This document shows positions 1-64,000 of a stretch of 64,000 nucleotides of DNA, in pieces. A model generated the notes under the pieces. The model was not told where the DNA came from, did not search any database, and saw only the letters and a program-made list of their open reading frames with translations. How positions within the stretch are numbered: position 1 is the first letter of the stretch; every line of letters starts with the position of its first letter. The stretch spans positions 119,962 to 183,961 of the forward strand of contig CAZOOF010000001.1 in assembly GCA_964581365.1 (NCBI GenBank). The letters run 5' to 3'. This stretch comes from an uncultured Chromatiales bacterium. GTDB lineage: Bacteria > Pseudomonadota > Gammaproteobacteria > SZUA-140. The position numbers were made by a program, and so were the translations under genes.

Positions 1-540
1 CATGGGCGTGAAGGTATGTGCCGGACCGCTCACATCGCCGTACTTGCCAGCGATCACCCGCACCGTGACCTCCCCGGATTCGACCCGGGGGATCTCAGCA
101 TCGAGAATGGGCTGGTATGCCGGGTCGGCCATCTTGTGGCGCGCCGGCAGATTCACCCACAGCTGGACGACCTCGAACAGTCCGCCGCTGCGGGAAAATA
201 TCGGTCCGTGAAACTCTTCGTGCACGATGCCGCCGCCGGCCGTCATCCACTGCACATCTCCCGGACCGATGATGCCACCGGCTCCGGTAGAGTCGCGATG
301 CTCCACCTCGCCCGAGTAAACGATGGTGACTGTCTCGAATCCGCGGTGCGGATGTTCGCCCACGCCGCGCCGCGCTGAGCCCGAAACCGGCTCAAAGTGC
401 ATCGGACCGGCGTAATCGAGCAGCAGGAACGGCGAAAACGCGGCAGCCTGCTCGTGATAGGAAAAGACGCTGCGGACCGGAAATCCATCGCCGACCCAGT
501 GTCCGCGCTCCTGTGTCTGCACGAATTCCACCTTCTTCAT
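1..540 (-). CDS. Pirin family protein (3' end runs off the window)
   Basis: Not in the ORF track. Manual translation from ATG 540: MKKVEFVQTQERGHWVGDGFPVRSVF...SPFLLLDY...HPHRGFETVT...HRDSTG, the pirin cupin motifs. Confidence 0.9.
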   Translation of the reverse strand, partial: MKKVEFVQTQERGHWVGDGFPVRSVFSYHEQAAAFSPFLLLDYAGPMHFEPVSGSARRGVGEHPHRGFETVTIVYSGEVEHRDSTGAGGIIGPGDVQWMTAGGGIVHEEFHGPIFSRSGGLFEVVQLWVNLPARHKMADPAYQPILDAEIPRVESGEVTVRVIAGKYGDVSGPAHTFTPM

Positions 541-587
541 CCCAATCCTCCTTCCGGACGTTCCGGCGCTGGATGCCAGGGCTGATG

Positions 588-1208
588 TCAGGCTGCGTCC
601 CGCGCCAGCGCACGCAGCTCCTGCCGCGCCGAAGCCACTGCCTGCATACGCGCCTCGGGCCCCATATTCACACCTTCCGCCCGGATGATGGTGACATCGG
701 TGATGCCGACGAAACCGAAAGCCGCCCGCAGGTACGCTTCCTGGTGGTCCAGAGCCGAGGCCGGCGCTGAAGAGTAGATACCGCCACGAGTCGATACCAC
801 GATCACCCGCTTGTCCGGACCCGCCAGCCCCTCGGGTCCATTGGGGCCATAGCGGAAAGTGCGACCAGCGATGAGAATACGGTCGATCCATGCCTTCAGC
901 TGGGAAGGAACGGAGAAGTTGTACATGGGCGCTCCGATGACGATGACATCGGCGGCCAGAAATTCACTCACCAGTTCTTCATCGAGCGCGCGCTCCTTGC
1001 GTTGCTCCGCATCGAGCTCCTGGACCGGCAGCTGCCGGGCCATGACAGTAGCGCCGGAAAGATGCGACGGCGGTCGCGCGGCCAGATCGCGGTAAGTCAG
1101 TTCTATCTCAGGCTCCCGTTTCTCCCACTCAGCTACCACGTCGCGAGTAAGCAGGCGGGAAACGGAATTTTCACCCGTTACACTGGAATCGATGTGCAAA
1201 AGTCTCAT
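588..1208 (-). CDS. azoR: FMN-dependent NADH-azoreductase
   Basis: MRLLHIDSS, GAPMYNFSVPSQLKAWID, TRGG motifs; start moved to ATG 1208. Confidence 0.92.
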   Translation of the reverse strand: MRLLHIDSSVTGENSVSRLLTRDVVAEWEKREPEIELTYRDLAARPPSHLSGATVMARQLPVQELDAEQRKERALDEELVSEFLAADVIVIGAPMYNFSVPSQLKAWIDRILIAGRTFRYGPNGPEGLAGPDKRVIVVSTRGGIYSSAPASALDHQEAYLRAAFGFVGITDVTIIRAEGVNMGPEARMQAVASARQELRALARDAA

Positions 1209-1322
1209 GATGTTCTCCGGTATCTGGTCGAAAGATTTTTGGCCTGGCAATTGCTAATGATTGATGTTATTTTTTCGACCAGTACCTGAATAGACCACAA
1301 AAACAAAAAACACTGTTTTGTA

Positions 1323-4837
<3,515 letters not shown>

Positions 4838-4953
4838 TGGCGCCGCTCCGTGCTAGTATCGATGCCCGTGATCACGGCCGCGGCGATTCCGGCGGCCCGG
4901 CCCCGTCGCTGAGCGGTGCCCTGTCCCGGCACATGAGGAAAGAGGAACACACT

Positions 4954-5709
4954 ATGCCCGGCCCACAGCAGGAGACAGTCGGCAAGGTGGCACTGGTCAC
5001 CGGCGCCGCCCGCCGCATCGGCGCCGCCATCGCGCGCTCGCTGCACGAACATGGCTGGAATATCGTTCTGCATTACCGCGCCTCGGCCACCGAGGCCCAG
5101 GATCTTTGCGAGCAGCTCAACCGCACCCGGCCCGACTCGGCGCGAGCGGCAGCTGCCGATCTGCGCGATGTCGCTCAGCTCCACGCACTGGCGCAACAGG
5201 CGTCCTCGGCCTGGGGGCGGCTCGATGCGCTGATCAACAACGCCTCGGCGTTCTATCCGACCCCGATCCCATCGGCCACCCCGGAGCAATGGGATGAGCT
5301 GCTCGAAAGCAATCTCAAGGGACCCTTCTTTCTGTCTCAGGCGACCCTGCCGGCACTGGAGCAGACCAGTGGCAGCATCGTGAATATCGTCGACGTGCAT
5401 GCGGAGCGTCCGCTGCGCGATCACAGCATCTACAGCATCTCGAAAGCGGGACTGGCGATGATGACGCGGGCGCTTGCCCGCGAGCTTGGGCCGCGCATCC
5501 GGGTCAATGGCGTTTCCCCGGGCGCGATACTGTGGCCGGAACGGGGCCTGGACGACGACATGCGAGCAAGCATCCTCGCCCGCACGGCCCTGAAGCGGCC
5601 CGGAGAACCGGCCGACATTGCCCGCGCGGTTCTGTTCCTGCTCTGTGACGCACCATACGTCACAGGCCAGATAATAGCTGTCGACGGCGGCCGCTCCCTG
5701 CACAGCTGA
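4954..5709 (+). CDS. Pteridine reductase (FolM/PTR1-type SDR)
   Basis: TGAARRIG, NNASAF, YSISK catalytic YxxxK; next to folK/folB. Confidence 0.88.
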   Translation: MPGPQQETVGKVALVTGAARRIGAAIARSLHEHGWNIVLHYRASATEAQDLCEQLNRTRPDSARAAAADLRDVAQLHALAQQASSAWGRLDALINNASAFYPTPIPSATPEQWDELLESNLKGPFFLSQATLPALEQTSGSIVNIVDVHAERPLRDHSIYSISKAGLAMMTRALARELGPRIRVNGVSPGAILWPERGLDDDMRASILARTALKRPGEPADIARAVLFLLCDAPYVTGQIIAVDGGRSLHS

Positions 5710-5728
5710 GCGCCGCCCGACACCGGGG

Positions 5729-6235
5729 TCAGGCGGCATCCCAGTCGAAATCCACGCGCCTGAGGCCGGCCCGATCGCCACGGAATCCGGCCCACAGATC
5801 GGCGTAGCTGCGGCCAATCAAGGGGTGCAGCCGCTCCGGCGCAATTTCAGCCAGCGGCGCGAGCACGAACGCATGCTCCAGGATTTCACCCCGGGGCAAA
5901 TGGAGAGTGCTTTCGTCCATCACGAGATCGTCATAGAGCAGCAGATCCACATCGAGCGTACGCGAGACGTATCCCTTTACCTCAGGTTGCCGCACGCGCC
6001 CGCACTCCGATTCGGTGACGCGCAGCGCGGCGGCCACTTCGTGCACGCCTGCGTCGGTGTCGAAAACGGCAGCGAGATTGTAGAAATCATCACCCGAGAA
6101 GCCTACCGCCCGGGATTCATAGACCGAGGAAAGCTGCAGATTCGGGAAACGCGAACGCAACGAGCGCACCCCTGCCCGGATGCTGGCGCAGCGATCGATA
6201 TTGCTGCCGATACTCACATACACGCGTGCCATCAC
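5729..6235 (-). CDS. folK: 2-amino-4-hydroxy-6-hydroxymethyldihydropteridine diphosphokinase
   Basis: YVSIGSN, SRTLDVDLLLY, FVLAPLAEIAP. Confidence 0.92.
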   Translation of the reverse strand: MMARVYVSIGSNIDRCASIRAGVRSLRSRFPNLQLSSVYESRAVGFSGDDFYNLAAVFDTDAGVHEVAAALRVTESECGRVRQPEVKGYVSRTLDVDLLLYDDLVMDESTLHLPRGEILEHAFVLAPLAEIAPERLHPLIGRSYADLWAGFRGDRAGLRRVDFDWDAA

Positions 6236-6594
6236 GGCGCGCGACTGCGTTCGATGACCACGCCCACATCGCGCGCGCCGCGGATCGCGCCGCGCTTGTT
6301 GACCCGCAGACGCACCGACTCTATGCCGAAACGCGACAGCACCAGTTCGGCGACCTTTTCGGCCAGGGTCTCCACCAACTGGAACTCACTTTCACGGACG
6401 AATTCGATTACCGCCTTGGCAACCGCCTTGTAGTCGAGCGCATCCTCGATCGAGTCGGTGGCGGCGGCGCGCGCCACGTCGGTCGTCATCTCCAGATCTA
6501 GGCTGACCGTCTGGCGGATACGCCGCTCCCAATCGAAAATGCCGATGATGGTGTCGATCCTGAGATCGGTGAGATAAACGATATCCCGGCTCAT
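6232..6594 (-). CDS. folB: Dihydroneopterin aldolase
   Basis: IGIFDWER, LDY, LVETLAE, VGVVIER. Confidence 0.94.
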   Translation of the reverse strand: MSRDIVYLTDLRIDTIIGIFDWERRIRQTVSLDLEMTTDVARAAATDSIEDALDYKAVAKAVIEFVRESEFQLVETLAEKVAELVLSRFGIESVRLRVNKRGAIRGARDVGVVIERSRAP

Positions 6595-6781
6595 GATTCA
6601 ATCCGCGAACCGGTGCATGACCGGTCGTTTTCCTCTATATTGTCGCCAGTACCAACAGGAAGGCAAACGACCGGGAACTCCGCCCGGATGATACCGAACG
6701 ACCGGCACCAAGCGCACAGGCCCAGACGCACATGTGCAGGAATGTCCCCGCTTCCCCGTTCGCATCCTAGCACAGTAAGAA

Positions 6782-7375
6782 ATGCTCCTCGACATCAGCT
6801 TCGCCATCGCTGCCTACCTGCTGGGCTCCATTTCCTCCGCAATCGTGATCTGCCGATTGTTGGGCCTGCCCGATCCGCGCGAGCAGGGATCCGGCAATCC
6901 TGGCGCCACCAACGTCCTGCGCTACGGTGGCAAGAAAGCGGCAGCCGCGGTTTTCCTCGGGGATATGCTCAAGGGGCTTTTGCCCGTTCTGGGCGCGCGC
7001 TGGCTGGAACTGCCGGCGGCCACCATTGCCGCCGTCGGGCTGCTCGCTTTCGCCGGACATATCTGGCCCGTTTTCTTCCGCTTTCGCGGCGGCAAGGGCG
7101 TCGCCACGGCTTTCGGCGTTCTGTCGGGCTGGGCATGGCTGCCAGCGGCTGTACTCGCTGCGATCTGGATCGGCGTCGCAGCAGCATCCCGGATCTCATC
7201 GCTGGGCGCCATCAGCGCCGCGCTGTGCGCTCCCCTGGTGATCTGGGCAATGCAGGATCAGCCCGTCTACGCGTACGCAACGGTGCTGATGAGCGTCGTC
7301 CTCCTCTGGCGCCACCGCAGCAACCTGCGCAATCTGCTGCGCGGTGCCGAGCCACGGATCGGACAGAAGAAGTGA
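6782..7375 (+). CDS. plsY: Glycerol-3-phosphate acyltransferase PlsY
   Basis: YLLGSI, GSGNPGATNVLR, FRGGKGVATAFG, RHRSNL. Confidence 0.95.
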   Translation: MLLDISFAIAAYLLGSISSAIVICRLLGLPDPREQGSGNPGATNVLRYGGKKAAAAVFLGDMLKGLLPVLGARWLELPAATIAAVGLLAFAGHIWPVFFRFRGGKGVATAFGVLSGWAWLPAAVLAAIWIGVAAASRISSLGAISAALCAPLVIWAMQDQPVYAYATVLMSVVLLWRHRSNLRNLLRGAEPRIGQKK

Positions 7376-7390
7376 ACACGGCCGCCGCGC

Positions 7391-8464
7391 TCAGGCCGGC
7401 AGCAGACCGCCAATATCGAAAGTGATGGGTTCCAGCTCCGCCAACGGCCAGCGGGCCCGCACATCGAACCCTGGACCTGCACGCGAACCGGCGGCAAAAC
7501 GCAGACACCCGGTCAGCGCTATCATCGCCCCGTTATCCGTGCAGTACTCCAGGCGCGGATAGTAGAGTTCTGCCCTTTCCCCATCGGCCATCGCCTGCAG
7601 GCGCTCACGCAAAGCGCGGTTCGCGCCCACACCGCCTGCGATCACCAACCGCGTCAGGCCAGTCTGCCGCAAGGCCCGGCGGCATTTGATGGCCAGGGTA
7701 TCAGTCACTGCATCCTGGAAAGCGAGTGCCACGTCCGCCCGATCCGTCATGGAGTCATTGGCCACATGTGCCCGGATGCAGGTGGCTGCGTGTGTCTTCA
7801 GGCCACTGAAACTGAACTCCAGCCCTGGGCGGTCCACCATCGGCCGCGGAAACTCGAACCGCCCGCTGCGGCCCTGGGCGGCGAGCCTCTCCAGCGCCGG
7901 CCCGCCGGGATAGGGCAGACCCAGCAGGCTGGCCGTCTTGTCGAAGGCCTCACCGACCGCATCATCGAGAGTCTCACCGAGCACCCGATAATCCCCCGGG
8001 CGCTCCACGGCGACCAGCATGGTATGCCCCCCCGAGACCAGCAGAGCCAGAAACGGAAACGAGGGGCGTCGCGCTTCCAGCAAAGGGGCCATCAGGTGCG
8101 CTTCCATGTGATGAACTGGAACCGCCGGCAGACCCCATGCCCAGGCCAGCGAGCGCCCCAGAGCGGCCCCCACCAGCAGCGCGCCCGCCAGGCCCGGACC
8201 CGCGGTATAAGCCACACCGTCGAGTCCACGGCCCACCGCGCACCCGCCGTCGCCGCACTCCAGCCCAGCCTCCCTCACGACTCCAGCCAGCAACGGCAGC
8301 AGCTTGCGCACATGGTCACGGGAGGCGAGTTCGGGCACCACGCCTCCATACTCGGCATGCAGCTCGATCTGGCTGTAAATGCGATGGGCGACTACGCCCC
8401 GGCCGGCTTCATAGACAGCCACGGACGTTTCATCGCAGGAGGTTTCGATGCCGAGGATTTTCAT
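7391..8464 (-). CDS. tsaD: tRNA N6-adenosine threonylcarbamoyltransferase TsaD
   Basis: [42 protein letters not shown]. Confidence 0.97.
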
Positions 8465-8717
8465 CGGAAAGCGGCCATCCGGCCGATCAGCAGCAATGAC
8501 GGGATTTCATAAAGTTACTGCCGGAGAAAACGATATTAAGTTACAATCAGGCATCCCGGCCGGACTTGCCCGCAAGGCTGCGGGACCCACGGACGATTGT
8601 ACCCCCGGCCAAGGCGGCAACGAAAGCAAATACGAACGTTGCCCGGGGTTCGACACGATGCCTGAATCCTTCCACCGGCTGCAAAAGGGCCCATCTCCAC
8701 GGGGGGCGAGATCGCCA

Positions 8718-10451
8718 ATGCCTGAAAAGTTCGCTATTCAAGTCAACGGCCTGACCAAAATCTATCCGCCGGATCTGCGCGCGGTGGATGGTCTGGACCT
8801 GGAAGTCAAAAACGGCGAGATCATGGCGCTGCTGGGACCCAACGGGGCCGGCAAGTCGACCACGATCCGCGTCCTGTCCACCCTCAGCGGCTTTGATTCC
8901 GGACGCGCCCTCGTCGGCGGGATCGACGTCGACACCGATCCCGAGGGGGTCCGGCGCACCATCGGCGTAGTGGCGCAGAAAACCGGTGTGGACTATTTCC
9001 TCACCGGGCGCGAGAACATGACCCTGCAGGGCCAGATGTATCGGATGAAGAAGGCCGACATCCGCGCCCGCATCGAGGAACTCGCCAAGTATTTCGAACT
9101 CGAGCAGAGCCTCGACAAGACCGTGGCCTCCTACTCGGGAGGCATGGCGCGCAAGCTCGACATCGCCAGCGCGCTGATTCATCGCCCCCGCATCCTGTAT
9201 CTGGATGAGCCAACGCTCGGGCTGGACATCCGCAGCCGCAAGATCCTGTGGCGCCACATCGAGGAACTCAACCGCAATTTCGGCCTCACCATTCTGCTGA
9301 CCACGCATTACCTGGAAGAAGCCGACAAGCTCGCTCATCGCGTAGCCATCATCAATGCCGGCAAGATCCGCATCATCGGCACGCCGGACGAGCTGAAGAA
9401 CGGCATCCACGGTGATTCGGTCGTGCTCACCTTCGAGACGGCAGGCACCGCCGAGCGCGCCTACGCCGAGCGACTGCAGCAGACGGGTCTGTCGCGTGAC
9501 GCGGTATGGGAAGGAAACAACCTCCATCTGTACGTGGACAACGGCGCTGCCAGCATCCCGCAGATCATTGAACTCGCCGGCCCGGCCAATGTTCACGTCA
9601 AGAGCCTGTCCTACGCCCGCCCCACGCTTGATGACGTCTTCCTCAAGTACACCGGTGCCAGCATGCAGGAAACCAAGGAAGAAGAAGGCGAGCAATGGTG
9701 GACGCAGTGGGCAGGCAAGGGCGGCGGCCGCGGCGACTGGAAGAAGATGGCCGCGAAATGGGGCTATGTGGAGTCCGAGGACGGCGAAGGCGAATGGCAG
9801 GGCAATGAGTGGGTGGATAAAGACGGCAACCCTCGCGCACCAGCCGGCACCCCGGGCGATTCGGCGCAATCATCTGCCAGCGCACCCGCATCATCGCCAG
9901 AGATGAACGAGGACGCCGGGACTGCCTGGCAGGGCAACGAATGGGTCGACGCCGAAGGCCGGCCGCGCGATGCACAGGCCGCTGGCGCATGGAAGGGCAA
10001 TCAGTGGGTCGACGAACACGGTAAACCGCGCAAGCCGGACGAACCGTCCGCATCCGTAGCAGCGAGCGGCGGAGCTAGCGCCTCCGGCGATCAGCAGCCG
10101 GAATGGCAGGGTAATCGCTGGGTAGACAAACAAGGTCACCAGATCGGCGACTGGGGCAACGCGCCCGACTGGAAGGGCAATGATTGGGTGGACGAAGACG
10201 GCAAGCCGCGCAGCGACTGGAACACATCTGCCGATTCCGCCCCTGCGGCCCCTTCCCCGGCCGATTCTTCGGACTCTGCCAGCGCGCAAAGCGGTGAAGG
10301 CCGCAGCGAATGGCAAGGCAATCGCTGGGTAGACGCCGAAGGTCACCAGGTCGGCGACTGGGGGAATGCGCCCGACTGGAAAGGCAACGAGTGGGTGGAC
10401 GAAGAAGGCAAGCCGCGCGGCGACTGGAGCCGCAAGAACGAGCGATCCTGA
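8718..10451 (+). CDS. ABC exporter ATP-binding subunit (DrrA-like) with a long Trp-repeat C-terminal tail
   Basis: Walker A GPNGAGKST, signature YSGGM, Walker B LYLDEPT, H-loop TTHY, PTLDDVFL end of the DrrA fold, then ~260 extra residues. ATG 8718 preferred over 8448. Confidence 0.9.
   Translation: MPEKFAIQVNGLTKIYPPDLRAVDGLDLEVKNGEIMALLGPNGAGKSTTIRVLSTLSGFDSGRALVGGIDVDTDPEGVRRTIGVVAQKTGVDYFLTGRENMTLQGQMYRMKKADIRARIEELAKYFELEQSLDKTVASYSGGMARKLDIASALIHRPRILYLDEPTLGLDIRSRKILWRHIEELNRNFGLTILLTTHYLEEADKLAHRVAIINAGKIRIIGTPDELKNGIHGDSVVLTFETAGTAERAYAERLQQTGLSRDAVWEGNNLHLYVDNGAASIPQIIELAGPANVHVKSLSYARPTLDDVFLKYTGASMQETKEEEGEQWWTQWAGKGGGRGDWKKMAAKWGYVESEDGEGEWQGNEWVDKDGNPRAPAGTPGDSAQSSASAPASSPEMNEDAGTAWQGNEWVDAEGRPRDAQAAGAWKGNQWVDEHGKPRKPDEPSASVAASGGASASGDQQPEWQGNRWVDKQGHQIGDWGNAPDWKGNDWVDEDGKPRSDWNTSADSAPAAPSPADSSDSASAQSGEGRSEWQGNRWVDAEGHQVGDWGNAPDWKGNEWVDEEGKPRGDWSRKNERS
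9795..10428 (+). repeat. Seven in-frame W[QK]GNxWVDxxG peptide repeats with a higher-order duplication (~10101-10220 vs ~10308-10428)
   Basis: WQGNEWVDKDG, WQGNEWVDAEG, WKGNQWVDEHG, WQGNRWVDKQG, WKGNDWVDEDG, WQGNRWVDAEG, WKGNEWVDEEG, separated by S/A/P-rich linkers. Confidence 0.95.
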
Positions 10452-10493
10452 CCACCGCCTGCGCCACACGATCGAACGGGAAACAGAATAATC

Positions 10494-11243
10494 ATGATTG
10501 CGGATACCCTGCATCTGTTCAATAAGTACATGATCATCACGCTGCGGATGCCGCTGTGGAGTCTCTTCACGCTCATCCAGCCGCTGATCTGGCTGCTGAT
10601 ATTCGGGCAACTCTTCGGTCGCTTCGTGCAGGCCGAGAACTACATGGACTTCATGGTGCCCGGCATTCTCATCATGACGGTGCTGTTCGGCTCCTCGTGG
10701 TCTGGCGTGAGTCTGCTGCGGGAAATTTCCGCAGGCACGGTTGACCGGATGCTGGTATCGCCGGTATCGCGCGTGGCGATCGTCCTCAGCCGCGTACTCC
10801 ACTCCGCGGTACAGGTGCTCGCCCAGGCGCTGGTCATCCTGGTGGTCGCCTGGCTGATCATGGATTCCAGCATTACCAAGAACATCGCCTACCTCGCCCT
10901 CGGCATGCTGGTCGTATTCCTGCTTGGTGTCGGGTTCGCCGCTATTTCCAACGGCTTCGCCATCACGCTGCAGCGCGAGGAACCGCTGGTGATGATCGGC
11001 AATCTCATGACCCTGCCGCTGATGTTCTTCTCTTCGGCGCTGGTGCCAAAGCAGTTCATGCCGACCTGGATCGAGTACGTATCCCTGATCAACCCCATCA
11101 CTTACGCGGTGGAATCGGTCCGCGCGGTGCTGGTGGGTCCTCCCGACTTCGGACTCTATTTCAAGGGACTGGCGGTGATGCTGGTGTTCGCGGGCGTCAC
11201 GCTCGCCTGGGCCGTAACGGCATTCAACGCTCTGAGAGACTGA
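10494..11243 (+). CDS. ABC-2 type exporter permease (DrrB-like)
   Basis: About 6 TM segments; QPLIWLLIFG, FMVPG, FFSSALVP, NPITYAVE. Confidence 0.9.
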   Translation: MIADTLHLFNKYMIITLRMPLWSLFTLIQPLIWLLIFGQLFGRFVQAENYMDFMVPGILIMTVLFGSSWSGVSLLREISAGTVDRMLVSPVSRVAIVLSRVLHSAVQVLAQALVILVVAWLIMDSSITKNIAYLALGMLVVFLLGVGFAAISNGFAITLQREEPLVMIGNLMTLPLMFFSSALVPKQFMPTWIEYVSLINPITYAVESVRAVLVGPPDFGLYFKGLAVMLVFAGVTLAWAVTAFNALRD

Positions 11244-11353
11244 AGCACCGCAATATCTGCGCGCGCCAGCTCGAAGCATGAGCCGGCGCATGCACGCATG
11301 CCCTGCCGGCCTTAGTGCGCTCCCGCCCGCATGGGAATCCGGGGAGGAGACCG

Positions 11354-13879
11354 CTAGAAGTTGAGGGTCAGCCCCGTGGTCACCATCAGTCGACGGTAAT
11401 CACTCAGCGAAGAACTCTGCAGACCTTCGATGATGTCCTCGGCGCCGAGAATGAATCCTACCGGCAGATTGGAGCTGTTGAGCGTGTAGGAAGCCGTGGC
11501 GAACAAGCCGACGTTCTCGCGGAAACGCCAGCGCACACCGGTAGCCAGACTGTGACGCGTGTTACGCCGGTGTCTGGTGAACTGAGAAAATGAATCCGGA
11601 TTGATGTAGTCGAGCAGGCTCAGGCCGTAATTGGCGTTGAACGCGCCCCACGCAGTACGGTAATCCATCCCCAACGACAGACTGTGCATGGTATAGGCAT
11701 AGTCGTTGCCGATCGGCAGTTTGTTATCGTTGATCACATACTGGTACCCCATGCGCAGCTGACTGGCAGGGGTCAGCGCTTGGGCGACAGCAAGCCCGGC
11801 AGCCGCAGTGCGCGCGCTGAAAAACGGACTGCTCTCACCGTCGTAATCACTCAAGGAAAGCGTCGCTGTAATGCTGCTCGGCATCCAGTCGCCCCGGAAC
11901 GGGTGCAGCACTGACGGCAGTGTCATGCGGGTGAACCCTTCGGCGAACAGGGTGTTCATACGGCCGACGCGGCTCTCGGTCAGTAAGCCTTCGCTGCTGC
12001 GGTGAGTAAATCCGCCGAGCAGATTGAAGCGGCCTCGTGTCAGACCGGCCGACAGGGTTGCTGTTGTGTGAAGATAGTCGAACTGTCCCCGGTGGTAAGT
12101 CGAGTAGGTCGGCGCGAACAGCAGACGCCAGCGGATCCCGCCTTCCGTCTTGTACTGGTAGGCCAGGTTCAGCGACAGATCGGAACGAAGGTCCTCGACC
12201 CGGCGCTGATCGCCGAGATTGATGTTGTCGTCCCATGCCATGAGATAGCTGGCATTGACTGACAGACCACGCATCCGGCGACGCGCGCTATCCATCGCGC
12301 GCCGCGCCATCTCGGCAACGTGGGGCGGGGGGTTGGCCTGGAGGATCTTGGCATATTCCGAAATCGCGTCCTCTTCGCGATTCAGCCGCTCGTAGCTCGC
12401 CGCCAGATTGAGCCGCGCGCCAACATGAGTCGGGACGATGCGGATCACTTCCTGGTAGGCATCGACGGCACGCAGGATCTGCTCTTCCTGCGCGTAGATC
12501 AAACCGAGATAGAAGTGCGCCAGCTCATTGTCGGGGTCGGCAGCGAGTATCTCCTCGAACTGCTGACCAGCTTCGCGGAATCGCCCTTCGACGTACATCT
12601 GCTTGGCCACCACCAGCTGCAGATTGCCAAGCGCGCGCTCGCGGGTCGGCGCGTCAGCGTCCAGTTCGAGCACGGCGCCATACTCGGCGGTCGCCTCGGC
12701 GAAACGGCCCAGATTGTCGTATATGGAGGCCAGGGCAAAGCGAATGCGCCAGTCGTCCGGATCGATTCTTCTGATCTCCTCGAACGACTCCGCGGCGGCC
12801 GCCTCATCCCCATGCTGCAGGTGCAGGAGACCCAGCTCGCGCCATGCTTCGGGATCGTCCGGCGTATCGCGCACACGTTCCTGCTGACGCTCTATACGGG
12901 CCCGCAGCCGCTCTTCAGCGACCTTCCTGCCGGCCTCGGTAGAGCCGAGGCGCCGCAGGATGCTCTGCAGACGGGCGGCGAGCGCCTCCCCGGGACGCAG
13001 GAGAGCAACCGCTTCTACCTGCTCATAGGCATCGTGCAGACTGCCCTGCTCGAGCGCCAGTTCCGCCAGCCGGAGACGCGAAGCTGCGTCGTCGGGATAG
13101 GCTTCGACGATACGGCGATATGTTCCGAGTTCGGCCTCGACATCCGCCATGACACGATACACGGCCGCAACCCCGATGAGGGCATCCCGATCATTCGGCT
13201 CGAGGTCCAGCGCCCGCTGGTAGGTTGCCAGCGCTTCGTGCAGATTACCCTGCTCCCTGAGCAGACGTGCCTCGATCACCAGCAGACGCACCTGCGCCCG
13301 TCTGCCCGCCGCGCTCTCGGGGGCAAGTTCCACCGCCTGTGCCAGGCGTTCGACAGCGCGCCCGAACTCCCCCCGCATCTCATGGACACTGGCCAGATTG
13401 ATGTAGGCGTTGATGTAGTCGGGGTCGATCCCGATCACCCGCTCGAATGCCGCCAGCGCCTCGTCCGATTCACCCCGGAGCATCTGCGCCACGCCCACGC
13501 TGTAGATGATCAAGGCATTGTCGGGATATTCGCGCGCCAGCTGGGTGAAGATCTCCAGAGCCTGATCCAGCTCCTGCCGTTCCGCATGACGCGTGGCGAT
13601 CAGATACCGCATGCTGCGGCTGGCCTCCCGGCCGACGGCACTATCCTCGCCGGCGATATCAATCGCGATGCGATACTGGGCAATCGCATCATCTGTCCTG
13701 CCGGCAGCAGAGTATGCTTCGGCAAGCCGGAGGCGAAGGTTCGCATCCTCGCGATTCGCATCGATCGCCTGCTCGAGCATGATCGTCCGATCATCCGCGG
13801 CAGCCCAGGGCGAGAATGCCGGCGTCGCCACCAGGAGCGATGCCGCGGTCATCAACAGGATGCGGTGCAGTTGCGCCAT
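11354..13879 (-). CDS. TPR-repeat protein with C-terminal outer-membrane beta-barrel (Slam/DUF560-like)
   Basis: Signal peptide; ~500 aa of TPRs (e.g. AHFYLGLIYAQ...AVDAYQEVIRIVP); last ~305 aa beta-rich, starting AWDDNIN and ending GLTLNF. Confidence 0.78.
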   Translation of the reverse strand: MAQLHRILLMTAASLLVATPAFSPWAAADDRTIMLEQAIDANREDANLRLRLAEAYSAAGRTDDAIAQYRIAIDIAGEDSAVGREASRSMRYLIATRHAERQELDQALEIFTQLAREYPDNALIIYSVGVAQMLRGESDEALAAFERVIGIDPDYINAYINLASVHEMRGEFGRAVERLAQAVELAPESAAGRRAQVRLLVIEARLLREQGNLHEALATYQRALDLEPNDRDALIGVAAVYRVMADVEAELGTYRRIVEAYPDDAASRLRLAELALEQGSLHDAYEQVEAVALLRPGEALAARLQSILRRLGSTEAGRKVAEERLRARIERQQERVRDTPDDPEAWRELGLLHLQHGDEAAAAESFEEIRRIDPDDWRIRFALASIYDNLGRFAEATAEYGAVLELDADAPTRERALGNLQLVVAKQMYVEGRFREAGQQFEEILAADPDNELAHFYLGLIYAQEEQILRAVDAYQEVIRIVPTHVGARLNLAASYERLNREEDAISEYAKILQANPPPHVAEMARRAMDSARRRMRGLSVNASYLMAWDDNINLGDQRRVEDLRSDLSLNLAYQYKTEGGIRWRLLFAPTYSTYHRGQFDYLHTTATLSAGLTRGRFNLLGGFTHRSSEGLLTESRVGRMNTLFAEGFTRMTLPSVLHPFRGDWMPSSITATLSLSDYDGESSPFFSARTAAAGLAVAQALTPASQLRMGYQYVINDNKLPIGNDYAYTMHSLSLGMDYRTAWGAFNANYGLSLLDYINPDSFSQFTRHRRNTRHSLATGVRWRFRENVGLFATASYTLNSSNLPVGFILGAEDIIEGLQSSSLSDYRRLMVTTGLTLNF

Positions 13880-13880
13880 C

Positions 13881-14822
13881 TCAGAAGTACATGTTCACGC
13901 GAATGGCCATGCGCCAGCCGTCGAAGCCGAGCTCCATCGGACGGTAGGTCACGTCACTGTACGAACGCACCTCCGCAAGGTACGTCAGGCGCTGCTCGGC
14001 ATTGAGCTGCGCTGGCGTCCGGAAATTCAGATTGTCCTCGGCCTGAATGTCGGTGCTCAGGCTGGCATTGCCGAGTTCGAATCGGCGCAGGCTGAGCGTG
14101 TAACCGAGATCAGCGCCTATCGACAACCAGTCGAGGAAAAAGTACTCGCCGCCAAGCCCGAGCTGAGCCATGAGCAACCCTGTAGCCTGCGACTCCATGA
14201 CGATGATGCGCTTGAAGGTCTCGGTACCGGTATCGAATCCAAAGACGAGATCTTCCTTGTAATCGATATCGAAGATCTCGTGCAGGGCCAGGCGGCCGTG
14301 CAGCCGGAACTTCTTGGCTTCCGACAGCAGGGTCCGCTGCCAGCCGAGGAAGTACTGAAAATACGAGATCCGCCCGGAGCGCTCGTATCCGACCGGCGTC
14401 ATCACTCCCTGGAAGGGCATCTCGGTACGAACCGAAGATGTCGAACCGCCCTCCCAGACACTGGCGCCGAAAAACAGAGTGTTCCGCTCGTCGAGCCTGA
14501 GGCCGATCTCGAGCCCGCCTTCGGTCCCGCTCCTCATCTCCGGCAGCGGATTGTCGACCACGAAATCGAAGTCCTGACCGGCATCGGCCTGATCGAAGAT
14601 CAGTCGACCGCGCCCCGGCAGCGGCGCCCTGAACTCTCCCTTGTTGAGAGCGGTGAGCCGCGGACTGTGCACGCCGAGTACCGGTGATACGCTCCAGAGC
14701 CGATCATCCGCGCTGACCGTGCCCCCGGCGGCGGACATCAGCAGAAATACAGAGCATCCCACCGCCACACCACGGCGGGCTCCCCGTTGTTCTTCACCCC
14801 GTCGCGGGTGATCGGCTGTCAT
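13881..14822 (-). CDS. Hypothetical outer-membrane beta-barrel protein
   Basis: Signal-peptide-like N-terminus, amphipathic strands (QLGLGGEYF, LSIGADLGY), terminal Phe (RVNMYF); 1 bp from the next gene. Confidence 0.7.
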   Translation of the reverse strand: MTADHPRRGEEQRGARRGVAVGCSVFLLMSAAGGTVSADDRLWSVSPVLGVHSPRLTALNKGEFRAPLPGRGRLIFDQADAGQDFDFVVDNPLPEMRSGTEGGLEIGLRLDERNTLFFGASVWEGGSTSSVRTEMPFQGVMTPVGYERSGRISYFQYFLGWQRTLLSEAKKFRLHGRLALHEIFDIDYKEDLVFGFDTGTETFKRIIVMESQATGLLMAQLGLGGEYFFLDWLSIGADLGYTLSLRRFELGNASLSTDIQAEDNLNFRTPAQLNAEQRLTYLAEVRSYSDVTYRPMELGFDGWRMAIRVNMYF

Positions 14823-14833
14823 TACCGGGATCC

Positions 14834-16381
14834 TCAGAAGGTATAGCGGAATTCCGCAAAGACGCGATCATTGCCGCTGAAATTGCCGAAAAACTGTGCG
14901 CTCTGCTCGATCGTATTGCCCCCCGTGATCGGCGAGGTTCCGCCACCGATACCCAGCTGCGAGGCCTCGCCGAAGAACAGATCGAAGCCGGCAGCGATCT
15001 GAAAATGATCGGTTACATTCATGATGAGCTTGGGCTTGAGGTAAAGCTCTTCCATGTTGATCAGAGCAATGGCCAAGAGCTGGAGCACCATCGATTGCTG
15101 CGGCATCGGCTTGCGCAGGAACAGGGTGAGGGAAGTATCCAGCCGGTCCTGAATCATGCGCTCGTCATGCCCGAGGATTACCCACTGCGTTATCGCCGGC
15201 GCGAAATCGATACCCCAGCGCTGGAACTCGTACCCGATGCCCCAGCGGACATGACGCCGCTGCAGCACGCCCTGGCTGTCGAGGAAACCGTCGCCATCGA
15301 TGTCGCTGTCATTGCGCAGTCCGAAGTACTTGTCGGGCACATAGGCCGCCTCGAGTTTCAGCACCCCTTCACCAAGCGGTCGCACCGCCGTGGCTCCGTA
15401 GATGTTGATCCGGGTATAGGCGGGAAAGAACGTCGGTTCGAGCGCCGTTTCGATCATCGCCGAGCGGAACAGTACCGGGAAGTCGTCCCAGGTATAAAAC
15501 CAGCTGAAGGACACATCCGTTTCCAGCAGACGCGTCGAATACCGCAGCCCGATCTCCGAATTGCGGAAATTGCGGCCCGGATAGCGTGTCACCTCATTGC
15601 CGTCAGGATCGGTGATGCGCTGCAGCAGCTCCCACTCCGAACCTGGCGGCGCCGGTTCATGAAAGCGCAGATCCGGTATCCACAGGAACTGCAGATCGCT
15701 GCCATTGTCAGTGTACCAGTCGAGCTTGACGGTCCATAAGGGGATCCGGTAATCGAGCAGATCCGGGAGGATCAGCTCGCGGAAATCCATCGGATTGATC
15801 TCGTCGGTAATGCGAACGCCTTCAAGCACGCCCCAGACGACGAACTGCCTGCCGACGCGCAGATCGAAGCGATCAAAGTACATATCGAGATACAGCTCAC
15901 GGACCGCCATTACCGGCGAATCCTTTTCCTCGGCGAGGTTGTCGATGAATACCAGAGGCTGATCGGAATCACGCGCGAAGCGCGCGCTGATCGTCCGGTA
16001 GTCGAACAGTTCGTAGGCGAGATCGTGATAAGCCCAGGCGGAGAACCCGAGCCGCATCCCTGGCGTGAACCCCCAGGTTCCGTCCACGTTGATGATGTTG
16101 CGAATCTTGGTGATGGAACGCGGTTCGCTGAAACGGAACGCGGTCTCGTTCTTGAGGTAGCCGCCGATATCCAGCCCTTCGAGCCAGGAAAAGCGCGACT
16201 TCTCTGCCGCCGCTATCTCGGCAGAGAAGTCCGGACTATCGGAAGGAATCGTCGCGCGACCATCGGCAGCGATGGCCGGAGTCAGGAAAGCGGGGGCAAT
16301 GGCCGTCAGTGCAAGGGCAGAAAATGAAAGCGGTCGAATCGCCGCGGAACGTATCAGACGGGCTCCTTGCATTTCGCGCAC
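14834..16381 (-). CDS. Outer-membrane porin-like protein (DUF1302-like)
   Basis: Signal peptide; RELYLD...DLRVGRQFVVWG...D.INP.D pattern; ends VFAEFRYTF. Confidence 0.75.
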   Translation of the reverse strand: MREMQGARLIRSAAIRPLSFSALALTAIAPAFLTPAIAADGRATIPSDSPDFSAEIAAAEKSRFSWLEGLDIGGYLKNETAFRFSEPRSITKIRNIINVDGTWGFTPGMRLGFSAWAYHDLAYELFDYRTISARFARDSDQPLVFIDNLAEEKDSPVMAVRELYLDMYFDRFDLRVGRQFVVWGVLEGVRITDEINPMDFRELILPDLLDYRIPLWTVKLDWYTDNGSDLQFLWIPDLRFHEPAPPGSEWELLQRITDPDGNEVTRYPGRNFRNSEIGLRYSTRLLETDVSFSWFYTWDDFPVLFRSAMIETALEPTFFPAYTRINIYGATAVRPLGEGVLKLEAAYVPDKYFGLRNDSDIDGDGFLDSQGVLQRRHVRWGIGYEFQRWGIDFAPAITQWVILGHDERMIQDRLDTSLTLFLRKPMPQQSMVLQLLAIALINMEELYLKPKLIMNVTDHFQIAAGFDLFFGEASQLGIGGGTSPITGGNTIEQSAQFFGNFSGNDRVFAEFRYTF

Positions 16382-16779
16382 AGGATAACATGATCCTCTC
16401 CCGGTGCAGCGATTCCCAAGGTAGCAACCGCGCCCGCCGCCATACCATTCCCGCAGGACACACAGGTCATGTCGCGATTGAGCACGATCCGCTCCCAGGC
16501 AAGCACGCTGGAGAAGGCATCAGCCGACTTCCGCCCTGCGTCCGCGACCTGCCCGGATGAGCTGCGCGGCGCCTCATTCATGAACGCCTGCTCCAGCACG
16601 TTGCGGATCAGAATCGATACGGGGATACCGAGCTCATCGGCCCGGGCGATGACCTTGGCACGCAACTCGCGCGAGACCCGGGCTCCCAGGTAATCTTCCT
16701 TGCGCTTCATTGCTTCCCTGCGCGCCTTTTCACCCACCGATCTGGCCTGCTCCCGCATGCGCTTGGCGAAATCCTGCAT
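16354..16779 (-). CDS. Small ribbon-helix-helix (CopG-like) protein with C-terminal CxxC...CxxC zinc finger
   Basis: YLGARVSRELRAKVIARADELGIPVSILIRNVL (beta-alpha-alpha pattern); CVSC and CAKC; GGAGG before ATG 16779 (ATG 16710 is an alternative). Confidence 0.7.
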   Translation of the reverse strand: MQDFAKRMREQARSVGEKARREAMKRKEDYLGARVSRELRAKVIARADELGIPVSILIRNVLEQAFMNEAPRSSSGQVADAGRKSADAFSSVLAWERIVLNRDMTCVSCGNGMAAGAVATLGIAAPGEDHVILCAKCKEPV

Positions 16780-16802
16780 CTTTGCCTCCACTGTGCAGCA
16801 AT

Positions 16803-16851
16803 GTTTGTCAACGTATAACATGACAAACGAATGTTGTACAGATTGTACAGA
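16803..16851. promoter_or_regulatory. Candidate operator: GTTTGTCA-N10-TGACAAAC inverted repeat plus tandem TTGTACAGA x2
   Basis: Exact repeats in an AT-rich intergenic stretch just upstream of the RHH gene. Confidence 0.6.
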
Positions 16852-16875
16852 TGAGGGACGCGGGGAATGCGTAGA

Positions 16876-17721
16876 TCAGCGCTCGGACTGATAGCGCTGG
16901 ATGATGTCGGGACCGCGCTCCAGTGAACGGGCGCTGAAGAGCCCATCTTCCAGTCCGACATTGACGCGCATGTCACGCAGCTCGAATGAGGATGCCGTTC
17001 CGGATTGATGATTCCGTACCATGGAGGTCTTCCACATCCAGGCTCCATCCACCTGCTGCCAGGCGATGAACTGATCCTTCAGCAGCTGGCCGTTACCGTC
17101 GTAGTAATCGATCCGAACTGGCACACAGCCCTCCCAGTTTCCCGGATACAGGAACCAGAAGACCCGCTTGCTGTACAGGGGACGGCTCTCCCGCGGCACG
17201 CTTTCGACCACATGGACAGTCTGTCCGTCGGCGACGGTGGTTCCCCGGTAGCGATGCTCGTCCGCCTCCAGGGCGCGCGGACTCACATCGAAATAGGTGA
17301 GGTTGGAGTTGAGGAAGCTGTCTCCGGGATCCCGGATCGTGACCCGTCGGATTTTCTTGAGCAGTGGCAGATAGATCCACTGATCGACGGGGCGTCCGCT
17401 CTCGGGGGTATAGGCGACGCGCATGAATGAGGAGCCGCGCGCATCGGGAGGGAAGGTGGTGAACAGCAGCATCTTGTCCGCGACGCCGTCCTCGCCACGG
17501 TAGTCCTTCCAGAAACGGAGGTATTCGCTGCGCTTGCTGCGGCCGTCACGATCCATGAGCGTGACGGTAAAGATACCTTGCTGGTCAGCGCCCTGATACT
17601 TGACACCGCACTGGCGCATCAGCTCATCGCCGCTCAGGGATGGAAGCGGCGCTTCAGCGGCTGAAGCGGAGCTGCCTGCCCAGATCGCCAGGACACCGAT
17701 GGCGAAGGATGCCAGCCGCAA
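16876..17721 (-). CDS. Periplasmic LolA-like (outer-membrane lipoprotein-sorting family) protein
   Basis: Signal peptide; F..P.D.RG..F, DQWIYLP.LKKIRR, SFLNSNLTYFD, RIDYYD..G.LLK, NVGLEDGLFS. Start uncertain (TTG). Confidence 0.82.
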   Translation of the reverse strand: MRLASFAIGVLAIWAGSSASAAEAPLPSLSGDELMRQCGVKYQGADQQGIFTVTLMDRDGRSKRSEYLRFWKDYRGEDGVADKMLLFTTFPPDARGSSFMRVAYTPESGRPVDQWIYLPLLKKIRRVTIRDPGDSFLNSNLTYFDVSPRALEADEHRYRGTTVADGQTVHVVESVPRESRPLYSKRVFWFLYPGNWEGCVPVRIDYYDGNGQLLKDQFIAWQQVDGAWMWKTSMVRNHQSGTASSFELRDMRVNVGLEDGLFSARSLERGPDIIQRYQSER

Positions 17722-17843
17722 CGCCCCCCGGCGGCGCCCTCTCCTGCCTCCGGCTGCGATGCCGAAATCCTTTATGGCCTGATCCCCGTGATCAAATCAG
17801 GCTTCGGCCAGCAGCGACCGAAGCCCGTGAATCCCTGCCCGCA

Positions 17844-18809
17844 TCAAGGCACAGGCAGGGCCGGCGTGGGAGCCGTCGGTCCGAAAGTCGCGTGCCAGTC
17901 GAAAGGAGGCTCGTAGCCAGCACCGTCCGGCTCTATGCCGGTGCTGCTGGTGGAAAACGTGGTTGCCTCAGTGTCCGTCGTGTTATTGACGATTCCCTGA
18001 AAACCGAACTGCGACAGACCTTCACTGCCCAGATCCAGCCGCTGGCCCAGCCAGCGCACCATGACGTCGTCTCCCGCCGCCCAGGTCACCGCTGCCGGAT
18101 CCGGGCCGGTGGTCGCTCCCCCGAAGGAGGGCCCTAGATCGATGCTGCCGGCGCTGGTGAATGCACCCTGACGCCCTTCGAGGACGAAACGCTGCACATC
18201 CGTGGAGGCGGTAATCCCGTCGCCGAGGCCGACACGCTGATCGACCGTGATGGAGCGATCCGGCCCACCTGAACCGTCGATGAGCTCCATGACGAAGGTA
18301 TTACTGAACTCATCGCCCGTCGCCGCACCGCCCGGCGAAACGAAGGCTTGGGATATGGTCATCGTCGGATTGTTGCCGTCCGGAGTGGGATTTGCCCATC
18401 CGATGGCGAGCTCGCTGCTGTTGGTGAAGGTTCCCTCGGCATCCGTGGTCGCGTGCCGCTGCTGGGCAAGGATGCCGTTGCTCGCTCCGAGCTGTACGAA
18501 GCTCTCGTCTACATAGGCGAGATCGTCCGGGTCCCCGTTCGCATTGGTGTCGGTGACAATGGTCTGGATATAGGTCGCCCCATTGATGCTGTCGATCCAC
18601 TGCACCTGAATGAAGCCGTCACCGCTCGACAGAACGCTGCAGGTGAATCCCGCCGCGCACGGCGTATCTCCGCCGCCGGCTGCGCCGATCGTGCCGTTGG
18701 AGACACTCCAGTTGTCGAAAATGGGGCTGGCGGCATGAGCGGACAGCGGAAGCACCGCTGCGCATGCCAGCAGCGTTCCAGCGCTCAGCGAACGTACCTC
18801 TTTGATCAT
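17844..18809 (-). CDS. Secreted hypothetical protein (acidic, G/T/S/D-rich)
   Basis: Sec signal ending AHA; GGGAGAG upstream; one Cys pair in the mature chain; no recognised family. Confidence 0.8.
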   Translation of the reverse strand: MIKEVRSLSAGTLLACAAVLPLSAHAASPIFDNWSVSNGTIGAAGGGDTPCAAGFTCSVLSSGDGFIQVQWIDSINGATYIQTIVTDTNANGDPDDLAYVDESFVQLGASNGILAQQRHATTDAEGTFTNSSELAIGWANPTPDGNNPTMTISQAFVSPGGAATGDEFSNTFVMELIDGSGGPDRSITVDQRVGLGDGITASTDVQRFVLEGRQGAFTSAGSIDLGPSFGGATTGPDPAAVTWAAGDDVMVRWLGQRLDLGSEGLSQFGFQGIVNNTTDTEATTFSTSSTGIEPDGAGYEPPFDWHATFGPTAPTPALPVP

Positions 18810-18990
18810 CTGCTCACTCTCCCGGAGCTGCCGGCTTCATGGGGCATTCGTACCCCCGGCGCCCACAATATAAGATTGGTGTCTGGTAGAAAATCCCGTC
18901 TTCGCGCGGGGCTGCCCTATTGACCCATATGCCCCGATTTTAGCCGCTCGCCAGGACGATGTCACGCACCGGAACGAGCCGAAAACAGCC

Positions 18991-19635
18991 TCAGGAATGA
19001 CTGCCCCGGCCGCGCTCCCGCAGGTACAGATTCATGTAAATCAGGTTGTTTTGCTTACGCCCGTAGTCGATCCGACTGAGCGAGCCGTAGTCGACAGTGA
19101 GGCGCCGGTAGGCATCCAGCGGCATCGACAGCGCATCGGCCAGACACATTCTTATCGGCCCGACATGCGCCACCACCACCACCAGCTGACCGGGATGTTC
19201 GGCGATGACCTCGCGCACCGCTCCGGTGACCCGCTCCAGGTGGGCGCTTATCGGCTCCCCGCCCTCAGGCACGTAGTGGACCGGATCCCGCTTCCAGGCC
19301 TGAAATTCTTCCGGATAGTCCCTGGCGATATCGTCGAAGTAGAGTCCGTCCCATATCCCGAAGGGCCGCTCGCGCAATCCCGGATGCAGATGCAGGGAAG
19401 CACCGGTCGCTTCAACGATCGGTGCGGCGGTGCTGCGCGTGCGCTGCATCGGACTGGCGTAGACCGCAGCCACCGGTTGGCCGCGGAGCAGTTCCGCTGC
19501 GTGAGCTGCCTGCTCCACCCCTTCGGAAGTAAGCGCCGGATCCTCGCGATCGTCACAGTAAAGGCGATCGTGCGGAAAATCCGCTCTGCCGTGGCGCACG
19601 AAAATTACGCCGGTTGCCCGTTCCTTCTCTCTCAT
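18991..19635 (-). CDS. Histidine phosphatase family protein (CobC/PspA-like)
   Basis: FVRHG, YASPMQR...TA, LRERPFGIWDG, GGE, VVAH. Confidence 0.9.
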   Translation of the reverse strand: MREKERATGVIFVRHGRADFPHDRLYCDDREDPALTSEGVEQAAHAAELLRGQPVAAVYASPMQRTRSTAAPIVEATGASLHLHPGLRERPFGIWDGLYFDDIARDYPEEFQAWKRDPVHYVPEGGEPISAHLERVTGAVREVIAEHPGQLVVVVAHVGPIRMCLADALSMPLDAYRRLTVDYGSLSRIDYGRKQNNLIYMNLYLRERGRGSHS

Positions 19636-19653
19636 TGTAGCGCCCGAAAGGCC

Positions 19654-20118
19654 TCAGGTGAGGGGGCGGCTGTGAGTATGCGAGGGGCCATCGTGCGAAT
19701 GGGCAACCTCACTCACATCGACCGGCACCATATTGAGCTTGCCATGCCGCACACCCCGCTCCGCCATCACCGCATTGGCGAACCGCCGCACCTTGCTCAC
19801 CGGGCCGCGCATGAGCGCGATTTCCAGGCAGTTGTCGTGGTCCAGATGCACGTGCATGCTCGACAGGTTGAGCTCGTGATGATCATGGTGCACGCGGGTA
19901 ATCCTGCTCGCCAGCTCGAGTTCGTGATGGTTGTACACATAGCTGAGCGTGGCCACACAGTGACCGTCATCGGACTTCTCGAGGCGATCCTTCTCGAGCT
20001 GCTGCCGGATGAGATCACGCATCGCTTCCGAACGGTTGGTATAGCCCTTTTCCGCGATGAAGGCATCGAACAAACCGGCGAGGGTCGAGTCGAGCGACAT
20101 CGTTATACGTTCCATCAT
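19654..20118 (-). CDS. nikR: Nickel-responsive transcriptional regulator
   Basis: MERITMSLD, GYTNRSEAMRDLIR, YVYNHH, SMHVHLDHDNCLE, GVRHGKL; His-rich tail. Confidence 0.95.
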   Translation of the reverse strand: MMERITMSLDSTLAGLFDAFIAEKGYTNRSEAMRDLIRQQLEKDRLEKSDDGHCVATLSYVYNHHELELASRITRVHHDHHELNLSSMHVHLDHDNCLEIALMRGPVSKVRRFANAVMAERGVRHGKLNMVPVDVSEVAHSHDGPSHTHSRPLT

Positions 20119-20261
20119 GGTGTTCCCTGGTTCGTCTTGCCTGAGTTAGGAAAACTGCCGGCGACGAAACCCCGTCGCCGGCGCCTCAGAGGATTTTCTG
20201 TGCTGGCGTCATAATACCTGAAAGGGTGAGCCGCTGTCCCGGCTGTGCCGCCGTGCTATGC

Positions 20262-20281
20262 TTAACCCCCCCCCCGGGGTA
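20262..20281. promoter_or_regulatory. Candidate CsoR/RcnR-type operator (C/G-tract pseudo-palindrome)
   Basis: TTAA-C10-GGGGTA directly after a TATGCT -10-like element, ~30 bp upstream of copZ-csoR-copA. Confidence 0.65.
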
Positions 20282-20311
20282 GGGAAGGGACAGGAAAAAA
20301 CGAGGATAACC

Positions 20312-20518
20312 ATGATGACAGTACGCCTGAAAATTGAAGGGATGACCTGCAATCATTGCGTAGAAGCGGTGCGGCGGGTTCTGGCGTCCGTGCCCGGGGT
20401 AACGCGGGTGATCGAGGTCGATCGCGAACATGGAATCGCATCGGTCGAAGGTGAGCCGCGCATGGCTGACCTGATCGCGGCGGTGGAGGAAGAAGGTTAC
20501 ACCGCCCAGGCCGGATAA
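20312..20518 (+). CDS. copZ: Copper chaperone (HMA domain)
   Basis: IEGMTCNHC motif; start moved to ATG 20312. Confidence 0.88.
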   Translation: MMTVRLKIEGMTCNHCVEAVRRVLASVPGVTRVIEVDREHGIASVEGEPRMADLIAAVEEEGYTAQAG

Positions 20519-20817
20519 TGGACGACCGCGCGCACCATGACGGCCGGCTGTGCCTGGATGCCTCGGCACGCGCCGAGGCGATCCGGCGCCTGCGTTCGAT
20601 CCGTGGCCACGTCGAAGGCATCCTGCGCATGCTCGAGGATGATTCGGTCTACTGCGTGGACGTGCTCCGGCAGATCAAGGCAGTGGACGGCGCCATGAAG
20701 AAGGTGGGCAATATCGTGCTGCGCAGCCATCTGCACGATCATGTGGTCACGGCGGCCGGCCGCGGAGACACCGGCGAGATCATCGATGAGCTCATGGAAA
20801 TCCTCAAATACCGCTGA
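20518..20817 (+). CDS. csoR: CsoR/RcnR family metal-sensitive repressor
   Basis: [34 protein letters not shown]; overlaps the copZ stop codon. Confidence 0.85.
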
Positions 20818-23050
20818 GCAGGCAACGGCGCGCGTCGACATCGATGTCGGCGGCATGACCTGTGCCGCCTGCGTGCGCCGCGTCGAACGCGCGCTCACCC
20901 GGCAACCCGGGGTCGTCTCCGCAAGCGTCAATCTGGCCACCAACCGGGCCAGCATCACCTATACCCCCGGCGAAATCAGCGAAACGGAAATGCGCAGCGC
21001 CATCACGGAGGCAGGCTACGAGCCCATCGCCCGGACCGAAGCGGAACCCGCGACCGACCGCTCGACCGTGCAGAGCCTGCGGCGAGATCTGGGTCTTGCG
21101 GTCGCGCTGACCGCCCCGCTGGTGGTGCTGGCGATGGCTCCGATGGCCGTTCCCGCCTTGATGGATGCCATGCACCAGGCAGCGCCCCCCATATTCTGGC
21201 GCATGGCGGAGTTCATCCTTGCCACACCGGTGCTGTTCATTGCCGGACGCCGTTTTCTGGTACATGGATGGTCCGAGCTGCGTCACCTGAATGCAGGCAT
21301 GAACGCGCTGGTGATGATCGGCGCATCCGCCGCCTGGCTGTATTCGACGCTGGTCTTGGCCTTGCCAGGCATCTTCCCGGAGGGAACCCGCAACCTCTAC
21401 TTTGAAGCGGCAGCGGTGATCGTGACGCTCATCCTGCTCGGCCGTCATCTCGAAGCCCGCGCCCGCGGCCGCGCATCCGCCGCCATTCAGCGTCTGCTCG
21501 GCCTGCAGAGCCGCACCGCCCGGGTGATCCGCGACGGACGGGAGCAGGACATCGCCATCGATGAGGTCCGGATCGGCGATGAGCTCATCGTGCGGCCCGG
21601 AGAGCGGATTCCGGTCGACGGAGAGGTCATCCGCGGCACCAGCTACGTCGATGAATCGATGATTACCGGAGAACCGCTGCCGGTAGCCAAGCGCGAGGGC
21701 GCGGAAGTCATCGGCGGCACGGTGAACGATACTGGCGTCCTGCATTGCCGGGCCACGCGTGTCGGCGCCGGCACCACCCTGGCACAGATCATCCGGATGG
21801 TAGAGGAAGCGCAGGCGGCCAAGCCGGCGATCCAGCAGATCGCCGACCGGATCGCTGGCATCTTCGTTCCGACGGTGCTCGCTCTTGCCCTGCTCACCTT
21901 CGCCGTATGGATGGCGCGGGGTCCGGATCCCGCCCTGAACTATGCCTTCATCGCGACCGTCAGCGTGCTTCTGATCGCCTGTCCCTGCGCCATGGGACTG
22001 GCCACCCCTACCGCCATCATGGTGGCCAGCGGCCGGGCTGCCGAGCTCGGCGTGCTGTTCCGCCGCGGCACGGCGCTGGAAACGCTGGCGCGCTGCGATA
22101 CCATCGTGTTCGATAAAACAGGCACGCTGACCGAAGGCCGGCCGGAGCTGGTGGGCCTGCGCACCCGCCGCCGAGACGAGCAGACCTTCCTCGCGATGGT
22201 CGCTGGAGCCGAGGCACACAGCGAACATCCGATCGCGCGGGCGGTGATGCGAGCGGCGACTGACCGGGGCATCGCAATTGGCAGCGCGGAGGACTTTCGC
22301 GCAGTGCCCGGCATGGGGCTCAGCGCGCTCGTCGACGGCCACGAGGTACTGATCGGCTCGTCACGCTACCTGAATGAAGCCGGCGTCTCCCTGCCGGTGG
22401 AAGCGCTGGAGCAGGCCGAACAATGGGGCGCCAACGGAGCGAGCACCCTTTACGTCGCTATCGATGTCGAATATGAAGGCCTGTTTTCGGTAGCTGACCA
22501 GATCAAGCCCGGCAGCGCCGAGACCGTCGCGCGACTGAAGGAGCTCGGCATGCAGGTCGGCATGCTGAGCGGTGACAACCGTCGCACGGCAGCGGCAGTA
22601 GCTGCTGCGATCGGTATCGACATGGTAATGGCAGAGGTCCTACCGCAGCAGAAAGCGGATGAGATCAGCCGGCTGCGCGCAGCGGGAAAACGGGTTGCTT
22701 TCGTCGGCGATGGCATCAATGACGCACCGGCGCTCGCCATCGCTGACACCGGCATTGCCATGGGAACAGGCACCGATATCGCCATTGAATCCGGCGATGT
22801 CATCCTGATGCGCGGCGATCCGATGGCCCTGCTTGCGGCCTTCACCCTCGCCCGAAAAACGCTCAGCACCATTCGGACCAACTTCTTCTGGGCCTACGCC
22901 TACAACGTGGCGCTGATTCCAGTGGCTGCCGGAGCGCTGTTCCCGCTGACCGGCCTGTTGCTCAATCCGATGCTGGCGGCCGGCGCGATGAGCATATCCA
23001 GCCTGTTCGTGGTAGGAAACAGCCTGCGGCTGAGGCGCGCCGGCACCTGA
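20786..23050 (+). CDS. copA: Cu(I)-translocating P1B-type ATPase
   Basis: [32 protein letters not shown] and MSISS. Start uncertain. Confidence 0.93.
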
Positions 23051-23074
23051 TCACCGCTCCGTTCGCCTCCCGGT

Positions 23075-24031
23075 CTAGTCGCGCTTCGGTTTCTCGCGCT
23101 GCACGCGGACTTCCTTGAAATGCTGGTCGTCCACTTCTTCGTGCAGATGATCGTGATCGACGTCGTGCGAATGGATGTGGAAATGATGGCCGTTTTCCGG
23201 TCCATGGGCATGGCGATGCGCATGCAGAAAATTGCGGATGATGACGCGCTCGCCTTCCTCCATGTCCTGGGCTGACAGGATGTCATGCAGCAGTTCATGG
23301 GTCATCAGGGCGAGGGGCAGCTCGAGCTTGTTGGCCTCGAGCAGCTCGCGATCGTAAAGAATGTCGCCGGCGGCGCCATCGGCTTCGATGCGACCATCGA
23401 CCAGCAGCAGGCAGCGATCGCAGACCTCGAGCGCGATGTCCAGATCGTGGGTGCACAGCAGGATGGTGCGATCGGTATCGCGGAGCCAGTTGATGAGATT
23501 GCGCCGGTTGAGCGGATCCATATTGGTCGATGGCTCGTCGAACACCAGGATCTCCGGCTGGTAGGACAGGACCGTCGCCAGGGCCAGCCGCTTGCGCTCG
23601 CCGAACGAAAGGTGGAAAGAAGAACGTTCCTCGAAGCCCTGCAGGCCGACCACCTCCAGCGCCTCGCGCACCCGGGATTCGATCTGCTCGCGCGGCAGGC
23701 CGAGATTCAGCGGGCCGAAGGCCACGTCGTCGAACACGGTGGGGCAGAACAGCTGGTCATCGGGGTCCTGGAACACGATTCCGACCTTGCGGCGAACCTG
23801 CTTCAGGGTCTCCTTGCGAACCTCTACGCCGTCGATAACCACGCGCCCGGAAACCGGCAGCTGCACCCCGTTCAAGTGGCTCATGAACGTGGACTTGCCC
23901 GCCCCATTGGGCCCGATGAGAGCCACTTTCTCGCCTTCGTGAATGCGGCAACTCAGCCCCTTCAGCACCTGATGACCGTCAGGATAGTTGAAGTGGACAT
24001 TGTCGACTTCGATGATTACTCGCCGGGACAT
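23075..24031 (-). CDS. ECF transporter ATPase (NikO/CbiO) with His-rich C-terminal extension
   Basis: GPNGAGKST, VFQDPDDQLF, LSFGE, FDEP, THD; tail HAHRHAH...HHFHIHSHDVDHDHLH. Confidence 0.9.
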   Translation of the reverse strand: MSRRVIIEVDNVHFNYPDGHQVLKGLSCRIHEGEKVALIGPNGAGKSTFMSHLNGVQLPVSGRVVIDGVEVRKETLKQVRRKVGIVFQDPDDQLFCPTVFDDVAFGPLNLGLPREQIESRVREALEVVGLQGFEERSSFHLSFGERKRLALATVLSYQPEILVFDEPSTNMDPLNRRNLINWLRDTDRTILLCTHDLDIALEVCDRCLLLVDGRIEADGAAGDILYDRELLEANKLELPLALMTHELLHDILSAQDMEEGERVIIRNFLHAHRHAHGPENGHHFHIHSHDVDHDHLHEEVDDQHFKEVRVQREKPKRD

Positions 24032-24083
24032 TGCGTTCTCCCGCTTACGGCAGTTTGTCGGAGCATGCTCATGTCGCGATCAG

Positions 24084-24872
24084 TCAGAACCAGCCTCGCT
24101 CGGCGACCGCGAACGGTCCGGCGGCATCGGTGAGCAGCAGCCCCAGCGCGACCGTCAGCGCGATCGCTGCCTTCACGTAATCGCCGGGGATGGCGCGGAA
24201 AGTCACCATCGAATGCAGCTGACCCTGATATCCCTTGGACAGCATTGCCTTGTATACCCGCTCGGTGCGCTCGAAGCTGTGGACGAGCAGGGTTCCCACA
24301 AAATGTCCGAACACGCGCAGCGTCTTGCGATCGGCCTGGGCAACGAAGCCGCGCGATCGCATCGAGGTATACATCCGCCGCATCTCGTCGAGAAATACGA
24401 AGGTATAGCGGTAGGTAAACAGCAGCATCTGCACGACCAGAGGCGGGCATTTGAGGTGCTGCAAGGCCAGCATCGACACATCGAAGCGGCTGGAACCGAA
24501 AATGGCGAAGCTGATCAGCACCACGGACAGCGCCTTGATGAAAATCAGCGAGGCGATGCGGAGTCCCTCCCAGGCAAAGGGCAGGCCGATGATCGTGAAC
24601 GCCGCCTCGCCCGGATAGGTAACTGGCATGACGACGAAAAACGGCAGCAGAAATACCACGATGAATGCCAGCCCATGCGAGACGAAATGCATCGGCAATG
24701 CCGCCGAAAACAGGATGATGGCGGCAATACCCAGAGCGAACAGCGCCACTGGCAGCGTCTTAAGCAGCGCAACGCATACGATGAGGAACAGGAGCGTCGC
24801 GATCTTGAACCGGGGATCCCAGCGCTGCAGCGGGGAAGCGACATGGGCAAAACGATCGATGTCGAGTGCCAT
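24084..24872 (-). CDS. ECF transporter T component (NikQ/CbiQ)
   Basis: DPRFK, FTYRY, SRGF, ERTERVYKAMLSKGY. Confidence 0.9.
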   Translation of the reverse strand: MALDIDRFAHVASPLQRWDPRFKIATLLFLIVCVALLKTLPVALFALGIAAIILFSAALPMHFVSHGLAFIVVFLLPFFVVMPVTYPGEAAFTIIGLPFAWEGLRIASLIFIKALSVVLISFAIFGSSRFDVSMLALQHLKCPPLVVQMLLFTYRYTFVFLDEMRRMYTSMRSRGFVAQADRKTLRVFGHFVGTLLVHSFERTERVYKAMLSKGYQGQLHSMVTFRAIPGDYVKAAIALTVALGLLLTDAAGPFAVAERGWF

Positions 24873-24887
24873 TTCGATCTCTGGCCG

Positions 24888-25505
24888 TCAGACCGACGGC
24901 GCATTGCGCCCAGCAAGCATTTCCGGTTTGACGCGACCGAGGAACTCCGCGGCGGCGCCAACCACGGCCCCTTCGATCAACATGATTGGAAAGTGAGCCA
25001 GCAGCACGGCAACCGCCACTCCGGCAAATGCCTCGCCGGTGGTAAGCAGCGCCAATGCCAGCACCAAACCGGAACTGATGGTGGCCGTGGCCCCGGCTAT
25101 GGCACCAAAGACGAAGTTGCGCCGGGCAAACGTGAACCGATGGCGCAGCTGCCATACCATGTACGCCACCAGCGCGCCGCCCCCCAGCATTACCGAGTTG
25201 ACGCCGATCACCGTCACCCCGCCATGGCCGAATATGATGGCCTGCAGGATGATACCGAGCATGATTGCGGGGAACGCTCGCCACCCCAGCACCACAGCCA
25301 CCAGGCCATTGAGGATGAGATGAACGCTGGTGGGACCGATCGGCACCTTGATCAGCGAAGCGACGAAGAAGACCGAAGTGATCACCGAAATCTTCGGGAT
25401 CTCCTCCATGTCCAGCTTGCGCATGGTCGCGGCGGCAATCAGTGCGGTACCGGCAAAACCGGCAGCGAGCACGGGTCCCTGAAGAATGCCCTCGGAAATA
25501 TGCAT
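24888..25505 (-). CDS. ECF Ni/Co S component (NikM/CbiM)
   Basis: Metal-binding N-terminus MHISEG; TSVH, LQAIIFGHGG. Confidence 0.92.
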   Translation of the reverse strand: MHISEGILQGPVLAAGFAGTALIAAATMRKLDMEEIPKISVITSVFFVASLIKVPIGPTSVHLILNGLVAVVLGWRAFPAIMLGIILQAIIFGHGGVTVIGVNSVMLGGGALVAYMVWQLRHRFTFARRNFVFGAIAGATATISSGLVLALALLTTGEAFAGVAVAVLLAHFPIMLIEGAVVGAAAEFLGRVKPEMLAGRNAPSV

Positions 25506-25554
25506 GGTGCGAAGTAACCCGTTGCCCTGGTTAGAGCTTATCGGTCGGTGTCGC

Positions 25555-26163
25555 TCAGCCTGAAGTACCCGGCCCAGCTCCGGCGGGGTTGCTGCTTTCC
25601 TTGCGAGCTTTCAGGTAGAAAAAGATACCGAGCAGTCCGACGATGAAGCCGATCCCCCCGACGATGTCGCTGAAGCTCTTCTGCTCCTTCAGCTCCGAAA
25701 TGCCGCGCATGACCGGTGTCAGAGACTCGCCCACGGCCTGCTGAACGATCGCCCGGAGCTCCGCCTGATTCACCGCAGCGCTGGCGGCAGCCGGCGAAGA
25801 CGCGGCTGCTTCCCCCGCACCACTGTCCGAAGCCGTTCCGGCACTCTGCAGATCCGCAGCGGGGATCGTATATTCGGTCCGATGCCCCATTCCCGCGTAC
25901 AGTGAAATCCGGAGATCGGTGATCTGCGGGACATCGAAGGTGAAGATCCCTTCGGCGTCCGCCTTGCCCTGGACCAGTTTGGTGCCATCGGGCGCGAATA
26001 CCTGGATGGTGGCCTCCTTGGCCTTCTTGCCGTCGGCGAAATACCCTTCGACCACGACCCGGTTGCCCTCGACATTGGCGAACATGTTCACCTTGTGGGC
26101 GTGGACGACACTGACAGCACACAGCAACGCAAGGAAGAATGCAACGGATGTCGGGGTGCGCAT
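25555..26163 (-). CDS. NikL/CbiL-like accessory component
   Basis: Start moved to ATG 26163; signal peptide cleaved to mature HKVNMFA; G.GH motif; C-terminal TM anchor. Confidence 0.75.
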   Translation of the reverse strand: MRTPTSVAFFLALLCAVSVVHAHKVNMFANVEGNRVVVEGYFADGKKAKEATIQVFAPDGTKLVQGKADAEGIFTFDVPQITDLRISLYAGMGHRTEYTIPAADLQSAGTASDSGAGEAAASSPAAASAAVNQAELRAIVQQAVGESLTPVMRGISELKEQKSFSDIVGGIGFIVGLLGIFFYLKARKESSNPAGAGPGTSG

Positions 26164-26202
26164 GATGAAGGACCGGAAGCTGGAAGAATCCCCGCGGATC
26201 GG

Positions 26203-26229
26203 GTCATCAATATTCGGTTTGTATATTAC
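26203..26229. promoter_or_regulatory. Candidate NikR operator
   Basis: Minus strand GTAATA-N15-GATGAC, an imperfect long-spacer palindrome 40 bp upstream of the nikL-like start. Confidence 0.45.
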
Positions 26230-26340
26230 CACATATCCGCTGACCGACACCACAATCGGCAGCGGAGGGTTGGCATACCCGCGCTCAATTCTTTCTTGCT
26301 CCTGGGCGCAGGCATTTCCTGGTATCGGCAACACCGGACG

Positions 26341-26372
26341 AAAAAAAAGCGCCCATAAAGGGCGCTTTTTCG
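26341..26372 (-). terminator. Intrinsic terminator after moaE (bidirectional form)
   Basis: AAAAAGCGCCC-ATAAA-GGGCGCTTTTT, with a U8 tract on the minus strand. Confidence 0.85.
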
Positions 26373-26395
26373 TACTGACCGGCAAACCCGGATCG

Positions 26396-26869
26396 TCATG
26401 CGGTTTTCAGCGCAACCCGCTTGGCCACACCCGGATCCTCCGAGTTCTTCTCGACCCAGTGCTTCTTGCCCTCACGGGTAAGTTCGCACTTCCAGAACGG
26501 CGCGCTTTCCTTGAGGTAGTTGATGATGTAGCGGCATGCATCGAAGGAATCCTTGCGATGCGCCGACCATACCGCGACCAGCACGATCGGGTCAGTGGGG
26601 ACCATCTCGCCGACACGATGCACCACCAGGCAATCCATGACATCCCAGTTGTCCATCGCTTCCTGGCAGACGCGCTCGATGTGCCGCTCGGTCATGCCGG
26701 GATAGTAGTCCAGGTTCATCGCCTTGACGTTCTGGCCATCATTGAAGTCGCGCATGGTGCCGACGAAGCTGACCACACCACCGTGCTTGCCCGGAGGCAG
26801 CGCCTCGCGCTCGTACTTCACGACTTCCTGATACGGATCCAGCACATCCTTCGTAATGAAGACTTTCAT
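26396..26869 (-). CDS. moaE: Molybdopterin synthase catalytic subunit
   Basis: FVGTMRD, YPGM, HRVG, SAHR, LKESAPFWK. Confidence 0.94.
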   Translation of the reverse strand: MKVFITKDVLDPYQEVVKYEREALPPGKHGGVVSFVGTMRDFNDGQNVKAMNLDYYPGMTERHIERVCQEAMDNWDVMDCLVVHRVGEMVPTDPIVLVAVWSAHRKDSFDACRYIINYLKESAPFWKCELTREGKKHWVEKNSEDPGVAKRVALKTA

Positions 26870-26870
26870 C

Positions 26871-27104
26871 TCAACCTCCCGTCACCGGCGGGAAGAACGC
26901 CACCTCGTCGCCGGGCTTCAGTTCATGACTGGAATCGGTGTACTCCATGTTCACCGCGACCAGGATGGTGTCGGGAATAGGATCCTTGGAGATCTCCCGC
27001 CACAGGTCGGCGACCGTCAGCCGTTCCTTGTCGACGCTCACCTGCTGTTCGGAGCGTCCCATGCGATCCCTCAGACTCGCGAAAAAGCGTACCTTGATAT
27101 CCAT
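26871..27104 (-). CDS. moaD: Molybdopterin synthase sulfur carrier subunit
   Basis: FFASLRD, VAVN, DEVAFFPPVTGG C-terminus. Confidence 0.94.
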   Translation of the reverse strand: MDIKVRFFASLRDRMGRSEQQVSVDKERLTVADLWREISKDPIPDTILVAVNMEYTDSSHELKPGDEVAFFPPVTGG

Positions 27105-27140
27105 AGCCAAACCCCTGCTCGATGTCCCGATGAGTGCGCG

Positions 27141-27632
27141 TCAGGCCGTTGCCGATCTGCGCCAGTGTCCCGACTTGCCGCCCGATTTCTCCAGCAAGCC
27201 GACCTCGGAGATGACCATGCCGCGGTCCACCGCCTTGCACATGTCGTAAATGGTGAGCAGCGCGACCTGCACCGCCGTCAGTGTTTCCATCTCCACGCCG
27301 GTCTGGCCGTTGCAGCGAACCGTCGCCTTGCAATAGACCGCATTCTTTTCCGGCTCCGGCACCAGCTCGATATCGACCGAGGTGATCATGATCGGATGGC
27401 ACAGCGGCACGAGGTCGGGGGTCTTCTTGGCGCCCATGATGCCCGCCACACGGGCGATGCCAAGCACATCTCCCTTCTTGTGCGAACCCTCCATGATCTT
27501 CTTCAGGGTCGCAGCCTCCATATAGATTCGTCCCTCGGCGACGCCTTCACGGGTGGTCGAATCCTTGGCGCCGACGTCGACCATGTAGGCCTCGCCGCTG
27601 GCGTTGAAATGGGTCAGTTCGTTGTAGCTCAT
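27141..27632 (-). CDS. moaC: Cyclic pyranopterin monophosphate synthase
   Basis: LTHF...MVDV, KGDVL, PLCHP, TGVEME, IYDMCKA, KSGGKSG. Confidence 0.95.
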
Positions 27633-27702
27633 CCGATTTGCCTCTCGTATGTCGGAACGCAGGGCCACTTCCCATGGCCCTTATTGCCTTTATCGCTTTG
27701 CC

Positions 27703-28821
27703 TCAACCGCCGATCTGCGTCATGCTCGCGCGCGCCCGGGCGATGTCCGAGACGTTGATTTTCGCGGCCACGCTGGCAGCTCTCTTGGCTTCGAAACCAT
27801 CCTTGTGCTTTTCATCGAACGCCTTGCGGAACAGGGCGACCACATCGTCGTCGGTGCAACCGCGACGCAGCAGATCGCGCAGGAGATAGGGCTGCTCCGA
27901 GTAGAGGCAGTTCATGATGCTGCCATCAGCGGTCACACGGATGCGGGAACAGTTACCGCAGAGGCTGCGCGTGAATGCAGGAATGACTCCAAACTTACCG
28001 GCGTAGCCGGGCACCTGATAGATATGGTGCTCGGTGCGGGTGCCCTGCGCCGGCTCCAGCCCCATCGGCGCGTAATGCCGCTCGATCTGACCGCAGAGGT
28101 CCGCTGCGCTGGCAAAGTGCTGGCCATTCTCCCAGATCTGGTGCGCATCGAAAGGCATGAACTCGATGAAGCGCACCGTGATCGGCTTATCCTTGGTCAG
28201 TTCGCAGAAGTCGAGCAGCTCATCCTCATTGAAGCCGCGCATCAGCACGACGTTGACCTTGACGCGAGGGAAGCCCAGATCCACGGCGAGGTCGATGCTC
28301 TCGAGCACCTTGTCCACCCCGCTGCGGCGGGTGATGGTTTCGAACTTGTCGGCCTTCAGGGTATCGAGGCTGATGTTGACGCCAAACAGGCCGGCATTAC
28401 GCAGCGCCTCGGCATATTTCGGGAACAACAGACCATTGGTGGTCATGTGCACCGCCTTGACCCCCGGTACCTTTACCGTACGCTCCACGATATCGACGAT
28501 GTCGGGCCGCACGGTCGGCTCGCCGCCGGTGTAGCGGACCTTGCGCACACCCATGCGGGCCAGAACCTCCACTACGCGCAGAATCTCGTCGCTGCGCAGC
28601 ACCATATCCTTTTCCTTGAACTGCACACCCTCTTCAGGCATGCAGTAGGTACAGCGCAGATTGCACTGCTCGATGACCGCGATACGGACGTAGTCGAAGG
28701 TGCGACCGTGGCGATCCTGAAGCGGGGGAAGCGGATGGGCGGGGAGATTCTCGTGCTGCGCTGAAACCGGCCTCTCGGCCTGGGTCCCGACGGACTGCTG
28801 ATTCAGCGGGGTATTGAGCAT
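27703..28821 (-). CDS. moaA: GTP 3',8-cyclase (radical SAM)
   Basis: CNLRCTYC, TGGEP, C-terminal CGNC...C cluster, IGG terminus; GAGGAG before ATG 28821. Confidence 0.95.
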   Translation of the reverse strand: MLNTPLNQQSVGTQAERPVSAQHENLPAHPLPPLQDRHGRTFDYVRIAVIEQCNLRCTYCMPEEGVQFKEKDMVLRSDEILRVVEVLARMGVRKVRYTGGEPTVRPDIVDIVERTVKVPGVKAVHMTTNGLLFPKYAEALRNAGLFGVNISLDTLKADKFETITRRSGVDKVLESIDLAVDLGFPRVKVNVVLMRGFNEDELLDFCELTKDKPITVRFIEFMPFDAHQIWENGQHFASAADLCGQIERHYAPMGLEPAQGTRTEHHIYQVPGYAGKFGVIPAFTRSLCGNCSRIRVTADGSIMNCLYSEQPYLLRDLLRRGCTDDDVVALFRKAFDEKHKDGFEAKRAASVAAKINVSDIARARASMTQIGG

Positions 28822-29207
28822 ATTCGTTCTCCTCAAGGGCTTTCTATACATGGAGTACTTCTGGCGGCCCTGCCTGGACTGCGTTGCGCCTGGAGATCGG
28901 CTGGCAACGGCCGGGGGGGTTCCGTCTCCCATCGGCCCGGCGCTGTCCGCGCACCGTAATCGCCATGAGAGGTTATCGCTGCCATCCATGAATACTTGAA
29001 GTCCGGACCAGGACCTCGGTATCGAACCGGCCGAGTCGTCCCTGAGTGACGCGCGATGGTATGCCGGGGCGCCCTGGAGAGCTCAAACCATCGTGGGCCT
29101 GCCTGCCCTGCGCGCAGGGAAATTCCACTAAGAAGCGCCCTGCGCGGCCGTCTCCTCGCCTGAGGATACTTGTGGCCGATACTAGCACAAGCGGCTTAAA
29201 AACTGAA
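28822..29207 (-). promoter_or_regulatory. Candidate sigma70 promoter and ~350-nt structured leader of moaA
   Basis: TTCAGT-N17-TAGTAT with extended TG (29207-29179); several stem-loops between it and the moaA start. Confidence 0.5.
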
Positions 29208-29363
29208 CCGAACACGAGGACTTGAAGCAGTCTCCTTCACATCTCTCTGCAATTGTTAATACAAGAGCGCATCCTTGCCGGAGTCCCCCAATCATCGGAC
29301 AATGCCAGCCATCGGGAGAAATGCGCTCCCAACTAATCGTGTCATCATCCAAAGGGCGCAGAA

Positions 29364-30302
29364 ATGAACAAGGTCACCGACATCCAGGCCGGAAGCTGGG
29401 CCGTCAAACCCGCGCTTCCCAGCGCACGATCCCACTGTCCTACCGCCACTTTCGGCGGTCGGGTCTATGGTCTGGGTGGCGGAGGACCCAACTTCAAGAG
29501 CCTGAACTCGGTCATCATTTACGATCCGCAGACCGATTCCTGGTCACGCGGCGCCGACATGCCGACGCTTCGATCAGGCGCCATCGCGCTTACCGTCGGC
29601 AATGCGATCTACGTCATCGGCGGTGGCTTCAAACAGGAAAACGGCACTTTCCGCTTTCTGCGCACCACGGAAATCTATTATCCGGAAGAGGACCGCTGGG
29701 AGAAAGGACCGGACATGCTCATGCCGCATGACTATCCTGCGGGCATTTATCTCGACAACTATATTTACATCATGGGCGGCCATCATCCGGACGCCACGCT
29801 ATCCGGCCCCAAGACCGACCCGGGATTCGATTTCTGCGAAAGACTGAATCTCGACACAGGCGAGTGGGAACAAATCGCGCCGCTGCCTACGCCGCGTTTC
29901 GCACTGGATGCCGTGATCATGGATGGCCGCATCGTGACGCTCGGCGGCGTTGCCTTCACTCCGGAAGGCTTCAACAACTTCGACCACACGGAAGTGTACG
30001 ATCCGCAGACCGGAACATGGACGCGCGGCGAGCTGACACTGCCCTGGACCGCCGCTGGCGCCGGAGCCTGCACTGCTGGCGGCCGTCCATATGTATTTGG
30101 CGGCTACAGCGGCGACGGCATCAGCGATCACTGTGCCGCCTATGATCCTGCCGCAGACAGATGGCACATTCTGCCGCCGATTCCCCAGCCCCTTGCCGCC
30201 ATGGGGGTTGCCGTGCTCGGAGACTGGATCTATCTCCTGGGCGGGTGGGCTGACGATGGCCGCACCCCCCAGGACTGCTGTTACGCTTATCGGTTCCGCT
30301 GA
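29364..30302 (+). CDS. Kelch-repeat beta-propeller protein (six blades, no signal peptide)
   Basis: Repeated (I/V)Y..GG...Y(D/Y)P....W units. Confidence 0.9.
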   Translation: MNKVTDIQAGSWAVKPALPSARSHCPTATFGGRVYGLGGGGPNFKSLNSVIIYDPQTDSWSRGADMPTLRSGAIALTVGNAIYVIGGGFKQENGTFRFLRTTEIYYPEEDRWEKGPDMLMPHDYPAGIYLDNYIYIMGGHHPDATLSGPKTDPGFDFCERLNLDTGEWEQIAPLPTPRFALDAVIMDGRIVTLGGVAFTPEGFNNFDHTEVYDPQTGTWTRGELTLPWTAAGAGACTAGGRPYVFGGYSGDGISDHCAAYDPAADRWHILPPIPQPLAAMGVAVLGDWIYLLGGWADDGRTPQDCCYAYRFR

Positions 30303-30329
30303 GGAACAAATTTCCGATTCCCCGGCTCC

Positions 30330-31112
30330 ATGGACCAGGAACAGCTGCAGCGCTACAGCCGTCATATCCTGCTGCCCGAGATCGACATCGAGGGGCAGGA
30401 GCGCCTGAGACAGGCCACCGTAATGCTGGTCGGCGCTGGCGGACTCGGATCGCCGGCTGCCATGTACCTGGCGGCCAGCGGCCTGGGACATCTGATCCTC
30501 TGCGACGATGACCGCGTCGACCTTGGCAATCTGCAGCGCCAGATCCTCCACGGCACCGCCGACATCGGCAGACTGAAGACCGACTCCGCGCGCGAGCACC
30601 TGCTGGCGCTGAACCCCGGAGTCCGGGTGACTGCGATCACGAAGCGGATGGAGCCCGAATCGATGCGGCGCGAAGCGGCGCGCGCCGACGTCGTCCTCGA
30701 TGCCTGCGACAATTTCGCCACTCGCTACGCACTCAGCGAAGCCTGCATCGCAACGCAGCGGCCGCTGGTGATGGGAGCGGCGATCCGCTGGCAAGGACAC
30801 GTCGCTCTGTTCGATCATCGCTCACCGGACAGCCCCTGTCTGGCCTGTCTCTATCCACCCACGGGCGAGGAAGAGGAAAACTGCGCTGCGCTGGGGGTGT
30901 TTTCCCCCCTCACCGGGGTCATCGGCAGCCTCATGGCGGCCATCACGCTCAAGCTGCTCCTGGGACTGGGCGATATGCTAGGCGGACGTCTGCAGCGCTT
31001 CGACGCCGCGGATCTGTCCTGGCGGGAATCGCGTCTGAGCAGGGATCCCGGCTGCCCCGTTTGCGCCGCCGCCCCGCCGAGGACAGCGCAATCCGGCTCG
31101 GGTATAATCTGA
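30330..31112 (+). CDS. moeB: MoeB/ThiF family adenylyltransferase
   Basis: RYSRHI, GAGGLG, NLQRQ, DN, CLAC and CPVC zinc pairs. Confidence 0.88.
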   Translation: MDQEQLQRYSRHILLPEIDIEGQERLRQATVMLVGAGGLGSPAAMYLAASGLGHLILCDDDRVDLGNLQRQILHGTADIGRLKTDSAREHLLALNPGVRVTAITKRMEPESMRREAARADVVLDACDNFATRYALSEACIATQRPLVMGAAIRWQGHVALFDHRSPDSPCLACLYPPTGEEEENCAALGVFSPLTGVIGSLMAAITLKLLLGLGDMLGGRLQRFDAADLSWRESRLSRDPGCPVCAAAPPRTAQSGSGII

Positions 31113-31233
31113 AACGCTCCGATGCACGCCCGGAGTCCCAGGAGTTGACCCCGCACGATGCGCAGGCCCGGCCCGCCGCCGGCAATCTCTTTTAAATCCA
31201 ATACTGTTACAAATCCATACAGTTGGAGGTCAC

Positions 31234-32433
31234 ATGAAGGCGAAAGATCGTCGATTGGCGGAATTGCGCAGCTCGATTCCGGAAGTTGCTCCCAGCGAGG
31301 CGGTGCAGCTCACCGCCGCCGGCATTCCTCTGATCGATGTGCGCGACACCGACGAAGTCGCTCAGGGCAGCCCAAGCGGCGCCCATCGCCTGGGCCGCAG
31401 CTTCCTCGAGCTCCGGGTCGAGGATGCGATTCCCGATTTCGATCAGACCGTACTGGTGATGTGCGCCGGCGGCGTCCGCTCCCTTTTCGCCGCCGAGACG
31501 CTGCGCCAGATGGGCTACAAGGACGTGCGTTCGGTGGCGGGAGGCTTCAGCCGCTGGAAGAACGAAGGGCATCCGTTCGAGATTCCCGTGACACTCGACG
31601 CCGAAGCGCGCGAGCGCTATTCGCGCCACCTGCTGATGCCGGACGTCGGCGAGAAAGGTCAGATCCGTCTGCTCGAAAGCAAGGTGCTCCTGATCGGCGC
31701 CGGCGGCCTGGGCTCACCTTCCGCCTTTTATCTCGCCGCGGCAGGCGTAGGCACCATCGGCCTGGTCGATCACGATGTGGTCGATCGCAGCAATCTGCAG
31801 CGCCAGATCCTGCACTCCGAAGAGCGGGTCGGCATGCCCAAGGTCGAATCGGCCAAGATCGCGCTGCAGGCGATCAATCCAAAGATCAACATCAACACCT
31901 ATCAGACGCATCTCGACAGCAGCAACGTCGAAGAGATCTTTGCCGATTACGATGTCATCGTGGACGGCTCCGATAATCTGGCCACGCGTTATCTGGTCAA
32001 CGACGCCTGCGTCAAGATGGGCAAACCCAACGTGCATGCCGCCGTTTACCGCTTCGAAGGCCAGATCACGGTGTTCTGGCCTGCCTACGACAAGCAGCCG
32101 TGCGGCTGCTACCGGTGCATGTTCCCGGAACCGCCACCGCCGGAGTTCGCGCCTTCCTGTGCGGAGGCGGGAGTGCTGGGCGTAATGCCGGGCACGCTTG
32201 GCCTGTTGCAGGCGGTAGAGACGATCAAGATCCTGCTGGGACTGGGCGAACCGCTCGTCGGCCGCATGCTGCACTACGATGCGTTGAGCTCGCGCTTTAC
32301 CGAACTGAAGGTGCGCAAGAACCCGAAGTGCCGCTATTGTGCCGAGGGCGCCGAGTTCCCGGGATACGAAGACTATGCCCAGGTCTGCGCCTCGACACCT
32401 CCGGCTGCGGAACCACGCAAGGCTGCGGGCTGA
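31234..32433 (+). CDS. Rhodanese-MoeB fusion (MoeZ-type adenylyltransferase/sulfurtransferase, rhodanese N-terminal)
   Basis: IDVRD...CAGGVRS rhodanese loop, then RYSRH, GAGGLG, NLQRQ, CYRC, CRYC. Confidence 0.9.
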   Translation: MKAKDRRLAELRSSIPEVAPSEAVQLTAAGIPLIDVRDTDEVAQGSPSGAHRLGRSFLELRVEDAIPDFDQTVLVMCAGGVRSLFAAETLRQMGYKDVRSVAGGFSRWKNEGHPFEIPVTLDAEARERYSRHLLMPDVGEKGQIRLLESKVLLIGAGGLGSPSAFYLAAAGVGTIGLVDHDVVDRSNLQRQILHSEERVGMPKVESAKIALQAINPKININTYQTHLDSSNVEEIFADYDVIVDGSDNLATRYLVNDACVKMGKPNVHAAVYRFEGQITVFWPAYDKQPCGCYRCMFPEPPPPEFAPSCAEAGVLGVMPGTLGLLQAVETIKILLGLGEPLVGRMLHYDALSSRFTELKVRKNPKCRYCAEGAEFPGYEDYAQVCASTPPAAEPRKAAG

Positions 32434-32452
32434 ACGAGCCCATCTGGGAAGA

Positions 32453-32489
32453 AACGAAAAAGGGGGCCTCGGTGGCCCCCTTTTTCGTT
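32453..32489. terminator. Bidirectional intrinsic terminator
   Basis: AACGAAAAAGGGGGCC-TCGGT-GGCCCCCTTTTTCGTT between convergent genes. Confidence 0.88.
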
Positions 32490-32519
32490 CAAGGCAATCG
32501 GTAAACCGGCAACCGATGC

Positions 32520-33440
32520 TCAGGTGAAGCTGGCTGCCATCTGATCCAGTCCCTCGGCTCCCTCCATGACACGGCCCAGGATGGCGATCGCCTGGTATTC
32601 ACCGATGCCCAGAGAATCCCATATGGTTGACGGCACCGTGGTATCGCGGACGTCTTCCCCCATTTCGTGTCGCTTCAGCAGACGATCGGCGAGGAACACC
32701 AGCTGCGGATACACCGCGTGGATCTCCTGGTAACCGGGGTTGTGATGCTCGCGGGTTGCGATGATGACCTCTTCCGGCAGGTTCCATGCCGCCATGAGCC
32801 AGGCACCGATAGTGGCATGGTCGGTCCCCAGAACGCGACGCTCGATCAGCTCCACCGGCCGATCCGGATACTTGAGAATGAACTTGTTCAGGATGAGGAA
32901 CTCCTGCTTGAACAGGTGCCCGAGCAGCAGATGGCCGAAGTTGTGCAGCAGTCCAGCCAGATAGGCCATTCCGGCCGGCGGCCGCGACTCCATGGGTACC
33001 GCCCCGCTCAGCGCCTGAACCAGCGCAGCGCTGTAGATCGCATGACGCCAGAAAGACTCCAGCCCGAGCGGCACGTTGCGCGGAATTTTGAATGACCGGG
33101 CGGCAGTGGCACCCAGTGCCAGATTGAGAACGGTGTTGTAGCCAAGTACGCGGGTTACCGCAGTCTGCACGGAATCGATACGCCCCTGATAAGCGAAGTA
33201 AGGGGACGACGCATAGCGCATGACCTGCATCGCGAGACTGGGATCGAGCTCGACGATCTTCACCAGCTCCTTGACGTCCGCATGAGGATTCCCGCTCAGC
33301 TGAAGAATCCTGCTGGTCATCTCCGGCATCGGCGGCAGCCGGTCCAGCTTTCTCAGTCGAGTGCGAATGTCGAGCAGCGGCTGATTCGCGGCAGGCGTCG
33401 AGGCTTGCCTGGCGTCTGTCTTCGGCTCGGGACTGCTCAT
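32520..33440 (-). CDS. HDOD domain protein
   Basis: LPPMP, DPSL...ANS-like segment, FWRHA, AGLLHNFG, W.LP, HH. Confidence 0.88.
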   Translation of the reverse strand: MSSPEPKTDARQASTPAANQPLLDIRTRLRKLDRLPPMPEMTSRILQLSGNPHADVKELVKIVELDPSLAMQVMRYASSPYFAYQGRIDSVQTAVTRVLGYNTVLNLALGATAARSFKIPRNVPLGLESFWRHAIYSAALVQALSGAVPMESRPPAGMAYLAGLLHNFGHLLLGHLFKQEFLILNKFILKYPDRPVELIERRVLGTDHATIGAWLMAAWNLPEEVIIATREHHNPGYQEIHAVYPQLVFLADRLLKRHEMGEDVRDTTVPSTIWDSLGIGEYQAIAILGRVMEGAEGLDQMAASFT

Positions 33441-33689
33441 GGATGACCTCCGAATGGCGCGCGGTTTGGAAACACCGCGCCGATTGCCGGAAACGGCAGC
33501 ATGACCGATTCCTCATTCGATATCGGCACCGCCCGATTGTCCGTGAAATCCCGCGGTCGAAACCGTGACCTCACGCACGCATTGAAGGACGCGGCGCGCG
33601 CGAGGAGCGCCGCGCGTCGTTTGACAGCCCCGGCACCGATCGGGAACAATAACGCGCTGATCCCAAAATAGAATTCTGAGGAACCCCGG

Positions 33690-35942
33690 TTGTCGTCCCA
33701 GCCCTCCCGCGCGTACGGACCACGGACCCGAAAGCGGCCCCCGCGCGTGAGACGACACCGCCCCCCGCGCGCCGCGCTGCTGGGCCTCCTGCTGCTCGCC
33801 GGTCCCTGCGCGCTTGCCGCCGGGACAGAATCGGACCTCTTCGCGCTATGCCGTCCCGAGCATGCCGTTCAGCCACCTCTTCCCCAAAGCGCCGGACCCG
33901 GCATGACCGTTCTGACCGCGAACGAAGCCTCCGCCGATGGCGATGGCGCGGTTACGCTGACCGGAGACGTGCGGGCGATCCAGGATGGACAGGCTCTCAA
34001 TGCCGACTATGCCCGCTACGATCAGAACAGTGCCCGCATCGCGGTCGACGGCAATGTGGTTTACCTGCGCGAGGGTCTGGCGATCGATGGTGATCAGGGC
34101 GAGTTCAGTCTGGACTCTGACACCGGCGAGCTGGCATCGGCGCGGTTCCGCCTGTTCTCGCGTCATGCACGCGGCGAGGCCCAGACCGCCCGGATGCTCG
34201 ATTCCAGCATCACGGAACTGAGCGCCGCAAGCTACACCACCTGCGATCCCGGCGATGAGGACTGGCTGTTACGCGCCTCGCGGGTACGCCTGGATCGCGC
34301 CTCGGGCATCGGCACCGCTCGCAATGCGCGTCTGTCGTTCATGGGTGTGCCGATCCTGTACACACCCTGGATCAGCTTTCCGATCGATGACCGGCGCCGC
34401 ACCGGATTCCTTTATCCGAATGTTCGCGACTCTTCGAGCAACGGCCTCGAGTTTTCCATCCCCTATTACCTGAACCTGGCGCCAAACTACGACGCCACCC
34501 TGACGCCGCGCCACATGAAAAAACGCGGACTGATGCTGGAATCGGAATTCCGCTACCTCGGGGAACGGTATGAAGGCCTGGTGGATGTATCGTGGCTGCG
34601 CAACGATCAGGAGATCCAGCGCAAGCGCAGCCTGATCGGCTATCGCCACAACACCCTCCCCGGCACCGGGTTCAACCTCGACATCGATTACAACCGGGTA
34701 TCGGATTCGGCTTACTTCGACGATTTCGGCAACGATCTCGGCATCGCCAGCATCACCCACCTGGAACAGCGCGCAGTGCTCGGCTACCAGGCCAGCAACT
34801 GGATGGCCTCCGCGCGCGTTCAGCGCTACCAGACGGTGGATGAGGCGATCGCGGCCAATCGGCGGCCCTATCGCCAAGAGCCGGCGCTCACCTTCCGGAG
34901 CCAGCTGCCGGAGTACAACTTCCGGCCCAACGCCCGCCTGATCGGCACCTATGTCGACTTCCGGCACGAGACTCGCCTGGAAGGCCAGCGCATCGAGCTC
35001 CAGCCGGCGCTGACGTTCCCGATGCACAGCCTCGCCGCCTATCTCCAGCCGACCATCACCCTGCGGCATACGGCCTACCACCTGGAGGAGGTACCGGGCG
35101 ACAGTCGGCTCCAGCGCACGCTGCCGGTCGTGACGGTAGACAGCGGCATCTTTCTGGAGCGCAACCTGAACTGGGGTTCGCGAGGGCTGATCCAGACTCT
35201 GGAGCCGCGCCTTTACTACCTTTATGTGCCCTATCGGGACCAGGATCATCTGCCCGTCTTCGACGCAGGCGTTCCCGACTTCAACTTCAGTCAGCTCTTC
35301 CGGGACAACCGCTTCAATGGCTCCGATCGCGTCGGCGATGCGAACCATCTCGCCGCTGCGCTGGTCACCCGCTTCATCGATGCGCAGACCGGACGGGAAT
35401 GGCTCAATGCCGGAATCGGCCGGATTCATTATTTTCGCGACCGCTTGGTCCGCCTCTCCGGCGACCCCCTGACTGCGCGCCGCTCCGACCTGGTGGGCGA
35501 AGTTACTGCCACCCTGGGGCAGGTCAGCGCCCGCCTGGACGCGCGCCGGAGCGAAGATACCGGCGAGGTGGATGTCGCCGGTATCTCCTTGCAGTACCGG
35601 CCCGGCCCCCGCCAGCTGATAGGGGCGAGCTACCGCTTCCGTGAGGAGACACTCGAACAGACCGACTTCACCGTGCTGTGGCCGCTCGGCCGCCGCTGGC
35701 ATGCCGTCGCGCGCCACAATTACTCACTCCACGACAGGCGCACGCTGGAGACCATCGCCGGGTTCGAGTACCGGAGCTGCTGCTGGCGCGCGCGCCTGGT
35801 GAACCGGCGGCACCTGGAGAACGTCACCGGAGAAGACATCGAGTACAAGCGCAGCATCTACCTGCAGATCGAATTCATCGGTCTCGCCAGCCTGGGAGAC
35901 GACCTCGAGAGCCTGCTGGAACGTGGTATCCTTGGCTACTAG
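33690..35942 (+). CDS. lptD: LPS-assembly protein LptD
   Basis: YTTC, RRTGFLYP, PYYLNLAPNYD, TLEPRLYY, EYRSCCW; start uncertain. Confidence 0.95.
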   Translation: MSSQPSRAYGPRTRKRPPRVRRHRPPRAALLGLLLLAGPCALAAGTESDLFALCRPEHAVQPPLPQSAGPGMTVLTANEASADGDGAVTLTGDVRAIQDGQALNADYARYDQNSARIAVDGNVVYLREGLAIDGDQGEFSLDSDTGELASARFRLFSRHARGEAQTARMLDSSITELSAASYTTCDPGDEDWLLRASRVRLDRASGIGTARNARLSFMGVPILYTPWISFPIDDRRRTGFLYPNVRDSSSNGLEFSIPYYLNLAPNYDATLTPRHMKKRGLMLESEFRYLGERYEGLVDVSWLRNDQEIQRKRSLIGYRHNTLPGTGFNLDIDYNRVSDSAYFDDFGNDLGIASITHLEQRAVLGYQASNWMASARVQRYQTVDEAIAANRRPYRQEPALTFRSQLPEYNFRPNARLIGTYVDFRHETRLEGQRIELQPALTFPMHSLAAYLQPTITLRHTAYHLEEVPGDSRLQRTLPVVTVDSGIFLERNLNWGSRGLIQTLEPRLYYLYVPYRDQDHLPVFDAGVPDFNFSQLFRDNRFNGSDRVGDANHLAAALVTRFIDAQTGREWLNAGIGRIHYFRDRLVRLSGDPLTARRSDLVGEVTATLGQVSARLDARRSEDTGEVDVAGISLQYRPGPRQLIGASYRFREETLEQTDFTVLWPLGRRWHAVARHNYSLHDRRTLETIAGFEYRSCCWRARLVNRRHLENVTGEDIEYKRSIYLQIEFIGLASLGDDLESLLERGILGY

Positions 35943-36030
35943 CGCGTTCCCTCTGCTCTGCGCCGATCCGCGCCGGCCTCGGCCGCGCGACGCCCGACTC
36001 CGGACATCCGACATACAGTTTCTGGACATC

Positions 36031-37311
36031 ATGAAAAAGATCCTCGCTTCTGGCCTGTTCTGGCTCTTTCTGATCGGCTCGGGCGCGCATGCTGCGACTA
36101 CTCCCGTAGACAGCATCGTTGCCATCGTCAACGATGACGTCGTCACCCGGATCGAACTCGACGAGCAGCTGCGCACGGTCAAAGCTCAGCTGCGCCAGCA
36201 ACGCATCGCCCTTCCCGAGGATGAGATTCTCAGGCGTCAGGTGCTCGAACGCATGGCACTCGAACGCATCCAGCTGCAGATCGCGCGCCAGGTAAACATA
36301 GTCGTCGACGACGATGCGCTTAACCAGGCTATCAATGGCATCGCCGCCCAGAACGGGTTGTCCCTGACCGAGTTTCGCGCGGTGCTGCAGGATGAGGGCT
36401 ACGACTTCACCCTGTTCCGCGAGAACATCCGCAAGGAAATGACTCTGGTAAGACTGCGCCAGCAGAATGTCGACAGCCGCATCAATATCACCGATCAGGA
36501 GATCGAAAACTTCCTTGCCATACAGCGCCGACAGGGACGCAGCAATGACGAGTATCGCATCGGTCATATCCTCCTCGCCCTGCCCGACGGCGCGACGCCG
36601 GAACAGATCGCCGAAGTGCGCGCACGCGCCGAAGCGGTGCTGGAGCGCCTGCGCGCCGGAGAGGATTTCAGCGAGCTCGCCATCGCCATGTCCGATGGGC
36701 AGCAAGCCCTCGACGGCGGCGACCTGGGCTGGCGGCGGGCGAATGAGATCCCTACGCTGTTCGCCGACCTGGTGCCGCAGATGCGGGTAGGCGACATCAG
36801 CGATCCCATCCGCAGCAGCAGCGGGTTTCACATCATCCGCCTGTCGGATCACCGCACGGCGGAACGGCACATCATCGAACAGACGCGCGCCCGCCACATT
36901 CTGGTCAGGGCCGACGAACTGACCGACGATGCGCAGGCACGGCAGATGGCCGGTCAGTTGCGCGAGCGCATTCTCGCCGGGGCCGATTTCGCCGAGCTTG
37001 CCCGCGAGCATTCGGATGATCGCGCCAGCGGCGCGCGCGGCGGCGACCTCGGCTGGGTGGAGCCCGGCATGATGGTCCCTGCGTTCGAACAGGCGATGGA
37101 TGCGCTCGAACCTGGCGAGATCAGCGAGCCGGTGCAGAGCGAGTTTGGCTGGCATCTGGTCCAGGTTCTGGAACGGCGCAGCCACGACGCGACGGAGGAA
37201 TTCACCCGCGACATGGCCCGCGAATCCATTTTCCGCCGCAAAGCGGAAGAGGAATTCGCCGAATGGCTGCGTCGCCTGCGCGAGGAGGCCTATGTCGAGT
37301 TCCGTGACTGA
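36031..37311 (+). CDS. surA: Periplasmic chaperone/PPIase SurA
   Basis: IVAIVND N-domain and two parvulin domains (HIL...GGDLGW...GFH/GWH); follows lptD. Confidence 0.94.
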
Positions 37312-38326
37312 GGGACCGCATGCTTCCAATGGCGTGATTGCGATCACCCCCGGCGAACCTGGCGGCATTGGTCCTGACATCTGCGTGCAGATCGCCGCGC
37401 TGCGTGCTCCGCGGGAATTCGATTACGATCTGGTCTTTGTCGCCGATCCCAAGCTGCTGCGCGAACGCGCGCTCCTGCTCGGCCTGGAGCTGGACTTCCG
37501 AGAGTACGACGGCCGCCCGTCGAGGAGTTGCGAGGCGGGCACTCTCACCTTCGTACCGGTTCCCTGTCCGGCGCCCGTTCATCCCGGCACAGCCGATCCG
37601 GCCACGGCAAGGTACGTGCTCGACACGCTGGACCGCGCCATCGCAGGATGCAGGAGCGGCGAGTTCGCTGCGCTCGTCACCGGCCCAGTTCACAAGGCGG
37701 CGATAAATCGCGGCGGCATCCCTTTTACCGGCCACACCGAGTATCTCGCCGCCGCCACCGGCTGCCAGCGGGTAGTAATGATGCTTGCGACCCACGATCT
37801 GCGCGTCGCCCTGGTCACCACCCACCTGCCACTGCGCGAGGTCTGTGATGCGATAACGCGAGAGAGTGTGGAAGACACGCTGCGCATTCTGATCCACGAC
37901 CTGCGGACACGCTTTGGTATCACCGAGCCGCGCGTCCTGGTCTGTGGACTCAACCCTCATGCCGGCGAAGGCGGCGAGCTCGGCACCGAAGACGACGCGC
38001 ACATCCGCCCGGCCATCGAGGCGCTGCGCGCCGAAGGCCGGCAGGTTCGCGGCCCCTGGCCAGCCGATTCCGCCTTTCTTCCCGATATTCTCCACGATAC
38101 GGATGTCGTGCTGGCGATGTACCACGATCAGGGGTTGCCGGTCCTCAAACACCACGGATTCGGCGACGCGGTGAACATCACACTCGGCCTGCCGCTCATC
38201 CGGACCTCGGTCGACCACGGGACGGCGCTCGAACTCGCCGGCAGCGGCAGGGCCGACATCGGCAGCATGATTCAGGCTCTGCGCACCGCCCAGGCCATGA
38301 TCGCGGCGGAAAGGAACGTTTCCTGA
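37304..38326 (+). CDS. pdxA: 4-hydroxythreonine-4-phosphate dehydrogenase
   Basis: [39 protein letters not shown]; GTG start overlaps surA. Confidence 0.95.
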
Positions 38327-39123
38327 GCGCTCATCCGGCGGGGGCGAAGAAGCGGCTGGGACAGCATTTCCTGCATGCGCCCGGCATCATCGCCGCCATC
38401 ATCGACGCGATCGCGCCGCGCCCCGGGGAACGGCTGCTGGAAATCGGGCCCGGTCGCGGCGCGATCACCGTGCCGCTGCTCGAGGCTGGAGCCAGCCTGG
38501 ACGTCATCGAGTTCGACCGTGATCTGGTGCCTGCGCTCCTCGATCTGGCCGAGCGCATGGATGGGCGTCTGCGCGTGCACCAGGGCGACGCCCTCGAAGC
38601 CGACATCTGCGCCATCGCCGCCGGCGCGAGATTGCGCGTCGTCGGCAATCTGCCCTACAACATTTCCACCCCGCTGATCTTCCGCCTGCTCGAACAGCGC
38701 GACTGCATCGCCGATATGCATTTCATGCTGCAAAAGGAAGTGGTGGACCGCATGGTCTGCCCGCCCGGGAGCCGCGACTATGGGCGGTTGAGCGTGATGG
38801 TTCAGTACTACTGCGAGGCCAGGCGGCTGTTCACCATCGGCCCTGGCGCCTTCAATCCGCCGCCGAAAGTCGATTCTGCCTTCGTCCGCCTGGTACCGCA
38901 TGCGCTGGAAGCAATGCCGCCCGGGGTGGACGACACCGTTTTCGCTGCAGTGGTCCGCGCCGCTTTCGCCCAGAGGCGAAAGACGCTGCGCAATGCGCTG
39001 CAGGGATTACTGGATGCCGAAGATTTTCAGACGGCGGGAATCGACAGCAGACTGCGCGCCGAACAGCTGGGCCTGGAGGAATTTGCCGCACTGTCAAGGC
39101 AACGGCAGGTAAGGACCGGATAA
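38323..39123 (+). CDS. rsmA: 16S rRNA m6,2A1518/1519 dimethyltransferase (KsgA); probable CTG start
   Basis: The frame upstream of the listed 38470 start encodes [10 protein letters not shown] and EIGPG; then [20 protein letters not shown]. Confidence 0.93.
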
Positions 39124-39147
39124 GCGCATAGCGCCACCGCCTTCGGA

Positions 39148-39873
39148 CTATCGGCTCTGAGCCTGATCCCGTTCCAGCTCCCGCGTAACGGTTTCGATCC
39201 ACACCTGCGCTTCGTCGCGGATCTGTTCCGCACTCTTGCCACGAGTCTCGATCGTCGGCCCCACCACCATGCGCACGGTACCGGGACGCTTCAGAAAACC
39301 ACGCCGGGGCCAGAACTGACCCGCGTTGTGAGCAACCGGCACCACGGGATAGCCGGATTGCTCGGCCAGCGCCGGTCCGCCGATTCCGTAGCGACCCGTT
39401 TCTCCCGGCGCAACCCGGGTCCCCTCCGGGAATATGATCACCCAACGCCCGGCATCGAGATGGCGGCGGCCCTCCGCGACGAGATGATTGATGGCGCGGC
39501 GTCCGGCTTTGCGGTCGATGGCAATGGGATCGAGAAGCGCCAGCCCCCAGCCAAAAAATGGGATCCACAGCAGCTCCCGTTTCAGGAGCCATATCTGATG
39601 AGGGAAAACCTGCTGCAGTGCAAGCGTCTCCCAGGCCGACTGGTGCTTGCAGAATACGATCGCCGGGCCACGCGGGATGCGATCCGTGCCCTCGACGCTG
39701 TAACCGAGGCCGCAGATCCGCCGCAACAGCCACAGATTGATGCGGGCCCACTGGCTGATGAAGCGATAGCGTCGCTCCAGCGATAGCGGGAAGGTGAGCA
39801 GAGCAAGCGGAGCAAAGATCACGACCGTGATCCCCATTCCCATGGCGAACAACAGAGAGCGCAGAAAGATCAT
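39148..39873 (-). CDS. plsC: 1-acyl-sn-glycerol-3-phosphate acyltransferase
   Basis: KHQSAWET, IFPEGTR. Confidence 0.88.
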   Translation of the reverse strand: MIFLRSLLFAMGMGITVVIFAPLALLTFPLSLERRYRFISQWARINLWLLRRICGLGYSVEGTDRIPRGPAIVFCKHQSAWETLALQQVFPHQIWLLKRELLWIPFFGWGLALLDPIAIDRKAGRRAINHLVAEGRRHLDAGRWVIIFPEGTRVAPGETGRYGIGGPALAEQSGYPVVPVAHNAGQFWPRRGFLKRPGTVRMVVGPTIETRGKSAEQIRDEAQVWIETVTRELERDQAQSR

Positions 39874-40430
39874 ATCGGGTGTCGCGTTTCCCGGGCGAGA
39901 AGAGCCGCGACGGCTGCGCCGAGGTCGGGTTGAATCTCCACACCGACCAGTGTCTGCAGAACGGCATCACTCAGTGATGCCGCCAGCCCCGTGGTAACCA
40001 GCACGGGAAGCATGTTGAGCGCTTCCGCAGCCTGGATACCTTCCAGTGAATCGCTGATCATTGCCACACCGGTCAGATCCGTCTCCAGACGACGCTGCAG
40101 TTCGAGCAGCAGCCCAGGCGCCGGCAGATGACAACCGCAGCCTTCGTCGGCGCGATGGGGACAGTAGAGCATCGCATCGATACGCCCCCCGGCCATACTC
40201 ACCTCGCGCGCCACATGCGCGTGAATGCGCACCAGCGCGCCCGGCTCCATGCGCCCCTCCCCGATCGCCGGCTCATTGTTGACCGCAACCACATGGAAAT
40301 GGGCGTGATGCAGACGCGCGATAGCGGCCAGGGCGCCAGGCAGCGGCCGCCAGTCCCCGGTGTCCAGCACGCCATCGGCGCGCCGTTCATTGATCACGCC
40401 GTCGCGGCCGAGCACCACCAGGCGCATCAT
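39870..40430 (-). CDS. gmhB: GmhB-like HAD phosphatase, catalytic motif degenerate
   Basis: LGRDGVIN (canonical LDRDG), CPH...CGC; usual glyS-gmhB-plsC position. Confidence 0.75.
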   Translation of the reverse strand: MMRLVVLGRDGVINERRADGVLDTGDWRPLPGALAAIARLHHAHFHVVAVNNEPAIGEGRMEPGALVRIHAHVAREVSMAGGRIDAMLYCPHRADEGCGCHLPAPGLLLELQRRLETDLTGVAMISDSLEGIQAAEALNMLPVLVTTGLAASLSDAVLQTLVGVEIQPDLGAAVAALLARETRHPI

Positions 40431-42532
40431 CGCCCCCGCGGATCGCCGGGGCCGGAGAGGCAGGAGAGATCTGCGACCTGGAGAAACAGACGCTGCAGTT
40501 CGCGCAACAGCACCAGACGATTGCCACGCGCCGCCGGGTCATCGCACATCACCAGCACGCTATCGAAGAAGCCATCGACTGCAGGGCGCAGGCCGGCCAG
40601 ACGCCGCAGCACGGCGGTGTACTCACCCCGCTCGGTCAGTGGCGCGAGCTCGGTCCCCAGCGCCCGCACTTCCTCACCGAGCTTGCGCTCGGCGGGCTCA
40701 TGGAGCAGCGCATCATCCAGACGATCGGGAAGCGCCTCATCGGTCTTGCGCAGAATGTTACCGATGCGCTTGTTCGCCGCCGCCAGGCTGGCAGACTCCG
40801 GCAGCTGTCTGAAATCCTGCACCGCGCGAATGCGGGCGTCGAAATCGAGCGGACGACCGGGACGGCGCGAAAATACAGCTTCGAACACATCGGCAGGAAT
40901 ACCCGTGTCCTGGTAATAGGCGCGCAGGCGATCCATCACAAACTCGTAGACCTGCTCGCCGAGCTCCCGCGCGGCAATATGCACCTGCTGCGCACGATAC
41001 GTCGCACACGATTCGGCGATCAGCGCGGGCAGATCCAGATTCAGCTCGCCCTCGATCATGATGCGCACGAGCCCCAGCGCAGCGCGGCGCAATGCGAAGG
41101 GATCCCGATCGCCCGTGGGCGCCTGACCCAGGCTGAAAATGCCGACGATGGTATCGAGCTTGTCGGCGATGGCCAGCGCCTTGCCGGTTGCCGTCCACGG
41201 CAGGGCATCGCCGGCACCACGCGGCTGGTACTGCTCGGCAATCGCTTCGGCCACCTCCACCGGCTCGCCGTCATGGCGGGCGTAGTATCGGCCCATGATT
41301 CCCTGCAGTTCGGGAAACTCACCGACCATATCGCTGACCAGATCGCATTTGGACAGCCAGGCCGCGCGCTCGGCCCAGACCGGACTGCCACCGATTTCCC
41401 CGGCAATCCGGTGCGCCAGGCCGGCGAGGCGGACGCATTTGTCGTAGATCGTCCCCAGCCCGCGCTGGAATACGACCTGTTTCAGCGCCGGCATTCGATC
41501 AGCCAGCGGCTTGCGACGATCCTGATCCCAGAAGAACATGGCATCGCTGAGACGCGGCCGGATCACCCGTTCGTTACCGGCCCGCACCGCATCCGGATCA
41601 CGGCTCTCGATATTGCTGACCGTGACGAACGCGGCCATCAGCCGGCCCTCGTCGTCGCGGAGGTGAAAGTACTTCTGATGACCTTTCATGACCGAGACCA
41701 GCACCTCTTCCGGCACTTCGAGAAAGCGCTCCTCGAAACTGCCGGTGATGGCGCACGGCCATTCGACCATGGCGGTAACCTCGTCGAGCAGCGCCGGATC
41801 GATTTCCGCGCGGGCGCCGAGACGCTGGGCCGCTTCGGTGACCTGGGCACGCACTGCCTCCCGGCGCTGGGCAAAATCGACCAGGACGCGCCCCTGAGTG
41901 GAAAGCAGCGGCGCATAGGCCGAAGCCGAGGCCAGCGTGAGCTCTTCCGGATGATGAAAGCGATGACCGCGACTTTCCCGACCGGATGCCTTGCCGAACA
42001 GAGTGGCAGGCACCACGTCCCCATCATATAGCATGACCACCCAGTGCACCGGCCGCACGAAGGCCTCTTCGAGCGCGCCCCAGCGCATGCGCCTGGCAAT
42101 CGGCAAGGCAGCGAGCGCCGCGGCCACCACTCCCGGCAGCAGCTCCACGGCGGACTTGCCTTGCTGTTCGGCGCGATGCACGAGCCAGGCACCCTTGTCC
42201 GTCCGCAGCGTTTCGAGCGCACTCACTTCGGTCCCGCAGGATCGGGCGAATCCCAGCGCTGCCGGTGTGGGGACCCCCTGCGCATCGAATGCTGCGGCCA
42301 GCGCCGGGCCGCGGCGCTCCTCGACGGTATCGGGCTGCATCGCGGCCAGGCGCTCAACCACTACCGCCAGACGGCGGGGTGCCGCATAGACCTGATAGCG
42401 GTCGAACTCCAATCGCGCCTTCTCGAGCTCGCGCGCCAGTCCTTTACCCAGCGCTTCGGACAGGCTGCGCAGAGATTTCGGCGGCAGTTCCTCGGTGCCG
42501 AGCTCGAAGAGGAAATCATGGCGATCGATCAT
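40427..42532 (-). CDS. glyS: Glycine--tRNA ligase beta subunit
   Basis: [30 protein letters not shown]. Confidence 0.97.
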
Positions 42533-43512
42533 CGTTGGGCGCCTCTGTCGCCGAGCATGGGGAAGCCCAGCGATTCCCTGCGCTCGAGATAGCTGCGCGC
42601 GACCGCCTCGGACAGGGCGCGGATGCGGCCGATATAACGAGCGCGCTCGGTGACGCTGATAGCGTGGCGCGCATCCAGCAGATTAAAGGTATGCGAGCAC
42701 TTGAGCATCATTTCGTACGCCGGCAGCGGCAGACCTGCATCGATCAGCCGGCTGCTTTCCCGCTCCAGGGACTCGAAGGAAGCAAACAGGGCATCGACAT
42801 CTGCCTGCTCGAAATTGTATGCCGACATTTCGACTTCGTTCTGATGAAAAACGTCGCCATAGGTGATCTTCCCCGCCGGCCCCTCGCGCGTCCACACCAG
42901 ATCGTACACACTCTCCACGCCCTGCAGGTACATCGCGATCCGCTCCAGCCCATAGGTGATCTCTCCGGTCACGGGGCGGCAGTCGAGACCGCCTACCTGC
43001 TGGAAATAGGTGAACTGGGTTACCTCCATCCCGTTCAGCCACACTTCCCAGCCCAGACCCCAGGCGCCAAGCGTAGGAGATTCCCAGTTGTCCTCGACAA
43101 AGCGGATGTCGTGCACCAGCGGATCGATGCCTAGCCGGTACAGGGAACCGAGATACAGCTCCTGGATATCCACTGGCGAAGGTTTGATCATCACCTGCAG
43201 CTGATAGTAATGCTGCAAACGGTTCGGATTGGCGCCGTAGCGGCCGTCGGTGGGACGGCGGGATGGCTGCACGTAGACCGCCGCCCAGGGCTCAGGTCCG
43301 ATGGCGCGCAGGAAAGTCGCGGGATGAAAGGTGCCGGCGCCGACCTCCATATCGTACGGCTGCAGCATGATGCAGCCCTGCTCGATCCAGTACTGCTGCA
43401 GCGCGAGGATCAATCCCTGGAACGTGGAGACATCAGCTGCGGCTGCCTTGATGTTGGGACTGGACAGGATTCCTCCGCGACGATTCGGCTGGTTTATGAG
43501 ACTCGGGATCAT
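42529..43512 (-). CDS. glyQ: Glycine--tRNA ligase alpha subunit
   Basis: [33 protein letters not shown]; true start may be further downstream. Confidence 0.97.
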
Positions 43513-43648
43513 ATCAACTGCATAAAACGCGCCGCAAGCTCACAGGGAAGCCGCGAAGCCCGACCGCCTCTCTTTGCTCCAGCGCGGGAGCCGGCCGATG
43601 CTGCGGCGACACACTAAGGGCGGGCGTCACCCTGCCGATGTAATCCGC

Positions 43649-44224
43649 ATGACATTGCAGCTCACATCCGACCCTGCCTCCGAGATTCAGTGGCGCCTGT
43701 TGCTTGGCGAGGCCGAAGCCCTCACCGGGATCGTCCTCGACCGTGAAACCGGAGACTACCTGATCCAGTTGCTGATCCGCACCGCGACACAGCCGCGGCT
43801 GCTGGCCGGCCTGCTGACACTCGACCGGCTGACAGAGCAGGCTGCCGGGAGTTCCCGTCTCGCGCACCTCCGGGACATCGGCGACCAGTGCCTCCTGTTT
43901 GCCGGTCTGTTTCCGCAACAGGCAGCCGAGCGCAATGTCCGCGTGAGCCATTTCATCAGCCTCGGACGCACGGCTTACCGTCAGGCGGACGAACTGATCG
44001 AGGCCCCCTCGGTGTTTGCTCGCCTGTGCGATGGCTTTCCGGGGCTGCTCGAGCTGCTGCATGCGATGCGTGAGCTCAGCATCGGAGGCGTGGACCTGTC
44101 GCCCCTGCATGCCTTCGAGCTGTGGGACGACACCGGCAGCGACCGGGCGCTGCATCATATCCGCTCCTTCACCAGCGCCATTCCCGTGCGCTCACCCCAC
44201 GGGGACAACCTCCTTCCCATGTAG
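43649..44224 (+). CDS. Hypothetical helical protein
   Basis: Protein-like ORF (LRDIGDQCLLFAGLFP) filling the gap before the tRNA-thiolase-like gene. Confidence 0.65.
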   Translation: MTLQLTSDPASEIQWRLLLGEAEALTGIVLDRETGDYLIQLLIRTATQPRLLAGLLTLDRLTEQAAGSSRLAHLRDIGDQCLLFAGLFPQQAAERNVRVSHFISLGRTAYRQADELIEAPSVFARLCDGFPGLLELLHAMRELSIGGVDLSPLHAFELWDDTGSDRALHHIRSFTSAIPVRSPHGDNLLPM

Positions 44225-44305
44225 GTAGCGCCGCTCGCCCGCATTCCGGCATCGGCGGCAATTTGCTATCATTCCTGATTTTCCCCAGACAGGAACGCCT
44301 TGACT

Positions 44306-45361
44306 ATGGCGACCTCGCGCAAGGCCGTTGCCCTGATCTCGGGCGGACTGGATTCGATGCTGGCCGCCCGCGTGATTCAGGATCACGGCATACACGTCGA
44401 AGGCATCAATTTCTTCACCGGTTTCTGCGTGGAAGGGCATACCCATGCCATTCGCCGCAAGGACCTCGACCGCGCGCGCCCCAAGCGCAACAACGCGCTG
44501 TGGGTTGCTGAGCAGCTCGGCATCAAGCTGCACATCGTCGATGTGATCGAAGAATACAAGGACGTCGTGCTCAATCCGAAGCACGGCTACGGCTCCAACA
44601 TGAACCCATGCCTCGACTGCAAGGGGTTCATGGTGCGCAAGGCGCGCGAGTGGATGGAAGAGAACGGCTTCGACTTCATCATCACCGGCGAAGTTCTCGG
44701 ACAGCGACCGATGTCTCAGCGCCGCGATACCTTCCCGGTGGTTGCGCGCGAATCCGGGGCCAACGATCGGCTGCTGCGCCCCTTGTCGGCAAAGCTGCTG
44801 CCGCCCTCGCTCCCGGAGCGCGAAGGCTGGGTGGATCGCGAGCGTCTGTATGATTTCAACGGCCGCAATCGCAAGCCGCAGATGGCGCTGGCAGCCCAGT
44901 ATGGGCTGCACGAATACGCCCAGCCCGCCGGCGGCTGCTGCTTCCTCACCAACGAGCAGTATTCGGCGAAGATCGCTGATCTGTGGCAGGCGCGCGGAGT
45001 CCGCGATTATGACTTCGACGACATCATGCTGCTCAAGGTCGGACGGCACCTGCGTCCTCGCGCGCACTTCAAGCTCATCGTGGGGCGCGAGGAAGGCGAG
45101 AACAAATTCCTCGAAGGTTACAAGCGGCGCCACTTCTCGCTGCGCGCGGTCAGCCACACCGGACCGCTGGCACTGGTGGATGGAACCCTGACCGACGAAG
45201 CGGACATGCGCCTGGCCGCCGAGCTCGTTGCCCGCTTCGGGAAAGGGCGCGACGCCGAAACAGTACAGGTGGAAATCCGCGCGCCCGAAGGCGAGACCAC
45301 GCTGATGGACGTCCACCCCCTGCCGCAATCCTCCATCCCCGCCGAGTGGTACCTGGGATGA
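44306..45361 (+). CDS. PP-loop tRNA sulfurtransferase-like protein (ThiI/MnmA superfamily)
   Basis: SGGLDS PP-loop, NPCLDCK, TGEVLGQRPMSQ, GGCC, GRH.R C-terminal domain. Confidence 0.8.
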   Translation: MATSRKAVALISGGLDSMLAARVIQDHGIHVEGINFFTGFCVEGHTHAIRRKDLDRARPKRNNALWVAEQLGIKLHIVDVIEEYKDVVLNPKHGYGSNMNPCLDCKGFMVRKAREWMEENGFDFIITGEVLGQRPMSQRRDTFPVVARESGANDRLLRPLSAKLLPPSLPEREGWVDRERLYDFNGRNRKPQMALAAQYGLHEYAQPAGGCCFLTNEQYSAKIADLWQARGVRDYDFDDIMLLKVGRHLRPRAHFKLIVGREEGENKFLEGYKRRHFSLRAVSHTGPLALVDGTLTDEADMRLAAELVARFGKGRDAETVQVEIRAPEGETTLMDVHPLPQSSIPAEWYLG

Positions 45362-45588
45362 GCACCGAGATCCTCGATGTCCGCAACATGCTGTGCCCGA
45401 TGCCGGTGATCCGCACCCAGTCCGCCGTGGCGCGGCTGAAGCACGGCGATCGCCTGCTGGCGCTGTGCACCGATCCGGGCGCGCTGAACGACATACCGGC
45501 CTGGTGCCGCATCCATGGGCACCGCCTCATACGGGCGGAACGCCGGGGCGACGAGATAGAAATCGAACTCGAAGTGTGCAAGGCCTGA
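45358..45588 (+). CDS. tusA: TusA family sulfur carrier
   Basis: LDVRNMLCPMPV, TDPGA, DIPAWC; ATGA overlap with the upstream gene. Confidence 0.88.
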   Translation: MSTEILDVRNMLCPMPVIRTQSAVARLKHGDRLLALCTDPGALNDIPAWCRIHGHRLIRAERRGDEIEIELEVCKA

Positions 45589-45594
45589 GCAATT

Positions 45595-45632
45595 TGCACC
45601 GTAGCGGTGCACACCCGCACCATTACAGTGCG
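45595..45632. promoter_or_regulatory. Tandem NtrC binding sites
   Basis: TGCACC-N5-GGTGCA (45595-45611) and CGCACC-N5-AGTGCG (45616-45632) upstream of glnA. Confidence 0.85.
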
Positions 45633-45693
45633 CGCGTGCGCTCACCAGGCCAAATGAGAAGCGCAAGCCACTGTTACATCAATAAGAAACCCA

Positions 45694-45709
45694 TGGCACG
45701 CTTCCTGCT
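45694..45709 (+). promoter_or_regulatory. Sigma54 -24/-12 promoter of glnA
   Basis: TGGCAC-N5-CTGCT. Confidence 0.85.
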
Positions 45710-45763
45710 TCACGCCGATCAGGAGTTCCACGTCATGCCCATCCACCCAGAGGACAGCAAGCA

Positions 45764-47170
45764 ATGAGTCAGAAGGTCATGAAGATGTTGAAGGACAACG
45801 AAGTGAAGTTCGTTGACCTCCGCTTTACCGATTTCCGCGGCAAGGAGCAGCACCTCTCGCTGCCGGTCGGCCAGGTCGATGCCTCCATGTTCAAGGAAGG
45901 CAAGATGTTCGACGGCTCGAGCATCGCTGGCTGGAAGGGCATTCAGGAGTCGGACATGGTGCTCATGCCCGACGCCGAGACGGCGGTTCTCGATCCTTTC
46001 ACCGACGAGCCGACCCTGATCATGACCTGCGACATTCTCGAACCCAACACCATGCAGGGTTACGAGCGTTGCCCGCGCACCATCGCCAAGCGGGCCGAGA
46101 CCTATCTGAAGTCCACCAAGATCGCCGATTCGGCGCTGTTCGGGCCGGAGCCGGAATTTTTCATCTTCGACGACGTCCGCTGGGGCGCGCACATGGGCGG
46201 CGCCTTCTACAAGATCGACTCCGATGAGGCATCGTGGAACTCCGAGCGAGTCTTCGAAGAAGGCAACATCGGCCATCGCCCCTCGGTCAAGGGCGGTTAC
46301 TTCCCGGTGCCGCCGGTCGATTCGCTGCATGATCTGCGCGCAGCGATGTGTCTGGCGCTGCAGGAGATGGGGCTAGAGGTCGAAGTGCACCATCATGAAG
46401 TCGCGACCGCCGGCCAGTGCGAAATCGGCACCCGCTTCAACACGCTGACCAGGCGCGCGGACCAGAATCAGATCCTGAAGTACGTGGTCATGAACGTTGC
46501 CCATGCCTACGGCAAGACCGCCACCTTCATGCCCAAGCCGCTGGTCGGCGACAATGGCAGCGGCATGCACGTGCATCAGTCGCTCGGCAAGGGCGGGAAG
46601 AATCTGTTCACCGGCAACAAGTACGGCGGACTGTCCGAGCTGGCGCTGTACTACATCGGCGGCATCCTGAAGCATGCGCGCGCGCTCAACGCGTTCACCA
46701 ATGCAAGCACGAACAGCTACAAGCGCCTGGTCCCCGGCTTCGAGGCACCGGTACTGCTGGCCTACTCCGCCCGCAATCGCTCGGCTTCGATCCGCATTCC
46801 CTATGTGGCGAACCCGAACGCGAGGCGCATCGAAGTCCGGTTCCCGGATTCCACCGGCAATCCGTATCTGTCCTTCGCCGCCATGCTCATGGCCGGTCTC
46901 GATGGCATCCGGAACAAGATCCATCCGGGCGATGCCATGGACAAGAACCTGTACGATCTGCCACCGGAAGAGCTCAAGGACATTCCGACGGTCTGCCACG
47001 CGCTGGACATGGCTCTCGACGCCCTCGACCAGGATCGCGAATTCCTCAAGGCCGGCGGCGTGTTCACGGACGATGTCATCGATGCCTACATCGAGCTGAA
47101 AATGGCCGATGTCACGCGCATCCGCATGACCACGCATCCGGTGGAATTCGATATGTACTACAGCCTGTAA
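45764..47170 (+). CDS. glnA: Glutamine synthetase type I
   Basis: [40 protein letters not shown] adenylylation site. Confidence 0.98.
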
Positions 47171-47195
47171 AAAAACGCTGTCCAGGCTGGACGGA

Positions 47196-47227
47196 CCCCG
47201 CATCCTGACGGATGCGGGTTTTTTTTT
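47196..47227 (+). terminator. Intrinsic terminator after glnA
   Basis: CCCGCATCC-TGAC-GGATGCGGG followed by T9. Confidence 0.9.
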
Positions 47228-47332
47228 GCCTTTTGACCGCCCACGGATCGGCCGACAGCAAAATCCGCGCTCTGGGTCCGCTTTCAGGCGCGCCGTTTTG
47301 ACATCCGCCGGCAAAGCCGGTAAATATGCCGC

Positions 47333-47884
47333 GTGACCCTGCCCGTAAAACATTTTCTGCCGCTGTGCCTCGCCGCCATCCTGTCGGCGCCCGCGCTGTC
47401 CGCGGCAGCGACGATCTACAAGCGCGAACTGCCTGATGGCACAGTGATTTATTCGGATCAGCCGCATCCGGGCGCCCATATTCTCAGCCCCTCGGCTCCG
47501 CAGACGGTCGACCCCTACAGACCGCCTCCGCAGACGCCCCGCACTTCCGGCCGCGCGCAATCGACACCGGCCGCCGTCACCTATCAGCGCGTCGCCATAA
47601 CCTCTCCGGCCGATGACGAATCGGTATGGAATGACGATCGCCTGTTGCAGGTTTCCGTGGCGGTAGAGCCAGCATTGCAGCGAGAGCACCGGATCGCGGT
47701 GCTGCTCGATGGCGAGCGCGTTGCCGAGACCGACAGCCCGGGTATGCTGCGCCTGCAGAATGTCTATCGGGGCAGCCATTCGCTCGAAGCCGTGGTCGAA
47801 GACCGCTTCGGTCGGGTCATCGCCCGCAGCACCCCGATCACCTTCCACATGAAGCAGCATTCCCTCCTCAATCCGCTCCGCTGA
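47333..47884 (+). CDS. DUF4124-type secreted protein
   Basis: Signal peptide; IYK...DG.VIYSDQP; Ig-like C-terminus; lies between glnA and ntrB. Confidence 0.8.
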   Translation: MTLPVKHFLPLCLAAILSAPALSAAATIYKRELPDGTVIYSDQPHPGAHILSPSAPQTVDPYRPPPQTPRTSGRAQSTPAAVTYQRVAITSPADDESVWNDDRLLQVSVAVEPALQREHRIAVLLDGERVAETDSPGMLRLQNVYRGSHSLEAVVEDRFGRVIARSTPITFHMKQHSLLNPLR

Positions 47885-47890
47885 CAGGCA

Positions 47891-47907
47891 CGCACCAGAT
47901 TGGTGCA
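47891..47907. promoter_or_regulatory. NtrC binding site upstream of ntrB
   Basis: CGCACC-N5-GGTGCA. Confidence 0.75.
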
Positions 47908-48063
47908 TAATCACGAGCATCAGTGGGCACCGAAACAGCCCAAGCCGGGCCGACACCCTCTGAATGCACTCGAGCGCCACCCCAATAGATTGATTATTAT
48001 CGTGTTATTCATGAATCTACCGGCGCGCGCAGCATCTGGTTCAAATCTTGCTCCAGCTGGAAC

Positions 48064-49126
48064 ATGCAGACCGCTGACATGAATGAGCGCAACCTCTATC
48101 GCCGGATCCTGGAAAACGTCAACACGGCAGTGTTGATGTTCGATCGGAAGCTGCGCATCAGCTATATCAATCCGGCGGGAGAGGTGCTGTTCGGGGTGAG
48201 CGCTCGCCATGTCGCCGGCCAACCCTTCGGCGATCTTCTGGAAGTCGAATCCGGCGTGGTTCAGTCGCTATCCCAGGCCCTGGGGACCGGGCATCCCTAT
48301 ACCGAACGCGAGGTCCTCCTGCGACTTGCAAACGGACGGGAGGTCACGGTGGATCTGACGGTTACCCTGCTGTATGAAAACTCGGAGGCGCTGCTCGAGC
48401 TCCTGCCCGTCGATCGCCACCTGCGCATAGCGCGCGAAGAGAGCCTCATTGCCCAGCATCACAACACCCGGCTGCTGATGCGCGGAATGGCTCACGAGAT
48501 CAACAACCCCCTGGGTGGCATTCGCGGCGCCGCGCAGTTGCTGGATGGCGAATTGCCCGATGAATCGCTGCGCGAGTATACCCGCGTCATCATCGGCGAA
48601 GCCGACCGTCTGCAATCCCTGCTCTCGCGCATGCTGGGACCCACCGCACCGCCCGCACGGCGCACATTGAACATCCACGAAGTAGTCGAGCGGGTGCGAA
48701 CGCTGATCCAGGCAGAGGCGCCCCGCAATGTTGCCATCGTGCGCGACTATGATCCGAGCATACCTCCGATCCACGCCGACCCGGACCAGCTGATTCAGGC
48801 GCTGCTCAACATCACCCGCAACGCGCTTCAGGCAATCGACGGCGCGGGAACGATCACCCTGCGCACACGGGTTCAGCGCCGCTTTACCATCGGCACCCGG
48901 CTTCACCGCCTCGTCGTGACCCTCTATGTCATCGATGACGGCCCGGGAGTGCCGCCTGACATGCGCGAGAACATTTTCTATCCGATGATCACCAGCCGGG
49001 CCGAAGGAACAGGCCTGGGCCTGCCCATAGCCCAGTCGATCGTGAACCAGCATGGCGGTCTGATCGAATGCAGCAGCCGGCCCGGAGAAACGATTTTCTC
49101 TATCACTCTCCCCCTCGAGGACGACC

Positions 49127-49140
<14 letters not shown>
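48064..49140 (+). CDS. glnL: Nitrogen regulation sensor kinase NtrB
   Basis: PAS domain, AHEINNPLGGIRGAAQLL, RDYDPSIP, DDGPG, GTGLGL. Confidence 0.96.
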
Positions 49141-50560
<1,420 letters not shown>

Positions 50561-50617
50561 GGCAAAGATCAGAGAGGGAAACGAGCGAAGAGCCAAGCTT
50601 CGAGCGAGCTCGAAGCG

Positions 50618-51598
50618 TCAGCACTTCCCCTTTCTATGAGGCTCATGCAGCTGCAGAGTTCCGGTGAGTTCGGAGACATTGCTCACGCCGTGACGACGCA
50701 TGTACTCCACCAATCCGGCATTGATCTTCGGCAGGATGAGCGGGTCGTAGAACAGTCCTGTACCGACCCCAATCGCGGCCGCACCAGCGATCAGGAACTC
50801 CAGCGCATCTTCGGCGGTGATCACTCCGCCCTGGCCGATGATCGGTATGCCATGCGCCCGACATACCTGATAGACCTGATGAACCTTCAGCACCGCAATC
50901 GGCTTGATGGCGGGTCCGGACAAACCGCCCTGATTGTTGCCGATCACCGGCGTCCGGCGCTCGATATCGATCTGCATGCCGCTCAGCGTGTTGATGACCG
51001 CGAACGCATCGGTGCCGGCTTCGATGCAGCGCCGCGCATTTTCGGCAATATCGGTCTGATTGGGCGACAGCTTGGTGATCAGCGGCTTGCGGGTCGCCGC
51101 CCGGCAGGCGGCGACCACCCGGGCCGACATGTCGGGATCATTGCCGAACTGGACTCCGCCCTCCTTCACATTCGGACATGAGATGTTGATCTCGATGGCG
51201 TCTATCGGTGAGTCATCGAAGATCCGAGTGACCTCGGCGTACTCCTCGACGGTCGAGCCCGACACGTTGGCGATGAAACGGGTTTCGGAGAAATCCAGCG
51301 CCGGTAGAATGTGATCGACCACGTGACGCGCGCCTGGATTCTGCAGCCCGATCGCGTTGAGCATGCCTGAAGCGGTCTCGGCGAGACGGTGCGGTGGATT
51401 GCCGAGCCGTGGCTCGAGCGTGGTGCCTTTCAGACAGATGGCGCCCGCGTCGGCGTTGGAAAAGCCGGCAATACGGGTATACTCCTCACCGAACCCGACA
51501 CACCCGGAGAGAAGGACGAGCGGAGTTTGCAGATGCAGCCCGCAGAAATCGACAGCGAGCATCTTTCGCTCTTCGGCAGAAAGCGAAGTCCCGCTCAT
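50618..51598 (-). CDS. pyrD: Dihydroorotate dehydrogenase, class 1 (1B-like) catalytic subunit
   Basis: MLNAIGLQNPG, EINISCPNV, KLSPN, INT, GGLSGPAIKP. Confidence 0.9.
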   Translation of the reverse strand: MSGTSLSAEERKMLAVDFCGLHLQTPLVLLSGCVGFGEEYTRIAGFSNADAGAICLKGTTLEPRLGNPPHRLAETASGMLNAIGLQNPGARHVVDHILPALDFSETRFIANVSGSTVEEYAEVTRIFDDSPIDAIEINISCPNVKEGGVQFGNDPDMSARVVAACRAATRKPLITKLSPNQTDIAENARRCIEAGTDAFAVINTLSGMQIDIERRTPVIGNNQGGLSGPAIKPIAVLKVHQVYQVCRAHGIPIIGQGGVITAEDALEFLIAGAAAIGVGTGLFYDPLILPKINAGLVEYMRRHGVSNVSELTGTLQLHEPHRKGKC

Positions 51599-51639
51599 CG
51601 CGCCGCTCCGCAAGTCGATGCCATTATGGCTCCGCGCCC

Positions 51640-52113
51640 ATGTTTCACGTCATACTCCTGAATCCCGAAATACCGGCGAATACCGGCAACATTATACGCC
51701 TGTGCGCCAACACCGGCAGTGAGCTGCATCTGATCCGGCCGCTGGGCTTCGAAATGGACGATGCGAGACTGCGCCGGGCAGGACTCGACTATCATGAGTA
51801 TGCGCGCGTGCGGGTCCATGACGATCTCGATTCCTGTCTGCGTGCCGCCGCGCCGCCGCGCCTGTTCGCATGCTCCACGCGCGGCACGTCGATCCACACC
51901 GCCGCATCCTGCCGCCCCGGCGATGCTTTTCTCTTCGGCCCGGAAACCAGGGGCCTGCCGCCGGAGATACTCGGCCGCATTCAGCCCGAACACATCCTGC
52001 GCATTCCCATGATGCCCGGCAACCGCAGCATCAATCTCTCCAACGCCGTAGCGGTAGTGATATACGAGGCCTGGCGTCAGCAGGAATTTGCCGGCAGCAG
52101 CGCCGCCGGTTGA
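51640..52113 (+). CDS. trmL: tRNA (cytidine/uridine-34-2'-O)-methyltransferase
   Basis: PEIPANTGNI, RRAGLDY, FGPETRGL, RSINLSNAV; start moved to ATG 51640. Confidence 0.94.
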   Translation: MFHVILLNPEIPANTGNIIRLCANTGSELHLIRPLGFEMDDARLRRAGLDYHEYARVRVHDDLDSCLRAAAPPRLFACSTRGTSIHTAASCRPGDAFLFGPETRGLPPEILGRIQPEHILRIPMMPGNRSINLSNAVAVVIYEAWRQQEFAGSSAAG

Positions 52114-52116
52114 ATC

Positions 52117-53370
52117 TCAGGGAAGCAGCTGTTCGCCGCGCCAGAGCCCGGCGATGCTTTCACGCTCCCTTACCAGGTAGACTTCGGAATCATCCACCAT
52201 GACTTCGGCGGCACGTGGACGTGAGTTGTAATTCGAGCTCATGACGAAGCCGTATGCCCCGGCCGAGAGCACCGCCAGGAGCTCATCCTCGCGCAGCGCC
52301 AGCTCTCGTTCCTTGCCGAGAAAGTCGCCGGTCTCACACACCGGACCCACCACATCCCAGCGCCTAAGCGGAGTCTCGCCGCATGGGCTGACAGCCACGA
52401 TGTCATGCCATGCCTGGTAGAGCGCGGGGCGCAGCAAATCATTCATGCCGGCGTCGACAATGGCGAAGCTGCGATCCTCCCCCGGCTTCAGGTACTCGAC
52501 GCGGGTCAGCAGGATGCCCGCGTTGGCGGCGATGGACCTTCCCGGCTCGAGCAGCAGCCGGCAGCTGCGCGTCCCCAGTCGCTCGCGCAGCGCGGCTGCG
52601 TACTCGGCCGGTTCCGGGGGCGTTTCATCCCGGTACCGCACACCGAGACCGCCGCCGATGTTCAGATGGGTGATCTCCACTCCGCTGGCCGCCAGGCGGT
52701 CGGCCAACACCAGAACCCGGTCGAGCGCATCGACAAACGGCTGCACCGAAACGAGCTGCGATCCGATATGGCAATCGAGCCCCAGCATCCGCACGTGCCC
52801 CATACCGGCCGCGCGCATGGCAAGGGCCTCGGCCTCGGCCACAGGAATACCGAACTTGTTTTCCTTCAGACCGGTCGAGATGTAGGGATGAGTACGTGCA
52901 TCGACATCCGGGTTTACCCGCAATGAAACCGGCGCCCGGCATCCAACCTGCGCGGCCACGCGATCGATCCGCTCGAGTTCGGCCGCCGACTCGACGTTGA
53001 AACAGGCGATCCCGACTTCCAGTGCACGGCGAATCTCGTCGGCGCTCTTGCCCACACCCGAGAAGACGATACGCGCGGCATCTCCCCCCGCCGCCAGCAC
53101 ACGCTCCAGTTCGCCGCCCGATACGATATCGAACCCGGCGCCGAGCCGGGCCAGGACGTTCAGCACGGCAAGGTTGGAGTTTGCCTTGACCGCATAGCAG
53201 ACCAGGTGATCCAGACCGGCAAAGGCGTCGTCGTAGGCGCGCCAGTGGCGCTCGAGAGCGCTGCGTGAATAGACGTAGCATGGTGTTCCGAAGCGGACCG
53301 CGATGTCGCGCAAATCGACATTCTCGGCATGCAAGGCATCACCCCGGAACGAGAATGGATTGCTCATCAT
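52117..53370 (-). CDS. lysA: Diaminopimelate decarboxylase
   Basis: YAVKANSN, HPYISTG, HIGSQ, EPGR, GPVCETGD, SNYN. Confidence 0.97.
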   Translation of the reverse strand: MMSNPFSFRGDALHAENVDLRDIAVRFGTPCYVYSRSALERHWRAYDDAFAGLDHLVCYAVKANSNLAVLNVLARLGAGFDIVSGGELERVLAAGGDAARIVFSGVGKSADEIRRALEVGIACFNVESAAELERIDRVAAQVGCRAPVSLRVNPDVDARTHPYISTGLKENKFGIPVAEAEALAMRAAGMGHVRMLGLDCHIGSQLVSVQPFVDALDRVLVLADRLAASGVEITHLNIGGGLGVRYRDETPPEPAEYAAALRERLGTRSCRLLLEPGRSIAANAGILLTRVEYLKPGEDRSFAIVDAGMNDLLRPALYQAWHDIVAVSPCGETPLRRWDVVGPVCETGDFLGKERELALREDELLAVLSAGAYGFVMSSNYNSRPRAAEVMVDDSEVYLVRERESIAGLWRGEQLLP

Positions 53371-53522
53371 CGACTCTCCTGCGAAACGGCGTCATCGGGC
53401 AGATACAGATCACCCTTCTGTCCGCAACCTGTGAGGGCAAAGCACACGAGAACCCCAAGCAGCAGGCTCGTAAAGAGTGAAGAAAGACGGTTCGGCATTC
53501 GGGAAGCGGGGCCCTGGCGCAT
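53367..53522 (-). CDS. lptM: Small lipoprotein LptM/YifL family
   Basis: LTGCGQKGDLYLP; overlaps the lysA start; start 53522 or 53498. Confidence 0.85.
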   Translation of the reverse strand: MRQGPASRMPNRLSSLFTSLLLGVLVCFALTGCGQKGDLYLPDDAVSQESR

Positions 53523-53570
53523 GGAACGGGCCACAGTATAATCGACAGCAAGGAACGAAGTCATGCGCTC

Positions 53571-54254
53571 ATGAACAACGGAACAAACGCTCGCCCACCT
53601 GGTGTGTTGCTCGAACCCCCGACGCCTGCCGCAGCAGCGGTAATCTGGCTGCATGGACTTGGCGCCGACGGACATGATTTCGAATCCCTGGTCCCTTTAC
53701 TGGATCCTCACCCCGGCACGCGCTTCTTCTTCCCTCATGCGCCTCTACGCCCGATCACCATCAACGGGGGCGTAACCATGCGCGGCTGGTACGACATCAG
53801 GCATGACCGGACAGTGGAAGATGAGCCGGGAATCAGGGCGTCCGGCCAGGCCGTGCTCGACATGATCGCCCATGAAATGGCACTCGGCATACCAGCGGAG
53901 CGAATCGTTCTCGCCGGGTTTTCTCAGGGTGGCGCCATCGCGCTGCACGCCGGACTGCGCTTCCCCGGAAGGCTCGGAGGCATTCTCGCCCTGTCGACCT
54001 ACCTGCCGCTGGCCTCGCGCCTGGCCGATGAGGCGCATGCTGCGAGTCGCGAAACGCCGATCCTCATGATTCACGGGCGCTTCGACGAGATCATTCCGAT
54101 AACATCCGGACAGCGGTCGTTGCGGGCGCTCGAGGCCGCCGGCTACCGCCCCGAATGGCGCGAATTCCCCATGGGGCACACGGTTTCCGCCGAGGAGATA
54201 TCGGCGATTGCCTCATGGCTGCAGCGGACGACCGCTCCCGGCCCCTCGAAATAA
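53571..54254 (+). CDS. Carboxylesterase/phospholipase (alpha/beta hydrolase)
   Basis: WLHGLGADG, GFSQGG, HG..D, MGH. Confidence 0.92.
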   Translation: MNNGTNARPPGVLLEPPTPAAAAVIWLHGLGADGHDFESLVPLLDPHPGTRFFFPHAPLRPITINGGVTMRGWYDIRHDRTVEDEPGIRASGQAVLDMIAHEMALGIPAERIVLAGFSQGGAIALHAGLRFPGRLGGILALSTYLPLASRLADEAHAASRETPILMIHGRFDEIIPITSGQRSLRALEAAGYRPEWREFPMGHTVSAEEISAIASWLQRTTAPGPSK

Positions 54255-54323
54255 ATCTGCAAATCAAGTTCTTGGAAAGCCTGCACTAACCCGGCCTTCA
54301 GTGCGGCCACTCGCGGCCGTTAC

Positions 54324-55442
54324 ATGATAAGGCACGAGCACGGCTCTTCGAGGTGCGCATTGGCTGCGACAAAATTCGCCATTGATCAGACGCAGTTCTC
54401 CACATTTTCCCCCCTGGACAGGCTCGCGCCGCAAGCGGTCATCGAGTTACTGAACCACTCCCGGATCGATCGTCTGCCGCCCGGGCGGCGGCTGTTCTCT
54501 CGCGGGGAGACGGACGGGGAAACGATATTTCTCCTCTCCGGACAACTGGTGCTCGTCGCCGAAGGTCCCGCCACCACGGTGAGGGCACAGACCGAGGACG
54601 CGCGCGCTCCGATCGGCGAGGGACAGCCACGTCCGCAGACCGCGATTGCGCATACAGCCGCAACCGTACTCCGCGTCGACTCGGAGATACTGCGCAAACT
54701 GCTGAGCAGCGAAGAATCAGACAGCCGGAACGCCGTCGCTGCAAGCGATGGAGCCGCAATCAACGGGCAAGGGATGCCCGCTTCGCCCCCGATGCATCCC
54801 GCGCCCGGACAGGAAGACCCTCTCCCGGCGCTCTTCGAGAGACTTCCGCCCGTGCATCGGCGCCTGCTGCGCCGCAGGATGACCAAAGTGGAACTCGCCG
54901 CAGGCGCCGAAGTGGCGCGCCAGGGCGATAAATGCCTGCATTTCGACCTGATCGAACAAGGCACCCTGCGGCTTCGTCGCCGCGGCCGCGGCGCTGAGCG
55001 CCGCCTGCTGCCAGGGGACGCCGTAGGCGCCGAAGTGCTGCTGGCGGGGGGCACTCGCCATGAGGCGACGGTTACCGCAGCGGATGATTGCGTGCTGCTC
55101 CGCGTCCCGCGTCAGGAATTCCTCGCCCTGGTCGCCAGACACTACTGTCGCCGCGTCAGTCCAGCCGATCTGCCCGCCTTCATCTCCAGCGGCGAGGTCA
55201 CCGTGCTCGACCTGCGCTCCGCGGCGGCGTATCGCCGCTCGCATCTGCCGGACAGCATCAATTTCCCGCTGCCTCTGCTGCTCGGCGCATGCTCCACGCT
55301 GGATCCCAGGCGCCGCTATGTCCTGGTCGGTGACAACGTCCGCCACTGCGCTGGCGCCGCCTTCCGGCTTGCACAGCATGGCGCCAGCACGCTCATGCTG
55401 TACGATCCAATAAAGACGATCCTGCAATCTCGCCCGAAATGA
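54324..55442 (+). CDS. Tandem cyclic-nucleotide-binding domains plus rhodanese-like domain
   Basis: LFSRGE...FLLSG and RQGD...LIEQG cNMP-like repeats; LDLRS...HLPDSINFP rhodanese-like end. Confidence 0.7.
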   Translation: MIRHEHGSSRCALAATKFAIDQTQFSTFSPLDRLAPQAVIELLNHSRIDRLPPGRRLFSRGETDGETIFLLSGQLVLVAEGPATTVRAQTEDARAPIGEGQPRPQTAIAHTAATVLRVDSEILRKLLSSEESDSRNAVAASDGAAINGQGMPASPPMHPAPGQEDPLPALFERLPPVHRRLLRRRMTKVELAAGAEVARQGDKCLHFDLIEQGTLRLRRRGRGAERRLLPGDAVGAEVLLAGGTRHEATVTAADDCVLLRVPRQEFLALVARHYCRRVSPADLPAFISSGEVTVLDLRSAAAYRRSHLPDSINFPLPLLLGACSTLDPRRRYVLVGDNVRHCAGAAFRLAQHGASTLMLYDPIKTILQSRPK

Positions 55443-56659
55443 TCAACGATTACTATCTTGGCCGGCAGCCCATTTACGATACGACGCAGCAGGTCATAGG
55501 TTACGAACTGCTGTTCCGTCAGCGTGACGGATCATGGAGCAATCCGGTCGATGGCGATCAGGCGACCAGCCGCGTCATCATGCACAGCTTCTGGGAGCTC
55601 GGCCTCAGCAAGGTTGTGGGCGATTACAAGGCATTCATCAATGTCACCCGGGGTTTCCTCCTGGACCCCGAACTGTTGCCGCCGCCCGGACCTCAGCTCG
55701 TGCTCGAGATCCTCGAAGACATCGTCATCGACGATGAAGTAACCAGCGCGGTGCGTGAACTGAAGGCGCGCGGCTATACGATTGCTCTCGACGACTTCAT
55801 CTACCACGAAGATCTGGAGCCGCTGATCGCGCTCGCCGACATCATCAAACTCGACGTGATGGAGTTGGGCGCCGAGCGGTTGGCCGAACACTCCCGAGTG
55901 TTGCGTCAGCACTCTCTGAAGCTGCTGGCGGAGAAGGTCGAAACTCCCGAGGTCTACGAATACTGCGTCGGACTGGGATTCGACTACTTTCAGGGATATT
56001 TCCTGTGCCGCCCTCGCGTCCTCAAGGGCAAGCGCATGCCGGCCAACCGTGTCAACGCGCTGCGTCTCATGGCCGGATTGCAGGCACGGGATCTCGACCT
56101 TGCCGCTCTCGAGAAAATCATCTCCCACGATCCCGCGCTCAGCTATCGCCTGCTGCGCTACATCAACTCGGCAGCGTTTTCGCCCCCCAACCCCATTCGC
56201 TCGATTCGCCATGCCATCGTGTATCTGGGCGAGAATGAAATCCGGCGCTGGGCCACGCTGCTCGCCCTCGCCGGCATCGACGACAAACCGGAAGCATTGA
56301 TCGCCACCTCTCTGATTCGCGCACGCATGTGTGAGATGATCACGGCGCTCGAAGGCGAACGCGGCAAGGAATCCGCATTCATCGTCGGGCTATTCTCCAC
56401 GCTCGATGCTCTCATGGACCTGCCCCTCGATGATGTCCTGTCGTCCCTGCCCCTGTCCTCCGATATCGTCGATGCTCTGCTGCATCGCACCGGGCCATAT
56501 GCCCATGCGCTGGACATCACGCTGTCGCATGAACGGGGAGACTGGGACGTGCTGGAGGGCGAACACATCATCTCCGACGTCATATCGACCATCTATCTCG
56601 AAGCGCTCGAGTGGAGCGAGCAGATCACCAGGAGCGTGCGTCACAACGTCGGTAACTGA
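55439..56659 (+). CDS. EAL + HDOD domain protein (YuxH-like)
   Basis: RQPI, YELLFR, ALDDF, AEKVE, FQGYF; DPAL...INS, GLFS.LDA. Confidence 0.9.
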   Translation: MINDYYLGRQPIYDTTQQVIGYELLFRQRDGSWSNPVDGDQATSRVIMHSFWELGLSKVVGDYKAFINVTRGFLLDPELLPPPGPQLVLEILEDIVIDDEVTSAVRELKARGYTIALDDFIYHEDLEPLIALADIIKLDVMELGAERLAEHSRVLRQHSLKLLAEKVETPEVYEYCVGLGFDYFQGYFLCRPRVLKGKRMPANRVNALRLMAGLQARDLDLAALEKIISHDPALSYRLLRYINSAAFSPPNPIRSIRHAIVYLGENEIRRWATLLALAGIDDKPEALIATSLIRARMCEMITALEGERGKESAFIVGLFSTLDALMDLPLDDVLSSLPLSSDIVDALLHRTGPYAHALDITLSHERGDWDVLEGEHIISDVISTIYLEALEWSEQITRSVRHNVGN

Positions 56660-56736
56660 ACTCGCGCTCGAAGACCCATTGTATTGGTGTACTATGGCCG
56701 TCTGCCCCGATGAAGGGAGTTTTTCAGGCGACCGAC

Positions 56737-58218
56737 ATGGAGCCGAAGGTTCACCAGCCATCGATCGATCTCGAATTACTGCTGGACAGCTTGCGCTCGA
56801 TTCTGCCGCCGGATGCGATATTGCATGAAGCGGAGCAACTGGCCCCCTGGGAGTGCGATGGTCTCTCTGCCTACCGCCAGCGGCCACTGCTGGTCTGTCT
56901 GCCCGACACAGTGGATCAGCTCCAGGCGCTGCTCCGGCTGTGCCACGAGCGCCGGATTCCCGTAGTTGCCCGCGGCGCAGGCACCGGATTATCTGGCGGC
57001 GCCCTGCCCGATGCCGAAGGGATTCTGATCGGCCTTGCCAGGTTCAACCGCATACTGGAGATCGATCCAGCCAATCGCCTGGCGCGGGTCGAGCCCGGCG
57101 TACGCAACATCGCCGTGTCGGAAGCGGGCGCCGCTCACGGGCTTTACTACGCTCCGGATCCGTCCTCCCAGATTGCATGCACCATAGGCGGCAACATTGC
57201 CGAGAACGCGGGCGGCGTTCACTGCCTCAAGTACGGCTTGACCGTCCACAATGTGGTGGCAATGAAAGTGCTGACCATGGATGGCACGCTCCTCGAACTT
57301 GGCGACGGCGCGCCTGACACACCCGGATACGATCTGCTGGCACTGATGACCGGCTCGGAAGGTCTGCTCGGCATCGTGATAGAAGCGACATTACGCCTGT
57401 TACCGTTGCCGGCATCAACACGCGTCCTGCTCGCCGCTTTCGATGCAGTGGGTCCGGCAGCGAGCACGGTCGGTGACATCATCGGCGCCGGCATCATCCC
57501 GGCGGGACTCGAGCTGATGGACAGGCTCGCCATCCACGCCGCCGAAGATTACGCTGCGGCGGGCTATCCACGTGACGCTGCCGCTATCCTGCTGTGCGAG
57601 CTCGACGGCGATGCCGATGACCTCGATGCGCGAATGCGCCAGATTCAGACCCTCGCCACCGCTCGTGGCGCGACCCGCATCGACATCGCTACCGATGCGG
57701 CCGAACGGCGCCGGCTCTGGGCCGGCCGCAAGGCCGCTTTCCCCGCCATGGGCAGAATCGCTCCCGACTACTACTGCATGGACGGCACCATTCCACGGCG
57801 CTGCCTGCCGGAGGTCCTGGAACGTATCTCCGAATGGTCCTCGGAGTACGGATTAGCGGTCGCCAACGTGTTCCACGCGGGTGATGGCAACCTGCACCCG
57901 CTCATCCTCTACGACGCCAATCAGCCCGGGGAGCTCGAACGGGTCGAGGAATTCGGCAGCAGGATTCTCGAGCTGTGCGTGCAGGTCGGCGGCACGATCA
58001 CCGGTGAACATGGCGTGGGGGTCGAAAAGATCGATCAGATGTGCGTGCAATTCAGCGACGCCGAGCTGCAACAGTTTCATCTGATCAAAGACGCCTTTGA
58101 TCCACATCGGCTGCTCAATCGCGGCAAGGCGATTCCCAGTCTGCATCGCTGCGCCGAGCTCGGTCGCATGCACGTGCACGCGGGGAAGCTTCCACACCCG
58201 GAACTCGAACGGTTCTGA
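56737..58218 (+). CDS. glcD: Glycolate oxidase subunit D
   Basis: RGAGTGLSGGA, APDPSS, HAGDGNLHP, GEHGVG. Confidence 0.93.
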   Translation: MEPKVHQPSIDLELLLDSLRSILPPDAILHEAEQLAPWECDGLSAYRQRPLLVCLPDTVDQLQALLRLCHERRIPVVARGAGTGLSGGALPDAEGILIGLARFNRILEIDPANRLARVEPGVRNIAVSEAGAAHGLYYAPDPSSQIACTIGGNIAENAGGVHCLKYGLTVHNVVAMKVLTMDGTLLELGDGAPDTPGYDLLALMTGSEGLLGIVIEATLRLLPLPASTRVLLAAFDAVGPAASTVGDIIGAGIIPAGLELMDRLAIHAAEDYAAAGYPRDAAAILLCELDGDADDLDARMRQIQTLATARGATRIDIATDAAERRRLWAGRKAAFPAMGRIAPDYYCMDGTIPRRCLPEVLERISEWSSEYGLAVANVFHAGDGNLHPLILYDANQPGELERVEEFGSRILELCVQVGGTITGEHGVGVEKIDQMCVQFSDAELQQFHLIKDAFDPHRLLNRGKAIPSLHRCAELGRMHVHAGKLPHPELERF

Positions 58219-58219
58219 C

Positions 58220-59281
58220 ATGGACCGCAATCTCGAACAGCAACTGCGCCAGGCGGTGCAACGGGCCTGCGAGAAGCGCACACCGCTGTGCATCCAGGGC
58301 AACGGCAGCAAATCCTTCTACGGGCGGACCGCACGCGGTGAACCCTTGCGTGTCGCGGATCATCGCGGCATCGTCGCCTATGAACCCGGCGAGCTCACCA
58401 TTACCGTTCGTTGCGGCACAAGGGTAAAGGATGTCGAATCAGTGCTCGCAAGTGAGAACCAAATGCTGGCGTTCGAACCGCCACGTCATACCGATGACGC
58501 AACCATGGGCGGCATCCTGGCATGCGGGTTTTCCGGCCCGCGCCGCATGCATGCGGGCAGCGTGCGCGATTCCCTGCTCGGGCTGAGCTGCATCAGCGGC
58601 GAAGGCCGGACGCTGCGGCTCGGCGGCGCGGTGATGAAGAATGTTGCCGGATTCGATGCCTTCCGCCTGATGGTCGGCGCCATGGGTACGCTCGCCGTCA
58701 TGCTGGATGCGACATTCAAGGTTCTGCCGCGCAGCGAATGCCACGATACCCGGGTGTTCGAGTGTGACGCGGATCAGGCGATCGCCATGATGAATGCATG
58801 GGCATCACGCCCAATCCCCGTGAGCGCCACGGCGTGGCACGATGGGCGCCTCTATGCGCGCCTCGAAGGAACTGCGGAAGCGGTGGCTGGCGCGCAGCGG
58901 GAACTGGGCGGAGACGGACTGGACGACGCCAGCGGGTTCTGGCGCGCGCTGCGTGATCATCGGCACTCCTGGCTGTCACGTCCTGACATGCTGTGGCGCA
59001 TCGCCCTGCCCCCGGCAACCCCGCAGCTGCCGATCGTCGGCGAATGGCTGATCGAATGGGGCGGCGCCCAGCGCTGGCTCAGAACCGCCATGGCGCCGAA
59101 ATTCGTGCGCGAAATGTGCGTGCGATACCGTGGACATGCGACGGTCTATCGTGGCGGCGACCGGGATGGGAGCGTTTTTCATCCGCTTCCCGCACCGGTA
59201 CTGCAAATGCATCGGCGACTCAAGGAAGCGTTCGATCCGCGCGGCATCCTCAATCCGCAACGCCTTTACCGGGAACTCTGA
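58220..59281 (+). CDS. glcE: Glycolate oxidase FAD subunit E
   Basis: YEPGEL, FEPP, SGPRR, VMKNVAGFD, EWGGAQRW, FDP.GILNP. Confidence 0.93.
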   Translation: MDRNLEQQLRQAVQRACEKRTPLCIQGNGSKSFYGRTARGEPLRVADHRGIVAYEPGELTITVRCGTRVKDVESVLASENQMLAFEPPRHTDDATMGGILACGFSGPRRMHAGSVRDSLLGLSCISGEGRTLRLGGAVMKNVAGFDAFRLMVGAMGTLAVMLDATFKVLPRSECHDTRVFECDADQAIAMMNAWASRPIPVSATAWHDGRLYARLEGTAEAVAGAQRELGGDGLDDASGFWRALRDHRHSWLSRPDMLWRIALPPATPQLPIVGEWLIEWGGAQRWLRTAMAPKFVREMCVRYRGHATVYRGGDRDGSVFHPLPAPVLQMHRRLKEAFDPRGILNPQRLYREL

Positions 59282-59284
59282 ACC

Positions 59285-60535
59285 GTGCGGACACACATCG
59301 ACCAAGACATCGCCGGACCTGATACACAGGATGCGGAATCCATTCTGCGCAGTTGCGTGCATTGTGGCTTCTGTAACGCGACCTGCCCCACCTATCGCCT
59401 CCTGGGTAATGAACTCGACGGGCCGCGGGGGCGCATCTATCTGATGATGCAGATGCTGGAGGGCGCGCCGGTAGGCGACGCCACCGTACGCCATCTGGAT
59501 CGCTGCCTTACCTGCCGCTCGTGCGAGACTACTTGCCCTTCAGGAGTCGCATACAGCCACCTGCTCGATATCGGCCGCGCGCATGCAGAGCGACTGCACC
59601 GGCGGCCCTGGCGGGAGCGAACTCTGCGCCGCCTGCTGCGCGCTATCCTGCCCAGCACGAAGCGGGTACGGTTGACCCTGCGCCTCGCCCCCGTTCTGCG
59701 CGGCGTCATGCCGGCTGCGCTCTCCGCCGCGCTGCCCTCACGCACGCAAAGGGCGACAGGCGCCGAGTGGCCGCAACCACGTCACGCCCGCCGCATGATT
59801 ATCCTGCAAGGCTGCGTGCAGACCGCGACCCACCCGGGCATCGACATCGCGGCGGCAAAAGTACTCGACCGGCGCGGCATCAGCCTGCTGCGGCTTCCTG
59901 ACGGAAATTGCTGCGGGGCAGTCGAGCATCATCTTGCCGCGGGCGAGGAAGCGAGATCGCGCATGATCCGCAATCTGAACGCATGGCTGCCGGCAATCGA
60001 AGAAGGAGCCGAGGCGATCATCTCGACCTCGAGCGCATGCACCTCCATGCTGAAGGATTACGGCAGACTGCTCGGGCACGATCCGGAATACGGATCGCTG
60101 GCCCTGCGTGTTGCGGGCATGGTACGCGACATCAGCGAAGTGCTCGCGTCGCTGCCCGCGCCCGCCATCGACAACCCTGCTTCCGGCAAGGATTCTCCAG
60201 CTCGCCGCATCGCCTACCATGCCCCCTGTTCGCTCCAGCACGGACTGCGCAGCCAAGATGCAGTGGCCGCTGCGCTCGTCGCATGCGGATACGAACTCGA
60301 ACCGGTGGCCGACGCCCATCTGTGCTGCGGCGCCGCGGGAACCTATTCGATTCTGCAGCCCGAGCTGTCCGGGGAATTGCGGCGAGAGAAGATCGCCGCG
60401 CTCCAGGCCGGGAGCCCGTCCGCGATTGCCACTGCGAATATCGGCTGCCTGATACACTTGGACCAGGCAGCCGCAGTCCCGGTCCGCCACTGGATAGAGC
60501 TGGTCGATGAAGCCGAGCAGAACGCACGGCGGTGA
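59285..60535 (+). CDS. glcF: Glycolate oxidase Fe-S subunit F
   Basis: CVHCGFCNATCP, CLTCRSCETTCP, two CCG domains. Confidence 0.93.
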   Translation: MRTHIDQDIAGPDTQDAESILRSCVHCGFCNATCPTYRLLGNELDGPRGRIYLMMQMLEGAPVGDATVRHLDRCLTCRSCETTCPSGVAYSHLLDIGRAHAERLHRRPWRERTLRRLLRAILPSTKRVRLTLRLAPVLRGVMPAALSAALPSRTQRATGAEWPQPRHARRMIILQGCVQTATHPGIDIAAAKVLDRRGISLLRLPDGNCCGAVEHHLAAGEEARSRMIRNLNAWLPAIEEGAEAIISTSSACTSMLKDYGRLLGHDPEYGSLALRVAGMVRDISEVLASLPAPAIDNPASGKDSPARRIAYHAPCSLQHGLRSQDAVAAALVACGYELEPVADAHLCCGAAGTYSILQPELSGELRREKIAALQAGSPSAIATANIGCLIHLDQAAAVPVRHWIELVDEAEQNARR

Positions 60536-60567
60536 ACGATACACAAACGACAGAGGGAGCAGTACTC

Positions 60568-61749
60568 ATGACAATCGGTTCATTCAACCCGCCACAGCGA
60601 ACACTCATGGGGCCGGGCCCTTCCGACGTCAGCCCGCGCGTGCTGGCGGCCATGGCGCGACCGACTCTCGGCCATCTGGATCCTGCTTTCGTCGCCATGA
60701 TGGAAGAGGTCAAGAAGATGCTGCAGGATGCCTTTCTTACCTCCAACGCCCTTACCTTCCCGGTATCGGCACCCGGCTCTGCCGGCATGGAAACCTGCTT
60801 CGTGAATCTGGTGCAGCCCGGCGACAAGGTGATCGTATGCCAGAACGGCGTGTTCGGCGGCCGCATGAAGGAGAACGTGCTGCGCTGCGGCGGCGTACCG
60901 GTGATGGTGGAGGACACCTGGGGTCGCGCCATCGATCCGCAGAAACTCGAGGATGCGCTGCGCGCACACACCGACGCCAGGATCGTTGCTTTCGTGCATG
61001 CCGAAACCTCGACCGGCGCCTGCAGCGATGCCCGCCTGCTCACCGAGATCGCGCATCGGCACGATTGCCTGACCATCGTCGATGCGGTGACCTCACTCGG
61101 GGGCATACCGCTGCGAGTGGATGACTGGCAACTGGATGCGGTGTACTCGGGCACCCAAAAATGTCTGTCCTGTGTTCCGGGCCTGTCTCCCGTGACATTC
61201 AGTGATCGGGCCCGAGAGGCCATCAGCACGCGCAGCAAAGCGGTCCAGAGCTGGTTCCTCGATCTCTCCCTGGTGATGTCCTACTGGGGTAGCGATGGCA
61301 AGCGCAGCTATCACCATACCGCGCCGGTCAACACTCTCTATGCATTGCACGAAGCGCTGGTGATCCTGCATGAGGAAGGGCTGGAAAACTCCTGGAAGCG
61401 GCACTCGCGCGGTCACGAGGCTCTGCGCGCCGGCCTCGAAGCCATGGGTCTCGAATTCATCGTTCCAGCTGGAGAGCGTCTGCCCCAACTCAACGCCATT
61501 CGCATACCCGCTGGCATCGATGACGCCACCGTGCGCTCGCGCCTGCTGCGCGAATACCAGCTCGAGATCGGCGCTGGGCTGGGTGTGATGGCAGGCAAAG
61601 TATGGCGCATCGGTCTCATGGGCCACGCCTGCACGGAGCGCAATGTTCTATTGTGCCTGGGCGCTCTGGAAGATGTGCTCGGATCACTCGGAGCACCGGT
61701 CAACAGAGGAGCGGCGCTCGCCGCTGCACACGCAACCTTCGCTGCCTGA
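60568..61749 (+). CDS. Alanine/serine--glyoxylate aminotransferase (class V PLP)
   Basis: MGPGP, HAETSTG, DAVTS, SGTQK, YHHT, WRIGLMG. Confidence 0.92.
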   Translation: MTIGSFNPPQRTLMGPGPSDVSPRVLAAMARPTLGHLDPAFVAMMEEVKKMLQDAFLTSNALTFPVSAPGSAGMETCFVNLVQPGDKVIVCQNGVFGGRMKENVLRCGGVPVMVEDTWGRAIDPQKLEDALRAHTDARIVAFVHAETSTGACSDARLLTEIAHRHDCLTIVDAVTSLGGIPLRVDDWQLDAVYSGTQKCLSCVPGLSPVTFSDRAREAISTRSKAVQSWFLDLSLVMSYWGSDGKRSYHHTAPVNTLYALHEALVILHEEGLENSWKRHSRGHEALRAGLEAMGLEFIVPAGERLPQLNAIRIPAGIDDATVRSRLLREYQLEIGAGLGVMAGKVWRIGLMGHACTERNVLLCLGALEDVLGSLGAPVNRGAALAAAHATFAA

Positions 61750-61789
61750 GCCGTCGATCAGTCCGCGGGAGCGCAGCGCTCCCGCGGAT

Positions 61790-63859
61790 TCATTCTTCCC
61801 TCTGACGGACCAGCAGCAGCAACCCCCTGCCTTGCGCACCCGCCGCCTCGGTTTGTACCGCAAGCGCAATGAAGTCTCCGCTCGCGTCGGCAGCCCCCAC
61901 CCCCACGATCTGCTCCCGGTCTCCGTCGGCACGTTCCAGCGTCAGCTCCAGACGGATGGCGCCGTTTTCGTCGACGAGATAAGTGCCGGGCATCACGGCG
62001 GTCTCCTCGGTGAGCTCGGCCCTGATCACGCGGGGTTCTACCGCCCCCAGGGTGAAGGTGCGGGAAAGCAGATCCGCTTCATCGATCAGCCCGTCTTCTG
62101 CGCTCATATGCAGCCGGCCATGGCGTGTGGAAACTGCGAGGGAATGGCTGCCGGTCTCCGGATCCTCGACGATGCGATTGGTGTACTCGACAACATGGTA
62201 TCCGCCGGACACAGGAGGCGGACCATTTTCCGAGTGACGGATCGCCACCGCCAGGATGCGCTCCAGACGCTCTTCAACGACGGCCGACATTTCCATGACC
62301 GCCATACGGCCGTCGGCGCTGACGATGCCGGCGCCGATGCGCGATCCGGCGTCATCATTCGCGCGCAGCTCCATCAAGCCAGTGCCGGCAACGACCCGGA
62401 ACAATCCGGAGGCGGGAACGATGGTAACGAAGCCCGAGTCGGAGGGATCACCGGCTTCGGCATCGAGAGTCAATGCACCTCGTCCGGGTCCCGACAGAAA
62501 CCCGCCGTAGTCACCGGGTTCCTGCTCGCCGATGAACGCGCGCGATTGCGGCGCGCTGTCGAAAGTCATGTCGCCGCCACCGGCGCCGACAGCCACGCCG
62601 GCTTCAATGCCGGGCGCATAGGAATGAAACATCCGCACCAGATGGTACTGCGTGGCTTCCGCACCGAGGGGATCGAGCCGAGTGAGCGTCTCGGCCGCAA
62701 AGACAGGCTGCGGCCAGCGGCTCACGAAACGCAGGCCAGCGCCGGCGGCAACGAGTCCGCTGGCGCTATCGAAGGTCACCGCCAGGGGGTGCACCATGAG
62801 CGTTCCATCGGCGGTGATCGCGCCCGGCGTCACCGCAACCGCCGGGCGCGATGAATCGAGCAGCAAGGCCTGTCCGTCCGGGGAAACGGCATGCGCCTGT
62901 CCGCCGAGATCATTGCCGGGGATGAGATCCTCAGCGGCATCGGTCCGTACCGCCCGGTCCGGATCCGCGGCGAAGACATCGCGCACGAATACCGTGCGCG
63001 GAACGAAGGCGCGATCCGCGCGCCCACTGGCGTCGACAGTGAGCACGCCCACGCCGCTGGCCACATCGACACCGCCGCTGAACCCTTCTGCTGGCGCCAG
63101 CAAAGGGTCACGGAGTGTGGAGGTGAATTCGATGACACCATGATCACCCTCGCCGACCACCGTTTCATCGCTGCCGCTGAACATGGCGAGCATCCTGTCG
63201 AAGCGCCCTCCCGCTCGATCCTCCAGCCGCACAATGGTTTCATCGAACCCATCCGCCGCCTCCACCCGCAATCCCTCCAGATATCCGGAGAGCGCCGCCA
63301 GCTCGGTGCGCGAGTATCCGGACAATCGCTCTCCTTCCTGGATCCGGCTTTCGACCCGCCGTACGGCAAGTTCGGACGCAGGGGTCAGCTCCAGACGCTC
63401 TCCGGTGACGAATGCGCGGATTACTTCGGTGCGCAGCGAGGCGCGCAGCAAAAGCATGCCCTGAGGAGGAACACCATCGATGACGAAAGCGCCGTCGGCA
63501 TCACTGGTGACGGTCGCCAGCGCCGAGCCCGATAGCGCCCCACTATCATCGACGCGCAACAGCTCCACCTGCGCGCCCGATACCGGGATCAGTCCTGGCG
63601 AGGCAGCCTGGGCATAGCCGCTGAGAAAGCGCAGAACGGCGGCGAACAGGCCCCTGCCGGAACCGACCACGAGCTGGTCCGAGGTAGATAGCACGCGGCC
63701 GACGACCCGGGGTGGATTGAGTTCGCCTTCTGCCGCGGATGGGGAGGCATCGTCGTCACTGCCACATCCTGCTGCCAGGATCACACATGCCGCCACCGCG
63801 CAGATGCGCAGCGAGCCAGGAAATCGAAAACGGGGGAGGACCGCCGGTTGGATATACAT
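61790..63859 (-). CDS. Large hypothetical lipoprotein with three beta-rich repeat domains
   Basis: Lipobox LAAG-C; V.GA.V.L...TSDADG.F Ig-like segment; three ~150-aa repeats; start 63859 or 63904. Confidence 0.78.
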   Translation of the reverse strand: MYIQPAVLPRFRFPGSLRICAVAACVILAAGCGSDDDASPSAAEGELNPPRVVGRVLSTSDQLVVGSGRGLFAAVLRFLSGYAQAASPGLIPVSGAQVELLRVDDSGALSGSALATVTSDADGAFVIDGVPPQGMLLLRASLRTEVIRAFVTGERLELTPASELAVRRVESRIQEGERLSGYSRTELAALSGYLEGLRVEAADGFDETIVRLEDRAGGRFDRMLAMFSGSDETVVGEGDHGVIEFTSTLRDPLLAPAEGFSGGVDVASGVGVLTVDASGRADRAFVPRTVFVRDVFAADPDRAVRTDAAEDLIPGNDLGGQAHAVSPDGQALLLDSSRPAVAVTPGAITADGTLMVHPLAVTFDSASGLVAAGAGLRFVSRWPQPVFAAETLTRLDPLGAEATQYHLVRMFHSYAPGIEAGVAVGAGGGDMTFDSAPQSRAFIGEQEPGDYGGFLSGPGRGALTLDAEAGDPSDSGFVTIVPASGLFRVVAGTGLMELRANDDAGSRIGAGIVSADGRMAVMEMSAVVEERLERILAVAIRHSENGPPPVSGGYHVVEYTNRIVEDPETGSHSLAVSTRHGRLHMSAEDGLIDEADLLSRTFTLGAVEPRVIRAELTEETAVMPGTYLVDENGAIRLELTLERADGDREQIVGVGAADASGDFIALAVQTEAAGAQGRGLLLLVRQREE

Positions 63860-63941
63860 CCCTGTCTCTTGCCTCCATGCAGGACCGGATGGATACACTG
63901 TCACCGTCAGCGGCTACCGCAGACGCGACAGATCATGCGGT

Positions 63942-64000
63942 AAAAACATCGATCCCCGGCACTCCGTCCGTGAAGCCCCGGGGTTCGATGAGGGGGGGCG
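63942..64000 (-). ncRNA. Candidate 3' end of a small RNA, or a terminator hairpin with an ANGGA loop (possibly sX9-like); truncated by the window edge
   Basis: Minus strand CCCCCCC-T-CATCGAACCCCGG-GGCTTCACGGACGGAGTG-CCGGGGATCGATG-TTTTT. Confidence 0.4.

Follow-up and report, generated by a model that had tools for sequence, protein, structure and literature searches.

Separate operons and a probable orphan molybdopterin pathway in a 24-kb block of a Chromatiales genome

Genes for molybdopterin synthesis, nickel import, export and outer-membrane assembly lie side by side at positions 8718-32433 of the window, a 64,000-nucleotide stretch of DNA from an uncultured Chromatiales bacterium. Do they form one system, or are they only neighbours? 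The initial annotation suggested that the block may make or handle a metal-dithiolene product, possibly of nickel, destined for export or for incorporation into the envelope, and gave as the plainer reading a supply of cofactors to molybdenum and nickel enzymes encoded elsewhere. Here we report that the 24-kb block consists of separate operons in a row, each ordinary in appearance, and that the single-machine reading is without support. Our best explanation, to which we assign as a whole a probability of about 0.7, is that independent units, one of them with an orphan molybdopterin pathway, stand side by side through ordinary collinearity inside one gammaproteobacterial family.

Gene content and transcription units

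All positions are window coordinates, and genes were called with Pfam and NCBIfam profiles, which matched every gene that the initial annotation had named. To the right of tsaD (7391-8464, minus strand), a DrrA-type ABC ATPase (8718-10451, plus strand; TIGR01188 drrA, 317.8 bits, cut-off 312.45) and an ABC-2 permease (10494-11243, plus strand; PF01061, 108 bits) would make up the first unit, a DrrAB-type ABC-2 exporter. At its C-terminus the ATPase extends into a tail of about 260 residues with seven 'WxGNxWVDxxGxPR'-like repeats, which are seen by eye and match no Pfam family.

The envelope genes follow on the minus strand and encode a TPR protein with a C-terminal barrel (11354-13879; multiple TPR families), a 313-residue protein (13881-14822), a DUF1302 protein (14834-16381; PF06980, 41 bits, cut-off 23.2) and a LolA_like/DUF1329 protein (16876-17721; PF17131, 127 bits; PF07044, 42 bits). 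The DUF1302 barrel and the DUF1329/LolA-like protein by which a DUF1302/DUF1329 export cluster is recognised are both present, while neither a linked BNR-repeat protein nor an RND/MMPL exporter was found among the envelope-cluster genes of the window. Three proteins of the module end in Phe (by eye). The "six-gene envelope cluster" described previously stands in its gene content, except that the small protein encoded at 16354-16779 (minus strand) looks cytoplasmic, with a ribbon-helix-helix and a Zn-ribbon-like CxxC...CxxC recognised by eye. This second unit is a putative outer-membrane module (LolA-like/DUF1329, DUF1302, second barrel and TPR-barrel) of a type for which outward transport of an envelope component has been proposed, presumably with an inner-membrane partner and a cargo. 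The genome has two paralogous copies of it. About 7 kb separate the other, a four-gene copy on contig C46 (47, 52, 34 and 30% identity), from an MMPL exporter, and the genes in between are, judged by their domains, an FG-GAP gene and one resembling N-acetylglutamate synthase. A homologous envelope cluster apart from moa and nik genes had been named in advance as speaking against one system, and the C46 paralogue is such a cluster.

A secreted 321-residue protein (17844-18809, minus strand), separately covered by RNA, probably represents a third, family-specific unit. It carries a signal peptide; an alignment of 21 sequences shows a conserved FDxW motif and a single Cys pair but nothing that resembles a metal site, and its AF2 model is all-beta (pLDDT 66.9), with no Foldseek match at E<=0.001. 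Of 35 family genomes, 33 contain the protein; of 25 other families sampled, none does.

The gene for a histidine phosphatase (His_Phos_1, 18991-19635, minus strand; PF00300, 186 bits) starts 19 nt after nikR (19654-20118, minus strand; NF002815 NikR, 196 bits, cut-off 83), and the two would form the fourth unit. The phosphatase is CobC-like, but its TIGR03162 score of 140.5 bits is below the cut-off of 162.9. On the plus strand, copZ (20258-20518) and a copA-type P1B ATPase gene (20741-23050), recognised by PF00403, PF00122 and PF00702, may be the fifth unit. The probable sixth is nikL-nikM-nikQ-nikO (23075-26163, minus strand; NikL start codon at 26163), which has the full set of families of a NikLMQO ECF Ni/Co importer (NF058648 NikL, 180.8 bits, cut-off 100; PF01891, 152.9 bits; PF02361, 108.7 bits; TIGR02454, 137 bits; TIGR01166, 214 bits).

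The seventh unit would be moaACDE with the divergent kelch-moeB-moeB genes. The minus strand carries moaE (26396-26869; PF02391, 117 bits), moaD (26871-27104; PF02597, 64 bits; GG end), moaC (27141-27668; NF006870, 239 bits) and moaA (27703-28821; TIGR02666, 349 bits), whose start is the ATG at 28821 and not the top of the 428-residue ORF. Two further ORFs, 20262-20630 and 28973-29215, appear to be spurious. Between moaA and an extended -10 element, TGcTAGTAT (29187-29179), lies a conserved leader of about 350 nt (28822-29172, minus strand); it has conserved boxes in 11 genomes and gave no Rfam family match at E<=5, either in this genome or in two relatives. The plus strand carries the gene for a cytoplasmic, six-bladed Kelch protein (29364-30302; PF01344, 139 bits; AF2 pLDDT 93.7), a MoeB/ThiF-type E1 gene (30330-31112; NF004281, 281 bits, cut-off 266) and a rhodanese-MoeB gene (31234-32433; NF006444, 612 bits, cut-off 449).

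Thus counted, the block comprises at least seven transcription units. The terminator previously placed between moaE and the nik genes is real: read directly from the sequence, the minus-strand hairpin at 26370-26341 has the form AAAAAGCGCCC-TTTAT-GGGCGC, followed by T8. The nikL gene is preceded by its own extended -10 promoter, with the conserved motif TGTGnTAATAT. One RNA-library contig covers 26392-29155, which corresponds to the leader and moaACDE, and a separate contig spans 17665-18961 with the 321-residue gene; neither bridges to its neighbours and the contigs end at unit borders, as contigs of a single metatranscriptome library in which strand, ends and single transcripts are not resolvable and DNA carry-over is possible. 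It appears from the first of these contigs that moaACDE is transcribed together with its leader region. Because of the terminator after moaE, the nikL promoter and the borders of the RNA contigs, the one-system reading is unsupported.

Gene order within the family

We compared 36 genomes of the gammaproteobacterial family (relatives are labelled G, genera g). In genus g2, the window is collinear from 3.6 to about 58 kb, and in genera g4 and g6 the stretch 3.6-31.1 kb is collinear, including the housekeeping genes left of tsaD, so that the conserved gene order extends into unrelated housekeeping genes. The cop/nik cassette is missing at this site in six genomes of genera g4, g6 and g8, which indicates an insertion or deletion within the family, and CopA had no match at this site in these three genera or in G008, G022 and G011. 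Four genomes examined from g4 and g6 have nikLMQO elsewhere, beside a second NikR (39-44% identity), and in every arrangement seen a NikR gene lies next to the importer genes or close by. The order in G011 is hisPhos-nikR-nik-moa-kelch-moeB, with no envelope gene matched within the approximately 6.7 kb fetched alongside. G014 (99% complete) keeps the moa and envelope genes, and a CbiM-type gene was not found in it.

The Kelch gene and moaA form a divergent pair in ten families; of 16 loci taken from the nine families other than this one, 15 have the pair. In six genera of this family moa adjoins envelope genes, and a functional link between the two may exist.

The molybdopterin pathway and its possible client

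The proteins for the conversion of GTP to molybdopterin are all encoded in unit 7: MoaA with radical SAM and Mob_synth_C domains, MoaC, MoaD with its Gly-Gly end, MoaE and MoeB. By family membership, the unit would make molybdopterin via MoaA and MoaC and then MoaD-MoaE and MoeB. This is the only moa set of the genome, as tblastn found no second copy. Against four same-genus genomes without Mo enzymes, dN/dS is about 0.05-0.11 for MoaA, MoaC and MoaE, rough values with a dS of 0.8-1.4 near saturation. Judged by these substitution rates, moaACDE is under strong purifying selection.

The absence from the window of MoeA, MogA, ModA, Mo enzymes, hydrogenase and urease, noted at the outset, holds and extends genome-wide as far as tested. 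The sole PF00994 match in the genome is a 334-residue MoeA_N plus MoCF protein without MoeA_C, encoded on contig C11 and with a counterpart in 36 of 36 family genomes; MogA and full-length MoeA were not found. In this genome TIGR02665 (MobA) scored no higher than 25 bits and TIGR01256 (ModA) had no match. Moco enzymes were searched for with five Pfam families (DMSOR, SUOX, XO, AOR and MOSC), of which PF00384 matched only NuoG and an ActB1/QrcB-like protein, and PF00174, PF02738, PF02730 and PF03473 had no match here or in five further genomes (95-100% complete, one in 8 contigs). Twelve of the 36 family genomes have neither a PF00384 match above 200 bits nor MogA or full MoeA, and all 12 also lack MobA, which is above cut-off in 13 family genomes but not in this one. 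These absences repeat across independent assemblies. In relatives, mogA, moeA and mobA share an accessory island that also carries nitrate reductase or another Mo enzyme (in G001 with nitrate assimilation genes), and where present, the island was readily detected by identical searches. Taken at the level of recognisable families, moaACDE appears to be an orphan pathway for molybdopterin synthesis, with neither Mo-loading genes nor Mo enzymes.

Genome-wide searches for nickel clients found no urease, NiFe hydrogenase, CODH, Ni-SOD or LarA, and neither corrin synthesis, a cobalt sink, nor a B12 riboswitch was found. A site like GTATGA-N16-TCATAC, the E. coli-type NikR box, was not found upstream of nikL and nikR. 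The premise of the initial annotation, pterin-dithiolene genes without Mo loading and a Ni importer without the usual Ni enzymes, stands for the whole genome, its molybdenum part recurring in 12 of 36 genomes, while the inference of a single system is not supported.

We propose that the molybdopterin would serve a client missed by present-day family models. The favoured candidate is the ActB1/QrcB-like subunit, for which the short MoeA-like protein might then be the insertase. Molybdopterin may be kept for an ACIII/Qrc-like complex in which, unlike in solved ACIII, a separate ActB1-like subunit binds the pterin, a tentative idea with the odds clearly against it. Apart from NuoG, the subunit stands alone as a candidate pterin-binding protein; it scores above the cut-offs for PF04879, PF00384 and PF01568, carries a twin-arginine (Tat) signal and keeps the N-terminal Fe-S motif CxxCxxxC...C. 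As we read the search results, proteins that match it in size and score class are widespread, in 30 of 36 family genomes and 12 of 16 other kelch-moa genomes, but this co-occurrence with moa is confounded by shared ancestry. Three observations speak against this role. Asn-Asp stands where ArrA has a Cys, which we take to be a Mo ligand, and with MobA missing no guanine dinucleotide form would be possible. In the PDB the subunit matches ACIII ActB chains best (147 bits), and solved ACIII ActB1 domains hold no prosthetic group (PMC5928083).

There is a smaller chance that the block is a housekeeping cluster that feeds Moco and nickel to ordinary enzymes missed through assembly gaps or divergence. 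Since the genome is 94.6% complete and in 75 contigs, this genome, taken alone, may have a Mo or Ni enzyme that was missed; relatives do carry the island with Mo enzymes, 17 of 36 family genomes have a urease, and minor Ni/Co clients such as acireductone dioxygenase and glyoxalase I may be present. The recurrence of the losses in 12 independent assemblies, the empty searches for four further Moco-enzyme families in the five nearly complete genomes and the ease of finding the island argue against it, and cofactor supply to enzymes encoded elsewhere is not borne out for this genome.

A nickel-dithiolene product is unlikely, and cooperation of the moa, nik and exporter/envelope genes on an exported or envelope-built one is highly improbable: the missing Mo-loading genes, Mo enzymes and tested Ni clients, a NikM that is single-copy in 33 of 36 family genomes, the moa-envelope adjacency in six genera and the Ni-bis(dithiolene) wires of cable bacteria (PMC13534509) fit it, but the units are transcriptionally separate, nik is in g4 and g6 unlinked with its own NikR, G014 has moa and envelope genes with no CbiM-type gene found, G011 has nik-moa with no envelope cluster alongside, the envelope paralogue stands without moa or nik, synteny runs into housekeeping genes, the 321-residue protein offers a single Cys pair and nothing that resembles a metal site, 13 of the 16 other genomes with the kelch-moa module carry canonical Mo enzymes, and a cable-bacteria comparative-genomics paper names, in the part available, neither molybdopterin nor moaA. 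Independent units with an orphan molybdopterin pathway remain our preferred reading.

Comparison with known systems

Canonical Moco biosynthesis in E. coli involves moaABCDE, moeAB, mogA, mobAB and modABC. The pathway described here is similar in its intact and conserved MoaA, MoaC, MoaD (GG end), MoaE and MoeB and in having moaACDE as one operon; it differs in the lack of MogA/MoaB, full-length MoeA, MobA, ModA, a Moco riboswitch and a recognised Moco enzyme, and it adds a Kelch partner gene and the unclassified leader of about 350 nt. The NikKLMQO/CbiMNQO ECF-type Ni/Co importers were reportedly classified by Rodionov et al. in 2006. The importer here likewise has NikL, NikM (CbiM), NikQ (CbiQ) and NikO (CbiO) in one operon with NikR nearby, but has copZA between NikR and the operon, no E. 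coli-type NikR box found and no tested Ni/Co client in the genome. When the TPR-barrel protein is compared with Slam, BcsC and PgaA-type outer-membrane proteins, TPR families match (among them PF24575 TPR_Slam, 57.7 bits) and its C-terminal 300 residues give only sub-threshold matches to DUF3187 (20.6 bits) and OmpA_membrane (17.5 bits).

For a DUF1302/DUF1329/BNR/RND gene cluster, Price et al. (bioRxiv 10.1101/072470) propose the export of a cell-wall component. The likeness is that DUF1302 adjoins DUF1329/LolA-like and that the paralogous copy lies near an MMPL/RND-type exporter; the window cluster differs in being without BNR or RND and in having an extra barrel, a TPR-barrel, an RHH-like protein, a family-specific secreted protein and an ABC-2 exporter next door. 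The NiBiD cofactor of cable-bacteria fibres is modelled as Ni-ethenetetrathiolate oligomers, and the available part of PMC13534509 states no direct homology with molybdopterin and assigns no biosynthetic or structural genes. The two have in common no more than the broad notion of an electroactive bacterium whose cell envelope contains a Ni-sulfur ligand complex, and here nothing ties the pterin to nickel or the envelope.

ACIII ActB and Qrc QrcB (PDB 6lod, 6f0k and 8k9e) are the best sequence matches of the ActB1-like subunit, which shares with them a multihaem cytochrome and an Fe-S subunit as neighbours. It differs from them in that the B1-like part is a separate protein and in that it keeps the N-terminal four-Cys motif, which is missing from the aligned solved ActBs.

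Gene content and transcripts of the block

The window corresponds to contig C1 of the source genome (G000; 2.17 Mb in 75 contigs, rated 94.6% complete). Scanned against Pfam and NCBIfam, the candidate ORFs bore out the gene list that the initial annotation had given for the block (8718-32433). Genes for a DrrA-type ABC ATPase and an ABC-2 permease follow tsaD on the plus strand. The minus strand encodes a TPR protein with a barrel-like C-terminal part, a 313-aa protein, a DUF1302 protein and a small protein, together with a LolA_like/DUF1329 protein, a 321-aa secreted protein, a histidine phosphatase and NikR. Next to nikR, copZ-copA lies on the plus strand before nikO-Q-M-L and then moaE-D-C-A on the minus strand, and beyond moaA the plus strand carries a Kelch gene and two genes for MoeB-type E1 enzymes. 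The C-terminus of MoaD (26871-27104) is Gly-Gly, and MoaA and NikL start at 28821 and 26163, respectively.

The ABC ATPase has a C-terminal tail of about 260 aa (9660-10448, plus strand) with seven W(Q/K)GN-x-WVD-xx-G-x-P(R) repeats, a tail to which no Pfam family matched. The small envelope-cluster protein (16354-16779, minus strand; 36-59% identity in relatives) shows by eye a ribbon-helix-helix domain and a C-terminal CxxC...CxxC. The 321-aa protein carries a signal peptide and a single conserved Cys pair; it is restricted to the family (33/35 family genomes versus 0/25 other families sampled). It matched nothing in Pfam or NCBIfam; its AF2 model was mediocre (pLDDT 66.9), Foldseek against the PDB returned 0 matches at E<=0.001, and alignment, AF2 and Foldseek revealed no recognisable fold and no metal site. 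ESM Atlas matches of only 0.83 to PEP-CTERM-type clusters are a weak lead, and a related-locus search with this protein gave a single locus.

A clean intrinsic terminator (26370-26341) confirmed the one placed earlier behind moaE, and a conserved extended -10 (TGTGnTAATAT) lies just downstream of it, ahead of nikL. RNA evidence came from the contigs of one metatranscriptome library (0 mismatches), which cannot prove single transcripts and may include DNA carry-over, and our reading is confined to the parts of the block with contig cover. This cover is very uneven; carry-over of genomic DNA is expected to look otherwise. One 2788-nt RNA contig spans 26392-29155, covering the moaA leader and moaACDE, carries adapter sequence at its end and does not reach nikL. 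Another (17665-18961) covers the 321-aa gene alone, and separate contigs cover nikR and the phosphatase gene. A perfect 11-bp GC-rich hairpin with a T-run (20157-20182, minus strand) lies some 40 nt ahead of the nikR start codon, and the RNA contig over nikR stops at 20181.

Molybdopterin synthesis without recognised Mo enzymes

Using tblastn, we found a single moa set in G000 and no second copy. PF00384 matched only NuoG and a QrcB/ActB-like protein whose gene has QrcA- and QrcC-like neighbours, and PF00174, PF02738, PF02730 and PF03473 had 0 matches in G000 as well as in five relatives that are 95-100% complete (G023, G018, G012, G014 and G003). The sole PF00994 match in G000 is a 334-aa MoeA_N and MoCF_biosynth protein without MoeA_C, encoded between pyrC and pepA (G000:C11; L003:1456-2460). 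This short MoeA-like protein occurs in the same size and score class in all 36 family genomes, and those bearing Mo enzymes hold it together with MogA (~180 aa) and MoeA (~415 aa). By our reading of the match rows, 12/36 genomes have neither a PF00384 match above 200 bits nor MogA or full-length MoeA; these are 7/8 of genus g1, 3/4 of g2 and the sole genomes of g6 and g8. MobA was above the cut-off in 13/36 genomes, none of them among the twelve. Because mobA, moeA and mogA are contiguous in relatives and lie in G001 beside nirBD-like and nasA-like genes (named by ORF size and N-terminal motif only), they look like an accessory island. ModA (TIGR01256), found in 3/36 genomes only and not tracking Mo enzymes, is uninformative. 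One g2 genome, G018, has mogA, moeA and modA (C7, L098) and no recognised Mo enzyme; the neighbours there are unrelated (amino-acid permease, HD-domain protein, LysM transglycosylase).

On the nickel side, searches confined to NiFe hydrogenase, urease, Ni-SOD, CODH, LarA and CbiC found none of them in G000; across the family, urease occurs in 17/36 genomes, Ni-SOD in 1/36, and LarA and CbiC in 0/36. A search for GTATGA-N14-18-TCATAC-like NikR operators gave one imperfect match at 29059, in the moaA-kelch spacer, which was set aside. The plainer reading of the block, cofactor supply to ordinary Mo and Ni enzymes encoded elsewhere, fails as well for G000, in which no recognised Mo-loading genes, Mo enzymes or tested Ni clients were found. 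Within the limits of these assemblies, the genome-wide orphan status of molybdopterin synthesis is real, and so, to a lesser degree, is that of the Ni importer.

The moa genes are nevertheless kept. Among nine of the twelve Mo-less genomes (G005, G002 and G028 were left out), moaA, moaC and moaE are at the block site in 9/9. Nei-Gojobori comparison with four same-genus Mo-less genomes gave dN of 0.06-0.08 and dS of 0.77-1.39 for MoaA, 0.05-0.08 and 0.80-1.14 for MoaC, and 0.08-0.09 and 0.76-1.35 for MoaE, with a dN of 0.16-0.22 for tsaD as comparison. By dN, the moa genes rank among the most conserved of the block.

A conserved leader of about 350 nt (28822-29172, minus strand) precedes moaA behind an extended -10. 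Its boxes GCAAGGGCATGC, CACGTCAAGGAYGRC and TTCAGGGAYG recur in 11 genomes of three genera, and its GGCAUG box shows complementarity to the region of the start codon. Rfam returned no match in the whole window at gathering thresholds and none for the leader at E<=5, and for two relatives' leaders only chance-level eukaryotic families or the unrelated cis-regulatory Alpha_RBS; therefore, the leader is not a Moco riboswitch. RNAalifold predicted 11 pairs and found a compensatory change in only 1 of them, and thus the fold is not established.

The cytoplasmic, six-bladed Kelch protein (29364-30302, plus strand) is encoded divergently to moaA, with a MoeB-like gene downstream (loci L101-L117). Matches at E<=1e-20 were found in 21/301 genomes of the class, and full-length orthologues (51-61% identity) in nine other families, 16 genomes in all; three weak matches, one of which came from an unpublished genome, were left out. 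moaA is the divergent neighbour in 15 of the 16 loci, the sixteenth being cut by a contig end, and a MoeB-like gene comes next after the Kelch gene in 13; the divergent pairing spans ten families of the class. Since 13/16 of these genomes have canonical Mo enzymes, the Kelch gene is a general moaA companion and not a marker of Mo-less genomes. The AF2 model is a confident six-bladed propeller (pLDDT 93.7), and His24, His122, His140, His141, Asp123, Asp152 and Glu159 are invariant. Fold searches returned only generic six-bladed Kelch domains (e.g. KEAP1, NS1-BP and designed SAKe proteins), and database names are equally generic ('kelch repeat-containing' or 'N-acetylneuraminic acid mutarotase'). 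Complex prediction with the MoeB-like E1 scored 0.00, which speaks neither for nor against binding. Among the literature matches listed, kelch with moaA was absent, and kelch with moeB gave co-mentions on unrelated topics.

Candidate users of the pterin

As far as is known, Moco biosynthesis genes almost invariably occur along with Moco enzymes, and the phrase 'no known molybdoenzyme' was not found among the literature matches listed. A clade with strongly constrained, RNA-covered moaACDE and moeB and without MogA, full-length MoeA or recognised Mo enzymes, and in G000 also without MobA and ModA, points either to a protein that needs molybdopterin and has escaped recognition or to a novel role for the cofactor. 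We consider this orphan synthesis the part of the result worth pursuing; concrete, testable handles on how the pterin is used are the unclassified moaA leader and the association of kelch-moeB with moaA across ten families.

The pterin-family proteins of G000 are only NuoG and the ActB1/QrcB-like subunit, a separate protein encoded on C24 (L002:1165-3414), and molybdopterin may be kept for an ACIII/Qrc-like complex through this subunit. It has a twin-arginine (Tat) signal, is above the cut-offs for all three DMSOR-family domains and, unlike the aligned solved ACIII ActB sequences, retains the four-Cys FS0 motif CxxCxxxC...C, all of which favour a client. Among PDB entries it is closest to ACIII ActB chains (147 bits), and ArrA scores only a little lower (138 bits). 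However, MobA is missing in G000, and Asn-Asp occupies the position of the ArrA Cys, which we take to be the Mo ligand. In addition, solved ACIII B1 domains carry no prosthetic group (PMC5928083). On balance, it is rather doubtful that this subunit is the molybdopterin client.

A second possibility, to which we give a probability of roughly one in eight, is a molybdopterin job independent of Mo in this family. On this view, the cell would make the pterin-dithiolene, sense it through the unclassified moaA leader and pass it to a client, possibly with another metal (Ni, Cu or W). MogA and MoeA would be replaced by the short MoeA-like protein and the conserved cytoplasmic Kelch protein.

The block as a collinear mosaic

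We compared the window proteins by tblastn with 40-kb stretches from 20 relatives. The full gene order is retained in g1 (5 genomes), g2 (3) and g11 (3), although CopA had no match in the stretches of G008 and G022. In 4 g4 genomes whose stretches include moa, and in 1 genome each of g6 and g8, moaE adjoins nikR or the phosphatase gene, with the nik and cop genes absent between them. The four g4/g6 genomes examined (L091, L093, L094 and L095) have nikLMQO elsewhere, beside a second, divergent NikR (39-44% identity), and most of them retain the NikR orthologue beside moaE too. NikM is single-copy in 33/36 family genomes, and was not found in G014 (99% complete), which retains the moa and envelope genes. 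Judged from gene order, the cop/nik cassette is evidently an indel. G011 (g5) has the order hisPhos-nikR-nik-moa-kelch-moeB, and the ~6.7 kb retrieved next to it gave no envelope-gene match; in g3 only the 321-aa and LolA-like genes were seen together in these stretches. In g2 the collinear part of the window extends from 3.6 to about 58 kb; in g4 and g6 it starts at 3.6 kb, among housekeeping genes left of tsaD, and reaches 31.1 kb, the cassette excepted. Because collinearity reaches beyond the block, its conservation is not distinguishable from general synteny, which would explain the adjacency across six genera of one family.

The initial annotation had joined the moa, nik, exporter and envelope genes into one system for a Ni-dithiolene product. 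The Ni-bis(dithiolene) precedent in cable bacteria is real; the searched text of a comparative genomics study of the conduction machinery (PMC11976967) names neither molybdopterin nor moaA. On C46 (G000:C46:397-16996, L075) lies a paralogue of the envelope module's four-gene core in the same order (LolA-like, DUF1302, barrel and TPR-barrel; 47/52/34/30% identity), with a TPR protein of 1192 aa. There, the core has neither moa nor nik genes beside it, an envelope cluster standing apart from them, which the initial annotation had named as an observation that would count against its own proposal. With separate units, the cassette indel, the G011 order, this paralogue and general collinearity, the single-system reading is unsupported and highly improbable. 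The outcome for that claim is sobering, the adjacency within the family being reduced to collinearity, and the block itself is a collinear mosaic whose units are of known kinds. The C46 module is followed by genes for an FG-GAP repeat protein, an N-acetylglutamate-synthase-like protein (by domains) and an MMPL exporter, an arrangement that fits the published association of DUF1302, DUF1329 and RND proteins (10.1101/072470).

What the first reader, a model, noticed from the sequence alone, without database searches (positions are those of the whole stretch)
9660..10451. ABC ATPase with a 260-aa tail of seven W[QK]GNxWVDxxG repeats
Seen: after the normal DrrA end (PTLDDVFLKYTG) come a Trp-rich segment (QWWTQWAGKGGGRGDWKKMAAKWG) and seven near-identical 11-14 aa repeats joined by low-complexity S/A/P/D linkers. 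Repeats 4+5 are duplicated as 6+7 with a shared GDWGNAPD spacer. The copies differ at synonymous sites while keeping W, G, N, W, V, D, G, which suggests selection on the peptide. Known: DrrA-type ATPases are about 310-330 aa without such tails. Inference: Trp-zipper beta-hairpin modules on the cytoplasmic face that multivalently bind cargo or a partner (e.g. the kelch propeller), or bind cations through DxxG turns. I do not recognise the motif.
Basis: partly seen in the sequence, partly recalled or inferred. Interest (0 to 1): 0.8.

Follow-up and report, generated by a model that had tools for sequence, protein, structure and literature searches.

The report
Tryptophan-repeat tail on an ABC ATPase
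The motor protein of an ABC transporter in an uncultured bacterium carries a conserved, undescribed tail of tryptophan-rich mini-hairpin repeats, and the same repeat occurs across the membrane in the partner pump of the same envelope transport system, which hints at a new way of catching greasy cargo.

Summary
The gene at 8718..10451 (+) encodes a DrrA/ABCA-like ABC-2 ATPase of 577 aa. Its last 265 aa hold seven W[QK]GNxWVDxxG motifs, the only seven in all six frames of the window.

The true unit is a 22-residue repeat with three Trp, mostly in pairs spaced exactly 22 aa and joined by disordered linkers. It is under purifying selection and is not an assembly artefact.

No Pfam, NCBIfam, PHROGs or PDB family matches it. 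A profile of the unit finds only 22 proteins among 1.84 billion.

Two things are new. First, all 131 members of this ATPase subfamily have a Trp-studded acidic tail (median 9.9% W) behind a conserved WWxQWAGKGG junction. The hairpin repeat is one lineage's version, and other lineages expanded other Trp motifs.

Second, the transporter belongs to a conserved DUF1302 / LolA-like / MMPL(RND) / TPR-barrel cluster. That cluster's MMPL carries a Trp-studded insert in its periplasmic loop, and in one marine clade the insert is 5-15 copies of the same WxGNxWV repeat.

Best reading (inferred, about 0.4): a flexible multivalent Trp array that captures the system's hydrophobic or amphiphilic cargo on the entry side of each pump. 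The kelch partner is not supported. I rate it a new variant of a known kind, interest 0.68.

The parts
8718..10451 (+). ABC-2 type ATPase gene, 577 aa (NBD + DrrA C-terminal domain + Trp-repeat tail)
8718..9653 (+). Nucleotide-binding domain and DrrA1-3_C domain (aa 1-312). The closest solved relatives are ABCA4/3/1/7 lipid exporters.
9669..9767 (+). Acidic stretch plus conserved Trp/Lys junction EQWWTQWAGKGGGRGDWKKMAAKWGY (aa 318-350). The motif WWx[QK]WAGK is present in 129 of 131 subfamily members.
   Evidence: AlphaFold short helices 327-332 and 341-347 at low confidence
9795..9860 (+). Repeat 1 (single WQGNEWVDKDGNPR unit)
9927..10034 (+). Repeat pair 2+3 (spacing 21 aa)
10101..10226 (+). 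Repeat pair 4+5 (spacing 22 aa, GDWGNAPD between the two halves)
10308..10433 (+). Repeat pair 6+7, a recent duplicate of 4+5
10494..11243 (+). ABC-2 permease (DrrB-like), same operon
11354..13879 (-). TPR protein with C-terminal outer-membrane-barrel-like end (TPR_OM), convergent with the ABC operon. It is conserved next to the ABC operon in other families.
13881..14822 (-). 313-aa protein of no family in this window, with an aromatic C-terminal end; its L030 homologue gives a sub-threshold OMP_b-brl match.
14834..16381 (-). DUF1302 outer-membrane protein
   Evidence: 41 bits, cut-off 23.2
16354..16821 (-). 155-aa protein with no Pfam or NCBIfam match, conserved in the cluster. By eye it looks like a ribbon-helix-helix segment plus Cys pairs.
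16876..17721 (-). LolA_like / DUF1329 periplasmic carrier-like protein

Best explanation
The tail is one lineage's structured version of a family-wide module. A distinct subfamily of DrrA/ABCA-like ABC-2 ATPases ends in a short Trp/Lys junction (WWxQWAGKGG..W.KKW) followed by 65-264 aa of acidic, almost aliphatic-free sequence studded with about 10% tryptophan. In the window's clade that sequence has become 22-residue Trp mini-hairpins (WQGNEWVDxxGxxxGDWGxxPD). Most are in pairs at a fixed 22-aa register and strung on disordered linkers.

The transporter is the cytoplasm-facing pump of a conserved envelope system made of an RHH-like protein, a DUF1302 barrel, an MMPL/HAE3-type RND pump, a small barrel, a TPR-barrel and a LolA-like carrier. 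The MMPL of that system carries the same kind of Trp-studded insert in its TM1-TM2 periplasmic loop, and in one clade it carries the same WxGNxWV repeat.

Inferred mechanism: each hairpin pair offers a small aromatic platform or cage, and the flexible array works as a multivalent fishing line. It binds the system's hydrophobic or amphiphilic cargo (or its head group) on the entry side of the pump, cytoplasmic for the ABC and periplasmic for the MMPL, raises its local concentration and feeds it to the membrane domain.

Shown: the anatomy, the selection, the distribution, the gene linkage and the shared repeat. Inferred: hairpin pairs as binding sites, cargo capture, and the nature of the cargo.
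For: Selection and reality. In 37 double units from 16 genomes, W2 G4 N5 W7 V8 G12 W24 G26 N27 W29 V30 G34 are invariant, with synonymous codon variation, while the linkers are not conserved.

Rarity and fusion partners. All 57 hits to the tail are ABC_tran + DrrA_C proteins. A profile of the unit finds 22 proteins at E<=1e-3 among 1,835,955,588. The strong ones are ABC tails plus one MMPL pump.

Family-wide Trp tail. I analysed 131 proteins. WWx[QK]WAGK is in 129 of 131. Median W is 9.9% (range 6.0-12.8), acidic 22%, basic 11%, other hydrophobic 4%. Sixty-three have two or more hairpin motifs, 2 have one and 66 have none. Other lineages independently expanded other Trp motifs.

Same repeat in the partner pump. 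Eleven MMPL proteins carry 5-15 copies of [WF]xGNxWVxxDG at alternating 23/26 spacing between TM1 and TM2. By alignment of TM2-6 to AcrB and Dispatched the insert is extracytoplasmic.

Trp-studded MMPL loops. I found them in all 17 loci where my anchors located the loop (of 21 searched), at 3.8-9.5% W. Two paralogous MMPLs of a same-genus genome lack such an insert.

Linkage. The cluster lies next to the ABC operon in 12 of 15 MAG loci, 7 of 8 marine loci, in G002 and in 10 of 15 loci from 8 other families.

Cargo class. The NBD is closest to ABCA lipid exporters (E 4.7e-73 to 3.5e-64). Related DUF1302/DUF1329/RND systems export apolar monoterpenes and Nile Red (PMC6394551, passages read) and give phenotypes on Tween 20 and fatty esters (bioRxiv 2020.07.04.188060, passages).

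Form. AlphaFold gives the same V7-to-residue-13 bridge in 7 of 7 repeats. The nearest solved look-alike by pattern is the WQGNY repeat of the CbpL choline-binding module, where ligand sites form between consecutive hairpins (E 0.39, not significant; PMC5137146 passages).
Against: No ligand, cargo or binding was tested, and every member comes from uncultured organisms. Half of the subfamily has no hairpins, so the function cannot depend on this fold, only on Trp in a polar context. AlphaFold confidence is middling (pLDDT 63-77 in the repeats, 71.4 for the isolated unit). No structural neighbour was found. The tail is net acidic, which argues against simple binding to anionic membranes or lipids. 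In the data seen, hairpin arrays sit on either the ABC or the MMPL and never on both (two clades only). A generic physical role such as clustering or spacing would fit that as well as cargo binding does. Four of 15 distant loci show no cluster genes beside the permease. In the window's own genus the MMPL has left the cluster.
Confidence: 0.4

Rival explanations
1. Sticker-and-spacer self-association. The Trp motifs are cohesive stickers in polar spacers. They make the transporters cluster, in cis or between complexes, and so concentrate the machinery at one envelope site. This would work equally well from the cytoplasmic ABC tail or from the periplasmic MMPL loop.
For: Composition of about 10% W with 4% other hydrophobic residues in G/Q/S/D/E-rich sequence. 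Different Trp motifs were expanded independently in different families. W-W spacing is non-random (spacing 8: 87 seen against 18 expected, sequences related, so not independent). Hairpin arrays are seen on the ABC or on the MMPL, not on both.
Against: The strict invariance of G, N, V and G in the hairpin and the fixed 22-aa register point to a folded binding unit more than to generic stickers. The strongly acidic net charge opposes self-association. It was not tested, because the planned three-copy fold never ran.
Confidence: 0.2
2. Multivalent docking array for a protein partner. Trp-centred short motifs, as in GW/WG Argonaute hooks or W-acidic motifs (both recalled, not tested here), recruit a cytoplasmic enzyme or scaffold that makes or delivers the cargo. 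The first reader's kelch propeller is one candidate.
For: Repeated short Trp motifs in disordered acidic sequence are typical of linear-motif arrays (my knowledge). The kelch protein shows no obvious signal peptide by eye in L030, so it is not excluded by compartment.
Against: The kelch lies 19 kb away and pairs with ThiF in both clades, outside the conserved cluster. The motif changes completely between families while the NBD stays 57-70% identical, so any pocket-bearing partner would have to co-vary. The same repeat in a periplasmic loop cannot meet a cytoplasmic partner. I recognised no candidate cytoplasmic partner encoded in the cluster; the 155-aa RHH-like protein is probably cytoplasmic but looks like a regulator by eye.
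Confidence: 0.15
3. Membrane-interface anchor or regulatory tether. The Trp/Lys junction lies on the bilayer surface, and the Trp-studded tail senses or adheres to the interface (lipid packing, head groups, divalent cations) to tune ATPase activity.
For: The junction WWxQWAGKGGGGxWKKW is the most conserved part (129 of 131) and is Trp plus Lys rich, as interfacial peptides are (my knowledge). AlphaFold puts short helices there. The MMPL insert lies just before TM2, close to the membrane.
Against: The distal tail is strongly acidic (22% D+E against 11% K+R) and up to 264 aa long with disordered linkers. That is more than an anchor needs and is unfavourable on an anionic membrane.
Confidence: 0.15
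4. Neutral low-complexity expansion or assembly artefact with no function.
For: Copy number changes fast: 7 repeats here and about 9 in L001 at 96% NBD identity. One low-depth contig skips 346 nt of the tail. One fragment from another assembly is frameshifted (P0061).
Against: Residues are invariant with synonymous codon variation across 16 genomes. The tail is present in all 131 subfamily members. Contigs identical to the window span the tail in two runs of two studies, both flagged as possible sources.
Confidence: 0.05

Closest known systems
DrrA / ABCA-type ABC-2 ATPases (TIGR01188; solved ABCA4, ABCA3, ABCA1, ABCA7, Thermotoga 4YER)
   Same: The NBD plus C-terminal DrrA1-3_C domain score above the drrA cut-off. 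An ABC-2 permease lies directly downstream.
   Different: The drrA profile ends at residue 313 of 577. None of these families is described with a Trp-repeat tail (Pfam and NCBIfam give nothing for the tail).
Wzt, the O-antigen ABC-2 ATPase with a C-terminal carbohydrate-binding domain that recognises the cargo's cap (recalled from the literature, no paper read here)
   Same: The logic is the same: an extra module fused behind the NBD of an ABC-2 exporter selects or captures cargo on the cytoplasmic side.
   Different: By recollection Wzt-C is one folded beta-sandwich. Here there is an array of 22-residue hairpins on disordered linkers. No sequence or fold match to any PDB chain was found.
Choline-binding (cell-wall-binding) repeats, especially the non-consensus WQGNY repeats of pneumococcal CbpL (PDB 4CNL; PMC5137146)
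   Same: About 20-residue aromatic-rich beta-hairpin repeats. Long and short repeats alternate. Ligand sites form between two consecutive hairpins from three or four aromatic residues. The local pattern WQGN-aromatic-hydrophobic-x3-G-K...GEW is shared.
   Different: There is no significant similarity: E 0.39, Pfam PF01473 finds nothing in the genome at E<=10, and hhalign against Cpl-1 repeats gives probability 0.5%. CbpL is a surface protein of a Gram-positive organism; this tail is cytoplasmic in a Gram-negative one.
DUF1302 / DUF1329 / BNR propeller / HAE3-RND envelope systems (AmeABCD of Castellaniella defragrans, PMC6394551; cofit clusters in Shewanella, Kangiella and Pseudomonas, bioRxiv 072470)
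   Same: A DUF1302 barrel, a LolA-like/DUF1329 protein and an MMPL/HAE3-type pump lie in one conserved cluster. Those systems handle hydrophobic or amphiphilic compounds.
   Different: This version adds an ABC-2 transporter, a TPR-barrel, a small barrel and an RHH-like protein. No BNR/COG4447 propeller was recognised. Trp-studded inserts are not mentioned in the passages I read.
BNR_4 beta-propeller blades (PF15892) carrying YYLxWNGSxWVDADG
   Same: The local motif WxG[NS]xWVDxDG recurs as part of a blade. Eight of the 17 weak profile hits that I scanned are BNR_4 proteins.
   Different: Those repeats are 45-50 aa blades of a folded propeller. The tail units are 22 aa, give no BNR_4 match, and are separated by disordered linkers.

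Membership tests
DrrA-type ABC-2 ATPase (TIGR01188 / PF00005 + PF13732) | Whole-protein score above the curated cut-off of the drrA subfamily model | tested here: met
   318.3 bits against 312.45; the match covers residues 19-313
DrrA-type ABC-2 ATPase (TIGR01188 / PF00005 + PF13732) | ABC_tran domain followed by the DrrA1-3 C-terminal domain | tested here: met
   PF00005 at 24-166 (99 bits) and PF13732 at 221-312 (34.3 bits, cut-off 27.4)
DrrA-type ABC-2 ATPase (TIGR01188 / PF00005 + PF13732) | Adjacent ABC-2 type permease | tested here: met
   10494..11243 matches PF01061 at 108.4 bits. Its drrB (TIGR01247) score of 118.9 is below the cut-off of 223, so it is an ABC-2 permease but not a curated DrrB.
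Choline-binding repeat (Pfam PF01473, Choline_bind_1) | Match to the family HMM | tested here: not met
   Not listed for the tail at E<=1. 0 matches in the whole genome at E<=10.
Choline-binding repeat (Pfam PF01473, Choline_bind_1) | Profile-profile similarity to canonical repeats (Cpl-1 lysin, three repeat pairs) | tested here: not met
   hhalign probability 0.5%, 4 aligned columns. The best PDB hit, CbpL, has E 0.39.
Choline-binding repeat (Pfam PF01473, Choline_bind_1) | About 20-residue beta-hairpin repeats that stack into a superhelix with aromatic ligand sites between neighbours | tested here: inconclusive
   22-residue period, three Trp per unit, fixed pair register. AlphaFold shows one bridge per repeat at pLDDT 63-77. 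I could not inspect stacking between units.
Wzt-type cargo-binding extension of an ABC-2 NBD | Extra module fused C-terminal to the NBD of an ABC-2 exporter | tested here: met
   265 aa lie behind the DrrA_C domain
Wzt-type cargo-binding extension of an ABC-2 NBD | Similarity to a solved C-terminal cargo-binding domain (sequence or fold) | tested here: not met
   No significant PDB sequence hit for the unit profile. Foldseek gave 0 matches and VIA-align gave 0 with Z>=2. The unit is only 42 aa, so these are weak tests.
Wzt-type cargo-binding extension of an ABC-2 NBD | Binds the transported substrate | not testable with these tools
   Needs binding assays
DUF1302 / DUF1329 / RND envelope system (AmeABCD-like) | DUF1302 outer-membrane protein and LolA-like/DUF1329 protein in one cluster | tested here: met
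   PF06980 at 41 bits (cut-off 23.2); PF17131 at 127.2 bits and PF07044 at 42 bits
DUF1302 / DUF1329 / RND envelope system (AmeABCD-like) | HAE3/MMPL-type RND pump in the cluster | tested here: inconclusive
   It is absent from the cluster in the window and in 10 related loci but present on another contig of the same genome. It is in the cluster in G002, in 7 marine loci and in 10 of 15 loci of other families.
DUF1302 / DUF1329 / RND envelope system (AmeABCD-like) | BNR/COG4447 (Ycf48-like) beta-propeller | tested here: not met
   No Pfam or NCBIfam match for the remaining cluster proteins. Their folds were not predicted.

The most novel reading that the evidence does not exclude
A system-wide 'tryptophan velcro'. 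This envelope export system marks both of its inner-membrane pumps, the ABC ATPase tail in the cytoplasm and the MMPL loop in the periplasm, with fast-evolving multivalent Trp modules that recognise the same cargo. The WxGNxWV mini-hairpin is a new, portable ligand-binding repeat that has been deployed on either side of the membrane. That would be a cargo-recognition principle not described for ABC or RND transporters.
Probability: 0.25. Interest if true: 0.8.

Novelty: new variant of a known kind. Interest (0 to 1): 0.68.

Why it matters
DUF1302/DUF1329/RND clusters are widespread in Proteobacteria, give pleiotropic phenotypes, and have no known substrate or mechanism.

This finding adds an ABC-2 transporter to one branch of them. 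It also gives that branch a visible and easily mutated signature: Trp-studded modules on both pumps.

If the modules bind cargo, a purified tail could be used to fish for the unknown substrate. That would make the long-open question of what these systems move directly testable.

Independently of that, the 22-residue WxGNxWVDxxG unit is an undescribed natural Trp-rich mini-repeat. It may interest protein designers and people who study ligand-binding hairpin repeats.

Tried and rejected
Family and fold searches on the tail gave nothing useful.
- Pfam and NCBIfam: only sub-threshold SSSPR-51 and FOLN noise.
- PHROGs: none.
- ESM Atlas: no usable hit.
- Foldseek against PDB: 0 matches. VIA-align wide: 0 with Z>=2 for the 42-aa model. 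The unit is too small for these tools to say much.

Choline-binding-repeat membership is rejected. My first alignment of overlapping Cpl-1 repeat pairs (A4) was slid out of register by the aligner. I replaced it with three non-overlapping pairs (A5).

The colicin Ia residues 27-41 (WGGNEWVDD) are a single sub-threshold hit (E 0.33). I treat it as a curiosity.

The kelch partner is rejected on gene context.

The assembly-artefact reading is rejected.

Expression is unresolved. One 277-nt contig in an RNA library (X18, 9562-9838) matches exactly. The tool warns that DNA may be present in that library, so I do not claim transcription.

A three-copy fold of the double unit, meant to test self-association, never ran. 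The complex prediction queue was full at every try, so self-association is untested.

Control for paralogous MMPL loops: one of three fetched loci (L078) gave a wrong-frame ORF in my script and was dropped, leaving two valid controls.

In one search my anchors failed in 4 of 21 loci (L036, L069, L072, L074). Those are not counted.

Literature searches found no description of the tail.
- Motif strings WQGN, WGGNEW, GNEWVD, GNKWV: only the CbpL paper was relevant.
- 'tryptophan-rich' with 'nucleotide-binding domain', 'C-terminal extension' and 'ABC-2': one unrelated review.

Earlier scan notes near this place and by sequence: none.
Full report
WHAT IS THERE

The ORF 8448..10451 on the + strand starts in reality at ATG 8718. 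That methionine is an invariant column in an alignment of 57 relatives. The product is 577 aa.

Residues 24-166 match ABC_tran and 221-312 match the DrrA1-3 C-terminal domain. The NCBIfam drrA subfamily model scores 318.3 bits against its cut-off of 312.45 and ends at residue 313. An ABC-2 permease follows at 10494..11243.

The remaining 265 aa (nt 9654-10451) match no Pfam, NCBIfam or PHROGs family. They consist of three parts: an acidic stretch, a Trp/Lys segment (EQWWTQWAGKGGGRGDWKKMAAKWGY), and seven W[QK]GNxWVDxxG motifs. Those seven are the only W.GN.W matches in all six frames of the window.

THE REAL UNIT

In this protein and its relatives the motifs come mostly in pairs whose first Trp residues are exactly 22 residues apart. 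In the window the spacings are 21 (repeats 2+3), 22 (4+5) and 22 (6+7).

An alignment of 37 such double units from the window and 15 other genomes gives the consensus xWQGNEWVDxxGxQxGDWGxxPDWQGNEWVDxxGKPKxDW. The invariant positions are W2 G4 N5 W7 V8 G12 W24 G26 N27 W29 V30 G34. The repeat is thus 22 residues with three Trp.

The linkers between pairs are variable S/A/P/D/E-rich sequence.

Selection acts on the peptide. In 35 units the invariant Asn is coded AAT 18 times and AAC 17 times, Val by four codons, and Gly by two or three. The recent duplicate 4+5 / 6+7 shows 88% mean identity over 156 aligned DNA columns, with several synonymous changes in conserved codons.

Copy number varies. It runs from 2 to 7 among the relatives. 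The closest relative, L001 (96% identical in the NBD part), shows four pairs; if it also has the leading single repeat, which I did not check, that makes nine repeats against seven here.

STRUCTURE PREDICTION

AlphaFold2 with the 57-row alignment models the NBD and DrrA_C domain well. It gives the repeats pLDDT 63-77 and the linkers below 50. In 7 of 7 repeats DSSP shows the same single bridge between Val7 and residue 13 of the unit: 366/372, 410/416, 431/437, 469/475, 491/497, 538/544 and 560/566.

The isolated double unit folds at pLDDT 71.4. It has no structural neighbour by Foldseek or VIA-align. With only 42 residues that result says little.

ARTEFACT CHECK

The exact DNA of the tail is held by 17 runs at half or more of its sampled words, and the holders come from 10 studies. 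The run labels are manure, compost, activated sludge and biofilm metagenomes.

Contigs identical to the window span 8600-10553 in X12 and 9374-10553 in X13. Both runs are flagged as possible sources of this DNA, so they are not fully independent support.

A low-depth contig in X13 skips 9818-10165. I read it as a strain or relative with fewer repeats.

One RNA-library contig (X18) covers 9562-9838. That is not proof of transcription.

HOW RARE IS THE REPEAT

A profile of the double unit, searched against 1,835,955,588 representative proteins, finds 22 at E<=1e-3. The strong hits are ABC tails and fragments of them, plus one 1087-aa protein, P0059.

The weak hits fall into three groups:
- blades of BNR_4 propellers (YYLxWNGSxWVDADG; 8 of 17 scanned);
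- 23-25-aa DWLGNxYVxHxDxxG repeats in small proteins;
- a few unassigned proteins.

A search seeded on the tail alone returned 57 proteins, all of the ABC_tran + DrrA_C type, 406-577 aa long.

THE WIDER SUBFAMILY

A search seeded on the junction (aa 301-357) returned 127 proteins. Together with the first set I analysed 131.

- WWx[QK]WAGK is present in 129 of 131.
- Tails are 65-264 aa long (median 151).
- Median composition is 9.9% Trp (range 6.0-12.8), 22% D+E, 11% K+R, and only 4% other hydrophobic residues.
- 63 have two or more hairpin motifs, 2 have one, and 66 have none.

The tails without hairpins carry other Trp motifs, often repeated:
- AQAWTKEEMxxWWKNxGQ;
- GGWGQWSAEExAxW;
- QGDWQKWQ;
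- QW[TS]xEExxxW...KQW[ST]PEEMxxW, about seven copies in L068;
- DDWQNNEWNKxKDSPPxDWKKW, three copies in L077.

In these tails the W-W spacing is non-random: spacing 8 occurs 87 times against 18 expected from shuffles. The sequences are related, so this is descriptive only.

On a FastTree of the NBD part, the hairpin / no-hairpin label changes only twice, so the hairpin tail is essentially one clade.

In the window's order, 20 of 36 genomes have the hairpin profile. The orthologues in the other genera (65-69% identical NBD) keep the junction and a Trp-studded tail of roughly 90-125 aa without hairpins.

In an even sample of the class, 20 of 400 genomes carry the junction, in nine families.

THE GENE NEIGHBOURHOOD

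Convergent with the ABC operon lie, on the minus strand:
- a TPR protein whose C-terminal part looks like an outer-membrane barrel by eye (11354..13879);
- a 313-aa protein of no family, likewise read as a barrel by eye (13881..14822);
- a DUF1302 protein (14834..16381);
- a 155-aa protein that looks like a ribbon-helix-helix plus Cys pairs by eye (16354..16821);
- a LolA_like/DUF1329 protein (16876..17721);
- a secreted 321-aa protein (17844..18809).

This arrangement recurs in 12 of 15 MAG loci. Two of the others end at a contig end, and one (L013) is rearranged but keeps the DUF1302 and LolA-like genes within about 2-5 kb upstream of the ABC gene.

P0059 and its ten relatives are MMPL/HAE3-like RND pumps (Pfam MMPL and sterol-sensing domain). 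They carry 5-15 copies of [WF]xGN[KQ]WVxxDG[ST]PK at alternating 23/26-residue spacing, inserted between TM1 and TM2. Their TM2-6 align to AcrB and Dispatched, which places the insert in the extracytoplasmic loop.

Loci fetched for this MMPL show it inside the same cluster: 155-aa protein, DUF1302, MMPL, 313-aa homologue, TPR-barrel, then convergent ABC-2 permease and ABC ATPase at 57-59% NBD identity. This holds in 7 of 8 loci; the eighth is a 3.4-kb fragment. The ABC tails I printed for four of these loci have the junction and Trp-studded acidic sequence but no hairpins.

In the window's own family, G002 has the full cluster with the MMPL between DUF1302 and the 313-aa gene. In the window and in the 10 hairpin-tail loci where both genes are visible, DUF1302 abuts the 313-aa gene, and the MMPL orthologue sits on another contig.

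In 15 further genomes from eight other families, 10 show the full cluster beside the ABC operon, one ends at a contig end, and four show no cluster genes there.

The MMPL loop insert is Trp-studded in all 17 loci where my anchors found it, out of 21 searched: 61-466 aa long and 3.8-9.5% W. It is G/Q/S/D/E-rich by eye. An example is GGGAWSGQAGGGNWQQGKWPQGGGQGQWPQQDK. Two paralogous MMPL genes of a same-genus genome have no such insert.

WHAT IT PROBABLY DOES

Shown:
- the anatomy, the selection and the distribution;
- a Trp-studded module present on both inner-membrane pumps of one conserved envelope system;
- that module evolving fast and repeatedly by motif duplication;
- the same mini-hairpin on the cytoplasmic ABC tail in one clade and on the periplasmic MMPL loop in another.

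Inferred: the property under selection is multivalent presentation of tryptophan in a flexible polar chain. The one thing that both compartments share is the transported molecule.

The NBD is closest to ABCA lipid exporters. Related DUF1302/DUF1329/RND systems export apolar monoterpenes and Nile Red (PMC6394551, passages), show phenotypes on Tween 20 and fatty esters (bioRxiv 2020.07.04.188060, passages), and were proposed to export an envelope component (bioRxiv 072470, passage).

I therefore favour cargo capture on the entry side of each pump, at about 0.4. The logic is that of the Wzt cargo-binding extension (recalled). The pairwise hairpin geometry resembles choline-binding repeats, where ligand sites form between neighbouring hairpins (PMC5137146, passages).

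Rivals:
- self-association of stickers in spacers (0.2);
- a docking array for a protein partner (0.15);
- a membrane-interface anchor or regulator (0.15);
- neutral expansion (0.05).

The kelch gene (29364..30302) pairs with ThiF here and in L030 and lies outside the cluster.

COMPARISON WITH KNOWN FAMILIES

The protein is a member of the DrrA-type ABC-2 ATPases.

The tail is not a member of the choline-binding repeat family. PF01473 finds nothing in the genome at E<=10. hhalign against Cpl-1 repeats gives probability 0.5%. The CbpL hit has E 0.39.

The cluster is a variant of the DUF1302/DUF1329/RND systems, without a recognised BNR propeller and with an added ABC-2 transporter.

I found no description of the tail, the junction or the MMPL insert in the two literature searches I ran. 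Supplements were not consulted.

LIMITS

All members come from uncultured organisms. No binding, localisation or expression was tested. AlphaFold confidence in the repeats is middling. The planned test of self-association never ran because the tool's queue was full.

Noticed in passing
P0059, P0084-P0093; loci L030, L031, L033 (about 10600-11700): A small family of MMPL/HAE3-like RND pumps (945-1180 aa; one partial of 864 aa) carries 5-15 copies of [WF]xGN[KQ]WVxxDG[ST]PK in the TM1-TM2 periplasmic loop. Spacing alternates 23/26, giving a 49-aa double unit.
   Followed up: yes
G000:C46 (L046, L049); window 14822-14834: In the window's genus the cluster's MMPL gene has left its usual place between DUF1302 and the 313-aa gene. 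It now sits on another contig, next to a TPR-barrel paralogue (35% identity).
   Followed up: partly
window 16354..16821 (-): The 155-aa cluster protein has no family match. By eye it has a ribbon-helix-helix-like segment and C-terminal Cys pairs (CVSCG...CAKCK). It is conserved in the cluster across families (38-56% identity) and may be its regulator.
   Followed up: no
P0061; window about 10170-10200; X13 contig skipping 9818-10165: Another assembly holds a fragment identical to the window's tail that goes out of frame after DWK in repeat 5. A low-depth contig joins across 346 nt of the tail with 34 other letters between. The repeat region therefore varies between strains or is prone to local misassembly.
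   Followed up: partly
P0066, P0071, P0072: Small proteins with hydrophobic segments carry 4-5 copies of a related 23-25-aa repeat, DWLGNxYVxHxDxxGxxxGxSExK. This may be a sister repeat family of unknown function.
   Followed up: no
PDB 1cii_A residues 27-41: Colicin Ia has a single WGGNEWVDD near its N-terminus. It is identical in form to the first motif of the MMPL inserts. The hit is sub-threshold (E 0.33) and may be chance.
   Followed up: no
window 18997..20214 (+): This 405-aa ORF is probably spurious. It overlaps, on the opposite strand, a histidine phosphatase gene (18991..19635) and a NikR-like gene (19654..20118) that both have strong Pfam matches.
   Followed up: partly
window 29364..31112 (+); L030 21225-22928 (-): A kelch-repeat protein with no evident signal peptide is paired with a ThiF-family gene in both the window and the distant marine locus.
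   Followed up: partly
L030 935-5942 (-): Upstream of the marine cluster lies an operon made of a family-2 glycosyltransferase (chitin-synthase-like), a HEAT-repeat protein, a TPR + YaiO barrel protein and a single-domain response regulator. It looks like a synthase-dependent exopolysaccharide module.
   Followed up: no
window 20741..28989: Beyond the NikR and histidine-phosphatase genes, downstream of the cluster, lie a heavy-metal P-type ATPase, CbiM/CbiQ with an ABC ATPase (cobalt/nickel ECF-type uptake), and the moaE and moaA molybdenum-cofactor genes. These look like ordinary housekeeping context.
   Followed up: no
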